From an uncultured Acidobacteriota bacterium (GTDB lineage: Bacteria; Acidobacteriota; Thermoanaerobaculia; UBA5066; DATFVB01): DNA of 64,000 nt. Every line of letters starts with the position of its first letter. Within the stretch, counting starts at the first letter, position 1. The notes beneath the pieces are model-generated. The model was not told the origin of the DNA and did not search any database. It was given only the letters and a program-made list of their open reading frames with translations. The stretch spans positions 384,001 to 448,000 of the forward strand of contig CAWEYG010000002.1 of NCBI GenBank assembly GCA_963813155.1, read 5' to 3'. Shown here piece by piece: positions 1 through 64,000 of this stretch. The position numbers and the translations under genes are program-made.

Positions 1-1872
1 CCGAGGTCTCGTCCGGAACGACCCGGGCGCCGAACACGACGCGCAGGCGGCGTCCTCCCGCCAGCGCTCCCAGCACGCGCCCGGCCGAAGTCTCCGCGAG
101 AGGCTCCATCCCGGCAACGAGCGCCGCCGCCGGATCGCTCGTCGAAACGGAGGTGACGCCGGCGAGCCGCAGGAGCGCGGCCTTTCGCGGGTCGGCAAAC
201 GAGAGCCGGGAGAGATCGAGCGAGAAGAAAAACGACCGCCGTGGAGAAAAGCGGTCGATGTCGTTGTTCCCGGCGAACGACAGCCCCCAAACGGCGGGCC
301 GCATCGGGCGCAGGGGATCGAGCGCGATTTCGGCCTCCCGATCGTAGAACAGGCGACCCCCGGCCTTCCGCGCCGAAAGGGCGGCCGGGGGCGCAGTGTC
401 GTAGAACGACGCCGGCGCGAAGGACAGCGAATCGAATCCGCGCGTGAAGAGCTCGAAGAGAAGGAGCACGGCGACGCCGCCGCGGCGCGCCCGGCGGGCC
501 GGACGAAAGAGAGCCGCCGCTCCGCCGAGGAGGGCGTAGCCGGCCACCTGCAGGAAGTCGTTCGAGATCGCGGCGAGAATCGACGCGGGAGGAGGCCGCG
601 AGATCGGGCGAGACGATTCGGGCCGCGAGGAGACTCCGGAGCGAGAATCCGGGAGCCGCGCCGACGACCGCCGCCGCGGCGAGCGAGGCCGACGCGATGA
701 CAACCGCGCTCGCGATCACCGACCTCCGTGCTCCGCCGTCGCCCGACCGAAGCGCCTCCAGCCCGACGGCCGCCGCCGCGAGCGCGGCGAAGGCAGCGAA
801 AAAGAGCCATTTTTCCGGGTAGCGGAGCGAGGAGAGGCCCGGCCGGGACAGCAGCCAGCTCCCGCCCGGAAAAAACCGCCCCATCGACGCGACGGCCGCG
901 ACGCCGGCGACGAACAGCAGCGATCGGCCGAGCCGGTCGCGCGCGGCCGCGGCAAGCAGCAGCAGCGCCGCCGTTCCGATCGCGAGGCTGAAGATGTAGG
1001 GCAACCCGGCATCGAAAAACGCGTGGCCCCAGTAACCCGCGCGGTCGGGCGACATCACGTCGCCGAACAGCCCCGGCCAGAGAACCGAAAATGCCCGAAG
1101 GGGGCGAACCGAAAAGTAGGCGGGCCCGGAAGAGGTCGACAGGCCGGCGCCGCGAACCGTCTTTCCAAACAGCCCCGCCGCAGCGACGATCTGCGGAGCG
1201 CCGGCGAGCATGCCGATCGCGAGCGGGGCCCCCATCGAGCGCGCCGCGCCTCCTGCCGTTCGCCGCGCGGCCCCGAAATGCGGCGAAAAGCACTCCCAGC
1301 AGGCAAAACTCGATTGCCACCACCGGCTCACCGGACAGGATCGCGAGGCCCAGGACGACGCCCGCGAGCACCGAACTCTTTCGGGTCGGGCTCCCGACGA
1401 GCGCGAGGTAAGGGAGGAACAGCGCGACAATCCAACCCGTCGAAGGAAACGACGCGAGAGACAGGGCCGGGCCCGAAACGGCCGCGGCCGCGGCGAGGAT
1501 CGACGCGGAGAAAGGCGAAAGGCGCAGGCCTCTCAACCCGGCATAGACGAGCAGCGGAAGCGCCAGGGCCGAAGCCACGAAGCCGGCGCGCACGGCGGAG
1601 GAGAAGGGGCGCAGAAGAAAGAGCCATGTCGCCGGAAAGAAGACGGAATGGTTCGGGTCCGCGGCCATCGGAATTCCGCAGCCGATCGTCGGGTTCCACA
1701 GCGGCGAGGCTCCGTGGCGGATCGCCTCCGAAAACGCGAACCGCAGCGGCGCGAAGAAGAATCCGAAGTCCCGCGCATAAAAAACGAGGCCGCCGAAAAT
1801 CGAGCGGCCCCAGAACGCCAGCGTCCAGAGAACGAGGAACCCGACGGCGAGGCGGTCCCCCCGGGTCTTCAG
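1..1872 (-). CDS. YfhO-like / GT-C-type polytopic membrane protein (runs off window start)
   Basis: Manual minus-strand translation: LKTRGDRLAVGFLVLWTLAFWGRSIFGGLVFYARDFGFFFAPLRFAFSEAIRHGASPLWNPTIGCGIPMAADPNHSVFFP. The PLWNP..G.P..A.P motif is typical of YfhO-family proteins. Absent from the ORF track, consistent with no stop before the window edge; start (CTG 1872) uncertain. Confidence 0.7.
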   Translation of the reverse strand, partial: MKTRGDRLAVGFLVLWTLAFWGRSIFGGLVFYARDFGFFFAPLRFAFSEAIRHGASPLWNPTIGCGIPMAADPNHSVFFPATWLFLLRPFSSAVRAGFVASALALPLLVYAGLRGLRLSPFSASILAAAAAVSGPALSLASFPSTGWIVALFLPYLALVGSPTRKSSVLAGVVLGLAILSGEPVVAIEFCLLGVLFAAFRGRAANGRRRGALDGGPARDRHARRRSADRRCGGAVWKDGSRRRPVDLFRARLLFGSPPSGIFGSLAGAVRRRDVARPRGLLGPRVFRCRVALHLQPRDRNGGAAAACRGRARPARPIAAVRRRRRGRRVDGAVFSGRELAAVPAGPLLAPLPGKMALFRCLRRARGGGRRAGGASVGRRRSTEVGDRERGCHRVGLARRGGGRRRGSRILAPESPRGPNRLARSRGLLPRRFSPRSRTTSCRWPATPSSAERRLSFVRPAGRAAAASPCSFSSSSSRADSIRCPSRRRRSTTLRPRPPFRRGRPGVACSTIGRPKSRSIPCARCGPPFGGCRSPGTTTSTAFLHGGRFSSRSISPGSRLPTRERPRSCGSPASPPFRRAIRRRRSLPGWSLSRRLRPGACWERWREDAACASCSAPGSFRTRPR

Positions 1873-1877
1873 AATTC

Positions 1878-2303
1878 CTACCTCTTCGTTTCCACCGTCA
1901 CGTAGAAATACCGGGCCCGGTCGAGATTTCGGAAAACGTGGTGGAACGCGATCGTGAACTCGTCGCGAGCGCCCTTGTTGAGGTCGCCGATCTTGACCCC
2001 GCCGTCGCCGGCGGCGATCAGATGGTCGTCGGCGTCGAAGATCGCGATCGCGACGCCGGGAACCACGTCGCTCGAGGAATCATTGTCGACGCGCACGGTC
2101 GCGCGCGACGTCGAGATGCGGCTCGGCCGGAGAACCGAACCGAGGTCGAACGTCACCTGTTTGACCGTGATTCCGTTCTCCGTCCAGTTGAGGATCTGCG
2201 CGCCCTTTTGCGGAGACCAGTCGAATTTCTTCGTCCAGACTCCCGCCGAGGCGGTCGCCGAAACGGAGACGGCGATTGCGAGGATCGAGGCGAGTCGTTT
2301 CAT
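1878..2303 (-). CDS. Secreted hypothetical protein (Ig-like beta sandwich)
   Basis: C-terminal part of ORF 1878..3572. MKRLASILAIAVSVSATASA signal peptide, GGAGG RBS, beta-strand-rich body. Confidence 0.75.
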   Translation of the reverse strand: MKRLASILAIAVSVSATASAGVWTKKFDWSPQKGAQILNWTENGITVKQVTFDLGSVLRPSRISTSRATVRVDNDSSSDVVPGVAIAIFDADDHLIAAGDGGVKIGDLNKGARDEFTIAFHHVFRNLDRARYFYVTVETKR

Positions 2304-2350
2304 GTATTCCCTCCGGGCCCTAGGGTAGCAAAAAACGTGCAGGCCGTTCG

Positions 2351-3916
<1,566 letters not shown>

Positions 3917-3928
3917 TCTCGGGAAAGC

Positions 3929-4777
3929 CTAACTGAATTCAGGCAGCGTGTCATCCCCATTCACTCCTCGACGATTCACGCAGCGTGTCATCGCTGCAGG
4001 ACGCGGAGATCGCCGAGGCGAATCCGGACCCGGCCGAGGTCGATTCCCGCTTGCTTCGGTGAATCGACTCCGGTCCGCGAATGACTCGGTCCGCAGTCCG
4101 CGCGGCGGTAACTCGGCGAGCGTGGCGATCCGCTCTTCGACGCCCGAATGTCGTCCCTCCCGGTCGAGCAGGATCGCCGAGAGACCCGCCGCGCGGGCGC
4201 CGCGGTAGTCCTCCTCGAACGAGTCGCCGACGTGAAGAGCCTCGTCGCCCCGGAGGCCGAGCCGCGCGCACGCCCGGTGAAAGATCTCCGCGTGCGGCTT
4301 GGCCGTCTTTTCGACCGCCGAGATCAGGATCGCGGAGAAGCTCTCCTCGAGGCCGTGCGCTTCGAGCAGGCCCGCGAGGGTCGAATCCCAGTTCGAAACG
4401 ATCGCCATCCGAAATCCCCGCTCGCGCAGCGAGGAGAGCGCGGGCGCGACGTCCGGGTAGACCGACCACGACCCGGGCAGAACGAAGTGCGCGACGAGCT
4501 CGGAAAAACACCGGTCGGAGAGGGATCCGCGGTCGAGGTGGTGCCGCGCCCGACGGACGAACGCCTCCCAGAAGCCCCGCTCGCCGGTCGCTCCCCCGAA
4601 ACGGTTCGGAAGCGTGCGCTCGCGGATCTCCCGCCAGGTCGATTCCAGCGCCGCCGCCAGATCGCCCGGCGAGCATTGCGCGCCGTCGCGCACAAAGGCC
4701 TCGAAGTAGACCTGCTCGACGGGGGGATCGGCGTGGAGAAGGGTCGCGCCCGCGTCGAAGAGAATGCCCCGGATCAT
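3929..4777 (-). CDS. HAD-IA family hydrolase (REG-2/HDHD3-like) with aberrant C-terminal extension
   Basis: ILFDAGATL motif I, VSNWD, KPHAEIF, HVGDSFEEDYRGARAAG. The last ~55 aa read through a palindromic element. Confidence 0.85.
   Translation of the reverse strand: MIRGILFDAGATLLHADPPVEQVYFEAFVRDGAQCSPGDLAAALESTWREIRERTLPNRFGGATGERGFWEAFVRRARHHLDRGSLSDRCFSELVAHFVLPGSWSVYPDVAPALSSLRERGFRMAIVSNWDSTLAGLLEAHGLEESFSAILISAVEKTAKPHAEIFHRACARLGLRGDEALHVGDSFEEDYRGARAAGLSAILLDREGRHSGVEERIATLAELPPRGLRTESFADRSRFTEASGNRPRPGPDSPRRSPRPAAMTRCVNRRGVNGDDTLPEFS
3996..4054 (+). repeat. Diverged copy (D) of dispersed palindromic element
   Basis: GCAGG..GAGATCGCCGAGGCGAATCCGGACCCGGCCGAGGTCGA..CTTGC aligns to the element consensus GAGATYCCGAGGGAAAGCGAACTGCGGCCGAGGGTCG and keeps the stems. 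Confidence 0.45.
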
Positions 4778-4796
4778 CCGGCCGCCGCCTTCCGCC

Positions 4797-5573
4797 TCAA
4801 GGCATCACCTGGCCGCCGTCGAGGACGATCGCCTGGCCCGTCAGGTTCCGGGCGTCGTCCGAAGCGATGTAAGCGGCGAGCCCCGCGATTTCCGACGGCT
4901 CCAGGACGCGGCCGAGAGGCGCCATCCGTGCGCAGATCGCGCGCGCCTCCTCGATGGAAACCGACGAGCGCTCCGCGATGCGCCGGTATCCGTCGCGAGC
5001 CATTTCCGTTTCGACCCAGCCGGGACAGATCGCGTTGACCGTGATCCGGCGGGGAGCCAGCTCGAGGGCCATCGTCCGGGTCAGGCCGACGATCCCGTGC
5101 TTTGCCGACGCGTAAGCGGCGTACCCCGGCACGCCGAATCGGCCGAGAACCGACGACTGGTTGATGATCCTCCCGCCGTCGGGCATCGAGGGCAGCGCCG
5201 CCCGGCTGACGCGGAACGCCGAGGTGAGGCTCGAGGCGAGAATCGCGTCCCACCGCTCCTCCGCGGCGGGGTCGGTATCGAGCGGCGTCAAACCGGAGGA
5301 CCCTGCATTGTTGACGAGAATGTCGATTCTTCCCCACGTTTCGACCGCGCGCGCGATCGCGGGAGCGAACGACTCCCGCACGGTCACGTCGCAAGGCGCG
5401 GCGAGCGCTTCGCCTCCGCGCGATCGGATCTCCGACGCGACGCGCTCGCACTCGTCGGCCGAGCGCGCCGCGACGCACACGCGCGAGCCCTCCCGGGCGA
5501 ACCGGTCTGCGATCGCCGCGCCGATCCCCCGGGAAGCCCCGGTGATGAACGCGACTTTGCCGGCGAGACGCAT
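4797..5573 (-). CDS. SDR family oxidoreductase
   Basis: TGASRGIG, NNAG, YASAK, NAICPGWVETEM. Confidence 0.92.
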   Translation of the reverse strand: MRLAGKVAFITGASRGIGAAIADRFAREGSRVCVAARSADECERVASEIRSRGGEALAAPCDVTVRESFAPAIARAVETWGRIDILVNNAGSSGLTPLDTDPAAEERWDAILASSLTSAFRVSRAALPSMPDGGRIINQSSVLGRFGVPGYAAYASAKHGIVGLTRTMALELAPRRITVNAICPGWVETEMARDGYRRIAERSSVSIEEARAICARMAPLGRVLEPSEIAGLAAYIASDDARNLTGQAIVLDGGQVMP

Positions 5574-5597
5574 CGATTTCGAGATTATCATCCGGCG

Positions 5598-6020
5598 ATG
5601 CCGAAGAAACCCTGGGCCGCCCTCCTTCTGATTTCGGCCGCCTGCTCGACGGGGGCTCCGACCGCCCCGTCCCCCGCGGCGAGCGCGCCCGCTGCCGCGG
5701 CCGTCCAGCCGCCTCCGTCCGCGCCCGAGGAGCGGGCGGCAAAGCCCGCGCAATTTCTGCCGACGACCGTCTATTCGGGGGGAGACGGAAGCTCCATCGA
5801 GCAGGCTGTCACCGTGATGGCGGACAGCGAGCAGGCGGGGGTGCAGCGGGAGATGGAATGGATCTTCGCGCGCTACGGCAAGTTCCGAAAGACCGGAGTC
5901 GGCCTGGCGACCGTCGAGCAGCGAAAGTTCGACGCGGTCCGCGTGGAGCTGGCGGACCATTCCGAAAGGGAGATTTTCTTCGATATCACCTCGTTCTTCG
6001 GGAAGAGCGACGATAAATGA
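5598..6020 (+). CDS. Hypothetical lipoprotein
   Basis: MPKKPWAALLLISAAC lipobox, Pro/Ala linker, C-terminal domain YSGGDGSSIEQAV...FFDITSFFGK. Confidence 0.75.
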   Translation: MPKKPWAALLLISAACSTGAPTAPSPAASAPAAAAVQPPPSAPEERAAKPAQFLPTTVYSGGDGSSIEQAVTVMADSEQAGVQREMEWIFARYGKFRKTGVGLATVEQRKFDAVRVELADHSEREIFFDITSFFGKSDDK

Positions 6021-6056
6021 GGGGTTTGACAGGCGATTGGCTGGTGGGGACGAAGA

Positions 6057-6078
6057 GCTTGTGATAGATTTCACAAGC
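6057..6078. promoter_or_regulatory. CRP/FNR-family operator (TGTGA-N6-TCACA)
   Basis: Perfect inverted repeat GCTTGTGA-TAGATT-TCACAAGC, ~140 bp upstream of the ATG at 6220. Confidence 0.7.
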
Positions 6079-6219
6079 GTACGGCGATTAATTACATTTT
6101 TGTGTTGACTGAACGGGCGCTCGGCCCCAGACTGTTTCGCAATTCAGGGCCGCCGCGACGAGCCTCAATTTCGCGACTTGCCGATTCGGCGGACATCGTA
6201 CTGAGGAGGGATCCCGGAA

Positions 6220-7093
6220 ATGAAGAAGGTTCTGGCACTCGGAATCAGCCTGGCGCTGGCAGCTGCTGCAACAGCCGCGCCCAAAGAAACGAACGGACAT
6301 TGGGTCCACGAATACCCGGCGAAGTCGGAGGGGGCCACCCACGGTGCGCGTCCGGGCTCGAACCAGATCACTTATCAGGGCGGCGAAGTCCTTTACGCCG
6401 CGAAGGTCGTCCCGATCTACTGGGGAGCCTACTGGGGCAGCGGCACCGGCGCGACCGAGCGCGCGACGATGAACAGCTTCTACGAACAATACGGAACGAA
6501 CTCCCACTACGGCGTGATCACCCAGTATTACGACACCGTCACGGGCGAGCACGCGCTACATCGGCCTTTCGACCCTCCTGAACGCGGGAAACGACTATTA
6601 CGACTCGTCCGCCCCTCCGACGAACGTCACCGACGCGATCGTCCAGAGTGAAGTGAACAAGTACCTCTCGAACGGCCATACGTGGAACAACGAGACGATC
6701 TACGAGGTCTTCATTCCTCCGACCTCGTACTCCTCCGACGGAAGCTCGACGTCCTGCGGCGGGCCGCACCTGGCCTATTGCGCGTATCACGGAAGCTACA
6801 CCGGCGGCTCGGGCTCCGGAACCGGCAATGGCAAGAGCATCAAGTATTCGATCGAGCCGTATCCGAACTGCTCCGGCTGCGCGGCGAGCGGCTTCACCAC
6901 CCTTCAGAACGCCCAGCACTTCGCCTGCCACGAAACCCGCGAGGCGGTGACGGACCCCGTCAATGCCTGGTGGAACACGCGAAGCGGATACGAAGCCGAC
7001 GACGAGTGTGCCTGGAGCCCGGCGCCGTTCCTCGATGGCGGCTACGGCTACCAGTACGAGTGGTCCAACAAGGCCAACGCCTGCGTCAAGTAA
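6220..7093 (+). CDS. Secreted EXORDIUM/Phi-1-like protein, copy 1 (+1 frameshift near 6547)
   Basis: Signal peptide; YCAYHGS, HETREAVTDP, EADDECAW. Alignment to copy 2 shows one extra base near 6547. Confidence 0.7.
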
Positions 7094-7118
7094 GCCAGGA
7101 CCTTCTTCCGTAATTCTC

Positions 7119-7143
7119 AGGCCCCGGGCAACCGGGGCCTTTT
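7119..7143 (+). terminator. Rho-independent terminator
   Basis: AGGCCCCGG-GCAA-CCGGGGCCT followed by a T tract. Confidence 0.85.
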
Positions 7144-7243
7144 CATTTTCTTTATGCTCCGGACCCGGGCAAAATTCTTGCATGCACAGGCGGTCAATGG
7201 CACCCGCATACCGCGCCGCGCCAATCTGAGGAGGATCTCGGCC

Positions 7244-8113
7244 ATGAACAAAATCCTTATGTTCGGCCTCTGCCTCGCGCTCGCCGCTGCCGCGACCGCC
7301 GCGCCCAAAGAGACCAACGGGCACTGGGTTCACGAATATCCGGCGAAATCGCAGGCGGCCCCGACCCACGGGGGGCGCGTGACGCTTCTCACGTACCAGG
7401 GCGGAGAAGTGCTTTACGCGGCGAAAGTCGTTCCGATCTACTGGGGCGCCTACTGGGGAAGCGGCACCGGCGCGACCGAGCGCGCGACGATGAACAGTTT
7501 CTTCGAACAGTACGGCACGAACTCCCACTACGGCGTCATCACCCAGTATTACGACACCGTCACCGGGAGCACCCGATTCATCGGCCTTTCGACTCTCACG
7601 AACGCGGGTGACGACTACTACGACTCGTCCGCCCCTCCGACGAACGTCACCGACGCGGTCGTCCAGGGTGAAGTGAACAAGTACCTCTCGAACGGCCACA
7701 CGTGGAACGACGAGACGATCTACGAAGTCTTCATTCCCCCCACTTCGTACTCCTCGGACGGGACCTCGACGTCCTGCGGCGGGCCGCACCTGGCCTATTG
7801 CGCCTACCACGGAAGCTACACCGGCGGCTCGGCCTCCGGAACCGGCAACGGCAAGAGCATCAAGTATTCGATCGAGCCGTATCCGAACTGTTCCGGCTGC
7901 CAGGCGACCGGTTTCTCGACGATCCAGAACGCGCAGCATTTCGCCTGCCACGAGACCCGCGAAGCGGTGACCGATCCGGTCAACGCCTGGTGGGACACGA
8001 AGACCGGCGATGAGGCGGACGACAAGTGCGCCTGGAGCCCGGCTCCGTTCATCGACGGCGGTTTCGGCTACCAGTACGAGTGGTCGAACGCAGCAAGGGC
8101 CTGCGTCAAGTAA
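7244..8113 (+). CDS. Secreted EXORDIUM/Phi-1-like protein, copy 2
   Basis: GAGGAGG RBS, signal peptide MNKILMFGLCLALAAAATA, same motifs as copy 1, intact frame. Confidence 0.75.
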   Translation: MNKILMFGLCLALAAAATAAPKETNGHWVHEYPAKSQAAPTHGGRVTLLTYQGGEVLYAAKVVPIYWGAYWGSGTGATERATMNSFFEQYGTNSHYGVITQYYDTVTGSTRFIGLSTLTNAGDDYYDSSAPPTNVTDAVVQGEVNKYLSNGHTWNDETIYEVFIPPTSYSSDGTSTSCGGPHLAYCAYHGSYTGGSASGTGNGKSIKYSIEPYPNCSGCQATGFSTIQNAQHFACHETREAVTDPVNAWWDTKTGDEADDKCAWSPAPFIDGGFGYQYEWSNAARACVK

Positions 8114-8137
8114 GACCCGGTTCTTTCGATCTTCTCG

Positions 8138-8166
8138 GGCCCCGGGCAACCGGGGCCTTTTCTTTT
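8138..8166 (+). terminator. Rho-independent terminator (same hairpin as 7119)
   Basis: GGCCCCGG-GCAA-CCGGGGCC followed by TTTTCTTTT. Confidence 0.85.
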
Positions 8167-8197
8167 GACGGCGGACCGGGAATCATAGGGCCGACTC

Positions 8198-9667
8198 ATG
8201 GCGGCCAAAAGCCCTCTCCTCCTGGCCCTCGACGCCGGCACGACCGGCAATCGCGCGCTCCTCTTCGACGCCGATCTCCACGTCGTCGCAAGCGCCTACC
8301 GGGAGCTCGGGCAAAGCTTCCCGCATCCCGGCTGGGTGGAGCACGACGCGGGAGAAATCTGGGAAAGCTGCCTCGCGGTCCTGCGCGAGACCCTGCGGAG
8401 CGTCGACGCTTCGCGCGTCGCCGCGCTCGGGATCGCGAATCAACGCGAGACGATCGTCGTCTGGAACAAGGAGACGGGAGAGCCCCTCGGCCCGGCAATC
8501 GTCTGGCAGGACCGGCGCACGGCCGAGGACTGCGATCGCCTGCGACAGCAGGGAGCCGAGCGGGCGATCCGCGAGAAAACTGGCCTGCGGCTCGACCCGT
8601 ATTTCTCCGCGACGAAGCTGGCGTGGATCTGCCGGAACCGCTCTCCGGGTCCCGACCATGTCGCGGGAACGATCGACTCCTGGCTCCTCTGGAACCTGAC
8701 GGGGGGACTTCTTCACGCGACCGACGTCTCGAATGCCTCCCGAACCCTCCTGTTCGATCTCGCGACGGGCGCGTGGGACCCGGCGCTCTGCGAGATGTTC
8801 GAGGTCCCCGAGCGAATGCTGCCCGCGATCTTCCCGACGGCGGGAGACTTCGGGGTCACGGAACCGTCGCTTTTCGGAACGCCGATCCCGATTCGGGCCG
8901 TCGTCGGAGACCAGCAGGGCGCGCTTTTCGGCCAGGCGTGTTTCGACCCCGGCGCGTCGAAAGCGACCTACGGGACGGGGCTGTTCCTCATGTCGCAGGC
9001 GGGCCCCGCGCGGCCCCGATCGGAAAACCTCCTCGCGACCGTCGCGTGGGATCTCGGGGACGGGATGCGCTATGCCCTCGAAGGGAGCGCTTTCGCCGCG
9101 GGAGCCGCGGTCGCCTGGCTTCGCGACGGCCTCGGAATCCTGGGGTCGGTCGAAGAATCGGACTCCCTCGCGCGTTCGGTGCCCGGCAACGGCGACGTGT
9201 ATTTCGTGCCCGCTCTCGCCGGCCTCGGAACGCCGCACTGGGACGCCTCGGCGCGCGGCCTCTTCCTCGGGCTCACGCGCGGGTCCGGGAGGGCGGAGCT
9301 CGTCCGCGCGGTGCTCGAATCGATCGCCTACCAGACCCGCGAGATCCTCGACCTGTTTGGCCGCGACCTCGGAACCGGGGTCGAGATCCTGAAGACCGAC
9401 GGCGGCGCGACGAAAAACGACTTCCTGCTCCAGTTCCAGGCCGACCTGCTCGGCATTCCCGTCGCGAGGGCCGCGATGCCGGAGCTGACGGCTCTCGGCG
9501 CCGCGGGAATCGCCGGAGTCGCGGCAGGAGTCTTCTCGTCACCCGCGGACTTCGCGCGGCGAAAATCGTCGGGGCGCGTGTTCGAGCCCTCGGGAGACCG
9601 ATCTCGCCTGGACGCGAACTATGTCCGCTGGCAGGACGCGGTCGCCCGGTCGAGGAACTGGGCGTGA
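8198..9667 (+). CDS. glpK: Glycerol kinase
   Basis: DAGTTGNR, GIANQRET, IVWQDRRT, DPYFSATK, TDVSNASRT, GDQQGALFGQ, KATYGTG, ALEGS, DGGATKN. Confidence 0.95.
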   Translation: MAAKSPLLLALDAGTTGNRALLFDADLHVVASAYRELGQSFPHPGWVEHDAGEIWESCLAVLRETLRSVDASRVAALGIANQRETIVVWNKETGEPLGPAIVWQDRRTAEDCDRLRQQGAERAIREKTGLRLDPYFSATKLAWICRNRSPGPDHVAGTIDSWLLWNLTGGLLHATDVSNASRTLLFDLATGAWDPALCEMFEVPERMLPAIFPTAGDFGVTEPSLFGTPIPIRAVVGDQQGALFGQACFDPGASKATYGTGLFLMSQAGPARPRSENLLATVAWDLGDGMRYALEGSAFAAGAAVAWLRDGLGILGSVEESDSLARSVPGNGDVYFVPALAGLGTPHWDASARGLFLGLTRGSGRAELVRAVLESIAYQTREILDLFGRDLGTGVEILKTDGGATKNDFLLQFQADLLGIPVARAAMPELTALGAAGIAGVAAGVFSSPADFARRKSSGRVFEPSGDRSRLDANYVRWQDAVARSRNWA

Positions 9668-10443
9668 ACCTCGATTCTCCCGTCGAAGCCGCCGCGACGA
9701 AGAGACCCCGGTGGCCCGCCCGGCTCGGCGTCGCGGCCTCGCTCCTCCTCGCGGCAGCCGCGGCGTTCGTTCTCACGCTTCCGGACGTCTCGCGCCTTCG
9801 CGCCGCGAGCCCGAAAACGACCGCGTTCATCGAGCAGCGCCGCGCGAAACTGCGCAAGGACGGCCGAAGCGACCGGATCGAGCGGATCGTCGTGCCGCTC
9901 GCCGCGATCTCTCCCTGGATGCGGCGAGCCGCGATCCTCACCGAAGACGAGAACTTCTACCTTCACAACGGGGTCGATTGGGCCGCCACGAAGCTCGCGC
10001 TCGAGACCGACATCGGCCAGGGGAGAATCCGCATCGGCGGCTCGACGATCACCCAGCAGCTCGCCAAGAACATCTACCTGTCTCCATCCCGAAGCCCCTG
10101 GCGCAAGCTCCGGGAGATGGCGATCGCCGCCAAGATGGAGACGGTCCTGCCGAAGAGCCGCATCCTGGAGCTCTATCTGAACTCGATCGAATGGGGAGAA
10201 CGGACTTACGGGGTCGAAGCGGCGTCGAGACGGTACTTCGGGCACTCCGCTTCCGCCCTGTCGCCCCGCGAGTCGGCGACCCTCGCGGCGATGATCGCCT
10301 CCCCCCGCCTCTTCGACCCGCGGACGCACCCCCGGAGGCTCGAGCGAAGAACGGCAAGGATTTTGCTTCTGCTGAAGCGGGTTCAGATCCCCGGCGCTCC
10401 ATTTCAGATTTTTCCGCAGGACGGCGGCGAAGGTGCGATATAA
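9664..10443 (+). CDS. mtgA: Monofunctional peptidoglycan transglycosylase (GT51)
   Basis: EDENFYLHNGVD, GGSTITQQLAKNIYL, RKLRE, LELYLNSIEWG; GTG start overlaps the glpK stop. Confidence 0.9.
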   Translation: MNLDSPVEAAATKRPRWPARLGVAASLLLAAAAAFVLTLPDVSRLRAASPKTTAFIEQRRAKLRKDGRSDRIERIVVPLAAISPWMRRAAILTEDENFYLHNGVDWAATKLALETDIGQGRIRIGGSTITQQLAKNIYLSPSRSPWRKLREMAIAAKMETVLPKSRILELYLNSIEWGERTYGVEAASRRYFGHSASALSPRESATLAAMIASPRLFDPRTHPRRLERRTARILLLLKRVQIPGAPFQIFPQDGGEGAI

Positions 10444-10471
10444 GTTCCAGTCAGTTCAACGGAGGACTTGC

Positions 10472-12292
10472 ATGCGACGACGATCGGCCCCATGGCTTTT
10501 CCCAACTCTCGCCCTGGCGGCGGTTCTCGGCGCCGCACCCGCCTTCGCCCAGTTTTTCGGCAACCTGGCGGTCACCGACCCGTCAGGTAACCCCCTTGCG
10601 GACAACATTTTCAACACGCGAGACCAGGTTTTCTTCACCGCCGGACCGGCCGACGCGCGCTGCTCGATCGGGGCGCTTTCGGACGGCGTGTACGCGTTTC
10701 AGGTGACCGACGCCGCGGGAACGACGCTGCTTTCTTCGGACGGCGTCGCGAATCGCATGTTCATCGTCTCCGGCGGCGTGATCACGGACAACGCTCCGGG
10801 GGGCACGCACGTCGCATCGGCTCCCGTCACGGCCTGCGGGGCCCATCTCGTGGCCGTTTCGCCGTACAACCTGGCGCCAAAACAGACCGGCGTCTACAAG
10901 CTGTGGGTACAGCCGGCTTCTTTCTGCGGCGCCAGCGGCTGCGACTTCCTTCCGCAGAACAGCGACACCGTCAATTTCGTCGTGCGAGAGAAGGCCCGCT
11001 GCCTGGAGACGCACTGCATCTCTGGCCTCGTGTTCTCCGACACGAATGACGACGGCGTGCAGCAGTCCGGCGAGCCGGGCCTTCCGGGCGTCCTCGTCGT
11101 CGCGCGGGATTCCCGGGGCATCGCGAACACGGCCGTGACCGGTCCCGACGGGTCGTTCACGATCTGCGGTTTGACGGAGACGGGCTACACGATTTCCGAG
11201 CTCGTTCCGACCGGCTACCAGCAGACGGCGCCCGCAGGCGACCGCCAGATTTCCCGCTACCTTCGCGTCGCGAACTTCGCGTACGTGCTCACGATCTGCA
11301 ATACGAGCACGTCAGGGCTGGTTTTCGGAAACTTCCCCCTGCCCGGATCCATCTCGGGAATGAAATTCAACGACGCGAACGGCAACGGGCTGCTCGATCC
11401 GGGCGAGGCCGGCGTCGGCGGCGTGACGATCAATCTCTTCACGGGCAACGCTGCGACGGGATCGCCTCTGGCCACCGCCGTCACCGACGGCTCCGGGAGT
11501 TTCTCGTTTCCGAACCTGGTCGCGGGAGTCTATTCGCTGACGGAAATCCTTCCGAGCGGCTACCGCCAGACCTCGCCCTCCATCCTGGGCGGCGGGTTCA
11601 ATGTCGTGTCCGTGGCGCCGGGACAGAATGTCCAGGGCATCCTCTTCGGAAACCAGCTGATCCCGCAGTTCGGCGCGATCTCGGGAATGAAATTCAACGA
11701 CCTGAACGGCAACGGCGTGCTCGATCCGGGAGAGCCCGGCCTGGGCGGCGTGACGATCCTCCTGGCCCCGCCTGTTGGAGACCCGAACGCGACGACGACC
11801 GACTCTTCGGGAAACTTCTCGTTCCAGAATCTCGCGCCGGGCAGCTACACGCTTTCCGAAGTCGTTCCGAACGGGTACCAGCAGACTCTTCCTCCGCCGC
11901 CGGGGACGATGACGGTCACGGTGACCGCGGGAAATACGGTCTCCAACGTCCTCTTCGGAAACCAGCTGATTCCAGTCACGGTACCGAAGGGCTCGATCTC
12001 GGGCTTCGTCTACTACGATTTCAACAAGAACAAGGTCCAGGACCCGAACGAGAACGGACTGCCGGACGTCACGATGAACCTGTTCGACCTGTCCAACCAC
12101 CTCGTCGCGACGACGACGACCGACGCGAACGGCCTTTTCACCTTCTCGAACGTCCCCGCGGGCGATTACACGGTCTCCGCCGTTCCGCCGGAGAAGTTCT
12201 TTCAGACGGTTCCGCTCAACAACGCCCCGATCAGTGTTCACGTGGACCCCGGCCAGCAGGTGACGGGGCTCGTGTTTGCTTTGACGTGCTGA
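10472..12292 (+). CDS. Secreted SdrD B-like repeat protein (putative adhesin)
   Basis: Signal peptide; four ISG..F.DxNxNGxxDxGE repeats (Ca-binding SdrD/Cna-B type). Confidence 0.85.
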   Translation: MRRRSAPWLFPTLALAAVLGAAPAFAQFFGNLAVTDPSGNPLADNIFNTRDQVFFTAGPADARCSIGALSDGVYAFQVTDAAGTTLLSSDGVANRMFIVSGGVITDNAPGGTHVASAPVTACGAHLVAVSPYNLAPKQTGVYKLWVQPASFCGASGCDFLPQNSDTVNFVVREKARCLETHCISGLVFSDTNDDGVQQSGEPGLPGVLVVARDSRGIANTAVTGPDGSFTICGLTETGYTISELVPTGYQQTAPAGDRQISRYLRVANFAYVLTICNTSTSGLVFGNFPLPGSISGMKFNDANGNGLLDPGEAGVGGVTINLFTGNAATGSPLATAVTDGSGSFSFPNLVAGVYSLTEILPSGYRQTSPSILGGGFNVVSVAPGQNVQGILFGNQLIPQFGAISGMKFNDLNGNGVLDPGEPGLGGVTILLAPPVGDPNATTTDSSGNFSFQNLAPGSYTLSEVVPNGYQQTLPPPPGTMTVTVTAGNTVSNVLFGNQLIPVTVPKGSISGFVYYDFNKNKVQDPNENGLPDVTMNLFDLSNHLVATTTTDANGLFTFSNVPAGDYTVSAVPPEKFFQTVPLNNAPISVHVDPGQQVTGLVFALTC

Positions 12293-12308
12293 CGCACGGA
12301 GGAAGAGG

Positions 12309-13343
12309 ATGAAACATCAGAAAGCGGTACGACTCCTGGGAATCTTCGCGGCCGCCGCGCTCGCGGCCGGCGCCTCTGTCGCGCGAGCGCAGGACAGGTC
12401 GGATGTCAGCGATCGGACGGCGACGAACGTTCTGAAGGGCGACACGTATGTCGGAGCGCAGATCGGCGTCGATTTTCTCGGCGACACGAACTACAAGTGC
12501 CGCTGTGACTCCCGGCAGAGCGACTTTCTCCTGTACGGAGGCCGGTTCGGACACTTCTTCACCGACCACGTCGCGGGCGAGATCACTCTGAACTGGATCG
12601 ATTTGCATCCCGGCTTCTACGACGCGTCGCTCGGCGTCATGTACGACTTCACGCCCACGCAGGTAGGCTGGAACACGTACGTCGGCGTCGGCGGAGGGAC
12701 GGAGCGGCAGCACATCAGCGGAATTGGCGAAGGCTTCGCGTACATCGGGGTCGGCTCCGAGTACCGGTTCAACCACGCCGTCGGAGCGCGATTCGAGCTT
12801 CGCGGCGAGCACGTGTTCGGCGAGCCGTTCTTCGGCGGCAGCTCCCACACGGACGTCCAGCCCAATGTCGGCGTCGTGCTCCACTTCGGGGCGCCCGCAC
12901 CCCCGCCGCCGCCCGCGGCGCCCGCGCCGGAGATGCCGAAGCCGGCTCCTCCGCCGCCCGCGCCGGCGCCGCCGGAGGCCGCGCCCGTTCCGCCGCCGCC
13001 CGTCGTCGAGGCGCCTCCGCCTCCGCGGATGTCGACCGACGAGATTCCCTTCGATCACGGCAAGTCGCGGCTCACGAACATCGCGAAGGCCGTGCTGGAC
13101 CGGGTCGCCGCCCGGCTGAAGGACGACCTCCACGCAACGGTGACGATTACGGGCTACCCGGACGTTTCCACGCCGGAGCGGGACAGGGAACGTCTCGCGA
13201 CGCAGCGCGCCGAAAACGCGAAGGAATACCTCGTCACGCGGCACGGCATCGACGCCGGGCGGATCTCGGTCCGGACGGACGCGGCGTCCTCCGGCAGCGA
13301 GACGAAGGCGGTCGTGACCGTGACGTTCAGCCGGAGCTCGTAG
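12309..13343 (+). CDS. OmpA family protein (beta-barrel + Pro-rich linker + OmpA-like domain)
   Basis: Signal peptide, amphipathic strands, poly-Pro linker, IPFDHGKSRL...TGYPD...LATQRAENAKEYL. Confidence 0.85.
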   Translation: MKHQKAVRLLGIFAAAALAAGASVARAQDRSDVSDRTATNVLKGDTYVGAQIGVDFLGDTNYKCRCDSRQSDFLLYGGRFGHFFTDHVAGEITLNWIDLHPGFYDASLGVMYDFTPTQVGWNTYVGVGGGTERQHISGIGEGFAYIGVGSEYRFNHAVGARFELRGEHVFGEPFFGGSSHTDVQPNVGVVLHFGAPAPPPPPAAPAPEMPKPAPPPPAPAPPEAAPVPPPPVVEAPPPPRMSTDEIPFDHGKSRLTNIAKAVLDRVAARLKDDLHATVTITGYPDVSTPERDRERLATQRAENAKEYLVTRHGIDAGRISVRTDAASSGSETKAVVTVTFSRSS

Positions 13344-13374
13344 CGCCGGCGATCACCTGCTCGATTTTCTTCCC

Positions 13375-13402
13375 AGCCCCCTCTCCGGAGGGGGCTTTTT
13401 TT
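13375..13402 (+). terminator. Rho-independent terminator
   Basis: AGCCCCCTC-TCCG-GAGGGGGCT followed by a T tract. Confidence 0.85.
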
Positions 13403-13404
13403 GC

Positions 13405-13809
13405 TTAGTAAACCCCGCCGCTCAGGAAAATCAACGCGATCCAGAACCCGCGCACGAACCGAAACAGCACGAGCGGCACGAGCACCGAGCCCGCTCCCCA
13501 GATCAGGAGCTCCCGCTTCAGCCCGATGTCGGGAAGAAAGATCACCGGCACGAGGAGCAGCACGAGCGAAATCGTCAGGTTGATGTCCATCGAGCCGAGC
13601 CAGAGCCCCGCCTCCCGGTCGAACCGAACCCCGCAGCGCGAACACTCCGAGTACATGGCAACGTACGTTCGGAAGAGCTTTCCGCCGCCGCAAACGGGGC
13701 AGCGCAGGCGGATCCCCCTCCACACCGCGATTCGGGCTCCCGCCGTCGTCACGGGAGATCGTGCGGTTCTCGTGCGAAGCAGCGGCGCGACCGCTTTCAC
13801 GGCATCCAT
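13405..13809 (-). CDS. DUF983 family membrane protein
   Basis: RLRCPVCGGGKLF...CSRCG zinc ribbon plus two TM helices. Confidence 0.8.
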   Translation of the reverse strand: MDAVKAVAPLLRTRTARSPVTTAGARIAVWRGIRLRCPVCGGGKLFRTYVAMYSECSRCGVRFDREAGLWLGSMDINLTISLVLLLVPVIFLPDIGLKRELLIWGAGSVLVPLVLFRFVRGFWIALIFLSGGVY

Positions 13810-13847
13810 TAGACCACCATCGAGCTAAGATCCGGCCGGGAGGAGTC

Positions 13848-15608
13848 ATGATTCGAGCCGTCGTCCTGGGAATTCTCGTCCTTTGCGCCTCGGGCGCGGC
13901 GGCGCAGAGCGCGGCCACCGAAGACGCCCGGCTGCGGTCGTTTTTCGACCGGGAATGGCAGTGGGGCCTGGAGCAGTTTCCGGAGGGAGCGACGTCGCTC
14001 GGCGACAACCGCTACAGCGACCGCCTGACCGACCTCTCCCCCGCCGCTCTCGAAGCCCGAAAGCGGCACACGACGGCGGCGCTCGCCGAGCTCCAGGGCT
14101 TCCACCGCGATCGCCTGTCGCCCGTGAACCGGATCAACCTCGACCTCTATCGGTACGACCTCGAGATCGCGCGCGACGGCGACGCCTTTCCGGCCGAGCG
14201 AATGCCGATCGGCCCGCGGTCCGGCGTCCAGATGGACCTTCCGAGCTTGCCGCCGCAGACGCCGTTTCACGGCGAGCGCGACTACGAAATGTATCTCGCG
14301 CGCCTCTCCGCGATTCCCCGGCAAATCGACCAGGTGATCGCGCTGATGAAGGAAGGCGTCCGAACGGGCTGGGTCCCCGCCGCGATCTCCCTCTCGAAGG
14401 TCCCGGACCAGCTCGCGGCCGAATCGAAGGGAGATCCCGAGAACAGCGAGTTCTTCGAACCGTTCACCCGCTTCCCGGATGCCGTCTCCGCGCCGGAGCG
14501 GGACCGCCTCCGCAAGGCCGGACGAGACGCGATCGCTGCCGTCGTGCAGCCCGCATACGCAAAGCTCGACGCCTACTTCCGCAACGATTACCTCCCCGCC
14601 TGCAGCAAACAAGTCGGAGCCTCCGCGCTCCCGAACGGCGCGGCCTACTACCGGTGGTGCGTGCGACAGCACACGACGACCGATCTCACGCCCGAGGCGA
14701 TCCATGAGATCGGATTGAAGGAAGTGTCCCGGATCCATGCCGAGATGGAGAGCGTCCTCAAAGAGACGGGCTTCCGCGGAAGCTTCGGCGAGTTTCTGGC
14801 CTTTCTCCGAAGCGATCCGAAGTTCTATTACACGGATGCGGCCTCGCTCGTGAGCGGTTACCGCGACATCGCGAAACGGATCGACGGGGAGCTGCCGAGG
14901 CTCTTCGGAAAGCTGCCGCGGAATTCCTACGGCGTAAAGGTGATTCCCGAGCCGGCTCAGCCGGCGCAAACGACCGCGTACTACCAGCAGGGCGCGCCCG
15001 ACGGCTCGCGCGCGGGAAACATGATGATCAACACTTACAAGCTCGAGACGCGCCCGAAATACGAGATGGAGGCGCTGACTCTGCACGAGGCGGTGCCGGG
15101 CCATCACCTCCAGATCTCGCTCGGCCAGGAGCTCGCGGATCTGCCCGACTTCCGGAGAAACGCCTACTACACCGCGTTCGGCGAGGGGTGGGGGCTCTAC
15201 GCGGAGAGCCTCGGCAGCTCACTCGGCCTCTACAAGGATCCGTACTCGCGGTTCGGGCAGCTCACTTACCAGATGTGGCGCGCGTGCCGACTCGTCGTCG
15301 ACACGGGGATGCACGCGATGCTCTGGGACCGTCAAAGAGCCGTTGACTACATGGCCGCAAACACGGCAAAGACGCTGAACGACATCAACGTCGAGGTGGA
15401 TCGCTACATCTCCTGGCCCGGCCAGGCTCTCGCCTACAAAATCGGCGAGCTGAAGATCACGGACCTTCGCGCGCGGGCGGAAAAGGCCCTCGGCCCGAAG
15501 TTCGACGTCCGCAAGTTCCACGACGTCGTGCTCGGCGAGGGGTCGCTGCCGCTCGGCATCCTGGAGAAAAACGTCGACGCGTGGATCGCGGAGCAGGGAA
15601 AGCGGTGA
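13848..15608 (+). CDS. DUF885 family protein (secreted metallopeptidase-like)
   Basis: LHEAVPGHHLQ, EGWGLYAE, RACRLVVDTGMH, PGQALAYKIG. Confidence 0.92.
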   Translation: MIRAVVLGILVLCASGAAAQSAATEDARLRSFFDREWQWGLEQFPEGATSLGDNRYSDRLTDLSPAALEARKRHTTAALAELQGFHRDRLSPVNRINLDLYRYDLEIARDGDAFPAERMPIGPRSGVQMDLPSLPPQTPFHGERDYEMYLARLSAIPRQIDQVIALMKEGVRTGWVPAAISLSKVPDQLAAESKGDPENSEFFEPFTRFPDAVSAPERDRLRKAGRDAIAAVVQPAYAKLDAYFRNDYLPACSKQVGASALPNGAAYYRWCVRQHTTTDLTPEAIHEIGLKEVSRIHAEMESVLKETGFRGSFGEFLAFLRSDPKFYYTDAASLVSGYRDIAKRIDGELPRLFGKLPRNSYGVKVIPEPAQPAQTTAYYQQGAPDGSRAGNMMINTYKLETRPKYEMEALTLHEAVPGHHLQISLGQELADLPDFRRNAYYTAFGEGWGLYAESLGSSLGLYKDPYSRFGQLTYQMWRACRLVVDTGMHAMLWDRQRAVDYMAANTAKTLNDINVEVDRYISWPGQALAYKIGELKITDLRARAEKALGPKFDVRKFHDVVLGEGSLPLGILEKNVDAWIAEQGKR

Positions 15609-15633
15609 ACGAGAACCCGATCTGACCCGGACC

Positions 15634-16203
15634 TCACGGGGAGCTGTGGCCCTCGCACTGCAGCACCCCGAGGTACACGCTCCACGGGCCGACGGCTTCC
15701 CGGTCCTGGTGTGCCAGGACCCTCGAGACCTGATGGAGATGGGTGAGGTCGTGCACGGCCCACGTCGCGAGCAGCTGCGAGAGGGTCACGACCCCGAGCG
15801 ACGGGTGCCGCCCCCGGCGGGCGAGGTCCTCGGGCTTCAGATTCAGCGCGCGCAGCTCGCCGAGGTTCTCCGACCGCAGGGTCGCAAAAAGGTCCAGGAG
15901 CTGAGGGAGAGCCTTTCCCCGGGTTTCCTGCACGAGTCCCTGCCGGTCGAACGGCTCGAACGCGCGGGTCTCGCCGAATTGCAGCACGATCTTCACCCGC
16001 GGAATCCAGTCCGCGCGCTCGCCGTGAATCAGGTGGCCGACGACGTCGAACGCGCTCCAGGTGCTCTCCCCCTCGTTGCGGGACGTCCAGATTTCCGGGA
16101 GGCCGCGCAGGAGCGCGTCGAGAACGCCGGGCGTGCGGCCGAGGAGCGCGATCGTCTCTTCGAGGTCCGGCTCCCTCGCGGCCGGCTCGTTGTCCGTTAC
16201 CAC
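15634..16203 (-). CDS. DinB family protein
   Basis: WSAFDVVGHLIHGERADWIPR...WAVHDLTHLHQ. Confidence 0.85.
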   Translation of the reverse strand: MVTDNEPAAREPDLEETIALLGRTPGVLDALLRGLPEIWTSRNEGESTWSAFDVVGHLIHGERADWIPRVKIVLQFGETRAFEPFDRQGLVQETRGKALPQLLDLFATLRSENLGELRALNLKPEDLARRGRHPSLGVVTLSQLLATWAVHDLTHLHQVSRVLAHQDREAVGPWSVYLGVLQCEGHSSP

Positions 16204-17616
16204 TCGGGCACCTTCCGCTTCTCCGCGGGGACCCTGCCGAAGGTCCCCGGCATGTCCGCCGCGACGTACGCGACGACGGCCGTCGCCGCGATCGCCTGAG
16301 CCAGGTTCTCGGCGTCGATCTTGTCGAACGTGTCGTCGGCCGAATGGTGGATGTCGAAGTAGCGCGACGCGTCCTGGTTGAGCTCGATCAACGGCACGCC
16401 GAACGCTCGCAGGCGCCCCACGTCCGCCCCGCCGTCCGTTTCGTTCGCCGTTTCGGCGATCCCGAGCGGCTTCAGGAGCTCCGCGATGTCCGCGAGCGCG
16501 CCTTGCCCTTCCGCGCCGGCCAGCCACGAGATTTTGTAGACGCGGTCGGTCCCGAGGTCCATTTCGAGCGCCGCGACGTGTGCGACCCAACTCGTCTTCG
16601 TGCGCTTTCGCGTACGCGAGAGAGCCCCGGCCTCCGTTCTCCTCGTTCGCGTAGAGGACGACGCGAATCGTCCGGGAAGGCCGGCCCGGGAGGGACGCGA
16701 TCAGGCGCGCGGCCTCGATCACGATTCCGACGCCCGCGCCGTCGTCGATCGCGCCCGTGCCGAGGTCCCACGAATCGAGGTGCGCCCCGAGGAGCACGAT
16801 TTCTTCCGGTGACCGGGAGCCCCGGATCTCCCCGACGACGTTCGCGCCCTCGCGGTCGGGAAGCGTCGCGCACCCGAGCGTGAACCGAACGGTGACCGGC
16901 CCCGCGGCCCGCGAGCCGTTCGAGCAGGTCGGCGTCGGGCCCCGAGAGCGCGGCCGCGGGAAGAGTTTTCGACCCGGCTTCCACCTTCATCGCGCCCGTG
17001 TGCGGGAGACGGCCGGAAGAGGTTCCCACCGTCCGGATCAGGACGCCCGCCGCGCCGCCTTTTGCCGCCTCGAACGGTCCCGAGTACCGTATCGGAACGG
17101 TCGCGCCGTATCCCCCTCCGTCGCGGGATCGGGGCATCCGCTGCCGGTAGAACACGATCGCGCCGCGGACGGCGCTCGGTTTCCGCCGCAGGAGCTCCTG
17201 GAGGGCCTCCACGTTCTCGACCATGACGACCGGGGCTTCGAGGCCTCCGCTCGGCGTGGCCGCGCTTCCGCCCGAGGGCCGTCAGCACGAGCTTCTGCCG
17301 CGACGGGAGCCACGACCTCGCCGCTCTCTTCGCCCCGTGTCCAGCGCGGCTCCATCAGCGGTTCGGAATGAACGTTCTCGAAGCCCAGTTTCCGGAGCTC
17401 GGCGAGGGCCCAGCGTTCGGCGGCGCGCGAGCCGTCCGAGCCCGCCAGGCGCGAACCCACGCCGTCCGTCAGCGATTCCACGATCGCCGGGCCCCCGGTC
17501 GCGCGAAGCGCCGACTCCCGAAGCCGCGCGGCTTTTCCGACAACTTCGGGCGGCAAACCGGCCGCGGCTCCGACCGCCAGACCCAGGAACAGAGCAAGGA
17601 AGAGCCTTCGTTTCAC
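16197..17616 (-). CDS. M28 family peptidase (carboxypeptidase Q-like), ~3 frameshifts
   Basis: Fragments in three frames: signal peptide; GSRLAGS; LPHTGA; GAHLDSWDLGTGAIDDGAG; NEENG; YFDIHHSADDTFDKID. Confidence 0.85.
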
Positions 17617-17690
17617 GGAACCTCCGCGCGCGAATTCTAGCCGCATTTGTGCCATAGTTCCGCGCAAGAATTCCGGCGAAAGGAGGATTC

Positions 17691-18098
17691 ATGGAGAGAA
17701 CCGGCTCAAGGGGAAAGTTTCTGGGGACGGCGCTCGCATTGCTTTTCTTCGCGGCGGCCACGCCCGCCAGGGCCGCTGGAGTCCTCGACGGCAAGTCGTT
17801 CGTCGCGGAGACCGGCGAACAGGGGAAGAAAGCGGACTCGAAGGACGAGATCGTCTTTCGCGACGGCAAGTTGCGATCGACCGCCTGCGACAGCTACGGC
17901 TTCGGCGACGGCGCCTACACGACGATGGACCACGGCGGAGCCGGCACGATGTTCCACGCCCGGACCGAAAGCGCGAAAGAAGGCGCAATTGAGTGGGGTG
18001 GAATGGTGAAGGGCGACGCGATCGACGGGACGTTCGTCTGGACCAAGCCGGGCCAGAAACCCATCACGTACTGGCTCAAGGGAACTCTCAAGAAGTAG
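17691..18098 (+). CDS. Secreted hypothetical protein
   Basis: AGGAGG RBS, signal peptide, LDGKSF...STACDSYGF. Confidence 0.75.
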   Translation: MERTGSRGKFLGTALALLFFAAATPARAAGVLDGKSFVAETGEQGKKADSKDEIVFRDGKLRSTACDSYGFGDGAYTTMDHGGAGTMFHARTESAKEGAIEWGGMVKGDAIDGTFVWTKPGQKPITYWLKGTLKK

Positions 18099-18109
18099 AG
18101 GAGGAGGTC

Positions 18110-18826
18110 ATGAAACGAGCTTTTCTTTCCATCCTGGCAGGCGCGGCGTTTCTCGCCCTCGTGGGAGCGGCGGGCACCAAAGAAAACCGCTCGAAGACGT
18201 ACAGCGTCGCGGCCGACACGATCGAGGGCTGCTCCTGCCCGCTGTTCTGCACCTGCTATTTCGGCGCTTCCGCCGACGAGCACATGTGCGAATTCAACAA
18301 CGTCTACAAATTCCGCCCGGGGAGCCACTACGGCAGCGTCGATCTCTCGGGACAGATGGTCTGGCTTTCGGGCGACCTCGGCGGCGAATGGCACAAGAAG
18401 CCCGGACCCGGGATGCCCATGAAGTGGGCCGTCGTCACGTTCGACAAGGCTTCCTCCCCCGAGCAGAGAAAGGCCATCACGAGCATCGTCAGCTCCGTCT
18501 TCAACGTCAAATGGGAAAAGCTCTCGACGCGGGAGGATTCCATCTCCTGGCATGAAGACGCGAAGACCGCGCACGCGAAGATGGCCAGCGGAATGGCGGA
18601 GATCAAGCTGGACAAGGCGCTGGGACCCGACCAGAAGACGCCGACCGTCGTCAAGAACCTCCAGTACTGGTTCTCGAATTCGAACGACGGCTTCGCGCTC
18701 GCCTACTCGACCCATCACTTCGACGGCGACCCGAAATTCTCGGAGGAACACAAGAACGGCTTCACGATCGCCTGGAAGGCGAACGGAAAAGTCGAGGCTC
18801 CCGTCCGCCAGAGCGGAACGCCGTAG
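18110..18826 (+). CDS. DUF1326 family protein with signal peptide
   Basis: EGCSCPLFCTCYF...HMCE, GHYGSVDLSG-like motif, SPEQRKAI. Confidence 0.75.
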   Translation: MKRAFLSILAGAAFLALVGAAGTKENRSKTYSVAADTIEGCSCPLFCTCYFGASADEHMCEFNNVYKFRPGSHYGSVDLSGQMVWLSGDLGGEWHKKPGPGMPMKWAVVTFDKASSPEQRKAITSIVSSVFNVKWEKLSTREDSISWHEDAKTAHAKMASGMAEIKLDKALGPDQKTPTVVKNLQYWFSNSNDGFALAYSTHHFDGDPKFSEEHKNGFTIAWKANGKVEAPVRQSGTP

Positions 18827-18845
18827 GAACTCCGGAGTCCATTCG

Positions 18846-18876
18846 AGGGGGCGGTTTCCTGCCGCCCCCTTTCTTT
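18846..18876 (+). terminator. Rho-independent terminator
   Basis: AGGGGGCGG..CCGCCCCCT followed by TTCTTT. Confidence 0.7.
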
Positions 18877-18878
18877 CG

Positions 18879-19664
18879 ATGACCGAAACCGTTCTCGCCC
18901 TGGACAGCGTCTCGATCGACGAAGGTCGCTCGCGTCGCGTCGATCGAGTCTCGTTCTCGATCCCCGCGGGAATCGTCTACGCCCTCCTCGGAAGAACGGA
19001 AATCTCGACGCTCGTCCGATGCGCGCTCGGCCAGCAGAAGCCGTCGGAAGGCCGCGTCCTGCTTTTCGGCGAAGACGCCCGCAGGAATCGACGGAGGCTT
19101 CGGAAGCGGGTGGCCGTCGTCACGGCCGGCATGACGGACTCGTCTCGAATCCCCGAGCTCCGCCGCGCTCTCGAAACTTCGCCCGAGCTGCTCGTCCTGG
19201 AGAATCCGGGGCTCGGGCTCGGCGAGGATGCGCGAAAAGGGCTCTTCGAAGAGCTTCGCGCCGCCTTCGCGCAGCGGCGAATCACCGTTTTCCTCGCGGC
19301 GGCCGAACCGGCGGACATCGAGTCGATCGCGAACCGCGTCGGCATTCTCGCGAAAGGCCGTCTCTCGGTCGACGAGGACCTCCCGGTCCTGCTGCGAAGA
19401 TTCCGCCGGATTTCCTACCGAAACGAAATCACCGAAACGCGAACCGACTACGGCAGCGAGCTGGACGGTTTCGACGCCGTGCGCGTGCGCGCGAGGGGCT
19501 GGGGCGTGGAGGCCGTCGTCTCGAACTTCGACGAGTCTGCGTTCGAAGCATTCCGCCTGCAGGACGGCGTGATGGACGCCGGCGCGACGCCCATGACGCT
19601 CGCGGAGATCTTCGCCGCAGTCGCGGGGGACCCGGCTTCGCCGGATCCGGGATCTCGGACATGA
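18879..19664 (+). CDS. Degenerate ABC ATP-binding-like protein
   Basis: ABC scaffold (VSFSIPAGIVYALLGR, EGRVLLFGED, PELLVLENP, IANRVGILAKGRL). Lacks Walker A GKS/T, LSGGQ and the H-loop His. Confidence 0.7.
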   Translation: MTETVLALDSVSIDEGRSRRVDRVSFSIPAGIVYALLGRTEISTLVRCALGQQKPSEGRVLLFGEDARRNRRRLRKRVAVVTAGMTDSSRIPELRRALETSPELLVLENPGLGLGEDARKGLFEELRAAFAQRRITVFLAAAEPADIESIANRVGILAKGRLSVDEDLPVLLRRFRRISYRNEITETRTDYGSELDGFDAVRVRARGWGVEAVVSNFDESAFEAFRLQDGVMDAGATPMTLAEIFAAVAGDPASPDPGSRT

Positions 19665-20929
19665 AGGGCGTGGCGCGATACGGGATCTGGGCGGCGGCGC
19701 TGCTCCTCGGACTCGGCGTTCTGGCCGTCCGACTCTTCCGCGGCACGCCGTCGGACCTGACGGCCGTCGAGTGGGTGGCTCCTTCCGCCGCGGGCGACTG
19801 GATCGCCGTGACCGGCAGGTTCAGTGTTCGCTTCGGCGACCGGGCCGTCTTCTTCGAAAACCCGTCGACCGGCGGGTTCGTTCGGGCCGGGTACCGGCTC
19901 CCGACCGGAGGAAGCGCGCCCGTATTCTCGGCGGATGGAAAAACCGCGGCCTGGACGGCCCCCCGAGTCACCCTGCGGGGCGAATCGGGGTTCGTTGCGC
20001 GCGCGCGGACGCTCGATTCCGAGAGGCACGGGCGAACGGCCTGGGACGGGGCGTTCTTCCCGGAAGCCCCCCTGATCGTCTTTTCCGACGACGGCACCCG
20101 CCTCGCGTTCCTCACGGGGGAAAGCCTCTCGATCCGCGACGCCCGGACGGGACGCGTCATCATCGCCGCGCGCCCCGCGCAGCCGCTCTGGCCGTGGGGC
20201 TCCCGGGGGTTCACGACGGCGACGTTCGTCGCTCCCGATCTTCTCCGCGTTTACCGCGTCCGCTCCCCGGCGCCGGCTTCCCGGCAGGCGGAGCTCGACG
20301 TCCTCGAGCTCGACGCGACCGCGCGGCATTTGTCCCGGGTCGGACATGCGGGTCCGTTTCCCCACGTGTTCCCCCTGTTGAGCGACGCCCGCCGGGAGCG
20401 CCTGCTCGTTCGCGAGAGCGCCCGGAACGTCCTGCTGCTCGATGCCCGGAGCGGGGAAACGATTCGCGGCTTCGGGGGCGGTTTACCGACTTACCGGTCG
20501 GCGGACTTTCTTTCCGACGGCGGAATTGTCCTGCTCGAATCGGAGGCCGGACAGGAGCGACTGAACCTTCTCGATGCGGCCGGCTCTCTCGTACGCAGCG
20601 TTTCGCTCGGTCCCGGCGATCGGGCGTTCTTCGTGGGCGAGCCGCGTGGCGGCCTGCTGGACGTCGCCGTCGCGTTCGCCGCGAAGCTCCCCCGGCGCGA
20701 CGCGCGGATTCTGCGGGTCGACCGCGCCCGGGGAACCGTCGAAGCGATCGCCGATCACCTCTTTCCCGTCACGACCTATGCGCGCTGGACCGGCGGCGAC
20801 CCGGGAAGGAGCTTCGCTCCCGGAAGTCTCGCGACGCGCCTCTTCTACGGACCCCGCGGCTCGCTCGTCGAGCTCGACGCGCAGACGCACCGGCCCCGGA
20901 CGGTCCTCGGGAGCTCCCCGTCCCGCTGA
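19661..20929 (+). CDS. Membrane-anchored hypothetical protein (beta-propeller-like)
   Basis: ATGA overlap with the previous gene; N-terminal TM; FSADGKTAAW / FSDDGTRLAF repeats. Confidence 0.65.
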   Translation: MKGVARYGIWAAALLLGLGVLAVRLFRGTPSDLTAVEWVAPSAAGDWIAVTGRFSVRFGDRAVFFENPSTGGFVRAGYRLPTGGSAPVFSADGKTAAWTAPRVTLRGESGFVARARTLDSERHGRTAWDGAFFPEAPLIVFSDDGTRLAFLTGESLSIRDARTGRVIIAARPAQPLWPWGSRGFTTATFVAPDLLRVYRVRSPAPASRQAELDVLELDATARHLSRVGHAGPFPHVFPLLSDARRERLLVRESARNVLLLDARSGETIRGFGGGLPTYRSADFLSDGGIVLLESEAGQERLNLLDAAGSLVRSVSLGPGDRAFFVGEPRGGLLDVAVAFAAKLPRRDARILRVDRARGTVEAIADHLFPVTTYARWTGGDPGRSFAPGSLATRLFYGPRGSLVELDAQTHRPRTVLGSSPSR

Positions 20930-20983
20930 CCGGTCCCGAATTCTCCTTGTTTCGCCCCGCGCGCTGTGACACTCTCGCTTCTT

Positions 20984-22234
20984 ATGCCTTTTTCGACGTT
21001 TGGACTGCATCCGGACCTGCTCCGCGGGATCAAGGACCTGGGCTTCGCGCGCCCTACGCCGATTCAACAGGATGCCATGCCCCCGGCGCTGGCCGGCCGC
21101 GACGTTCTCGCGTGCGCGATGACCGGCAGCGGAAAGACCGCCGCCTTCGTCCTTCCGATCCTGCAGAGGCTGATCTCGAAATCGCGCCGCACGACACGAG
21201 CCCTCATCATCACCCCGACGCGCGAGCTCGCGGCGCAGATCGACGAGCACCTGGGCCAGCTCGCTCTTCACACCCCGCTGTCGGGCGCCGCCGTTTTCGG
21301 GGGCGTCTCCATGGGCCCCCAGGAGCACGCATTTCGCGTGGGCGTCGACGTGATCGTCGCGACGCCGGGCCGCCTGCTGGACCACTTTCGGTTTCCCTAC
21401 GCCCAGCTCCCGCACCTCGAGGTCCTCGTTCTCGACGAGGCCGACCGGATGCTCGACATGGGGTTCCTTCCCGACATTCGCCGCGTCCTGAAGCACCTTC
21501 CCCCGCGGCGCCAGACGCTCTTCTTCTCCGCTACGATGCCGGCACCGATCCTTGCCCTCGCGCGCGAAATGCTGAAGGACCCCGTGCTCGTGAACCTCGA
21601 GCGCAAATCGGCGCCCGCGACCGGCATCACGCAGGCCGTCTATCCGATCGCCCAGGAGCTCAAGGCGCCGCTCCTTCTCGAGCTGCTGCGCCGCGGCGAC
21701 CTGAAGTCGGTCCTGGCCTTCACCCGCACGAAACATCGCGCGAACCGGCTCGCCGACACGCTCGCCCGCAATCGGATTCCCTCGGAGCGGATCCACGGAA
21801 ATCGGTCGCAACCCCAGCGCACGCAGGCGCTGGCCGGGTTCAAGGCGGGAAGATTCCGCGTCCTCGTCGCAACCGACATCGCCGCGCGGGGAATCGACGT
21901 CGAAGACATTTCGCACGTCGTCAACTTCGACGTCCCGAACGTTCCGGAAGACTACATCCACCGCGTCGGCCGGACCGCGCGCGCGGAGGCCACCGGCGAC
22001 GCGTTCACGTTCGTGTCCCCCGAAGAGGAAGGCGATCTCCGCGCGATCGAGAAAGCGATCGGAAAGCGTCTTCCCCGGATTCTCGTGCCGGGGTTCGACT
22101 ACGGGAAGGCTCCGTCGGAGCGATTCGAGGTCCCCCTGGCCGAAAGAATCGCCGCGATTCGCGCCCGGAAAGCGCAGGAGCGGGCGCGGGCCCGCGAAAA
22201 GGAACAGCGCCGGAGGGGCCCCGCCCGATCCTGA
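20984..22234 (+). CDS. DEAD-box RNA helicase (RhlE-like)
   Basis: Q motif PTPIQ, TGSGKT, PTRELA, TPGRL, DEAD, SAT, ARGID, HRVGRTAR. Confidence 0.95.
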   Translation: MPFSTFGLHPDLLRGIKDLGFARPTPIQQDAMPPALAGRDVLACAMTGSGKTAAFVLPILQRLISKSRRTTRALIITPTRELAAQIDEHLGQLALHTPLSGAAVFGGVSMGPQEHAFRVGVDVIVATPGRLLDHFRFPYAQLPHLEVLVLDEADRMLDMGFLPDIRRVLKHLPPRRQTLFFSATMPAPILALAREMLKDPVLVNLERKSAPATGITQAVYPIAQELKAPLLLELLRRGDLKSVLAFTRTKHRANRLADTLARNRIPSERIHGNRSQPQRTQALAGFKAGRFRVLVATDIAARGIDVEDISHVVNFDVPNVPEDYIHRVGRTARAEATGDAFTFVSPEEEGDLRAIEKAIGKRLPRILVPGFDYGKAPSERFEVPLAERIAAIRARKAQERARAREKEQRRRGPARS

Positions 22235-22267
22235 CCCGGTATAAGATTGCCGGACTCAAAAGGATCG

Positions 22268-23281
22268 ATGGAAGACCCCGACTCGACCGCGAAGCAGCGG
22301 AGAGCCGCTGCGAAGCGCCTGCGAAAGACGGAGAGCCCGAACAGCTCTTCGCGCCGGCAGACGACGCGGTCGCAGACCGTCCCGCACGACGGACCCGAGG
22401 GACGCGCCGAGAGCCAGGGCGTCGAAGCGAACATCATTCTGATCGCGCACCCGGATCACCACAACATCGGAACGCGGTACCGCCTCGTCCCCGGCTCCTC
22501 GATCGAGATCGGGAGGAGCCCGAACCTGGAAGTCTGCCTTCCGGAAGTTCCCTCGATCTCGCGAAGTCACGCCCGCCTCGAGTACCTCAACGGCCTCGTC
22601 ATCCTCCTGGACCTCGGCAGCACGAACGGAACCTACGTCAACGACCGCCTCCTCGACGGGCCGGCGGTTCTGAAGAGCGGCGACCGTTTCCAGGTCGGCG
22701 CCGTTCACTTCAAGTTCCTTCACGAGCAGGACGTCGAGCACGCGTTTCACATGGCGATCTTCGACCTTCTGACTCGCGACGGCCTCACGGAGGCCTTCAA
22801 CAAGCGCAAGTTCGACGAGGAGCTCGGCCGGGAGTTCGCCCGCTCGCGCCGTTATTCCCGGCCGCTGTCGCTCATCTTCTTCGACGTCGACCACTTCAAG
22901 GCGGTCAACGACGAGCACGGCCACGTCGCGGGCGATTTCGTCCTGAAACAGATCTGCGAGCGCGTCTCGGAATGCGTCCGCCTGGAACAGGTGTTCGCGC
23001 GGATCGGCGGAGAGGAATTCGCGGTTCTCTGCCCCGAGACGGAGGCCTCGAGCGCCGCTCTTCTCGCCGAGAAGCTCCGGGCGAGCATTGCCGGCGAGCC
23101 CTGCCGGACCTCGAAGGGAGCGATTTCCGTGACGTGCTCGTTCGGAGTCGCGCAGCGCGAAGCCGACATGAGGAGCGGCCCGGAACTGTGCGAGGCGGCC
23201 GACCGCGCGCTCTACGCGTCGAAACGCGCGGGCCGCAACCTCGTCACCGGCGCGATGCCGAAGACGGGAGAAACGACCTAG
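22268..23281 (+). CDS. FHA-GGDEF diguanylate cyclase
   Basis: FHA: IGRS...ISRSHA...DLGSTNGTYVN. GGDEF: DVDHFKAVND, RIGGEEF, ADRALYASK. Confidence 0.92.
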   Translation: MEDPDSTAKQRRAAAKRLRKTESPNSSSRRQTTRSQTVPHDGPEGRAESQGVEANIILIAHPDHHNIGTRYRLVPGSSIEIGRSPNLEVCLPEVPSISRSHARLEYLNGLVILLDLGSTNGTYVNDRLLDGPAVLKSGDRFQVGAVHFKFLHEQDVEHAFHMAIFDLLTRDGLTEAFNKRKFDEELGREFARSRRYSRPLSLIFFDVDHFKAVNDEHGHVAGDFVLKQICERVSECVRLEQVFARIGGEEFAVLCPETEASSAALLAEKLRASIAGEPCRTSKGAISVTCSFGVAQREADMRSGPELCEAADRALYASKRAGRNLVTGAMPKTGETT

Positions 23282-24303
23282 GCCGTCCTCGCCCGGGCGA
23301 GCTCGACGATTTCTCCGATCATCTGCGTGTACGAGCGCCCGGACTCCCGCGCGGCCATCGCGAATTCGGCGTTCGCGGCGAGCCAGGGGTTCGGATTGGC
23401 CTCGATGACGAAGACCTCTCCGTCTTTTCGCAGGCGCATGTCGACCCGGCCGTAGTCGCGCAGCTCCAGCGCCTCGTACGCCGCGAGCGCCGTCTCCTGC
23501 AGCCGCAGAATCGTGTCCTCGTCGAGGTCGACCGCGATCGACGCCTTCGTCTTCTTGTAGGCCTCGGTCTCCGTCTCCCACTTCACCTCGGTGCCCGCGA
23601 TCCTGGGCATGCCTTCCGGAAGCTGCGACAGATCGAGCTCGACGGGAGGCAGCGCCGCCGGCTTGCCGTTTCCCAGGATCCCGACGTAGAGCTCGCGCCC
23701 CTCGATGTATTCCTCGATCAGCGCCGGGGTGTCGAACCGTTCCTGGATGTATTCGATGCGCGCCATCAGCTCCTTGACCGTCGAGACGACCGACCCGCAG
23801 TCGATGCCGATCGAACCGTCTTCCGAGGTCGGCTTGACGATGAGCGGAAAGCCGATGTCGTGCGCGTGGGGAAGCTTCCCCTTGTAGGAGAGGGCGAACA
23901 CGGGAGTCTTGATTCCGTGGAACTGGAAGATCTTCTTCGCGAGCGCCTTGTCCTGCGCGAGATACAGGGCGTGCGGGCCGGCGCCCGTGTACGCCCGGCC
24001 GAGCAAATCGAGAAACGCCGCGATGTTCATGTCGCACGTGTCGTCGCCCGCGTACGACTCGGTGAGGTTGAACGTGAGGTCCGCGCCGTTGCGCACGACC
24101 GAAACGAGCGTCGCGTCGGTGCCGTCGAGAACCTGGTAGAACGGGTCGTGCCCGAGCTTTCCGAGGGCGTCGAAAACCTGCTCGCGATCGAGCTTCGGGT
24201 GCCGGCGCCGCGGGCGCGGCTTCCCCTTTCGCGGCTTGGCCGGCGGCTCCTCGGGCGGGGGAGCCTCCTCTTCCCAGACGTCGTAGAGCACGGAAACCTT
24301 CAT
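23278..24303 (-). CDS. D-Ala-D-Ala ligase-like ATP-grasp protein
   Basis: YTGAGP, AQDKALAKK, IVKPTSEDGSIGI, EEYIEGRE, YGRVDMR, IEANPNP. Confidence 0.88.
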   Translation of the reverse strand: MKVSVLYDVWEEEAPPPEEPPAKPRKGKPRPRRRHPKLDREQVFDALGKLGHDPFYQVLDGTDATLVSVVRNGADLTFNLTESYAGDDTCDMNIAAFLDLLGRAYTGAGPHALYLAQDKALAKKIFQFHGIKTPVFALSYKGKLPHAHDIGFPLIVKPTSEDGSIGIDCGSVVSTVKELMARIEYIQERFDTPALIEEYIEGRELYVGILGNGKPAALPPVELDLSQLPEGMPRIAGTEVKWETETEAYKKTKASIAVDLDEDTILRLQETALAAYEALELRDYGRVDMRLRKDGEVFVIEANPNPWLAANAEFAMAARESGRSYTQMIGEIVELARARTA

Positions 24304-25349
24304 GGGTTAACGAATTTTCCCCGGGTCAGGTAGTTCATGGCAAGCGTCGTCGCGTAGGCGGTGATCTCGACGAGGAATCGCGGCTCGCGGTTTCGCGGCG
24401 CGCGGAGATGAAGTTCCCCGACGCGGCGCTCGATCGACTCCACGAGGTCCTTCACGAGAGGGCGGCGCACACCCGTCCAGTAGGCGACTTTGTCCACGAT
24501 CTCTTTGCGGTTCTCGGACAGCAACTGGGCGGCGGGACGGGCCCCGCGCGTCGAGCTCGCCCGCGGCCGGGAGAAGATGTCGCGCAGGTCGGTATCGAGC
24601 GGCAGGTCCGCCGCGACGGCCGCGACGCCGGGGTCGGCCTTCTGCCGGTAAAAATCCTCGATCGTGGTCTCCATCTCTTCGACCGTCAGGTCCGTCGACC
24701 CGACCGCCCGAACGGGATCGCGATCCCGCAGCGCGCGCGCCGTTTTCTCGACGTAGCGGAGCTTGTGAATCGCGTCCCATCCGGCGTATTTCTTTCTCCA
24801 TCCGGATCGCGGCGTGAGCCAGACGGCGAACGTCTCGGCAAAATCCTCGTCCGGGTGCTTCTGAGCGTACCAGCCGGCAATGTGCCGCACAAATCTTCGG
24901 GAGAACGGAACCGGGCGATAGTCTTCGCGGTAGGGCCGGCGAAAAGGCCCGAAAAGATTCCGCCATTCCTCCGTCTTGTACAACTCGTACGCGTAGTTGA
25001 ATGCGTGGCCGGCCTCGTGGCGAAGGTACATCAGGATCTCGCGCTCGGTTTCGAGGTCGTTCATCGCCTTTTCCAGAGCGGCGAGCTTCGGGTCCGCGAG
25101 GTAAAAAGGAATTCCGATGATCGGCTCGCCGGAGGGGCATCCCCATTCGTCGGTGAGATAGCAGGAGGGCCGGAAGTGCCGAAGCCCCTTCGCCTCGAGC
25201 TCCCGGTAGAGGCGGAGGACGTACTTCTCGACGCCCGATCCCTCCAGCTTCAGCCCGAGATCCTTGATCGGCCTTTGAAGCAGCGCCCGGACTTCCGGCG
25301 AAGCCTTTTCGAACGCCGTCAGTGCGGCGCCGGTTTCACCCGTCGACAC
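24300..25349 (-). CDS. Putative zinc-binding metallopeptidase (Peptidase_Mx-like)
   Basis: LRHEAGHA, WYAQKHPDEDFAETFAVWL; stop overlaps the ATP-grasp start. Confidence 0.85.
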   Translation of the reverse strand: MSTGETGAALTAFEKASPEVRALLQRPIKDLGLKLEGSGVEKYVLRLYRELEAKGLRHFRPSCYLTDEWGCPSGEPIIGIPFYLADPKLAALEKAMNDLETEREILMYLRHEAGHAFNYAYELYKTEEWRNLFGPFRRPYREDYRPVPFSRRFVRHIAGWYAQKHPDEDFAETFAVWLTPRSGWRKKYAGWDAIHKLRYVEKTARALRDRDPVRAVGSTDLTVEEMETTIEDFYRQKADPGVAAVAADLPLDTDLRDIFSRPRASSTRGARPAAQLLSENRKEIVDKVAYWTGVRRPLVKDLVESIERRVGELHLRAPRNREPRFLVEITAYATTLAMNYLTRGKFVNP

Positions 25350-25992
25350 GGCGCGCGCGCACGACGAACCGCTTCGGAGCGTTCCCGACGTAATAGAACG
25401 GATAGCACGTGACGAGCGTGAGGGAGGCCGATCCCGCCGGCGCGAGGACGCCCACGTCGTCGGGACGAACGATCTGGATGGAGTCCACGACGTAATGATA
25501 CGTCTCCCGGGGCGTCGCGACCTCGAGCCGGTCGCCGTCCCGGATCTTCCGCAGAGGTCGCAGGAACGTGTCCCGGTGGCCGGCGAGGGCCGAGTTGCCG
25601 TTTTGCCACGGAAACGGAGTGCCCGGAACATGCCCGATCCCGAGCCGCAGCGCGCGGGAGTCGTCCCCCTCGAGAACGATCACGGAGAGGCCGATTCGGG
25701 GAGCGGCCAGACGCCCGAGCAGGCTCCCCGGCGCGGGAACGGGTTCGCGCGGTTCGAGCGCTCCGGCCGGCTGTGCCGCGTTCTTCCCGGCAACGTCGAC
25801 GGCCTGAGGAAGCGCTGCGGAGCCGCGGCTGCGCTCCGCCGAACGGCTCTCCCGCATCCGGTCGAGCGAGCGCCCCGCGAAGATCTGATAAATGCGCGAT
25901 TCCGCGAGCGTTGCGGCGCACCAGCCCAGCAGGAGCGCGCCGCTCCACCAGAGCAGCATTTCCGTCCAACGAAGAATGCGCGCGCGAGCCAT
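25336..25992 (-). CDS. Class D sortase
   Basis: N-terminal TM; GNSALAGHRDTF, LTLVTCYPF, PKRF (His-Cys-Arg triad). Confidence 0.92.
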   Translation of the reverse strand: MARARILRWTEMLLWWSGALLLGWCAATLAESRIYQIFAGRSLDRMRESRSAERSRGSAALPQAVDVAGKNAAQPAGALEPREPVPAPGSLLGRLAAPRIGLSVIVLEGDDSRALRLGIGHVPGTPFPWQNGNSALAGHRDTFLRPLRKIRDGDRLEVATPRETYHYVVDSIQIVRPDDVGVLAPAGSASLTLVTCYPFYYVGNAPKRFVVRARRVDG

Positions 25993-26063
25993 GAGAGAAA
26001 TTTATACGACTCCCGGTGAGGAAGGGAGCAATCGATGTGCCATCCGCCCGATATACTCGCTCC

Positions 26064-26981
26064 GTGGCGCGAAGAGTCGTGTGGCGATCATTGGTCTTCG
26101 GGACACTTCTCACGGCGACCGCGTGCTCCCCCCGGGTGGACCCCGGCTACAGGCGCGAGATCGAAACGTGGAGGCAGCGGCGGGCGGAACGGCTCAGGCG
26201 CGACGACGGCTGGCTCACCCTGGCCGGACTCTTCTGGCTCGACCCGGGGACAAATCCCTTCGGGTCCGGGCCCGAGGCGAAGATTTCCCTCCGCGGGCCG
26301 GGCGTTCCTCCGGTCGCCGGCGCGATCGTGCTCGAAAAAGGACGCACGCGCCTCGATCCCGCGGCCGGCTCGGCCCTGACCGCCGACGGCCGGCCCGCGA
26401 CCGCGACCGATCTCGTGTCGGACGAAAACGGGAACCCGACCGTTCTGCGGATCGGCACGTTCTCCTTTTTCGTGATTCGTCGCGGAGAGAAAATGGGAGT
26501 TCGCGTTCGCGACACCGAGAGCCCTGCCCGGAAGAATTTCAAGGGGCTGAAATACTTTCCGATCGACCCGACCTGGAGAGTCGCGGCGCGATTCGAGCCG
26601 TACACGCCGCCGAAACACATCGCGGTGCCGACCGTCCTCGGCTTTCCGGAAGACGACGTGTCGCCGGGAGCGCTCGCTTTCGAGCACGGCGGAACGACCT
26701 ATCGCCTCGATCCGGTTTTCGAACAGGGCTCCGAGGAGCTGTTCCTCATCTTTGGCGATCGAACCAATGGAAAGGAAACGTACGGAGCCGGCCGCTTCGT
26801 GTACGCGCCGATGCCGAAAGACGGAAAGACGGTGATCGACTTCAACAAGGCTTATAGCCCCCCGTGCATCTTCACGCCGTACGCGACGTGCCCGTTCCCT
26901 CCCCCGCAGAATCGCCTGGCAATCGAGGTCCGCGCCGGCGAGAAGACGTATTCCGGCGCCCACCACCAACCCCTCGAGTGA
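26064..26981 (+). CDS. DUF1684 family protein (probable lipoprotein)
   Basis: GWLTLAGLFWL, FGDRTNGKETYGAGRF, DFNKAYSPPCIFTPYATCPFPPPQN; start codon uncertain. Confidence 0.88.
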   Translation: MARRVVWRSLVFGTLLTATACSPRVDPGYRREIETWRQRRAERLRRDDGWLTLAGLFWLDPGTNPFGSGPEAKISLRGPGVPPVAGAIVLEKGRTRLDPAAGSALTADGRPATATDLVSDENGNPTVLRIGTFSFFVIRRGEKMGVRVRDTESPARKNFKGLKYFPIDPTWRVAARFEPYTPPKHIAVPTVLGFPEDDVSPGALAFEHGGTTYRLDPVFEQGSEELFLIFGDRTNGKETYGAGRFVYAPMPKDGKTVIDFNKAYSPPCIFTPYATCPFPPPQNRLAIEVRAGEKTYSGAHHQPLE

Positions 26982-27054
26982 CAGTGAGTTCGAATTAAGT
27001 CATTTCGATCGAATAATATTCGCCACATCGATTGTTTATCTCCCGTTTATTCTC

Positions 27055-27084
27055 TTGACAACGTCCGGGAGCATTCGGCATCAT
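27055..27084 (+). promoter_or_regulatory. Putative sigma70 promoter
   Basis: Perfect TTGACA with a weak -10 (CATCAT) 18 bp downstream, in an AT-rich intergenic region. Confidence 0.4.
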
Positions 27085-27149
27085 TCCTCCACCAAATCAG
27101 GGAGATTGATCAAATCACGGTATTCGCTCAATTAAAGTAAGGGTTGAGG

Positions 27150-27198
27150 TCTTCTGCCGCCTTCCGAAAACCCTTTGTTTTCGTAAGGCGGGAGGAGA
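27150..27198 (+). promoter_or_regulatory. 5'UTR hairpin occluding the Shine-Dalgarno
   Basis: TCTTCT-G-CCGCCTT-C-CGAAAAC/CCTTT/GTTTTCG-T-AAGGCGG-G-AGGAGA; the 3' arm contains the AGGAG SD, 7 nt before ATG 27206. Confidence 0.55.
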
Positions 27199-27205
27199 TT
27201 AAGAC

Positions 27206-28528
27206 ATGACAAACCTCGGGATGAAGTTTCGAGCCGCGTGCCGGTTGTCCGCTCTCGCGGCGACGGCGCTTTTGGCCGCAGCGACGGCGTCGGCGACCGT
27301 GGCAACCGTGACGTTCACAAGCCAGTCGGGCACGGAGCTGTTCACCGATCTGCCGACTCTGAACTCGGATTACATCACGGTGCAGGTCCAGACCGACGCG
27401 TCGATCCCCGACGCCTGGGTCAAGCTCACCGCCAGCGGCAACATCACGAACGTCGGCTCGGGAATTCACCAGGTGAAATACGTTCCAGGTCCGAACACTC
27501 CCGGCTCGTATGCCGGGCCGGTCACAAGCTCGGGGCTCACGGCGGGAGTGCCGAAGACGCTCTTTTTCCTCGTCAAGGCGGCGGCGCTCAGCAATACACC
27601 TCAGAACCTCACGTTCACGCTTTACAACGGCGACCCGTCCGGCTCCGGCGTGCAACAGGGTTCTTCGGGCACGCTCCCGTTCATCGTCGAGCGGTCGATC
27701 AAGGCGAACGTCGAACAAACCGAACGTCGTCGTCACGGTCCCCACAAACCCCACGCCGGGACAACTCGGCCAGATCACGTTCACGGGCTCCACCGGCACA
27801 GTCGGGAACAATAATCGCCTCTACTTCACGCCGGCTTCCGAGTCCAGCTGGCTGCCCGATGAGTTCGAAATCATCGACAGCGACATCAACATCCCGGGCT
27901 ACGCGAACAACGATTACCAGGACGAGCTCAAGATCCCGCCCGCCAACGTCCTCGAGCTCGGACCATTCCTACACGGCCGTTTATAATTTCATCATCAACG
28001 GCGCTGGGGCAGCCGTGGCGAGCTCCGAGTCAACTACATCGACAGCGGGCAAGACGTGAAGTACACGCGCCCAACTCGGGCAGCTTCTCGGTCGTCATTC
28101 CCTTGACGTGCGAAGCGCCGAACAACGTCACCGTGACGCCGAATCCCACGTCCATTCCGACAGTGACGCTCGGCAGCTCGACCGCCATTCAGACGGTCAC
28201 GTTCACGGCCTCGCAGACGGGCGGAGCGGCGTTTACGATCACGGAGTCGGGCGCTCTCCCGACCGGGGTGAATTTCCTCCAGACGAGCCCGACGACGGCC
28301 ACTATCAGCGGGACTCCGACGACGAGCGGAACGTTCAGCATCGCGGTCCTTGCGGCCAACACGGACGTGACGAACCCGGCGGGTTGCCAGGGTTCGGTGA
28401 ACTTCAGCTTCACGGTCGATCCGGAGGTCTCCAACCTCGTTCAGGTGCCGACGCTCGGCAACACCGCGCTCGGTCTGATGGCGCTCGCCCTCGCAGGCGC
28501 GGCGTTTCTGCTGATCCGGAGGTTCTGA
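27206..28528 (+). CDS. Secreted Ig-like (He_PIG-type) protein with IPTL-CTERM sorting signal; several frameshifts
   Basis: Signal peptide; Thr/Ser-rich beta domains; GALPTGV...ISGTPTTSGTF; C-terminus VPTLGNTALGLMALALAGAAFLLIRRF. Confidence 0.8.
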
Positions 28529-28559
28529 CCCGGCGCTCCGCGGATCTCTCGCGATCTCC

Positions 28560-28590
28560 AGCCCGGGGCCGAAAGGTCCCGGGCTTTTTT
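28560..28590 (+). terminator. Rho-independent terminator
   Basis: AGCCCGGGGCC-GAAA-GGTCCCGGGCT followed by a T tract, between convergent genes. Confidence 0.85.
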
Positions 28591-28611
28591 GTGCGCGGCC
28601 CGACCAGCAGG

Positions 28612-30237
28612 CTAGGCGTGAACTCCGGGGGCTTCCCGTCCTGTCCGGGCCACGTACTCCGAGTAAGACCCCGGGTAGAGATGCGGCGGCTCGTCTCCTC
28701 CGATCTCGAGAACCCGGTTCGCGAGGCCTCGCAGGAAAACCCGGTCGTGGGAGACGAACAGCATCGTGCCCTCGAAATCGGCGAGCGCCGACACGAGCAT
28801 CTCCTTCGTCGCGAGATCGAGATGGTTCGTCGGCTCGTCGAGCACGAGGAAATTCGGCGGATGGAACAGCATCCTCGCGAGCACGAGCCGCGACCGTTCG
28901 CCCCCCGAGAGGGCGCGGATCGGCTTGTCCACCTCGTCGCCCGAGAACTGGAAGGCGCCGAGGAGGCTCCTCGCCGCCGAAACGCTCTCCATGGGGAAGT
29001 CCTTCTCGACCTGTTCGAGGACCGTCAATTCGGGGTCGAGGAGCTCCAGCGCCTGCTGCGCGAAGTATCCGAGCGTGAGGCTCGCCCCGAGCTTGACGGC
29101 GCCGGCGTCGGGCCGCAGCGCTCCCGCCGCCATTTTCAGAAGCGTCGTCTTGCCCGCGCCGTTCCGGCCCATGACGCACCAGCGTTCCCCGCGCCGCACG
29201 AGGAAATCGAAGTCGGAATACAGCCGCCGTTCGCCGTAGGCTTTCGAGATCTTTGAGAGCGACAGGACCTCGTCGCCCGACCGCGCCGGCCGCCGAAAGT
29301 CGAACTTCACCGACTGGCGGCGGCGCGGCAGCTCGATGGTCTCGATCTTTTCGAGCTTCTTGACCCGGCTCTGGACCTGGGCCGCCTTCGCCGCGTGCGC
29401 GGAAAACCTCTCGATGAACCGCTGCTCCTTCGCGAGCATGGCCTGCTGGCGCGCGTGCGCGGCCTCCCGCTGCGTCTCGCGGAGCTGCCTTTCGCGCTCG
29501 TAGAAGTCGTAGTCGCCGGAGTACGCGATGAGCTCGCCGCCGTCGATCTCGACGATCCTGTTCACGACCCGGTTCATGAAGTCGCGGTCGTGGCAGGTCA
29601 TCAGCAGCGACGCCGGACTGGCCCGAAGGAATTGCTCGAGCCAGAGGATCGATTCGATGTCCAGGTGATTCGTCGGCTCGTCCATCAGGAGCACGTCGGG
29701 TTTGCCGAGCAGCACCTTCGCCATCGAGACGCGCATCTTCCAACCGCCGGACAGCGCTCCCGCGTCGCCGTCGATCGCCACGTCCTCGAAGCCGAGCCCG
29801 TGGAGCACCTCGCGGGCGCGCGCTTCGAGCTCGTAGCCGCCGCGGTGCTGGTATTCCTCCTGCACCTCGCCGAAGCGCGCGAGGATGCTCTCCTGCTCGT
29901 CCGGGCGGTCGGGCGCCGACATCGCGTGCTGGAGCGACTCCAGCTCGTGGTGGAGGTCGCCGAGCCGTCCGCTTCCGGCGATCGCCTCGTCGAGCACCGA
30001 CCGGCCCGACATTTCGTCGATCTCCTGGCGGAAATAGCCGAGAGTCAGCTTCTTCGGAACCGACACGTCGCCGTCGTCGGCGTGTTCCTCGCCCGTGATC
30101 ATCCGGAAAAGCGTCGTCTTGCCGGAACCGTTCGGGCCGACGAGGCCGACCTTCTCTCCGGGATTCAGCTGGAACGACGCGTCCACGAAAAGGATCTGGC
30201 GGCCGTACTGTTTGAAAATCTTGGCGAATGAAATCAC
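28612..30237 (-). CDS. ABC-F family ATPase
   Basis: Two ABC domains (GPNGSGKT/LSGGW/DEPTNHLD and GRNGAGKT/LSGGE/DEPTNHLD), no TM segments. Confidence 0.95.
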   Translation of the reverse strand: MISFAKIFKQYGRQILFVDASFQLNPGEKVGLVGPNGSGKTTLFRMITGEEHADDGDVSVPKKLTLGYFRQEIDEMSGRSVLDEAIAGSGRLGDLHHELESLQHAMSAPDRPDEQESILARFGEVQEEYQHRGGYELEARAREVLHGLGFEDVAIDGDAGALSGGWKMRVSMAKVLLGKPDVLLMDEPTNHLDIESILWLEQFLRASPASLLMTCHDRDFMNRVVNRIVEIDGGELIAYSGDYDFYERERQLRETQREAAHARQQAMLAKEQRFIERFSAHAAKAAQVQSRVKKLEKIETIELPRRRQSVKFDFRRPARSGDEVLSLSKISKAYGERRLYSDFDFLVRRGERWCVMGRNGAGKTTLLKMAAGALRPDAGAVKLGASLTLGYFAQQALELLDPELTVLEQVEKDFPMESVSAARSLLGAFQFSGDEVDKPIRALSGGERSRLVLARMLFHPPNFLVLDEPTNHLDLATKEMLVSALADFEGTMLFVSHDRVFLRGLANRVLEIGGDEPPHLYPGSYSEYVARTGREAPGVHA

Positions 30238-30269
30238 GGAGCGCGGACGATATCACGCGGGGTCCGAGC

Positions 30270-30375
30270 CCCGAATCGGCCGCCCGGCAAGGCGCTCCGC
30301 TCGGCAAGTCTTCTCGCGCCTCGGCCGCAGTTCGCTTTCCCTCGGCAGCTCGAAGACCAGCCTGCGCGGAGCGCC
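30270..30375 (-). repeat. Dispersed palindromic element, copy A (intergenic)
   Basis: 27-nt core 30319-30345 (CCTCGGCCGCAGTTCGCTTTCCCTCGG) identical to 52536-52562; stems GGCGCTCCGC/GCGGAGCGCC and GTCTTC/GAAGAC. Confidence 0.85.
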
Positions 30376-30383
30376 CTCGAGGT

Positions 30384-31178
30384 CTAGAACGTGCCCTGGA
30401 GGAGCCCTCCGTCCACGGCGAGCGAAACACCGGTGAGATAGCTCGCCCGGTCGCTGCAGAGGAACGCGGCGACCGCCCCGATCTCGGGCGGTTCGGCCGA
30501 GCGGCGGAGCGGAATCGTCTGCGAAGAGCGCTGCTCGTATTCCTCGACGGAGATCCCCGCCTCCCGCGAGCGGATCGCGGCGAGCTCGATCTGCCGGTCG
30601 GTCTTCACATAGCCGGGCAGCAGGGCGTTGACGAGGATCCCGTCCGGCGCGAGCTGGTTCGCCATCGTCTTCGTGAGGGCGGAAATCCCGGCCCGCAGGG
30701 TGCTGCTCACGGTCAGGATGTCCGACGGCTGTTTCGCGACGAAGGAGGTGATGTGGAGGATACGGCCGTGTTTCTTTTCCCGCATGCCCGGGATCACGAG
30801 CTTCGAGGTCCGGATCACGTTCAGGAGAGTGAGCTGAATGCCCTCGGTCCACTGCTCCTCGGAGAGATCCAGGAAGCGCGCCGCGGGCGGGCCTCCCGTG
30901 TTCGTCACGAGGATGTCGACGGAGCCGAGCGTTTTGGCCGTCTCGGCGTGCCAGCGCTCCAGCTCTTCGGCCTTCCGAACGTCGGTCGGGAAAGCGAGGA
31001 CTTCGCCGGAAGGATAGCGGGACCGCATCGCGTTCCTGGCGGTCTCGAGCGATTCCTTCCCGCGAGCGGAGATCGAAACGCGGCACCCCTCGGCGAGGAG
31101 AGCCTCCGCGATCGCGCGCCCGATCCCCTTGCTCGCCGCCGCCACCATGGCGACCCGGCCCTGAAGTCCGAGATCCAC
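30384..31178 (-). CDS. SDR family oxidoreductase
   Basis: AAASKGIG, VTNTGGPP, VNALLPG, YLTG..LAVDGG. Confidence 0.9.
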   Translation of the reverse strand: MDLGLQGRVAMVAAASKGIGRAIAEALLAEGCRVSISARGKESLETARNAMRSRYPSGEVLAFPTDVRKAEELERWHAETAKTLGSVDILVTNTGGPPAARFLDLSEEQWTEGIQLTLLNVIRTSKLVIPGMREKKHGRILHITSFVAKQPSDILTVSSTLRAGISALTKTMANQLAPDGILVNALLPGYVKTDRQIELAAIRSREAGISVEEYEQRSSQTIPLRRSAEPPEIGAVAAFLCSDRASYLTGVSLAVDGGLLQGTF

Positions 31179-31191
31179 TTTGCGCCGTCCT

Positions 31192-32203
31192 CTATCTCGA
31201 CGACGTCGGGGCCGCCGGCGCGTAGCTGATTTTTCGTTCGATCGAGCCCTCGAACGGCTTTCCGTCGACTTCCGCGTAGGGATACACGAAATAGTTCAGC
31301 GGCGGGCCCGCCTGCCGCGGCTCGAGCGTCAGGTCGCGCCCGGTGCTGAAACGGATTCGATTCGCGTCCAGGCTGCCGAAGAAGTAGTCGTGCTTCGCCG
31401 GCGCTTTCCAGGCCTCGGAGATGTCGACCGGAACCCAGCCCGTCTTGTCCAGGTAGAACTCCGCCCAGCAGTGGTATCCGGCGATTTCGCCCGCCGGCGC
31501 CTCGGCGAGCGGAAACCCGATCTCGAACCGCGCCGGAATTCCCTGGGCTCGCATGAGCGAGATGAACACGGAATGGAAATCGGTGCAGTTCCCGCGTCGG
31601 GAATCGCACGCCCACAGGGAGTCCCCGCGGCCCCAGCCTTCGCCTGACTTGTCGTATTTCATCGTCCGAAAGACGTAGTCGTAGATCGCGCGAGCTTTCT
31701 CGAGGGGCGAGACCTTCCCGGCCGTGATCTCGTCGGAGAGCTGGCGAAACTTCCCGTCGATCGGAACGAGCCGGTCGGCCCGGAGATACCGGCCGAGGTC
31801 CTGCGGCCTCGCGGCGGCGCTCGACGCTCCCGAGGCCGGTCCCGCCGAATATTCGCGGCGGCTCGCGCGAAAACCGAGGCGGAACCGAACGTCGGCGCGC
31901 GACGGGTCCGGAGACCTCGACGTAGAGCGATTCGTTGCCGTATTCCGGGTCGGTCGTCCGCCGCGTCGCGACGGCGCTCGTCACGCTCTTCAGCTCGACG
32001 GTCTGGTGATCGTCGCTCGAGGCCAGCGGAATCCAGATTCGCGCGGATTTCGCCGTCGCGGGGAAGTTCTTGAGAACGATCTCCTCCTGAAGGTCGAACG
32101 CCCGGCTCGCGTCCGGCTTCGCGTCGCCCTTCGAACCCGACGGGCCGACGGCCACGGCAGCCGCCGCCAGCAGGAGAACCCGGAAAATCGCCCGCCTCTT
32201 CAT
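31192..32203 (-). CDS. Secreted transglutaminase-like protein (frameshift near 31900)
   Basis: Signal peptide; RIWIPL; GNCTDFHS, YHCWAEF, WVPVD (Cys-His-Asp triad). Confidence 0.88.
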
Positions 32204-32224
32204 GAGAGTTTCATCTTCGGAATC

Positions 32225-33696
32225 TTAGACGTCGGGGGCGGGAAGGCGCAAGCCGCGCGGAATGAACGCGCGGTCGAGGCCCTGGAAGAGGAATTCGACC
32301 GCGAGCGCCAGGAGCGCGGCGGGAACCGCGCCCTGCAGGATCGTCGCGTGATCGTTCAGGTTGAGGCCGCTCAGGATCGGCTCCCCCAGTCCTCCCGCGC
32401 CGATCAGCGCCGCGAGCGTCGCGGTCCCGACGTTGATGACCGCGCTCGTCTTGACTCCCGCGAGAATCGACCGCGACGCCATCGGCAGGAGGACCTTCCG
32501 CAATTGCGCGCTTCGCGACAGGCCGATCGCTTCGGCCGATTCCCGCAGTCCCGGCGGGATGTCCTGCAGGCCCGTCGCCGTGTTGCGAATGATCGGCAGC
32601 AGGCTGTAGAGGAAAAGCGCAAGGATCGCCGTGGCGGGACGAATCCCCAGAAACGGGACGGGCACGAGCAGCGCGAGAAGGGCGAGCGCGGGGATCGTCT
32701 GGACGATTCCCGCCGCCCCGAGGATCACGCTTCCGGCGGCCGGTTTGCGAAAAGCGAGAATCCCGAGCGGAATCCCGGCGAGCACGGCGAACGCCAGCGA
32801 GATCGAGACGAGCTCCAGATGGCGCGCCGTCCACCGGCCGATCTGGGCCGCCGGGCTCCGCGCCGCGCCGGTTCGCGCGCCGAAGTACAGCGCCGCGGCC
32901 GCCGCGTAGTTTTTCGTGCGTTCGGCCTCCGCGTTCAGGCGCGTCATCGCGGCCTCGTCGAGCGTTCCGGAGAGGGACGCGAGCGCGGCGACGGCCGGGC
33001 CCGGGAGATCCGCGCGGTAGAGAAAAACGGCCTGGTACTGCGGAAAGTAGCCCCGGTCGTCCTGGAGAACGACGAGGTCGTCCTGCGCGATGCGCGCGTC
33101 GGTCGAGTACGCGTCCTTGACGTCGAGCGCCCCGGCCGCGAGCGCGGCGTAACCGATGGCATGGTCCACGCCGCGGACGTCGCGCATCGAAAGCGCGTAG
33201 CGGGCCGCGAGGGGCTCCCAGCCGTCCCGTCGCTTCAGGAACTCGTGGGTCAGGCCGACCGCGATCTCCGGGTGCCGCCGAAGGTCGCCGATCGTCCGGA
33301 TTCCGAGCTCCCCGCGCGCGTCCTCCGCATGACGAGCGCGTACGTGTTGTCGAAACCGAGGGGATCCGTCATCGAGACCCCGAGAGGCGCGAGCGCGGCT
33401 CGAATCGCGGCCAGGGACGGCCGGTCCGGGCGCCGCAGGATCTCCTCGGAGATCGTGCCCGTGTATTCCGGGTAGACGTCGATCGCGCGCGTTTTCAGCG
33501 CCTGCCACAGGATGATCGTGCCGCCCATTCCCGGCCGGTGCTCCGCCGCGACGCCGGCGCGGCCGAGCGCCGTTTTCGCGATCTCCGCCAGCACATACGA
33601 CTCCGTGAACTTCTTCGAACCGACCGCCACGGGGCGGGCTCCCGCACGCGTCGGGATCGCCGCGGCGAGAGACAGCAGCAGCCAGCGCCTCAGCAC
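32225..33696 (-). CDS. Osmoprotectant (glycine betaine/choline) ABC fused substrate-binding/permease (frameshift near 33325)
   Basis: VGSKKFTESY, DVYPEYTGT, GFDNTYAL, FPQY, QTIPALALL, IGAGGLG. Confidence 0.9.
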
Positions 33697-34457
33697 GACA
33701 GGCCCCTCTGCGATCGGACGAACTCCGCCACGAAGGGATTCGCGGGACTGTCCCGGAGATCTCCGAGCGAGCCTTCCTGGACGATGGACCCCTCGTTCAG
33801 CAGGACGATCCGGTCGGCGAGGAAGGAGGCCTCCGCGAGGTCGTGCGTGACGAGCACCACCGTCCGGGAAAGACGGCGAAAGATCTCGCGGAGGTCTTCC
33901 TGCAGCTTCGATCTCACCATGGGATCGAGGGCGGCGAGCGGTTCGTCGAGGAGGAGCAGCTCCGGGTCGAGAAGCAGGGCCCGCATCAGCCCGACCCTCT
34001 GGCGCTGGCCGCCCGAGAGTTCCGACGGATACCGGGACAGCGCGTCGAGAGGAAACCGCGTGAGCGCCGAGAGCTCCTCCAGGCGCAGCCGAAGCTCCGA
34101 CTCGCTCCTCCGGAGATGGCGGCCGAGCAGCAGGACGTTGTCCCTCGCCGTCAGGTGGGGAAAGAGACCCCCGTCCTGGACGACGTATCCGATCCCGCGG
34201 CGAACGGCGAGCGCGTTCCGGGGCGCGACCCTCTCGCCGCGGAACAGGACGGTTCCTTCGTTCGGAGGGGCGAGCCCGAGGACGAGGCGCAGGATCGTCG
34301 ACTTCCCGGAGCCGCTCGGTCCGATCAGCGCGACGGTCTCGCCGGGGAATACCCGGAGCTCCACCCCCGAAAGCGCGGGGGTGCCGCCGAAACTCTTGCG
34401 AACTCCGCGCAGCTCGACCAGCGGCTCGACGGGGGAAACGCTCGCTTGCGGCGGCAA
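33690..34457 (-). CDS. Osmoprotectant ABC transporter ATP-binding subunit
   Basis: GPSGSGKST, GYVVQDGGLFPHLT, LSGGQRQR, DEP, VTHD. Confidence 0.92.
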   Translation of the reverse strand: MPPQASVSPVEPLVELRGVRKSFGGTPALSGVELRVFPGETVALIGPSGSGKSTILRLVLGLAPPNEGTVLFRGERVAPRNALAVRRGIGYVVQDGGLFPHLTARDNVLLLGRHLRRSESELRLRLEELSALTRFPLDALSRYPSELSGGQRQRVGLMRALLLDPELLLLDEPLAALDPMVRSKLQEDLREIFRRLSRTVVLVTHDLAEASFLADRIVLLNEGSIVQEGSLGDLRDSPANPFVAEFVRSQRGLSC

Positions 34458-34473
34458 TTCGCCGAGATTATAG

Positions 34474-34506
34474 AAAAAAAAGCGCCGGATCTTCGCATCC
34501 GGCGCT
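34474..34506 (-). terminator. Rho-independent terminator
   Basis: AGCGCCGGAT..ATCCGGCGCT with a U8 tract on the minus strand. Confidence 0.85.
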
Positions 34507-34528
34507 CGAAAAGAAATCGCAGGAAGGG

Positions 34529-35167
34529 CTATTTCCGCAGGAGGTGCACTCCGGCGGCGCCGCCAACCGCGAGAAGGCCGACGAGTCCGAGGAGAGGAAG
34601 ATCGCTGGCGGTCTTCGGCAGCTCCGTCGGCGCGGGGGCCGGTTCGGGGGCGGGCGCGTTATTTTCCGCGATCGGCGCGGGAGCCGGAGCCGGGGCTTCG
34701 GCGATTTCCGTGGTCTTCGTTTCGGTCTGCATCGGGGTCTGCGTCACGGTTCCGACGTTCTCCGCGACCCAGGTCGCCTTGCCGCTCGTGAACTTCTCGC
34801 CCCACTCGTCGCCCGGATAGAACCAGGTGTCGAGAGCGGGATGGCCGTTCGCGCTCGTGTACGTGAACTGCGCCTGCTCGTCGGTCTGCTGCTTGGTGTC
34901 GAGGTTGCGGCGGACCTTCTGGGTCACGACGGTCGTGAGGATGTTCTTGTCGTTCTCGTCGCTGACCTGCACCTGCACCTTGCCGTCCTTGAAATCGAGG
35001 ACCTTCAGGGTGTACGTGCCGGGCTGCAATACCGTGCCGGACACTTCGGTCGGTTCCGAGACGTTGATCTTGGTGTTGCGCTGGACCGGCGTCGATCCCT
35101 GAGCCAGCATCAGGTTCGCGAACCCGAGGAACGCCATGGATGCGAAGAGGGTTTTCAGATATTTCAT
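34529..35167 (-). CDS. Secreted protein with LPXTA sortase sorting signal
   Basis: Signal peptide; LQPGTY, WFYPGD domain; Pro/Ala linker; ELPKTASDLPLLGLVGLLAVGGAAGVHLLRK. Confidence 0.85.
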   Translation of the reverse strand: MKYLKTLFASMAFLGFANLMLAQGSTPVQRNTKINVSEPTEVSGTVLQPGTYTLKVLDFKDGKVQVQVSDENDKNILTTVVTQKVRRNLDTKQQTDEQAQFTYTSANGHPALDTWFYPGDEWGEKFTSGKATWVAENVGTVTQTPMQTETKTTEIAEAPAPAPAPIAENNAPAPEPAPAPTELPKTASDLPLLGLVGLLAVGGAAGVHLLRK

Positions 35168-35231
35168 CGGTTTCTCCTTCAAGGGCGGAGAAATGCAAAT
35201 CCTCTGCCAGAAATGGAGCCTCCCCCGGGGC

Positions 35232-36395
35232 TCAGGAGGCGGGCTTGCGGAAGGCGGCGAGCAGCGTGACGTCGTCGTAGAGCTCCCGGTCCCCGGTGTG
35301 TCGGCTCACGGCGTCAGAGATCGTCTCGACGAGGGAAGACGCCGACGGCAGGGGCTTCTCGAGCAGGGCGAGAAGGCGATCCTTCGAAAAGAACCCTTCC
35401 GCGCCCTTCGCGTCCGTGACGCCGTCGGTGTACGCGAGGAGACACTCGCCCGGGTCCATCGTCTCGCGGGCGATCCCGAACACGGAATCGGGAAACAGCC
35501 CGAGCGCCGGTCCCGTCGGCGGAAGCTCCCGCCGGCCGCGGTGCGGTCCGAACACTAGAGCAGGCTCGTGCCCGGCGTTGACGTAAACGAGCGACCCGGT
35601 TGCGGGATCGAGCACGGCGAAGAACACCGTCGCGAACATGTTCGCTCGGCCGTGCGTCACGGCGATGTAGTCGTTCGTCAGGCGAATCGTCTTCTCGAGC
35701 GTGGCCTCGGCGGTCTCCGTTCGGGCTCCTCCGGCCGAGGCTCGCAGCAGCGTCCGAAACAGCGCCATGAACAACGCTGCGCCCACTCCCTTGTCGCAGA
35801 CGTCCGCGACGACGAGCCCGACGACGCCGCCGGGAAGATCGAAGGCGTCGTAGAAGTCCCCGGCGCACTGCCGGGCGGGCTCGAAGCGCGCCGCGATCTC
35901 CCACCCCTCCGGCTGCGGCAGGAATTCGGGAAAAAACGTCGATTGAATCTGGCGGCCGATCTCGAGCTCCCGTTCGAGACTCTGGGCGCGCGACCGCTCG
36001 CGATCGCGAAGGCGTTTCTTCTCGAGAGAGGCGTCGACCCGCGCCTTCAGGAGAGTCGGATTGAACGGCTTCGGAAGATAGTCCTCCGCGCCGAGTTCGA
36101 TACACCGGACGACGGTCTCCAACTCCTCGCTGGCCGAGATCATGATCACCGGGATGTGGCGAAGCGATTCGTCCGCCTTCATCCGCGCGAGCGCTTCGCG
36201 CCCGTCCAGCTCCGGCATCATGACGTCCAGCAGAACGAGGTCGAACAAGCTGCCCGCGAGCATTTCCAGCGCGACGCGCCCGTTCTCGGCTGCCGCGACT
36301 TCGTGCCCCTGTTTTTGCAGGCGGCGGGTCAGCACGTCCCGATTCATCTCGTTGTCGTCGACGACGAGGAGCCGAAAGGGAATCTCGCCGCTCAC
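35232..36395 (-). CDS. REC-PP2C (RsbU/RsbP-like) phosphatase
   Basis: VVDDNEMNRD..LLDVMMP..KPFN; GDFYD, ADVCDKG, NAGH, YTDG, DDVT. Confidence 0.92.
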   Translation of the reverse strand: MSGEIPFRLLVVDDNEMNRDVLTRRLQKQGHEVAAAENGRVALEMLAGSLFDLVLLDVMMPELDGREALARMKADESLRHIPVIMISASEELETVVRCIELGAEDYLPKPFNPTLLKARVDASLEKKRLRDRERSRAQSLERELEIGRQIQSTFFPEFLPQPEGWEIAARFEPARQCAGDFYDAFDLPGGVVGLVVADVCDKGVGAALFMALFRTLLRASAGGARTETAEATLEKTIRLTNDYIAVTHGRANMFATVFFAVLDPATGSLVYVNAGHEPALVFGPHRGRRELPPTGPALGLFPDSVFGIARETMDPGECLLAYTDGVTDAKGAEGFFSKDRLLALLEKPLPSASSLVETISDAVSRHTGDRELYDDVTLLAAFRKPAS

Positions 36396-37237
36396 CCGGC
36401 GGCTAGGAGCTTGCGCAGGTAGGGCACCTGTTCCCGGGCCGCGCGCTCCCCTTCCTCGATGATCATGGGGATCTTCGACGTCGCGAAGAGCCCGATCCGC
36501 TCCGGAAACGTCGGAATGATCGAGATGACTTCCGCGTGGTGGGCCATGCTGTGGAACGCGAAGTTCGAGCGGAGCAGGTTGTTCGTCATGATGCTGCTCA
36601 ACTGGAACGCGAAACGGGCCGCGGAGTTGATGGAGGTCTGGTACGGGCTCTCGAACCCCATCGCAACGATCACGTTCGCGCCTTCGCGCATCGCGACCCC
36701 GACCGGGAGGGGATCGGACATGAAACCGTCGATCAACAGCCGGCCGTCGATCGTCCAGGGCCGAAAGATGAAAGGAATCGCGATGCTCGCCCGGAGAGCG
36801 TCGACGACGCTGCCGCGCGAGAGAACGACCTGCTCGCCGGTCCGGAAATCGGTCGCGGTCAGGAACAGGGGGGTTTTCATGTCTTCGATCTTCTGGTCCC
36901 CGTAGGCGTCGCGAAGCCGCTGCAGGATGAGGCGGTCGTCTTTCAGGCCAAAGTCCTCCGAAAACCCGAGGACGCCCGGCAGGAACGCGCGCAGAAGAGA
37001 ACGGGTGTGCCGCTTCGCGGTCAGGTCGCGGGTCCACAGCCGGCGCGTCAGGTCGATCGCGGTCTCGACGTCGAGCCCGGCCGCGAGCAGGGCGGCATAG
37101 ATGCTCCCGCCGCTGCACCCGACGACGAGGTCGATGCCGATTCCCTCCGCCGCGAAAACCCTCTGAAGGCCGAGGGCCGCGGCGCACTTCACGCTGCCGG
37201 AACCGATGACGAGCGCGACGCGCTTCCCCGTGCTCAC
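36392..37237 (-). CDS. Patatin-like phospholipase
   Basis: ALVIGSGSVKC, GCSGG nucleophile elbow, ASIAIP, LIDGF. Confidence 0.88.
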   Translation of the reverse strand: MSTGKRVALVIGSGSVKCAAALGLQRVFAAEGIGIDLVVGCSGGSIYAALLAAGLDVETAIDLTRRLWTRDLTAKRHTRSLLRAFLPGVLGFSEDFGLKDDRLILQRLRDAYGDQKIEDMKTPLFLTATDFRTGEQVVLSRGSVVDALRASIAIPFIFRPWTIDGRLLIDGFMSDPLPVGVAMREGANVIVAMGFESPYQTSINSAARFAFQLSSIMTNNLLRSNFAFHSMAHHAEVISIIPTFPERIGLFATSKIPMIIEEGERAAREQVPYLRKLLAAG

Positions 37238-37573
37238 GATCCGAAGCTCGCGACCGCGGACTCGACGTCGGGAAAGATCTTCACGATGCTCGTGAACCCG
37301 GAGAGGTTGAGCACTTTCCAAACGTCCGGGCGCACCCCCGCGAGCCGGAAATCGCCCCCCTGCTGGCGCGTGTCCTTGACCGTCGCAAGCACCGCGCGCA
37401 GTCCGGCGCTGCTCATGAACTCGACCTCGCGCAGATCCGCGACGAGTTTCGTCCTTCCGGCACGGACTTCGCCGCCGAGCGAGGCGAGGAGATCGGCCGC
37501 CGTCAACCCGTCGACGCTCCCCTGGATCGCAACGACGGTTGGCACGTTCCATGGAAATGATCTCAATCTGCAT
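37234..37573 (-). CDS. STAS anti-sigma factor antagonist (frameshift near 37545)
   Basis: DLREVEFMSSAGLRAV (phosphorylatable Ser), VLNLSGF. Confidence 0.88.
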
Positions 37574-38021
37574 TCGGATCTCCCTTCGATTCTTCGAGAC
37601 GGCGATCGCGCCGCTTGACGAGCGTGAGGCGGTTTCCGCCGTCCGGGCTCGATTCGTACTCGACGCCGTCGACCATTTTCCTGATCAGCCACCAGCCGAG
37701 CCCGCCGATCTTCCGTTCTTTCCAGCCCGAGGCCAGGTCCGGCTCGGGCAGCGCCTCCGGCTCGAACGGCGCGGCCACGTCGGCGACCGTGACGACGAAG
37801 CGCTCCGGGTCGGAGCGGAACGTCAGCGAGATCGGCCCCGGTTCGCGGCCCGCGTAGCCATGCGTGATGACGTTGACGCACGCTTCCTCGACGGCGAGCT
37901 TCACCGCGAACTGGTCTCCCGCGCCCGCGCCGGCGCGCGCGCACGCTTCCGAAATGAAGTGGAGCAGCGCGGGGAGATTCTCGAGCCTCGCTTCCCGCGT
38001 GATCTCGCATTTCTCGGTCAC
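37563..38021 (-). CDS. Anti-sigma factor / Ser kinase (RsbW-like HATPase)
   Basis: LAVEEACVNVITHGY, D..APFEP, GGLGWWLI. Confidence 0.88.
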   Translation of the reverse strand: MTEKCEITREARLENLPALLHFISEACARAGAGAGDQFAVKLAVEEACVNVITHGYAGREPGPISLTFRSDPERFVVTVADVAAPFEPEALPEPDLASGWKERKIGGLGWWLIRKMVDGVEYESSPDGGNRLTLVKRRDRRLEESKGDPNAD

Positions 38022-38389
38022 GCCCGGCTCGCCAGGAGAGCTTCGATCTTGCCGAGGAGCCGGGGAAGGTCGACCGGTTTCGTGTCGAAATCGTCGCAAC
38101 CCGCCTCGAGGGCCCGGTCGCGATGCTCCGACATGGCGTGCGCGGAGAGCGCGAGGATCCGGATCGGCCTCGTTCGGGGATCGGCCTTGAGCTTCCGCGC
38201 CGCTTCCCAGCCGTCCAGCACGGGCAGGTTCAGGTCCATGAGGATCAGGTCCGGCGAATCCGCGGCAGCGCGGAGGACCCCTTCTTCGCCGTCGGACGCC
38301 GTCACGACGTCGAAGCCCTTGCGCGTCAGTCTCCGCGACAGCATGTCCCGGTTGAGCTCGTTGTCCTCGATCAGAAGGATCTTAGCCAT
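38018..38389 (-). CDS. Single-domain response regulator (DivK-like)
   Basis: [24 protein letters not shown]. Confidence 0.92.
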
Positions 38390-39905
38390 CGGAGGTCTTC
38401 TGGCGCTGGCGGAGCGCCTCGCGCCTCTTTTCCTCCATCTCGAGCAGCTCCGGGAAGTTGATCCGGTGGATCGAGGTCGCGTCGCCTTCCTCATTGAGAA
38501 CGTCGGTCGGCAGCCGCACCGTAAATGTCGTGCCCCTGCCGAACTCGCTTTCCGCGACGACGTCGCCGCCCATCATCTGGCAGAACCGCCTCGACAGGGC
38601 GAGGCCGAGGCCCGTCCCGCCGTACTTGCGGGTCGTCGCCGCGTCGGCCTGGGTGAACGCCTGGAAGAGCTTGCCGAGTTGTTCCGGGGTCATCCCGATC
38701 CCCGTGTCGACGACCCGAAAGACGATCCAGTGGCCCTCCGCGTCGGCTTCGCGACGGGCCTCGAGCCGGACCGAGCCGTTCTCCGTGAACTTGCTCGCGT
38801 TCGAAAGGAGGTTCAGCAGGATCTGTTTCAACTTCGTCATGTCGCCCTTGAGCTCGCCGATGTCGCTCGCGAACTGAACGGAAAACCGGTTCCCCTTCTT
38901 CTCGACGAGCGATCTCGAGGTCACTTCGACTTCTTCGATCAGCGCGGCGATCGAGAAGCTCTCGACGAAGAGGGACATCTTTCCGGCTTCGATTTTCGAG
39001 AGGTCGAGCACGCTGTTGATGAGGCGGAGCAGGTGCTTTCCCGACGTGCAGATCTTCTGGAGGTCGGGGACGAGGTCTTCGTGCCCGCCGTCGGCGGCTT
39101 CTTCCTCGAGGAGCTCGCTGTAGCCGATGATCGCGTTCAGAGGGGTCCGCAGCTCGTGGCTCATGTTCGCGAGGAACGCGCTCTTGGCCCGATTCGCGGA
39201 TTCCGCGGCTTCCTTCGCCTCCTCGGCGGAATTTCGCGCCTGCTCGGCCGCCTCGCGCGCCTGCTCGACCTGCTGGCTCTGCTGCTCGATCTGCTCCTTC
39301 TGGAGAAGGAGCTCCTGCTTGGCGCGGACGACGCGCCGGGTTTGCGAGTGCGAATTGAGCCCGAAGATCGTCGTGAAACTGACGATCGCGAGAATCGAAA
39401 AACTGGTCGTGAGAGGGCTCGATTCCGGGTTCAGGTGAAATCCGAAGAGAAGAATTGCCGCTCCGGCGCCGGCCGCCATCGCGAGAAGGCCCTTGACCGC
39501 GAGACGAAGGCCCCCGACGCTCAGGTTCGCGGCGTTGATGGACGTCAGCAGGGCGACGCAGAGAAACGGGCTGAACGAGCAGATCGCCATGAAGAATCCG
39601 AGGAGGAATGCGTCGGCAACGAGGTTGCGGAGCTCCGCGGCCTTGCTGTCGCGGCTGCGGCTGGCGACGAGCAGAGCGACGTGAGGCCAGACCAGGCCGT
39701 AGAAGGCGAGCAGCGCCCAGAGCAACGGCTGCTTCGGCTTCGACAGGAAGATCGAGCCGACCGCGAGAAAAACGACGAGGCTTGCGGGAATCCGAACGAA
39801 GTAATCCAGGCGAACGATCGGGTGAAGCCCCTTCTCCCGGATCGCGGAGAGGCCGATCGAAGAGTTTGCGCCAGGCGCGGCGGCAGCCGATCCGGTTGCG
39901 GTCAT
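38382..39905 (-). CDS. Membrane histidine kinase with MASE2-like sensor
   Basis: N-terminal TMs with WPHVA...AELRNLVAD (MASE2-like); [35 protein letters not shown]. Confidence 0.9.
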
Positions 39906-40018
39906 CTCACCCTTCTCCCGTCGCCGAAGATGAAGAGATCATACCGCGAAGGGATTGCGCTCCCGATCGCGCGGTCGCGAAGGAAACTTTCCCGCGCGGC
40001 CGGCCGTCGCCGGAAAGA

Positions 40019-40579
40019 TCAGTTTCGGACGGCTGTCGAGGGTGCAGCCGCGCCCGAGGCCACGACCGTGCGCGAGGGGTCCTCCGAAGACTCCACCCGG
40101 TGCGCGCGAACGATGAGGCGCTGGGGCGCATCGCCGACGTAGTCGAAAGGAAAGCACGTCACGAGAGTCAGGATCGGATCGGGAGTCGGCTTGAGGACTT
40201 CGACCTGAGAGATTTCGACGACGCGGATCGAGTCGACCTCGTACCGGAAATCGCCGTCGGGAGTCGTCACCTCGATCCGGTCGCCGCAGCGGACGTTGCG
40301 CAACCCGCGGAAATGGCTGTAGCGGTGGGCCGCGAGCGCGACGTTTCCGTGGTCTCCCGGCACGGCCGTGCCGGGAATGTGCCCGACCGAAACGCGAAGG
40401 GTCGCCGCGTCGTCGCCCTCCTGGATCTCCGCGTCGATTCCGAGCCGGGCGATCTCGATCCGGCCGCTCGTCCAGCGGGAAAGGCCGGCTTCGGCAGCGG
40501 GCAGCGCGGCCCGCGCCGGAAGCGTCAGGGCGAGCGTCGAGAGGAGCACCGCCGGGGCGACGATTTTCCCGAGGACCAT
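40019..40579 (-). CDS. Class D sortase (second paralogue)
   Basis: GNVALAAHR, LTLVTCFPF, PQRL. Confidence 0.9.
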   Translation of the reverse strand: MVLGKIVAPAVLLSTLALTLPARAALPAAEAGLSRWTSGRIEIARLGIDAEIQEGDDAATLRVSVGHIPGTAVPGDHGNVALAAHRYSHFRGLRNVRCGDRIEVTTPDGDFRYEVDSIRVVEISQVEVLKPTPDPILTLVTCFPFDYVGDAPQRLIVRAHRVESSEDPSRTVVASGAAAPSTAVRN

Positions 40580-40648
40580 TGGCGGGAAAGATAGCGAATT
40601 TCCGCCCGACTTGCACTGTTCTTCCGGACAGGTTGGTATCCTTTCGCA

Positions 40649-41491
40649 ATGCCGGAGGATTCCCGCTACATCCATGGCGTTTCCCGCGCCGAGCAGGGCC
40701 GCCTTTCGACGCTCAATCGCCTGCTCAATCCGGGCTCGCTCCGCGAGCTCTCGGTGCGGCCCGGCGACCGCGTGCTCGAGGTCGGCAGCGGCCTCGGCGA
40801 GCTCGCGCGCGCGATGGGCCGGCTCTCCGGCGTTCGGGTCGTCGCCGTCGAGCGCAGTCCCGAACAGCTCGCGGAAGCCCGCCGGGCGGCGCTCGACGCC
40901 GGGGAAGGGGGGCTCGTCGACTTTCGCGAGGGCGACGCGAGACAGCTTCCGCTCGCCGATTCGGAGCGCGGTGCGTTCGACGTCGCGCACACTCGATTTC
41001 TCGTCGAACACCTTCCGGACCCCGTTTCGGCCGTCGCGGAGATGGTTCGGGCCGTGAAGCCGGGAGGCCGGATCGTCCTCGAAGACGACGACCACGACGT
41101 TCTTCGCCTGTGGCCGGAGCCCCCCGGCCTGAGGACGCTCTGGACCGCTTACGTTCGCACGTATGACCGCATCGGAAACGACCCGTACGTCGGGCGACGA
41201 CTCGTCTCGCTGCTCGTTTCCGCGGGCGCCCGGCCGGTGCGCAACCAATGGCTCTTCTTCGGCAGTTGTTCCGGGCACGCGGATTTCGGCACGCACGCCG
41301 AAAATCTCGCCGGCGTGCTCGAGTCCGCGCGCGCCGCGATCCTCGAAGCGGAGATCCTGGAAGCGGCATTCATCGACCGGACGATCGCCGAGATCCGCGA
41401 ATGGAGCCTGCGTCCCGACGCCGCGATCTGGTACGCGGTGTGCTGGGCCGAAGGCGTCAAGCCGGGCGGGCCCGGCGCTCCGGCCGCCTGA
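40649..41491 (+). CDS. Class I SAM-dependent methyltransferase
   Basis: VLEVGSGLG, GDARQLP, VKPGGRI. Confidence 0.88.
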   Translation: MPEDSRYIHGVSRAEQGRLSTLNRLLNPGSLRELSVRPGDRVLEVGSGLGELARAMGRLSGVRVVAVERSPEQLAEARRAALDAGEGGLVDFREGDARQLPLADSERGAFDVAHTRFLVEHLPDPVSAVAEMVRAVKPGGRIVLEDDDHDVLRLWPEPPGLRTLWTAYVRTYDRIGNDPYVGRRLVSLLVSAGARPVRNQWLFFGSCSGHADFGTHAENLAGVLESARAAILEAEILEAAFIDRTIAEIREWSLRPDAAIWYAVCWAEGVKPGGPGAPAA

Positions 41492-41547
41492 AGGACAGGT
41501 CCGAAAACCGCCAGCCGGCCGCGGCTGATCGTGCTTAAATCCGTCTC

Positions 41548-42996
41548 ATGGAGCTGGACGAGAGAACCTGTTACCGCGCGGTGACCGCGCGCGATTCGCG
41601 CTTCGACGGCCGTTTCTTCACGGGCGTTCGGACGACCGGAGTGTACTGCCGCCCGATCTGCCCGGCCCGCACGCCGAAGCTGGAAAACGTCCGGTTCTTC
41701 GCGTGCGCCGCGGCCGCCGAGGAGGCCGGGTTCCGCGCGTGCCGCCGCTGCCGTCCGGAGACCGCGCCCGGGACCCCCGCCTGGTCGGGGAAATCGGCGA
41801 CCGTCTCCCGCGCGCTGAGGATCATCGAGCTCGGAGACCGCGGCGATTCGGGCCTCGCGGAGATCGCGGGCCGCCTCGGCGTCGGCACGAGGCACCTGCG
41901 GCGCTTGTTCCGCGAGGAGCTCGGCGCGTCTCCGAAGGCGGTCGAAATCACGCGGCGCACGCACTTCGCAAGAAGGCTCCTGCAGGAGACGTCGCTCCCC
42001 GTTTCCCACATCGCGTTCACGGCCGGATTCGGAAGCATCCGGCGATTCAACGAAGTGATGCGCGAGACGTTCGGAGCTTCTCCGCTCGAGCTCCGATCCG
42101 GAACCGGCGCTCCCGCGGCCGGCCGCGCCGACGGCCTGCTGTCGCTCGAGATCCCGTTTCGGCCCCCGTCTCCCTGGCGTTCGATCGCGGGCTTTCTCGG
42201 CCGTCGCGCGATTCCGGGCGTCGAGCAGGCCGGGCCGCGCTTCTACCGGCGGACGTTTCTCGTCGGAAAGAGCTCCGGCGTCGCGGAGATCCGGCCGATT
42301 TCCGGGAAAAACGCGCTCGAGCTTCTCGTACCCGATGTCGCGGCGCAGGACCTCCTCGCACTCGCGGAGCGGGTGCGGCGCTTGTTCGACACCGATGCCG
42401 ATCCGGCCGTCATCGCGGGCCACCTCCGGCGCGATCCCGGTCTCGCGAGCCGGGCGAAGCTCGCCGGCATCCGGCTCCCGGGCTGCTGGGACCCGTTCGA
42501 AATGGGCGCGCGGGCGATTCTTGGCCAGCAGATCACGGTCGCCGCCGCGAGAACGCTCGCGGGCCGTCTCGCGGAGCTCGCGGGGCCGCTGCTTTCCGGG
42601 CAAAACGAAGCGCTGCAAAGGATTTTTCCCGACGCCGCGTCCGTCGCGGGCGCCGACCTCGGGAAACTCGGCGTGCCCCAATTGCGCGCCCGAACCCTTC
42701 GCGCGTTCGCGTCGGCCTGCGCGGACGGCCGGTTCGATCGCGCCTCGTCCGCCGGCCTGATGCCGCTGCTCGGGGAACTGACGGCGATCCCCGGGATCGG
42801 CGATTGGACGGCACACTACATCGCGATGCGCGCGTTCGGCGAGCCGGACGCGTTTCCGGCGGGAGATCTCTGGCTGCGAAGAGCATTCGCCTCCGGCGGG
42901 CGGGCTCCGTCGGCCCGGGAACTCGACCGGATTTCTCAACCGTGGCGGCCCTGGAGAGCCTACGCCGCCGTTTCTTTGTGGGAGGGAATGTCATGA
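41548..42996 (+). CDS. alkA: Ada Zn-binding / AraC / AlkA DNA-3-methyladenine glycosylase fusion
   Basis: [18 protein letters not shown], Ara[28 protein letters not shown]. Confidence 0.92.
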
Positions 42997-43514
42997 TGAG
43001 GGAAACGGATTTCGAGCGCGCCGAGGCGATGGATCGATTCTCGTCGCCGCTCGGAACGCTCTGGCTCGCCGCGACCCGCAAGGGAATCTGCGCGATTTCC
43101 TTCCGGGCCCCGAAGCGAAAATCGGCTGACAGCGACGGCCATCCCGAGGCCCGGAAGAACCTGAAAAACGCCGCAAAGATCCTCACCCGCTATTTCAAGG
43201 ACGGGACCGAGGCGTTCGACGAAATTCCGGTCGATTCCGAAGGAACCGAGTTCCAGCTCAGCGTCTGGAAAGCGCTTCGGAAGATTCCCCGCGGCCAGAC
43301 GCGCTCCTACGGCGACATCGCGCGCGCAATCGGCCGGCCGAAAGCCGTCCGCGCCGTCGGCGCCGCGAACGGGTCGAATCCCGTCGCGATCGTCGTTCCG
43401 TGCCACCGCGTCATCGGGTCGAACGGAACCATGACCGGCTACGGCGGAGGGCTCGAGAAGAAAGAATGGCTGCTCAAGCACGAGGGCGCCGGAGGCGCGA
43501 CGCTGCCGTTCTGA
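42993..43514 (+). CDS. ogt: Methylated-DNA-protein-cysteine methyltransferase
   Basis: [29 protein letters not shown]. Confidence 0.93.
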
Positions 43515-43518
43515 GCAA

Positions 43519-43568
43519 GGCCCGGGAGCGGCCGGGGCTGACGCGATTCGCGCAGGCTGGTCTAGAGA
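43519..43568 (+). repeat. Truncated left half (E) of dispersed palindromic element
   Basis: 15-nt exact match CGCGCAGGCTGGTCT to the reverse complement of copy A, preceded by GGAGCGGCCGGGG matching the outer arm of copy B. Confidence 0.55.
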
Positions 43569-43570
43569 CG

Positions 43571-45031
43571 CTAACCCAGGTCCGTCCAGACGGACTTGAC
43601 CTGCGTGTACTCGTGCATCGCTTCCTCGCCGCGCTCGCGCCCGAAGCCGCTCTGCTTGTATCCGCCGAACGGAAGGCCCGGATCGTAGAAGTTGTACGTG
43701 TTGATCCAGACGGTTCCGGCCTGGATCTCGCGCGCGACGCGGAGGGCCTTCTTGATGTCGCGCGTCCACACGGCCGCGGCGAGCCCGTACCGGACCCGGT
43801 TGCCGAGCGCGATCGCCTCGTCGACGGACCCGAACTCGAGCGTCGCGAGGACCGGGCCGAAGATCTCCTCCTTCGCGATCTCCATGTCGGGCGACACGCC
43901 GTCGAAGACCGTCGCCTCGAAGAAGGCGCCCTTGCCGCCGACGTCGCGCTTGTGACCACCGGCGACGAGCCGGGCCCCTTCCGCGACGCCGCGTTCGACG
44001 TATTTCGCGACCGTGTCGCGCTGCTTTTCGGACACGAGCGAACCGAGGCGGGTCTTCGGATCGAGCGGGTCGGCCGGAACGGCCTTCTTCGCGCGTTCGA
44101 CGAGCTTTTCCATCAGCGCTTCGTGGACGGACTTCTCGACGAGGAGACGCGAGCCGGCCGCGCACACTTCGCCCTTCCCGTAAAAGATTCCGTTGAAAGC
44201 CCCGCGCGCGGCGGCTTCGAGATCCGCGTCGGCGAAGACGATGTTCGGAGACTTGCCGCCGAGCTCCATCGAGACGCGTTTGACCGTCCCGGCCGCGGCT
44301 CGGAGAATTTTCTTGCCGGTCTCCGTCTCTCCGGTGAACGTGATCTTGTCGATCCCCGGGTGCTCGGCCATCGCCTGCCCGATGACTTCGCCCGGCCCCG
44401 GCACGACGTTGAAGGCGCCGGGGGGAAGGCCCGCCTGGCTGAGCAGCTCGGCGAACAGCAAGGCCGTCAGCGGCGTCAGGGACGCCGGCTTCAGGATCAC
44501 GGCGTTGCCGCACGCGAGCGCCGGAGCGATCTTCCACATCGCCTGCAGCAGGGGAAAGTTCCACGGCGTGATCGCGCCGACGACGCCGACCGGCTCCCGC
44601 AGCGTGAAGAGGAACGATCCGGCGCCCGAGGGCAGGGTGCGGCCATAGACCTTGTCCGCGTAGCCGCCGAAGTACGCGAGCGCCTCGGCGCACGCGGGCA
44701 TGTCGATCTTCGCGGATTCGAAAATCGGTTTTCCGTTGTCGCGGGTTTCGACGCGCGCGAATTCGTCGACTCGCGACATCAGGAGATCGGCCGCGCGGAA
44801 GAGCACCTTTCCCCGCTGGCGGGGCGTCATCTGCGACCACGGCCCTCCCTCGACGGACGATCGCGCCGCCTTGACGGCGGCGTCGAGATCTTCGCGGCCC
44901 GCCTCGGCGACCTCGGCGAGTAGCTCGCCGGTCGCCGGGTCGCGCGTCTCGAATCGCTTTCCCGACGCCGCGGATCGATAGCTGCCGCCGATGAACAGGT
45001 CTCTCGCGACGGGGGTCTCCGCGTTGCTCAT
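43571..45031 (-). CDS. Aldehyde dehydrogenase
   Basis: PWNFP, FTGETETG, ELGGKSP, GEVCAAG, EEIFGPV, PFGGYKQSGFGRE. Confidence 0.95.
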   Translation of the reverse strand: MSNAETPVARDLFIGGSYRSAASGKRFETRDPATGELLAEVAEAGREDLDAAVKAARSSVEGGPWSQMTPRQRGKVLFRAADLLMSRVDEFARVETRDNGKPIFESAKIDMPACAEALAYFGGYADKVYGRTLPSGAGSFLFTLREPVGVVGAITPWNFPLLQAMWKIAPALACGNAVILKPASLTPLTALLFAELLSQAGLPPGAFNVVPGPGEVIGQAMAEHPGIDKITFTGETETGKKILRAAAGTVKRVSMELGGKSPNIVFADADLEAAARGAFNGIFYGKGEVCAAGSRLLVEKSVHEALMEKLVERAKKAVPADPLDPKTRLGSLVSEKQRDTVAKYVERGVAEGARLVAGGHKRDVGGKGAFFEATVFDGVSPDMEIAKEEIFGPVLATLEFGSVDEAIALGNRVRYGLAAAVWTRDIKKALRVAREIQAGTVWINTYNFYDPGLPFGGYKQSGFGRERGEEAMHEYTQVKSVWTDLG

Positions 45032-45789
45032 GCCTTCATTCTATTCCGCCGGCGAGTCTCGCGGCTCCGCGCGAATTCCTCGACGGCGCGGCCGAGATCG
45101 GCGCCCCCCGCGAGCCCACGGTAGGCGGCCTCCGCGCGCGCCCGCCCCTCCTCGAAAGCGCGGCGCCGCGGCTCGCGCAACAACCGGAAACGCGGCGTCG
45201 ACGGCGCCTCGCGACCGGGACGCGAGATCGCGAAGAAACCCGAGAGCGACGGCGTCGAGCTGCGATTCCGGAACGGAACGAGACGCGAGCCCCGCTCCCG
45301 CGGCTTCCCTTCCGGAAATCGCCTCGCCGGAGAGAATGAGCTCCGCGGCCCGAGCCGGCCCCGCGACCGCGGGGAGAAGCAGCACCGCGGCGGGAGGAAA
45401 ACAGGCGAGCGTGATTTCGGGAAAGCCGATTCGCGCGTCCTCCGCCGCGAACAGGAGATCGCAGCAGAGAGCGATCTCCGCGCCCCCGCCGAGGCACGCC
45501 CCGCGAACGGCCGCGAGAGTGGGAAACGGGGCTTCCAGCAGAGCCGCCAGGAGACCGTGGATCGCCGGAAGCATTTCGTCGACCTTTTCGGGCGTGTGGT
45601 CGGCGACGTCCACTCCGGCGCTGAAGTTCGGCCGCCCCGTCACGAGCAGGGCCCGGGTTTCCTCCGCCCGAAGGGACGTCACGGCGAGCGCGGCCGCCCG
45701 CAACGCCTCGAGGTCGAGCACGTTGGCGGGAGGCCGCTCGAAACCCAGGACCGCGATGCCTCCCGTTCAGAGAGGCGAAGCGGGTTCAT
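45028..45789 (-). CDS. Enoyl-CoA hydratase/crotonase (dienoyl-CoA hydratase-like), frameshifted
   Basis: RPPANVLD, FSAGVD, CLGGGAE, FPEITLACFP; corrected ends overlap the neighbours. Confidence 0.82.
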
Positions 45790-46693
45790 TTCTTGCCGGA
45801 GGGAACCGGGGGTACGCCGGACGTGCTCTTCAAACGCTTGACGAGAGCCTTGACGTTCTCGAAGTGAGACGCCTTGAGCTCTTTCGGAAGCTCCTTGATG
45901 GCGAGATCCGGCTCCTCGATGCGCGTCGCGAGAAAGTTGTCCGGAACCTTGTCCTCAATCACTTTCTTCGCGATACGGAGAGCGTCCTGAATGTACGCGC
46001 GAGTTCCCGCGATCGAGGCTGCGGGACCGATGGGTCCGTAACCAGGAACGAGCGTCTTGATCCTAAGCTCGCCGATTTTCCCGAGAACCGAGATCCAACC
46101 GTCGGGCTCGATGTCTTTCGAAAAGAGGGGCGGAAGAATCGCGTTTTCAACGAGGTCACCGGAAAACAGAATCTGTTCGTTCGGGAGGTAGACGACGAGG
46201 TCACCGCCGCTGTCGGCGGGCCCCACGAAATCGACTTCGACGAGCTTTTTCGTGTCGCTCAGCACGAGTCTCTGCGACAGGGTCAGAATCTCCGGCGCCG
46301 GGGAACCCCCCTGACCGCGAGCTAAATAGGTGACGAAGTAAGGCCCGAACTTTTCCGCCGTCACGATCCGGGCTCCGCGTTTCGCGAATGCGGGCGAGCC
46401 TCCCGCGTGGGGGCCGAAATTGTTCGTCACGATCAGGAACGCGATCTTCTTGCCTCCGGTGGTCGCGTCGATCGCGGAAAGTACCCCCTCGGAGTTCGTG
46501 TCGTTTCCAGAATCAACCGCGATGACGCCGTCGCCGAAAAGAAACCAGCTCGCGTTCGAGCCCCCTTCGTCACCATGGTCCAGACCCCATCGGCGAGTTT
46601 TTGGGGCTCGTGCAGCTGTTCGGGAGTCATTTGCGCGCTCAGCGCTCCGGCGGCGGCGATGAACGCAATTCCCAGGGCAAGACGAGTTTTCAT
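45786..46693 (-). CDS. Secreted MBL-fold protein with degenerate metal site, frameshifted
   Basis: Signal peptide; GDGVIAVDSG; TNNFGPHAGG in place of THxHxDH; GPADSGGD; ILFSGDLV; VPGYGP. Confidence 0.7.
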
Positions 46694-47402
46694 ACTTCTC
46701 CTTTTTTCCGCGTCAGACTCTCTTCGACGGGATAACGGATTCGCGAATCGACGGATTCCCGGAATTTCTCGAACAAAAACCTCGCGACCGGGTCCTCGCC
46801 GAGGTTTTCGGGATGCCATTGCACGGCGAAAATCGCGCTTGGACCGTCTCTCGCCTCCACCGCCTCAATCAGCCCTTCAATTGAAAAGGCGCAGGCCCGC
46901 AGACCCGAGCCGAGACGATCGATGCCCTGGTGATGCCGCGAATTCACTGGAAATTCCCGGAACGCCTCCAGGAACGCTCCCGACTCCGCCCGCCACCGTG
47001 CGCTCGGGCATCGCGCGGGGTCTTGACCGCATGGCTCACCGGGGACGGCCTCTCGGAGGGGATGTCCTGGACGAGGCTACCTCCGAACGCGACGTTGAGC
47101 ACCTGGAGGCCGCGGCAGATCCCGAAGATCGGAATCGCGTTGCGCCGCGCGCGGGCGATCAGCGCGAGTTCCTGTTCGTCGCGCCGGCGGTTCACGCGGC
47201 CGAGGCGCTCGTGGCGGACGGCGCCATAGAGCTCGGGATCGACGTCTTCTCCTCCACCCAGGAGCAGGCCGTCGAACGAGAACGGGGAGGCGTCCCGCGA
47301 GTGCACGACCGCGATTTCCTCGCGCACGAACCCGGCTCGCTCGAGAGAGGCGAGGTAGTCCGCTCCGACGGTATCGTCTTCGATCGTGGCGACGATTTTC
47401 AT
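46690..47402 (-). CDS. Peptidase C26 / gamma-glutamyl-GABA hydrolase-like, frameshifted
   Basis: [36 protein letters not shown]. Confidence 0.85.
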
Positions 47403-48566
47403 CTCGCGCTCTCGAACAGAACGGCCATCCCCATTCCTCCCGACACGCACAGCGTCGCGAGGCCGAGCCGCGAGCCGCGGCGTCCCATTTCGTGGAGCAG
47501 CGCCGTCGAAATCCCTGGCTCCGGTCGCGCCGATCGGGTGGCCGAGCGCGATCGCGCCGCCGTTGACGTTCAGTTTCGCGCGATCGAGCCCGAGGTCCCG
47601 CTCGCACGCGAGCGACCTGCGGCGGCGAACGCCTCGTCGAGCTCGACGCGTCGACGTCGTCCAATGTCGTTGCCGGTCTTCGCCAGAAGCCTTGCGACCG
47701 CCGGCACCGGTCCGATTCCCATGATGCGCGGCTCGACGCCCAGCAGCGCCATCCGACGATTCGGGCGACGACCGCGATGCCGCGCAACGAATTCCGGCGC
47801 CCGACGCCACGACGATCGCCGCGGCGCCGTCGGTGATTCCGGAGGCGTTTCCGGCGGTATCGTGCCGCCGGCGGAATACCGGCGGGAGCTTGCAAGCGAG
47901 GCCAGGGTCGAACTCCGGCCTCGGATGCTCGTCTGCGCGACGACGGTCTTCCTTGCGGTTCGCACCTCCACCGGCACGATCTCGCGTCGACAGCCCCGCC
48001 GCCGCCGCCTCGCTCGCGCGGCTCTGCGATTCCGAGCGAAGGCGTCGGCTCCTCGCGGGAGATCGCGTCGTCCGCGGCGAGCCTCGGCGGTTTCGCCCAT
48101 CACCTCTCCGCACAGCGGATCGTCGAAGCCGTCGCGTACATGCCGTCGACGATCTCGGCGTTTCCCATCCGATAGCCCCAGCGGGCGCGCGGGAGGAGGT
48201 AGGGAGTGTCGACATGCTTCGGCGCCGCCGGCGAGAATGACGTCTGCCTCTCCCGCCGCGATGGAGAGCGACGCCAGCGTGATCGCCTTCAGCGACGGAG
48301 GCGCAGGCCTTGTTGACGGTGAACGCCGGGCTCGAATCCGGAACGCCCGCGCGGTGGGCGACCTGCCGGGCGGAGTTCGGCCCGCCGCCGGCCTGGCGGG
48401 CGTGGCCGAAAATCGTCTCGTCGACCGCGCGCGGTTCGAGGCCGCCGCGCGCGAGCGCGCCGGCCGCCGCGGCGGTGCCCAGGTCCGCCGCGGACATCCC
48501 GGAAAACGCGCCCCCGAATTTCCCGATCGGGGTCCGGGCCGACGAAAGAACGAACACGTCGCGCAT
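47399..48566 (-). CDS. Thiolase (acetyl-CoA C-acyltransferase), many frameshifts
   Basis: [60 protein letters not shown]. Confidence 0.9.
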
Positions 48567-48654
48567 CCGGCGGATCATACGCGAACGGGTCCGCCCAACG
48601 GCCCGCGTTCCGGGCAGATTGCCGCGCGGGACCCGATCCGGTATGTTCGAAGCG

Positions 48655-50525
48655 ATGGCCGATCCCATCAGCTCCGTGACCGGTACCAAAGGCGGCCTCG
48701 CCGTCGCTCCCTCGCTGGAGCCTTCGATCGAGACCGCTCGGACGCCGCCCCGGACCCCGACCGTCGACCGGAGGGTCGTCGTCCTCAGCGTCTGGGCGAT
48801 TCTGATCGGGTTGGGCGCCGGCCTTGTGGCACGAGCTCTCGTGCTGCTGATCGGTTTCATCACGAACGTCTCGTTCTACCACCGGCTCTCCTTCTCGTTC
48901 GCCTCGCCGGCCGGCAACAAACTCGGCGCCTGGGTCATCCTCGTTCCGGTCATCGGAGGCCTCGATCGTCGGTTTCATGGCCCGTTACGGCTCGCAAGGC
49001 GATTCGCGGACACGGGATTCCCGAAGCGATGGAACAGGTCCTGCTCAACAAGAGCCGGATCTCGCCGCGGGTGACGTTTCTGAAACCGCTCTCCGCCGCG
49101 ATCGCGATCGGAACCGGCGGCCCTTTCGGGGCCGAAGGCCCGATCATCGCGACCGGCGGCGCGCTCGGCTCCCTGCTCGGACAGCTCCTCGAGACGACCG
49201 CGGTCGAGCGCAAGACGCTCCTCGCCGCCGGCGCCGCCGCGCGGGATGGCGGCGACGTTCGGAAGCCCCGTTTCGGCGGTGCTCCTCGCCATCGAACTGC
49301 TCCTCTTCGAGTTCCGCTCCGCGATCCCTCGTGCCGGTGCGCTGGCGCAAGCGCGGCGGCGACGGGCATGCGCTTCTTTTCGTCGGAACGGACCCCGTCT
49401 TCGCGATGTCCGAGCTGTCGACAGCCGAGGCGGCGTCGCCCTCGCGCTCTACGTCGCCCTCGGCGCGATCATCGGCGTCGTCGCCGTCGCTGTGACTCGG
49501 GCCGTCTATTCGTCGAAGATGCGTTCGAGCAGCTCCCGATTCACTGGATGTGGTGGCCGGCGATCGGCGCCGTCGCGGTCGGCGTCGTGGGATGGATTCT
49601 TGCCCCGCACGCTCGGCGTCGGCTACGACAACATCGACACGATTCTCTCGGCTCGCCTCACCGTCGAGGCTCTCGCGCTGCTCGGAGCGCTGAAGTTCCT
49701 CTCCTGGTCGATCTCGCTCGGCAGCGGAACGTCCGGCGGGACGCTTGCGCCGCTCTTCACGATCGGCGGCGCGATCGGCGCCCTGCTCGGCGAATGGCCT
49801 GCGCGCGCTGCTGCCGTCCGCGGGGATCGACGTTCGCATCGCCGCGCTCGTCGGAATGGCGGCGATCTTCGCGGGCGCGTCGCGGGCGCTTCTGACATCG
49901 GTCGTCTTCGCGTTCGAGACGACGCTCCAGCCGCTCGGCTTGCTGCCGCTCCTGGGCGGCTGCACGGCCTCGTTCCTCGTGTCTTCGCTGCTGATGCGGG
50001 ACAACGATCATGACCGAAAAGATTTCGCGGCGCGGAGTCCGCGTGCCGGCCGACTACGAAGCGGATTTCCTCGGGCAGGTGCTCGTCCGCGACGCCTGCT
50101 CCCGAGACATCGTCTCTCTGAGCACGGAACAGACGCTCGACGAGACCCGAAGTTGGATCGCGTCGGGAGCCCCGGGGACTTCCCATCAGGGTTATCCCGT
50201 CGTCGACCGGAACGGAACGCTCGCGGGAGTGCTGACCCGGCGGATCCTGCTCGATCCGAAACATGACGGCTCGAGAAGTCTTCGCGAGCTGCTGACGCGG
50301 CCCCCGGCCGCGGTCTTCGATGACTCGACGCTCCGGGAGGCCGCCGATCACATGGTCGGCGAGGACGTCGGCCGGCTTCCCGTCGTCGCTCGGGATCAGC
50401 CTTCCCGCGTCATCGGTTTCATCACCCGGGGCGACCTCCTCGCCGCGCACCGGGGGAGGCTCGACGCCTCCTCGAAACCGGAACGCGCGATCGCGTGGAC
50501 CCGAAAGGCCGCTCCGAAGGCCTGA
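48655..50525 (+). CDS. CLC-family chloride channel/transporter with CBS pair, many frameshifts
   Basis: [29 protein letters not shown]; C-terminal CBS (GYPVVD, RLPVV, ITRGDLL). Confidence 0.88.
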
Positions 50526-50532
50526 TCCTCCG

Positions 50533-52477
50533 ATGGCAAGGCGACTCTCGAGCCCGATCCCTCTCCGGACGAGCCTTCTCGGAGCCTCCGCGTTTCTCGT
50601 ACTGACTGGCTGCGCATCCCGGCCGGCGGCTCCGACTCTCGAGGAGTACACGCGGGGCGCCTCGCCGATCGCGGAGGAAGCGGCCCGCCTTTCGAGAGCG
50701 ACGCGGATTCGCCCGGGTTCCGGCGGCCCGAGAGCGGCGGCCTGCTCGACGCCGCCGAACGATGGCGGGCCGAGGCGGACGGCACGAGAGTCGAAAGCTG
50801 GATCGTCGACTTTCCCCGGAAGCCGTCCCGGGCCGCGGTGATGAGAATTCGCGTGAGCCTCGAGGGAACGCAACGGGGAGAACGCGGCGTCCGGCTCTCG
50901 GCCGACGAGCTGTTCGACCTCGACCTCTCGCGCGAGAAAACCCGGTGGACCATCGCCGGAGCGCGGGCGGTCGACACGCCCCGGATTCTCCGCGGACGGC
51001 CGCATCTGCGCGAGGTCGCGTCGGAGATCGGGCTTTCCGCGGCACTCAACGATTCGGTCGATCCCGCGGAAGCGACGAATCTCTGCATCCCCGCGACTCA
51101 CCATCATCCCGGAGTCGTGCTCGCCGACTTCGACGGCGACGGCTCGATCAACGTCGTTCTCCCGGGCGCGCATCCCCGTCTCTTTCTCAACGACGGGCAT
51201 GGACATTTTCGGGACGCGACCCCGGGCTCGGGCCGGTGACGCTTCCTCCCGGAGAAGCGGCGGGCGGCGTCGCGGCCGACCTCGACGGCGACGGGCTGCC
51301 GGAGCTCTTTCTGACGTACGCGTATTCGGATTGCCGCCTCCTCCACAACGACGGGAACGGCCGGTTCCATCGCGGATGGGCCTTCGCCGCCTCGGCGTGC
51401 GACTTCGACGGCGACGGCGACGACGACCTGTACGTCGCGAACGATTTCGGCACGAACTGTCTCTACGAAAACGTGTCCACGCCCGGTCGGCCCCGGTTCC
51501 GCGAGATCGCGAAGAAGGCCGGCGTGCTCGACGACGGCTATGGGATGGGTGTCGCGTGGGGAGACTACGACGGCGACGGCCGCTTCGATCTCCACGTCTC
51601 CGATTTCTCGTCTCCCTACCGGTGGATGATCCGGTCTCCGCTGCTGCCAATGCCGCCGGTTCCAGCTTTCGTTCAGGCCGTCGCGCGGCCGATCGTCGTT
51701 CCGATGCTGCTGCGCCGCTGCGCGGGAGACGGCCTCTACCGGAATCGCGGCGACGGAACGTTCGAGAAGACTTCCGCGAAGGCGGGAGTCGCCGAGGGGG
51801 GATGGGCGTGGGGGACCGAATTCGTCGACCTCGACGGGGACGGTTTCGAGGACCTGCTCGTCGTCAACGGAATGTGGGAGGCGTCTCCGGGCGGGAAGTG
51901 CGACGAGGTGAAGTTCTGGAACGACATGTCGGCGGAGGGGATTGCGTTTCACGACGGGTTCTGGGGCGGAATCGATTTCGGCCGCAACGGAATGGCGTCC
52001 CGGACGGCGAAGCACCTCTACCGGAACCTCGAGAACGGGAAATTCGAGGACGACGCGTACGTCGAGGGCTTCGACACGCGCGGCGACACCCGGGGGCTCG
52101 CGTTCGGCGACCTCGACGGCGACGGCGCGCCCGAGATTGTGCTCTCGACCTTTCGCGGACCCCTGCTCGTCTATCGCAACGGGTGGAACGCCGCCCGGCG
52201 CCTCACGATCCGCCTGGAGGCGACCGCCGGCCACAACCGGGACGCAGTGGGAGCCGTCGTAAGGCTCTCGGCGGCGGGAAAAACGCAGATCCGCGAGGTC
52301 CGCGCCGGCTCGTCGTTTCTCTCCTGTTCGGCGAAGGAGCTCTACTTCGGCCTCGGAAGCGCCGAGAAGGCCGATTCGATCGAGGTTCGCTGGCCGGACG
52401 GGAAACGCGAGACGCGGACCGATGTGCCGGCGGGGAGGTTTACGTGGAAAGAGGAACAGAGGGAAAACGCCCGATGA
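50533..52477 (+). CDS. CRTAC1 / FG-GAP + ASPIC-UnbV lipoprotein (frameshifts near 50720 and 51235)
   Basis: LTGC lipobox; DFDGDG repeats; NRDAVGAVV...GSSFLS...FGLG...RWPDG. Confidence 0.85.
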
Positions 52478-53220
52478 GGCTCGCTCGTCCCGGATTGCGG
52501 CCAGCCCCAGCGCCAGCTCGGCAAGTCTCTTCGACCCTCGGCCGCAGTTCGCTTTCCCTCGGAATCTCAGAGATCAGCCTGCGCCGGCGCGTTGGCCCCC
52601 GGCCGCTCCGGCCCTGGGTGGTCTTGATTTTTCTTGTGGCGGCACCCGTCTGCGCTTCCGAAAAAGCCCGCGCGTTCCGCGTCCGCGTCGGCAGCGAGTC
52701 GGTCCGCGTGATCGTCCCGAAGACGTTCGAGCCCCTTCTCCCCGGCTCGGTCTACCCGAATCGCCGAAAGCCCGCGGACGCGCGGCGGCTCCCGATCGCG
52801 ATCCTCGCGCCGGAGACCGCTCCGCCCTCGAATTCCTCCTCGAGCGGCAGTTTCTCGTCGCGGTGCGCCACTCCGCGACGGTCGAGGATCTTCTCGGGGC
52901 ACTCGCCTCCCGGCCGGAGGCGGACCCGGGCCGCGCCGCGATTTTCGTTTTTCGCGAGGCCCAGGTGCTGCCGGCCGCGATCCGCGCGATCGCGATCTTC
53001 GATCCCGATCTCCGGGTAAACCGGCCGCGGCCTTCTCTTCCCGTCGCCCTTTTCCTCCGGTCGCCGCACCTCGTTTCCCTCCGCGGAGCTTTCCCGCGAT
53101 CTGAACGGCCGCTTTCGGGACGCATGCCGTCGAGAAGTGGTACCGGGGCGAAACGGGTTTTCCGAAGCAGGCCTACCGCGACGCCGCGGAGTGGGCGGCA
53201 GACGGATCCTCTCGCGTTAG
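52474..53220 (+). CDS. Hypothetical secreted protein (frameshifted) carrying element copy B in its N-terminus
   Basis: ATGA coupling to the upstream gene; hydrophobic VVLIFLVAAPVCA; the end is inferred across frameshifts. Confidence 0.5.
52489..52611 (-). repeat. Dispersed palindromic element, copy B (123 nt, in frame)
   Basis: Core 52536-52562 identical to copy A; stems CCGGA/TCCGG, GCGGCC/GGCCGC, GCGCC/GGCGC, GTCTCT/AGAGAT. Confidence 0.85.
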
Positions 53221-53231
53221 AATCAAAGGTC

Positions 53232-56007
53232 ATGGCGGATCCGTCCCCGAAGTCTCGAAGCACTGTCCTCCAACCCTGGCAACGCCGGATCTACCAGATC
53301 CTTCTCGTGCCTCTCGGGTTGATCGCCGCCGATTCCATCTACCTCGTTTCGTTCACGAAGTACTCGTCGTTTTTCATGGCGATGTTGCTGCTGCACCTCG
53401 TGCTCGGGCTCCTGCTCTCCATACCCTTCTTCGTCTTCGCTTTCACGCACGCGCGGAAGATGATCCGAACGCGAAACGTTCGCGGCGAGAGCACGGCCGG
53501 CCTCGCGATGGCGCGTCCCTCCGCGATCATTGTCACCGTGACAGGCCTTCTCATGACCTTCAAGGGCGCGACGATCAAGAACCGGCCGATTCTATTTTGC
53601 GCACGTGTTCGCGACTCCGCTTGCGCTCATCGCCTTCGTCCTTCACCGCCGGGCGCACTCGCACCAAATGGCGTTCAAGAAGCTCTTTGCCTGGGGCGGA
53701 GGGGTGGCGGGGTTCCTCGCGGTCATGGCGCTGCTCCACCTGACCGAAAAGCCGCCGCGGCGGGTCGTCAACCGGAACGGCGACACGCAGTTCTTCCTGT
53801 CGTCGGCCGAGACGTTCGACCAGGGACTGCTCGATCCCGCGAAGCTCTCCGCGAACGGCTACTGCCAGGAGTGCCACCCGCACGAGCTACGCGCGCTGGC
53901 CGAAATCGGCCCACCTCTTCAGCTCGTTCAACAACCCCTTCTACCGGCGCTCGGTCGAGCTGATGGCCGACAAGGTCGGCCGCGAGAAGACGAAGTGGTG
54001 CGCGGGCTGCCACGACCCCGTCGTTCTCTTCTCGGGCAAGATGGGCAAGGCGACGCTGCAGAAATTCACCTACGACGACTTCGAAGCCCAGCAGGGGCTG
54101 ACGTGCATGTCGTGCCACTCGATCGCGCAGGTAAAGGACGTCGGGCAACGGCTCCTACGTCATCGAGGATCGAAGCAGTATCCGTTCGCCTTCGCGTCGA
54201 ACCGGTACCTCCACGAGGTCAACAAGCTCCTCATCCGGATGGAGCCGTCGCTCCACCGTCAGACGTTCATCAAGCCCGTCATGCGGCAGCCGGAGTTCTG
54301 CTCGACGTGCCACAAGGTCGCGCTCTTCCGCCCATGAACGACTACAACTGGCTGCGCGGCCAGGACCACTACGACTCCTGGTAGGACTCCGGCGTCTCGG
54401 GCTTCGCGGTGCGGTCCTTCTACGACCCGCCCGCGCCGAAGGCGTGCCGCGACTGCCACCTGCCGCCCTTTCCGTCCGACGAGTTCGGGAACCGCGGCGG
54501 CTTCGTCCACGACCATGCCTTCCCGGCCGCGAACACCGCCCTGCCCGCCGGCGCGGGGACGCGAGACGGCGAATCCCCCGAGAAGTTCCTGAAGGGGTCG
54601 CTCACGGCCGACCTCTTCGCGATCCGGCGCGGCGGCCAGGTGATGCCGATCGGACCGGAATCCGGCGCTCGTCCCGGCGAGACGGTCGGCGTCGAGGTCG
54701 TCGTGCGCACGCGGAAGCTCGGCCACCAGTACACGAACGGCACGGCGGACTCCAACGAGACGTGGGTCGCGTTCTCCGCTGACAACGGCGAAAGACTCGT
54801 CGACAGCGGAACGCTCGCCTCCGACGGTCGTCTCGACCGGCGGCCGACCGCCTTCGCAGCTCGTCCTCGACCACACCGGCCAGCCGATGGACCGCCGCCA
54901 GCCGCCCGAGATCCACACGGGCCTCTACAACAACGGGATCGGGCCGGGCGCCGGGGCTCGCGCGTGCGCTACGCGCTTCGGGTGCCGCGCGAGGCGCGCA
55001 GGGGCCGTGACGCTGTCGGCGGCCGTCGAACTACCGCAAGTTCTCGCGCGATTACTCGATCTTCGACGGGCGGCTCGAATGCGCCCGAGCCTTCCCGTCA
55101 CGGAGATCTCGCGAGACTCGGTGACGCTGCGGTTCAAGTTCGAGGGACTCCGGCACGGGTGTCGGCCTTCGAGATCCCGAGGGAAAGCGAACTGCGGCCA
55201 GGGTCGCGAAGGCTCGACACGCGGGGCGGAGTCCCGACCGGAAACTCGGACAAGGCGTGGCTCCGCTGGAACGACTACGGCATCGGCCTGTTCCTGCAGG
55301 GCGACCTGAAAGGCGCCGAGGCCGCCTGGGCGCAGGCGCGAGCTCCTCGCTCCGACAAGCCGGACGGACCGCTCAACCGCGCCCGCGCCCTGATCCAGGA
55401 AGGCAATCTGGCCGACGCGGAGACGGCGCTGAACGAGGCGGAGCGGCGGCGGCCCGGCTGGCCGAAGACGGCGTTCTTCCGCGCGACTCTCGAGAAAGAG
55501 CAGGGCCAGCTCGATGCTGCGCTGAAGGACATGAACCTCGTCGCCGCGAAGTTTCCGAAGGACCGCGTCTGCTGGAACCAGATCGCGCGGATCCTGTTCC
55601 TCCAGGGCAGGTACGACGACGCGCTGCGCGCGATCGAAAGCGTCTACGCGATCGACCCGGAGGACCTCTCGGCCCACTACAACGCGATGCTCTGCTTCAA
55701 GGCGCTGGGCCGAAAGCCGGAAGGGCTCGTCGAAGAGCGCTGGTACAAGTACCACAAGGACGACGAGACGGCGGGCGCGCTGATGGCCCAATTCCGCCGC
55801 GACCATCCGTTCGCGAATCGCGAGTCGCTGCCGATCCACGTCCACGACGACGCCGCGCCCGTCGCTCCGCCTCCCCCGCCGTGGATCTCGCAGATCGGGC
55901 CGAAGGGGTACGCGTACAAGGGGTACGCGCCGCAAGGCGAGAAAGTCCTCCACGACGACCGCCCGCCCATGGTCATGCCGCCGCTCGTGCCCGCGAAGTC
56001 GAAGTAA
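53232..56007 (+). CDS. Membrane-anchored multiheme cytochrome c + TPR protein (frameshifts, one in-frame TAG)
   Basis: N-terminal TMs; five CxxCH motifs (CQECH, CAGCH, CMSCH, CSTCH, CRDCH); HAFPAANTA, GTADSNETW; RWNDYGIG; TPRs. Confidence 0.85.
55144..55235 (+). repeat. Dispersed palindromic element, copy C (inside cytochrome-TPR gene)
   Basis: Core CCGAGGGAAAGCGAACTGCGGCC at 55177-55199; stems GGGACTCCG/CGGAGTCCC, GTGTCG/CGACAC, GCCTTC/GAAGGC. Confidence 0.85.
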
Positions 56008-56031
56008 GAACGCTGCTGTAAACTCCCCGCG

Positions 56032-57749
56032 ATGAAAAAGCTCGGCCGTCGCTGTCCTGTGCTTCGCGTCATTCGCCTGCCGGAAGAAGGAAGCACCGGT
56101 CGCCGCGAAAATCCAGCCCGTCGTCGAGGCGAAGGCGCCCGCCGTCCGCTTCCAGGAAATCACGAAAGAATGCGGCATCGCGTTCGTCCAGGTGAGCGGC
56201 GCGGCGGGGAAGAAATGGATGCCGGAGACGATGGGAGGCGGCGTCGCGATTTTCGACTACGACAACGACGGACGCAACGACATCCTCCTCGTCTCGTCCT
56301 CGTACTGGCCGGGCGATCCCCGGGCCGCGAGCCAGAAGAGCTCCCTCGCGCTCTACCACAACGAAGGAAACGGGCCGGACGGCGTTCCGAAATTCCGCGA
56401 CGCGACGAGAGAGGCCGGCCTCGAGCGGGTCCTGTACGGCATGGGCGCGGCGATCGGAGATTTCGACAATGACGGGTGGCCCGATCTCTACGTCACGGGG
56501 CTCGGCGAGCAGGGAGGCAACCGCCTCTTCCGCAACGACCGCGGAAAATTCGTCGACGTGACGAACGCGTCCGGCGCGGGCGACCCCGGCTGGGGAACGT
56601 CCGCCGCGTTCTTCGACTACGACGGCGACGGCCGCCTCGACCTGTTCCTCGCCCGGTACGTGGAGTGGAGCCCCGCGAAAGACATCTATTGCTCGCTCGA
56701 CGGGGCGCGAAAGTCGTACTGCACGCCCGAGCGATACGACGGAACGTCCTCGAGGCTGTTCCACAACGAGGGCAACGGCCGGTTCCGGGACGTCACGGCG
56801 GCCGCAGGCGTCGGGACGAAAAACGCGAAGGCGCTCGGCGTCGCGCCGTACGATTTCAACGGCGACGGAAAGATCGATTTCGCGGTCGCAAACGACACCG
56901 CGCCGAACAACCTCTACCGCAACAACGGCGACGGCACGTTCACGGACGTGGCCGTCGAAGCGGGCGTCGCGGTCAACGAAGCGGGCCGGTCGCGCGGAGC
57001 GATGGGAGCCGACTGGTCCGACGCGAAGACCGGGGCGCAGCGCTCGCGATCGGAAACTTTTCCAACGAGATGAAGTCGTTCTACTGGACCGACACCGGGG
57101 ACGTGTTCCTCGATCTCTCCGCTTCCTCCGGGATCGGGCGCGACTCGCTGCTCGCTCTCACGTTCGGCGTCTTCTTCTTCGACTACGACCTCGACGGACG
57201 ATCCGACCTGTTCTTCTCGAACGGGCACGTCGAAAACTCGATCCAGGACGTGCAGAAGGCCGTGTCGTACCGGGAATCGCCGACGCTCTACTGGAACGCG
57301 GGCGACGGACGGATGTCCGACGCGACGCGGGAGGCCGGGCTCGCGATCCCGATGGTCGGCCGCGGCGCGGCTTTCGGGGACCTGGACGGCGACGGAGACC
57401 TCGACGTCGTGACGGTCGAGAACGGAGGCCCGGCGCACGTCTTCCTGAACCGGCTGGACAAACCGTCCCGGAGCCTTCGCCTGCTGCTCGAAGGGAGCGG
57501 CAAGTCCAACCGCGACGCGATCGGGGCGAAGGTCACGGCGCTCGTAGGCGGAAAGCCCCAGATCCGGATCGTTTCCACGGCGAAGTCGTACGCCTCGGCC
57601 TCGGAAAAGGCGATCACGCTCGGCCTCGGCGACTCGAAGGAGGCCGATTCGGTCAAGGTCACGTGGCCCGACGGCACGACGGCCGAAGCGCTCCACGTCG
57701 GGCCCGGGAACTACCGGTGGGTCGAGGGCGGCCGCCGGAAAAGAAGTGA
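56032..57749 (+). CDS. CRTAC1 / ASPIC-UnbV protein (frameshifts)
   Basis: MPETMGGGVAIFDYDNDG, GDFDNDGWPDLY, GRGAAFGDLDGDGDLD, SNRDAIGAKV, WPDG. Confidence 0.88.
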
Positions 57750-57783
57750 GCGGACCGAGTTATGGCTGTGTTATTATGGCGCG

Positions 57784-58021
57784 ATGAAGAGGACGACGGT
57801 CATGCTGCCGTCCGAGCTCCACGAGAAGGCGGCTCGCTACGCAGCGAGACGCCGCGTCTCGTTGGGGCAGCTCGTTCGGAACTCGCTCCGAGACAGCGAT
57901 GGAGGAACCTCCGAGGAGTCCCCCCACCGGGACCCGCTGTGGGCGGACGACGAGGTGTATCGGGGAAAGACGCCACGAGACCTGGCTCGGAAACCATGAC
58001 CGGTATCTCGAGTCCGATTGA
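57784..58021 (+). CDS. RHH/CopG-type antitoxin (VapB-like)
   Basis: MKRTTVMLPSELHEKAARYAARRRVSLGQLVR...DLA..HDRYL; overlaps the PIN gene start. Confidence 0.75.
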
Positions 58022-58421
58022 TCTTCGTCGACACGGGCGCCTTTCTCGCGCGATACCTCTCAGGGGATTCGCTGCACGGCCGCGCAACTCGCGCCTGGAA
58101 AGATCTCGAAAGACGAAAACGCGGCAATCTGCACGAGCCACTTCGTGCTCGACGAAACCCTGACCCTGCTGGCCCGGCGCGCCGACTATCGGTTTGCCGC
58201 GGAGCGTGGTCGTCGTATCTACGCTTCTGGAGGCGCTGAGAATCCTGCGCGCGGACGAACGAGCGAGAAACAGGCTCTCGGATATTTCGAGAAATTCGCG
58301 GACCAGAACGTGAGCTTCACCGACTGCGTGAGCTTCGCGCTCATGATGCAGCACAGAGATCGAACGCGTGTTCACGTTCGATCGTCACTTCGCTCTAGCG
58401 GGATTCGACGTCCGGCCGTAG
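58018..58421 (+). CDS. vapC: PIN-domain toxin (VapC-like), frameshifted
   Basis: MIFVDTGAF, VLDETLT, SFTDCVSFALM, FTFDRHF..AGF. Confidence 0.85.
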
Positions 58422-58460
58422 TCGACACTTCGGTGGCAGAGCAAGGGGGTGGGCGATTAC

Positions 58461-60118
58461 ATGGTGATTGATCTAGTCTCACCTGAAGCTCGCCGAATTG
58501 AATCTGGAAATCGACGACGCGCACAAATCCTCGCTGGTGCTCACGCTCCCGCGTCCGGAGGCGTGTTGGTGGATCTTGACCGCATCAGAGCTCCTGGCAA
58601 TAAATCATTTTCGTGCTGGCCCACAGCGTTCTGCAATCGCATCAGGAGGCATCCTCGTTTACGTACTACGGATACTTTTTCTCTGGGCAAACGGTCTCCG
58701 TAACACACGTCAACAACTACCCCCACAATGGCAGCCCGATCACTTTGAAGCGGCGAGGGATCTAATTTCCGCCGCAGATGCTTACGGCGACGCAGAAGTC
58801 GTCTTCTCTCTCGCATCGAACGGAATGATCGGATTAAACGTCGAGAATGGAGTCCTCATTCCCCGCATGAGTCCTGAGGTTGATCAGCGCTACGAAGCCT
58901 ATTGTCGTCTTCATCGGTCTCGACCTGAGCGCAGGCAACCCGAGCCAGAACGTCCTGAGCGATTACTCGGCAATTCAAGCGAAGGTAAAGGAGAAACTTT
59001 CTATCATCGACGGCTGTTGGACTCTCCCACTCAACCCTCAGCTGGTTGCCGATGCAAGTGCTCTGGCATCACGTCTCGACACGGCGATGTTCCAGTAACC
59101 TCCAACGTGGCAACTCCATAGCTTTACTTTGGGAGACTACCGCCAATGCGCCATCGCACTGCAAGCAATGGCATTCCTCCGCCGATCCGTGTCGCTCATG
59201 GCCGTGACCTCTGGTGCGGACTGGCGTTTGGTAGGCGGCCTTCTGCAACTGACTTCCCGGGATGAACTGGTACAGCGCCTTCGCCGCTATACGGATCTGG
59301 CGGTTGAAACAGTGACGGCCATCGTCGACTACATGACCCTCGGCTCAGGTGACCTCGGGCCGGGTGCAAGCGACCCGGCACTTCAACCTCTTGATCCCAC
59401 TGGGCGATTCGAATCTAGCCATCTCTCCCTATCTGTTTATCGGGGTCTGACCTCGAGCGAAACCTATTGACATTGGCGAACAAGATTCCCGCCGACCGCG
59501 CGATCTATCAGAGTCTGTCGAACGAGAAACAAGCACTTAATGAATGAACAGTTTCGCTCCTCGGTTAAGGGCTTCGAGTTTTGGTCAGGGTCAATTCCCG
59601 GCCGCAAGGATCTTCCCGACGTAGATCTAGCGATCATTGATCGTCCAACAAAGAGTGTAATTCTTGCTGAGCATGAAATGGTTCTTGCCACCGGCGGAGA
59701 CGCGAGAGGGTCGGGAGAAGACCGCCGAACTGAGGAAGGGAACCGACCAACTCAAGGAAGTTGATCGCACACTCAAGCGCTGGTGAAAGATGACTCGTAG
59801 GAGTTGGGTCTGATTACGAACTGCACCCGGTCGTTGTCTCCAAGAATTGGATCGGTCACTGGGAGGCGCAGGACAACGAAATCCCGATTGTTGCAAATGG
59901 AACACCTGATCCATGAGATCAATGCAACGCACGACGCTGCACGGGTCGGTCTATGGCTCAAGGAGCGAAAGTACCTGCCGGTCGAGGGAACTGACTTCGA
60001 AATAATTTGGCGAAATCGTGACATCTTCGGCCGACACCTCCGGTGGTACGGCCTTCGCCTCCTGAGCAGCCTTAAGACGCACGCTCCTCGAGACTTCAGG
60101 GGAGTTCAAGGAGTTTAG
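58461..60118 (+). CDS. Low-GC hypothetical protein with C-terminal PD-(D/E)xK-like motif, frameshifted
   Basis: Consecutive + strand fragments; PDVDLAIID...ILAE(L)KWF once one extra base at 59673 is removed; many A/T-ending codons. Confidence 0.55.
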
Positions 60119-60124
60119 GTGGCC

Positions 60125-60574
60125 TCAGCACAGGAACCTCCCGATCGGCAGCATTTCCTTGACGCCGCTCGATCCGAGGATGAGGGGCAGGTCCGCGAGG
60201 TGCGACACCGCGATTCCGCCGAGCTTCCAGGCAAAGCCCGGCAAGCGAGAGGTCCTGTCCGGCCGGTGCGGACCGACGAGCAGCGAACCGAAGCCCGGCT
60301 GAAGCACGGCCGCGAGGATCGACCATTCGACAAGGCGCAGCGGCGCGTAGATTTCCCAGTAGAGCGAGACGGGCTGGTCGGCGGGCAGGCGAAGAACCGA
60401 GACGGAGAGGAAGACCGTCAGGCCGAGGACGCCGCCAAGAACGAGACGGAGCAGGCCCAGGCGCAACCCGCTCGGCCACGGAGACGCGCCGGGAGCGCGG
60501 AAGAGCCGGACGCCAAGCGTGCACCAGAGCGCGTAGGCCGTGTACTTCCCGGCGACGTACGCGAGGCCCGCCAA
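60125..60574 (-). CDS. Small integral membrane protein
   Basis: LAGLAYVAGKYTAYALWC...RLVEW...GGIAVSHLAD; four hydrophobic segments; ends GRFLC. Confidence 0.65.
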   Translation of the reverse strand: MAGLAYVAGKYTAYALWCTLGVRLFRAPGASPWPSGLRLGLLRLVLGGVLGLTVFLSVSVLRLPADQPVSLYWEIYAPLRLVEWSILAAVLQPGFGSLLVGPHRPDRTSRLPGFAWKLGGIAVSHLADLPLILGSSGVKEMLPIGRFLC

Positions 60575-60585
60575 CCTTCCGTCGA

Positions 60586-62347
60586 TCAGCGGCGCTTCCG
60601 CAGCGGCTCGAGCGAGCCGCCCCGCCGCAGCTTCCACGCGCCCGCCTTCACGTCTCCCAGGTCCTGAACCGTGCCGTCCGGCCAGTTGACCGACGCGCGA
60701 GCGGACGCTCGCCGTACCGATGCCGAAGTGGAGCGGAAGCCACGACCCGGACGCGTAAGAAGGTTGGACGAAGAACTCCTTGACGTGTCTCCCGACCGTC
60801 ACGACCGCGCCGAGCACGGTCTTCCGGTCGGCGCCCGCGACGGGGAGGATCTCGATCGCGTTTCCGGCCGGAGTCTCGTTGCGGAGGACGACCGCGGGAT
60901 GGGCGATCGGGTTGTACGCGAGGTCGAGCCGGCCGTCGCCGTCGAAGTCCGCGGCCGCGAGCCCGCGCCCGACGAGGCAGAGCCGGCCCAGGTCTCCCGA
61001 GACCGCCGAGACGTCGTCGAACTTCATCTCCCCGGGCCGCGAGACGTTGCGAAACAGGAATTGTCTCTGCGCGTAGCTCTTCTCGCCGATCCCGAATTTT
61101 CGCGCCTGCGGGTTGACCCAGCTCCCGATCACCGTCCAGAACCGGGAGAGGATCTGGCCGCTCGTCACGGCGAGGTCGTCGCGGCCGTCGTTGTCGTAGT
61201 CGAGCGCGACGGCGCCCCACTTCGACAGGGGCAGCGTGGGATCGCGGTCGCCGCCGAAGGCGGTGCGGTCGTCCTCCTCGAACAGCTGCCCCTCGACGTT
61301 CCGGTAGAGCGTGTTCGGCTCGGCCGCGTAGTTGGAAATGTAGAGATCCGTCCGCCCGTCGCCGTCGAGGTCGTCCGCGACGAGCCCCATGCCGGAGCGC
61401 GTCCGACGGCCGAAGGCGGTCGGCCCTTCCGGCGGGTACCCGGTGCCCGTTTCCTCCGAGACGTCGCGGAATTTCCCGCCCCCCTCGTTGTGGAACAGCG
61501 TGTTTCTCCACTGGTCGTTCGCGACATAGAGGTCGGTCCGGCCGTCGCCGTCGTAGTCGATCGCGACGGCGCCGATCGTCTTGGAGCCCGGGTCGGCCGT
61601 TCCGGACGCCTTTGTGACGTCCTCGAAACGCAGATCGCCCCTGCCCCGGTACAGCGCGTTGTCCTGCCCCGGGTATTCGTCGGGCGTTTTCACGCCGAAC
61701 CCCGCCGACGATTCCCGGACCGGGTCGGTGTCGAGATAGTTCCCCACGTACACGTCGGGAATTCCGTCGCCGTCGAAATCGCCCGCCGCGAGGCCAATCG
61801 TCATCTTTCCGTTCTCGAGCCCCGACCGGGGAACGAGGACGAACGTCCCGTCCCCGCGGTTTCGCCAGAGCGTGTTTCCTCCAACGTTTCCGACGACGAG
61901 ATCGGGATATCCGTCGGAATCGAGGTCGGCCCACATCGCGGAAATCCCCCAGCCGCAAGCGCGGATTCCCGACTTCTCCGTCACGTCCTCGAAGGTCCCG
62001 TTTCCCCGGTTTCGATAGAGTCGGCCGCAGGTCGCGAGATCTTCCGCTCCCGCACGCGCGCCTGCCTTCGAATGCGGGATCTGGTTGACGAAGAAGAGGT
62101 CGATCCAGCCGTCGCCGTCGAAATCCGCCGCCGCGACCCCGCCTCCCATCGTCGGGATCAGCTTCGCGTCGACGAAGTCCCCCTTGAACCGGAATGCGAC
62201 GCCGGAGGCCGCCGTCACGTCGCGAAAGAGCGCGCCGGTCACGTTTCGGCGCCGCGAGTCCTCCTCCCGGAACAGCACGATTCCGACGACGGCGCACACG
62301 GCCGCCAGGATGAAGAGCGCGAACGCGAGCCGGGCCAGCATCTTCAT
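60586..62347 (-). CDS. CRTAC1 / ASPIC-UnbV protein (C-terminal frameshifts)
   Basis: N-terminal TM; PTMGGGVAAADFDGDG; FG-GAP repeats; PSYASGSWLPLHFGIG; WPDG. Confidence 0.88.
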
Positions 62348-64000
62348 CGGCGGAAGGCTCGAACTTCCGCGAGCTTTTCGCCGCGAAGGCGGTAGAGGCG
62401 GTCGGCCGCAACGTCGCGCAGGACGACCGAAGCCGCCGTTTTTCCGGGAGGGAGGACTTCGACGGAGTCCGCCTTCGCAGCGTCTCCCAGGCCGAAATGG
62501 AGCGGAATCCACGAACCGGACGCGTACGACGGGACGACGATGAACTCCTGTGTCTGCGTTCTTCCTCCCGCCGTCACCCTCACTTTCGTGCCGAGGCAGG
62601 TGTGGCGGTCGGCCGCGGCGACCGGCAGGATTTCGATCGCGTGGCCCTGCGAAGCGGCCGTGTTGCGAAGGAGCCGGGACCCGCCCGAGATCGCCGCGAC
62701 CGCGATATCGACCCTTCCGTCGCCGTCGAAGTCGGCGGCCGCCGATCCCCGCGCGCACACCCTGAGCTTGCCCAGGTCGCCCGATGTCGCGGCCGCGTCC
62801 TCGAACACCCCGTTCCCCCCGTTCCTCCAGAGACAGATCGGCTGGCGATAGGCCCGGTTTCCCTCCCAGATGTGCTCTTTCATTCCGTAGCCGAGCAGTT
62901 TCGAAACTACCGCCAGGATTCGCCGGCCGATGTGGCCCGACACGGCATAGAGGTCCGGATAGCCGTCGTCGTCGAAATCCACAAAGCCGGTGCCCCACTG
63001 AACGAAAGGACGCGAGGCGGCGCCGGAGTTCGTTTCGTCGGTCGCGTCGTCGAACAACTGTCCCTCGACGTTTCGGTAGAGAGTGTTCGTCTCGCCCGAG
63101 AAGTTCGTTACGTAAAGGCTCGGATGGCCCGAAAGGAATGGATCGCCCACGGCGATTCCCATGCCCGCCCTCGCCCGGCTCTCCCGCGCGCCCGCGCCTG
63201 TCTGCTCCGTCACGTCCTCGAATCTTCCGCCGCCCAGGTTCCGGTAAAGACGGTTCGTCGCGAGATCATTCGCGACGAAAAGGTCCTGCTTCCCGTCGCC
63301 GTCATAGTCGAAGAAGACGGCGCCCGTCCCCTTGCCGTGGGCGTTCGAGACCCCGGAGGCCGCGGTTGTCTCTTCGAAGGAGCCGTCGCTCTTTTGATGG
63401 AAGAGACGCGCGTCCTCGCCCGCGTAATCCTCCGGCATCCGAACTTGAAACAGGGGGAACGAGAGCTCGTGCGCGAGCGACGTTTCGAGATATCCGACGA
63501 AATAGAGGTCCACGCGCCCGTCGCCGTCGGCGTCCCCCGCGGCCACGCCGATCGTGAAGTGGTGGCCCAGCACGAGGCCCCATTCCCGGGAGACTTCCCG
63601 AAATGTGCCGTCGCCGCGGTTGTGCCACACGGTCGTCTCGTCGAGCCCCGCGACGATCAGATCCGGGAGGCCGTCCGAATCGATGTCCACCCAGGAAGCC
63701 GACATCTGCCAGCCGCACGCGCGGATCCCCGACCTCGCGGTCGCGTCCTCGAAGGATCCGTCCCCGCGATTGCGGTAGAGCGCGCCGCACGGGCCCTTTT
63801 CCGGCTTGAACGCGTTTCCGGCGGAACCCGTGAAGAACAGGTCGGTCCAGCCGTCTCCGTCGTAGTCCGCCGCGGCGACGCCTCCCCCCATCGTGGAGAT
63901 CATGCGGCCGTGGCGCAGGTCGGTCTTGAACCGAAAGCGGATGCCGGACTCCTTCGTGACGTCCCGAAACGTGAGCGTCGCGGCGAATCCGGGGGCACCG
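62344..64000 (-). CDS. CRTAC1 / ASPIC-UnbV protein (5' end beyond window)
   Basis: STMGGGVAAADYDGDG; FG-GAP repeats; PSYASGSWIPLHFGLG. Confidence 0.9.
   Translation of the reverse strand, partial: GAPGFAATLTFRDVTKESGIRFRFKTDLRHGRMISTMGGGVAAADYDGDGWTDLFFTGSAGNAFKPEKGPCGALYRNRGDGSFEDATARSGIRACGWQMSASWVDIDSDGLPDLIVAGLDETTVWHNRGDGTFREVSREWGLVLGHHFTIGVAAGDADGDGRVDLYFVGYLETSLAHELSFPLFQVRMPEDYAGEDARLFHQKSDGSFEETTAASGVSNAHGKGTGAVFFDYDGDGKQDLFVANDLATNRLYRNLGGGRFEDVTEQTGAGARESRARAGMGIAVGDPFLSGHPSLYVTNFSGETNTLYRNVEGQLFDDATDETNSGAASRPFVQWGTGFVDFDDDGYPDLYAVSGHIGRRILAVVSKLLGYGMKEHIWEGNRAYRQPICLWRNGGNGVFEDAAATSGDLGKLRVCARGSAAADFDGDGRVDIAVAAISGGSRLLRNTAASQGHAIEILPVAAADRHTCLGTKVRVTAGGRTQTQEFIVVPSYASGSWIPLHFGLGDAAKADSVEVLPPGKTAASVVLRDVAADRLYRLRGEKLAEVRAFRR

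Follow-up and report, generated by a model that had tools for sequence, protein, structure and literature searches.

A probable MITE-like family of palindromic interspersed repeats in an uncultured Acidobacteriota lineage

A 23-nt sequence, CCGAGGGAAAGCGAACTGCGGCC, occurs three times in the 64-kb window, the whole stretch of Acidobacteriota DNA analysed here. Our analysis indicates that the copies in the window are probably genus-restricted, non-coding palindromic interspersed DNA repeats, MITE-like and of the REP/BIME/ERIC/RPE kind. The repeat behaves like insertional DNA rather than an RNA gene: orthologous sites gain and lose copies, which accumulate in tiny gene-end spacers and sometimes enter proteins in frame, at linkers or loops that tolerate them.

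The exact core matches are listed in Table 1; none was expected in the window, none was obtained in 100 shuffles of it, and no other match was found there at up to three mismatches. The three core positions, the 27 identical nucleotides common to copies A and B (the core plus GAGG) and the arm pairs described in the first-pass annotation were all present as given. These pairs are GTCTTC/GAAGAC in copy A, GTCTCT/AGAGAT in copy B and GCCTTC/GAAGGC in copy C, with GGCGCTCCG/CGGAGCGCC in copy A and GGGACTCCG/CGGAGTCCC in copy C. Copy A has the inner stem GGCGCTCCG/CGGAGCGCC and the core hairpin but lacks an outer frame. Its neighbours, by Pfam, are an SDR gene (30384-31178, minus) and an ABC-F ATPase gene (28612-30237, minus), and contig C18 carries a paralogous or strain-variant version of it. 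Copy B combines the outer frame arms with a 58-nt core hairpin; on one side of it an FG-GAP/ASPIC gene (51236-52477, plus) stops and on the other a multihaem-cytochrome/TPR gene starts. Copy C lies within the linker of the multihaem-cytochrome/TPR gene, which in the window is split into ORFs 53963-54337 and 54409-56007. A half copy that had been placed at 43519-43568 proved to be a genuine remnant comprising the left frame arm and the foot of the core hairpin (GGTCT/AGAGAC), without the interior and the right arm, next to genes for MGMT (42942-43514, plus) and an aldehyde dehydrogenase (43571-45031, minus; both Pfam). It was below significance by covariance model (E=0.33) and by nhmmer. The diverged copy proposed at 3996-4054 was not upheld: the segment falls within a HAD-hydrolase ORF and gave no nhmmer match at E<=1, no covariance-model match at E<=10 and a best local score of 24.

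Table 1. Repeat copies, their cores and the remnant in the 64-kb window (CM, covariance model)
Feature	Position	Strand	Support
Copy A, short form	30260..30397	-	CM 100 bits, E=2e-24
Copy A, invariant 23-nt core	30323..30345	-	Exact match
Remnant	43515..43568	+	Local alignment score 36 to copy C2:498880 vs maximum 19 in 200 shuffles
Copy B, long form	52470..52620	-	CM R1 127.3 bits, E=1.1e-31; nhmmer match
Copy B, invariant 23-nt core	52540..52562	-	Exact match
Copy C, short form, diverged arms	55119..55269	+	CM 73.1 bits, E=3e-17
Copy C, invariant 23-nt core	55177..55199	+	Exact match

The exact core was found 35 times in the 3.81-Mb genome (G000), and 41 times at up to four mismatches. A profile search with nhmmer (E<1e-4) revealed 43 copies, on average about one every 89 kb; as the MAG includes strain-variant contigs, they correspond to about 40 distinct loci. 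The repeats form a family that is spread across the genome and conserved in structure, as had been proposed, although the number of copies is moderate and not high. Each copy is an irregular, layered hairpin of 95-135 nt. The outermost stem is variable and flanked on both sides by GAGCGAA; inside it lie a conserved frame (..GGGGCCAAC-GCGCCGG-CGCA / GCCGAG-CCGGCGC-TGGGGCT..) and an apical module, which is either the 58-nt core hairpin with the invariant 23-mer or an unrelated hairpin of ~115 nt, mod2. There were 63 profile matches to mod2, mainly outside frames (42 solo clusters compared to 6 in frames). Frame interiors in G000 measured ~72-77 nt with the core or ~136 nt with mod2, and a loose regex scan of this genome gave no convincing empty frame. 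In two copies the core hairpin is interrupted by a third, unrelated element, and by eye the core and mod2 modules have similar termini (GCKGGT...ACYYGC). Mean column identity was 0.99 in the core, 0.87-0.89 in the ~75-nt inner hairpin and 0.59-0.63 in the outer arms; the core is not the sole conserved part, since the whole inner hairpin is conserved. GAGCGAA is present on both sides of most copies as a constant motif and not as a variable duplication. We rejected GAGCGAA as a genome-wide REP in its own right, its intergenic enrichment being mild (279 of 1350 occurrences compared to 13.7% of the genome).

The family has a narrow distribution. The covariance model matched two of 151 genomes of the class, representing one of 67 genera, and among 41 genomes full-length BLAST matches were obtained only in G000, G001 and G002. 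The exact core was also detected in 22 metagenome contigs from soil or rhizosphere, where it often lay at the end of the contig, and in no viral contigs. An Rfam cmscan of the window at the gathering threshold gave no match, Acido-1 and Acido-Lenti-1 included, and six loci covering both modules gave at E<=1 a single noise match, to a human lncRNA model.

By the gene positions of a crude codon-bias caller, 39 of the 43 copies lie outside predicted ORFs, while intergenic DNA makes up 13.7% of the genome by the same calls. In 20 of the 43 copies a convergent gene stops no more than 40 nt from the GAGCGAA end, in 12 of them at 1-5 nt, and these abutting stops were TAG or TAA in 16 of 20 cases compared to 35% genome-wide (893/2525). 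Comparison of related genomes revealed presence/absence polymorphism at orthologous sites. A copy on G001:C12 corresponds to an empty site at C11:29067-29073 in G000, the flanks of the copy at G001:C14:460449 are contiguous in G000 at C2:180537/180538, and the copy at C6:221720 is missing from the strain-variant C4:3167-3183. At the site of copy B, the flanking genes overlap in the sister genus (G003-G005), with no spacer. Base-level resolution was obtained at only two empty sites, both of them convergent stops that have CTAG in common. One filled allele reads CTA[insert]TAG in place of CTAG; the second site fits a TA model only with an extra indel. TA flanks many but not all of the copies, copy B adjoins TGA, and neither the termini nor any target duplication is sharply defined. 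Four soil or rhizosphere DNA contig sets, fragmentary over 50800-56200, showed depth peaks over the two elements and contained no contig bridging an empty site there.

Two copies have entered protein genes in frame and independently, one in a loop of CtaA/COX15 (C1:630796) and one in the cytochrome/TPR linker (C17:15864, the equivalent of window copy C). Contig C17 carries an intact 927-aa cytochrome/TPR variant in which the copy C insertion is in frame. In both genes the ORF stays open and the core is read as PEGKRTAAE. Both copies were nhmmer-positive only in G000, and the inserts are missing from the orthologues in G001, G002 and G004. G002 is flagged as unpublished, which bears on every claim that involves it. 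These two insertions are consistent with the RPE-like behaviour suggested earlier.

The compensatory stem changes first noticed in the window were borne out across the family. In 71 model-fitted sequences, 91.5% of cells pair compared to 78.0% after shuffling (0 of 500 shuffles reached the observed value), slid controls pair at 34-42%, and 35 of 43 pairs change on both sides, in 348 cells against 111 expected; these statistics overstate independence, as the copies share ancestry and alignment A2 had itself been made to fit the structure. Left and right arms of one copy paired better than arms drawn from different copies (-48.2 versus -40.5 kcal/mol; none of 10000 permutations was as good). Derivation of the arms from local flanks at insertion was rejected (own flanks 9.75, other copies' flanks 9.95; 3914 of 5000 permutations at or above the observed value). 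In 42 of 43 copies the core-sense strand gives the more stable fold of the two strands (mean -81.0 versus -67.6 kcal/mol), and G-U cells outnumber A-C cells by 209 to 62, or by 107 to 62 once two consensus G-U pairs are removed. These properties, together with a loop that is conserved while the arms vary and tandem G-A/A-G internal loops that recur by eye in the alignments, would suit a multi-copy structured ncRNA, either an sRNA or a cis-acting 3' or 5' UTR element, whose long hairpin would display the invariant purine-rich loop to a protein or target mRNAs and whose DNA copies would be RNA genes. We consider this reading unlikely. Structured RNA is disfavoured because the orientation of copies is independent of the neighbouring genes (between tandem genes, ~12 sense and 6 antisense), because two independent copies are translated within ORFs, and because the window copies have no sigma-70-like promoter, no excess of terminators and no Rfam match. 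In addition, no T-run follows the hairpin, close relatives differ in filled and empty sites, and at orthologous sites an unrelated hairpin replaces the apical module together with its invariant loop. The intrinsic terminator search gave no match at 29000-32000 and three at 50000-57000, where 5.7 were expected from shuffles. One terminator match reaches the end of copy B but is formed from adjacent coding sequence. A hammerhead-like reading of CUGAGAU...GAAAG was rejected on motif misfit, judged by eye, and on the Rfam result.

Replacement of the apical module was observed at single loci. The copies C4:8002, with the core, and C6:226855, with mod2, occupy the same locus, with conserved arms and flanks that are 97% and 91% identical. 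The G000 copies at C5:246641 and C5:199060 carry the core and their G001 orthologues carry mod2, while at the locus of copy B the spacer in G001 and in the strain-variant contig C17 holds mod2 instead. The exchange junctions always adjoin GCGCAGGC.. and ..GCCGAG. One reading is that the frame is a docking hairpin, its internal loop CGCA/GCCGAG being a recombination site at which a dedicated recombinase inserts and excises modules (core, mod2 and others). The two size classes of frame interior with no convincing empty frame, the third element within two core hairpins and the similar module termini agree with such a site. In the closest pair, C4 and C6, however, the exchanged tract takes in the inner stem with several differences, so homology-driven gene conversion through the arms fits better than a fixed cut site; moreover, mod2 mostly stands alone and the copies have no linked candidate recombinase, which makes the dedicated-recombinase reading highly doubtful. 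We give a small chance to a related view, in which the frame is a docking site, the core and mod2 are cassettes moved by hairpin-loop-specific recombination outside known transposase families, and the 23-nt loop is a protein recognition site. If true, Acidobacteriota would harbour structure-targeted mobile DNA of a new class.

The window was earlier said to hold no mobilising gene; this holds, and none was recognised in the whole genome either. Six-frame searches for Y1/RAYT (PF01797) gave no match in G000, G001 or G002 (completeness 90.8%, 78% and 99%), while 6 of 14 reference genomes searched as controls were positive and the domain is present in two of the three sister-genus genomes, which lack the element. 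TnpB (PF07282), DDE_1 (PF01609) and IS630-type DDE_3 (PF13358) transposases each had zero matches in G000. The sole multi-copy IS there is of the IS30 family (seven copies, HTH_38 plus rve), and IS30-like AT-rich TIRs do not resemble the element ends; one IS110-family gene is not near any copy. A search for a gene common to the flanks of copies, as expected of an autonomous element, gave only strain-variant contigs and other small repeats when flanks were compared to the genome by BLAST. The earlier comparison to a REP/REPIN family moved by RAYT, a Y1 HUH transposase acting on single-stranded hairpins, finds a parallel in the palindromic, mostly extragenic, BIME-like mosaic and in outer arms that keep structure but not sequence, yet is extremely improbable given the distribution of PF01797, a 42-copy consensus without GTAG, CTAC, CGTC or GACG, a unit far from 20-40 nt, and the lack of the replication-strand bias of IS200/IS605 (20 of 43 copies by GC skew).

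For this family, we propose that an enzyme other than Y1/RAYT, acting in trans, would catalyse the DNA insertion of new copies, probably at TA and often inside CTAG where convergent stops meet. Ectopic recombination or gene conversion via the common arms may exchange the apical modules of different copies. The hairpin and its invariant loop could be kept because the mobilising or host machinery recognises a single-stranded or cruciform form.

The core and mod2 together provide about 100 rapidly turning-over markers for an uncultured soil lineage. Assemblies break at the repeats, which then lie at contig ends; the repeats also reshape the spacers of operons and extend proteins by peptide segments, and such hairpins should not be labelled RNA genes or terminators in annotation. 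The abundance of the family without a recognisable mobiliser, together with clean module exchange at single loci, makes it a useful case for the spread of transposase-less palindromic repeats.

Small palindromic repeats without genes, parasites of bacterial genomes, are well known from proteobacteria, Neisseria, pneumococci and Rickettsia. REP/REPIN units are palindromes of 20-40 bp with GTAG or CGTC at one end, and the RAYT gene is usually flanked by repeats. Like REP/BIME, the family described here consists of gene-end extragenic palindromes that are mosaics of motif types and keep structure better than sequence. Unlike them, it has no RAYT in three genomes, no GTAG tag and a unit 3-5 times longer, and its modules are nested in one hairpin where those of REP/BIME lie side by side. 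ERIC, Correia (NEMIS) and pneumococcal BOX/RUP/SPRITE elements are likewise imperfect palindromes of ~100-200 nt, mostly at gene ends and sometimes intragenic. Size variants of the ERIC/Correia type result from insertions or deletions inside the element, and TA is duplicated by both Correia and IS630-type elements. In contrast to this group, our family has no parent IS or IS630-type DDE_3 in G000, its TA duplication is only suggested, and the window copies lack promoter-like hexamers. Acido-1 and Acido-Lenti-1 are structured repeated motifs of the same phylum, and the family matches neither by cmscan. In the available text of one report, ERIC/Correia/BOX-type elements insert into one another (PMC10969869). 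As far as the available text of the sources goes, RPEs resemble the family in being palindromes of ~100-150 nt that occur between genes and in frame in unrelated open genes, with no dedicated transposase known (PMC3733652, PMC10969869). They differ in that our host is a free-living soil Acidobacteriota lineage, that of about 40 loci only 2, independent of each other, lie within genes, far below the share reported for RPEs, and that the CGTC tag described for RPEs (PMC3733652) is missing. The frame and apical-module architecture belongs to this family and not to RPEs, which were compared by description. A literature search on Acidobacteria and Thermoanaerobaculia found no report of such palindromic repeats. 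The family is new, while its kind, that of REP/BIME, ERIC and RPE-like MITEs, is already known.

The 23-nt core of the palindromic element was found exactly at the three window positions named in the first-pass annotation (copies A, B and C). Allowing up to 3 mismatches gave no further match within the window, and 0/100 dinucleotide-preserving shuffles of the window contained one. The arm pairs quoted in the annotation and the 27-nt identity between A and B are also present as described. Its half copy proved to be a real remnant of a left arm (local score 36 compared to a shuffled maximum of 19), and its diverged copy found no support from the nhmmer profile, the covariance model or local alignment. 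The annotation had further expected many copies genome-wide. In the G000 assembly that holds the window (3,809,457 bases, 23 contigs, 66% GC; the window corresponds to C2:384001-448000), the core occurs exactly 35 times, rising to 41 when up to 4 mismatches are allowed, and an nhmmer profile built from the copies detected 43 copies (E<1e-4). Strain-variant contigs (C10, C13, C17, C18, C23 and C4:1-8200) match parts of C2 and C6 at 93-97% identity and include second versions of the surroundings of copies A, B and C, indicating that the MAG is a mixture of closely related strains or species. This makes three of the 43 copies duplicates, so that ~40 distinct loci remain.

A full copy read 5' to 3' along the core-sense strand is made up of GAGCGAAG, an outer stem that varies but keeps a conserved GAG/CGA internal loop, CGGGGCCAAC, an inner stem (usually GCGCCGG), CGCA-GGC, the core hairpin (TGGTCTCTGAGATC-core-GAGGGTCGAAGAGACT), T-GCC-GAG, the return strands of both stems (inner, then outer), and GAGCGAA. 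Short forms (A, C and the in-gene copies) keep nothing but a 6-9-bp inner stem and the core hairpin. Mean column identity is layered, at 0.99 in the core, 0.87-0.89 in the remaining inner hairpin and 0.59-0.63 in the outer arms. In two copies, the core hairpin is split in its left stem by a ~110-nt insert with a CCCCTCTCCCC...GGGAGAGGG-type repeat, a third and unrelated one. A small hairpin module, TTCGCTC-N18-20(GGGGCYCC)-GAGCGAA, is frequently found immediately upstream of full copies; a regex matched 16 times in G000, with about 10 of the matches being of that type.

The compensatory stem changes claimed from the window were strongly supported. A covariance model made from the minimum-free-energy fold of one copy was used to align 71 copies from G000, its congener G001, the MAG record L081 and 22 metagenome contigs. 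In this alignment, whose copies are kin and which was fitted to the structure, 91.5% of cells pair, compared to 78.0% in shuffles, and 0/500 shuffles attained the observed value. Both sides had changed in 35/43 pairs, with 348 both-side-change cells observed compared to 111 expected, and sliding the partner by 1-3 columns lowered pairing to 34-42%. An alignment-independent test agreed: left and right arms taken from the same copy pair into a more stable duplex than arms of different copies do (-48.2 vs -40.5 kcal/mol), and 0/10000 permutations were as good. The strands differ: the core-sense one gives the more stable fold in 42/43 copies, and there are 209 G-U cells compared to 62 A-C cells (107 G-U cells once the two consensus G-U pairs are left out).

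The outer arms act as a frame that can hold a different apical module. mod2 is a second palindromic hairpin family, of ~115 nt, with ends GCGGGT...ACCCGC, 63 nhmmer matches in G000 and no match in Rfam. It is mostly solo; in six G000 clusters it lies between the same frame arms in reverse orientation, replacing the core hairpin, an arrangement also seen in G001. Three orthologous loci combine conserved arms with different apical modules. The tract exchanged in the closest pair takes in the inner stem, which favours gene conversion via the arms rather than cutting at a fixed site. At two G001 loci, L028 and L029, a normal right frame arm adjoins a different, lower-GC sequence, which may represent a third type of apical module. 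At another G001 locus, L026, mod2 accompanies a frame that has lost its interior between the two CCGGCGC repeats and is oriented opposite to the orthologous G000 copy.

Positions of the element, its modules and associated features
Feature	Position	Remark
Copy A, core	window 30323-30345 (-)	
Copy B, core	window 52540-52562 (-)	
Copy C, core	window 55177-55199 (+)	
Left-arm remnant	window 43519-43568	
Diverged copy, unsupported	window 3996-4054	
Cytochrome/TPR gene	window 52614-56007	ORFs include 53963-54337, 54409-56007
Split core hairpins	G000 C1:351235-351614, C2:72204-72432	
Small hairpin module	G000 C6:152076, C5:135592, C2:56262, C10:8072	about 6 more
mod2, examples	G000 C1:122347-122454, C17:13188-13296, C2:448034-448133	last just beyond window end
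Exchanged locus	C4:8002 vs C6:226855	flanks 97% and 91% identical
Exchanged locus	G000 C5:246641 vs G001 orthologue	
Exchanged locus	G000 C5:199060 vs G001 orthologue	
L028, L029	G001 C11:455210-455470, 456385-456645	~150-nt sequence
L026	G001 C16:84352	orthologue G000 C1:77419
Filled site	G001 C12	~330 nt (mod2 + frame/core); empty G000 C11:29067-29073, 5 nt
Filled site	G001 C14:460449	~150 nt; flanks contiguous at G000 C2:180537/180538
Filled site	C6:221720	unfilled in strain variant C4:3167-3183
IS30-family copies	G000 C1:496k, C1:492k, C2:661k, C3:888k, C4:79k, C5:214k, C8:20k	

By our own codon-bias caller, which called ~87% of G000 as coding, 39/43 copies lie outside ORFs; the intergenic share of the genome is 13.7%. 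In 20/43 copies a convergent gene has its stop codon within 40 nt of the GAGCGAA end, 12 of these at 1-5 nt. These 20 stops comprise 11 TAG, 5 TAA and 4 TGA, compared to 611, 282 and 1632 genome-wide (binomial tail for the TAG/TAA excess ~6e-5, hand-calculated). Orientation showed no tie to neighbouring genes in a gene-context reading of the G000 copies, nor to GC skew (20/43 copies). Comparison with relatives, a check proposed in the annotation, revealed three sites filled in one genome or strain and empty in another. Both base-resolved empty sites lie between convergent genes whose stops share CTAG, and the sequence of one filled allele is CTA-[insert]-TAG. These alleles and the TAG/TAA excess together suggest insertion at TA. 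The site of copy B holds mod2 in G001 and in the C17 variant, and the element in a third congener, G002, a genome flagged unpublished on which everything said here of G002 depends. In the sister genus (G003-G005), the two flanking genes overlap and the spacer is absent.

Copy C lies inside the linker of a multihaem-cytochrome/TPR protein. This gene is a single ORF of ~910-940 aa in the C17 variant and in the G001, G002 and G004 orthologues; in the C17 variant the ORF is intact, is 927 aa long and carries the element in frame. The syntenic window gene is frameshifted into several ORFs, either as a pseudogene or through assembly frameshifts. The three orthologues are nhmmer-negative and lack ~70-90 nt at the corresponding position. 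A second, independent copy occupies an inter-domain loop of CtaA/COX15 (Pfam E=1.4e-37), leaving the ORF open, and is absent from the G001, G002 and G004 orthologues. In both in-gene copies the core is translated as PEGKRTAAE.

The covariance model matched 2/151 genomes of the class, in 1/67 genera. Among 41 genomes, full-length BLAST matches were confined to G000, G001 and G002, with marginal matches of 26-42 nt in three others. The exact core was found in 22 metagenome contigs, in no viral contigs, and in public records whose titles name Thermoanaerobaculia or Acidobacteriota MAGs, as well as in one titled Alphaproteobacteria, L081. In L081 there is only one copy, of the short form, which matches G000 copies at 96% identity over 84 nt and has unrelated flanks on a 412-kb contig; it could reflect horizontal spread or a mislabelled bin.

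The annotation had pointed to HUH/RAYT or IS110 genes flanked by copies, and none emerged: Y1/RAYT genes were found in 0/3 genomes of the genus and 2/3 of the sister genus, and the one IS110-family gene is near no copy. Searches of G000 for TnpB, DDE_Tnp_1 and IS630-type DDE_3 each returned none. Since G000 is 90.8% complete, a mobiliser may have escaped these searches. An IS30-family IS (~1070 bp; HTH_38 + rve transposase, 336 aa) with seven near-identical copies in G000 has ends unrelated to those of the element. Every IS30-family copy adjoins a GTCATTCCCGCG...CGCGGGAATGAC-type palindrome.

Our literature search, which reached its sources in part, returned no description of such repeats in Thermoanaerobaculia. 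The family is new, and its layered frame/module design and lack of a recognisable mobiliser are unusual. Its kind is already known: RPEs (PMC3733652, PMC10969869), REP/BIME, and the ERIC, Correia and pneumococcal repeats (PMC10969869) are likewise intergenic at gene ends, and form mosaics, nested insertions and in-frame intragenic copies, behaviours that the element shares.
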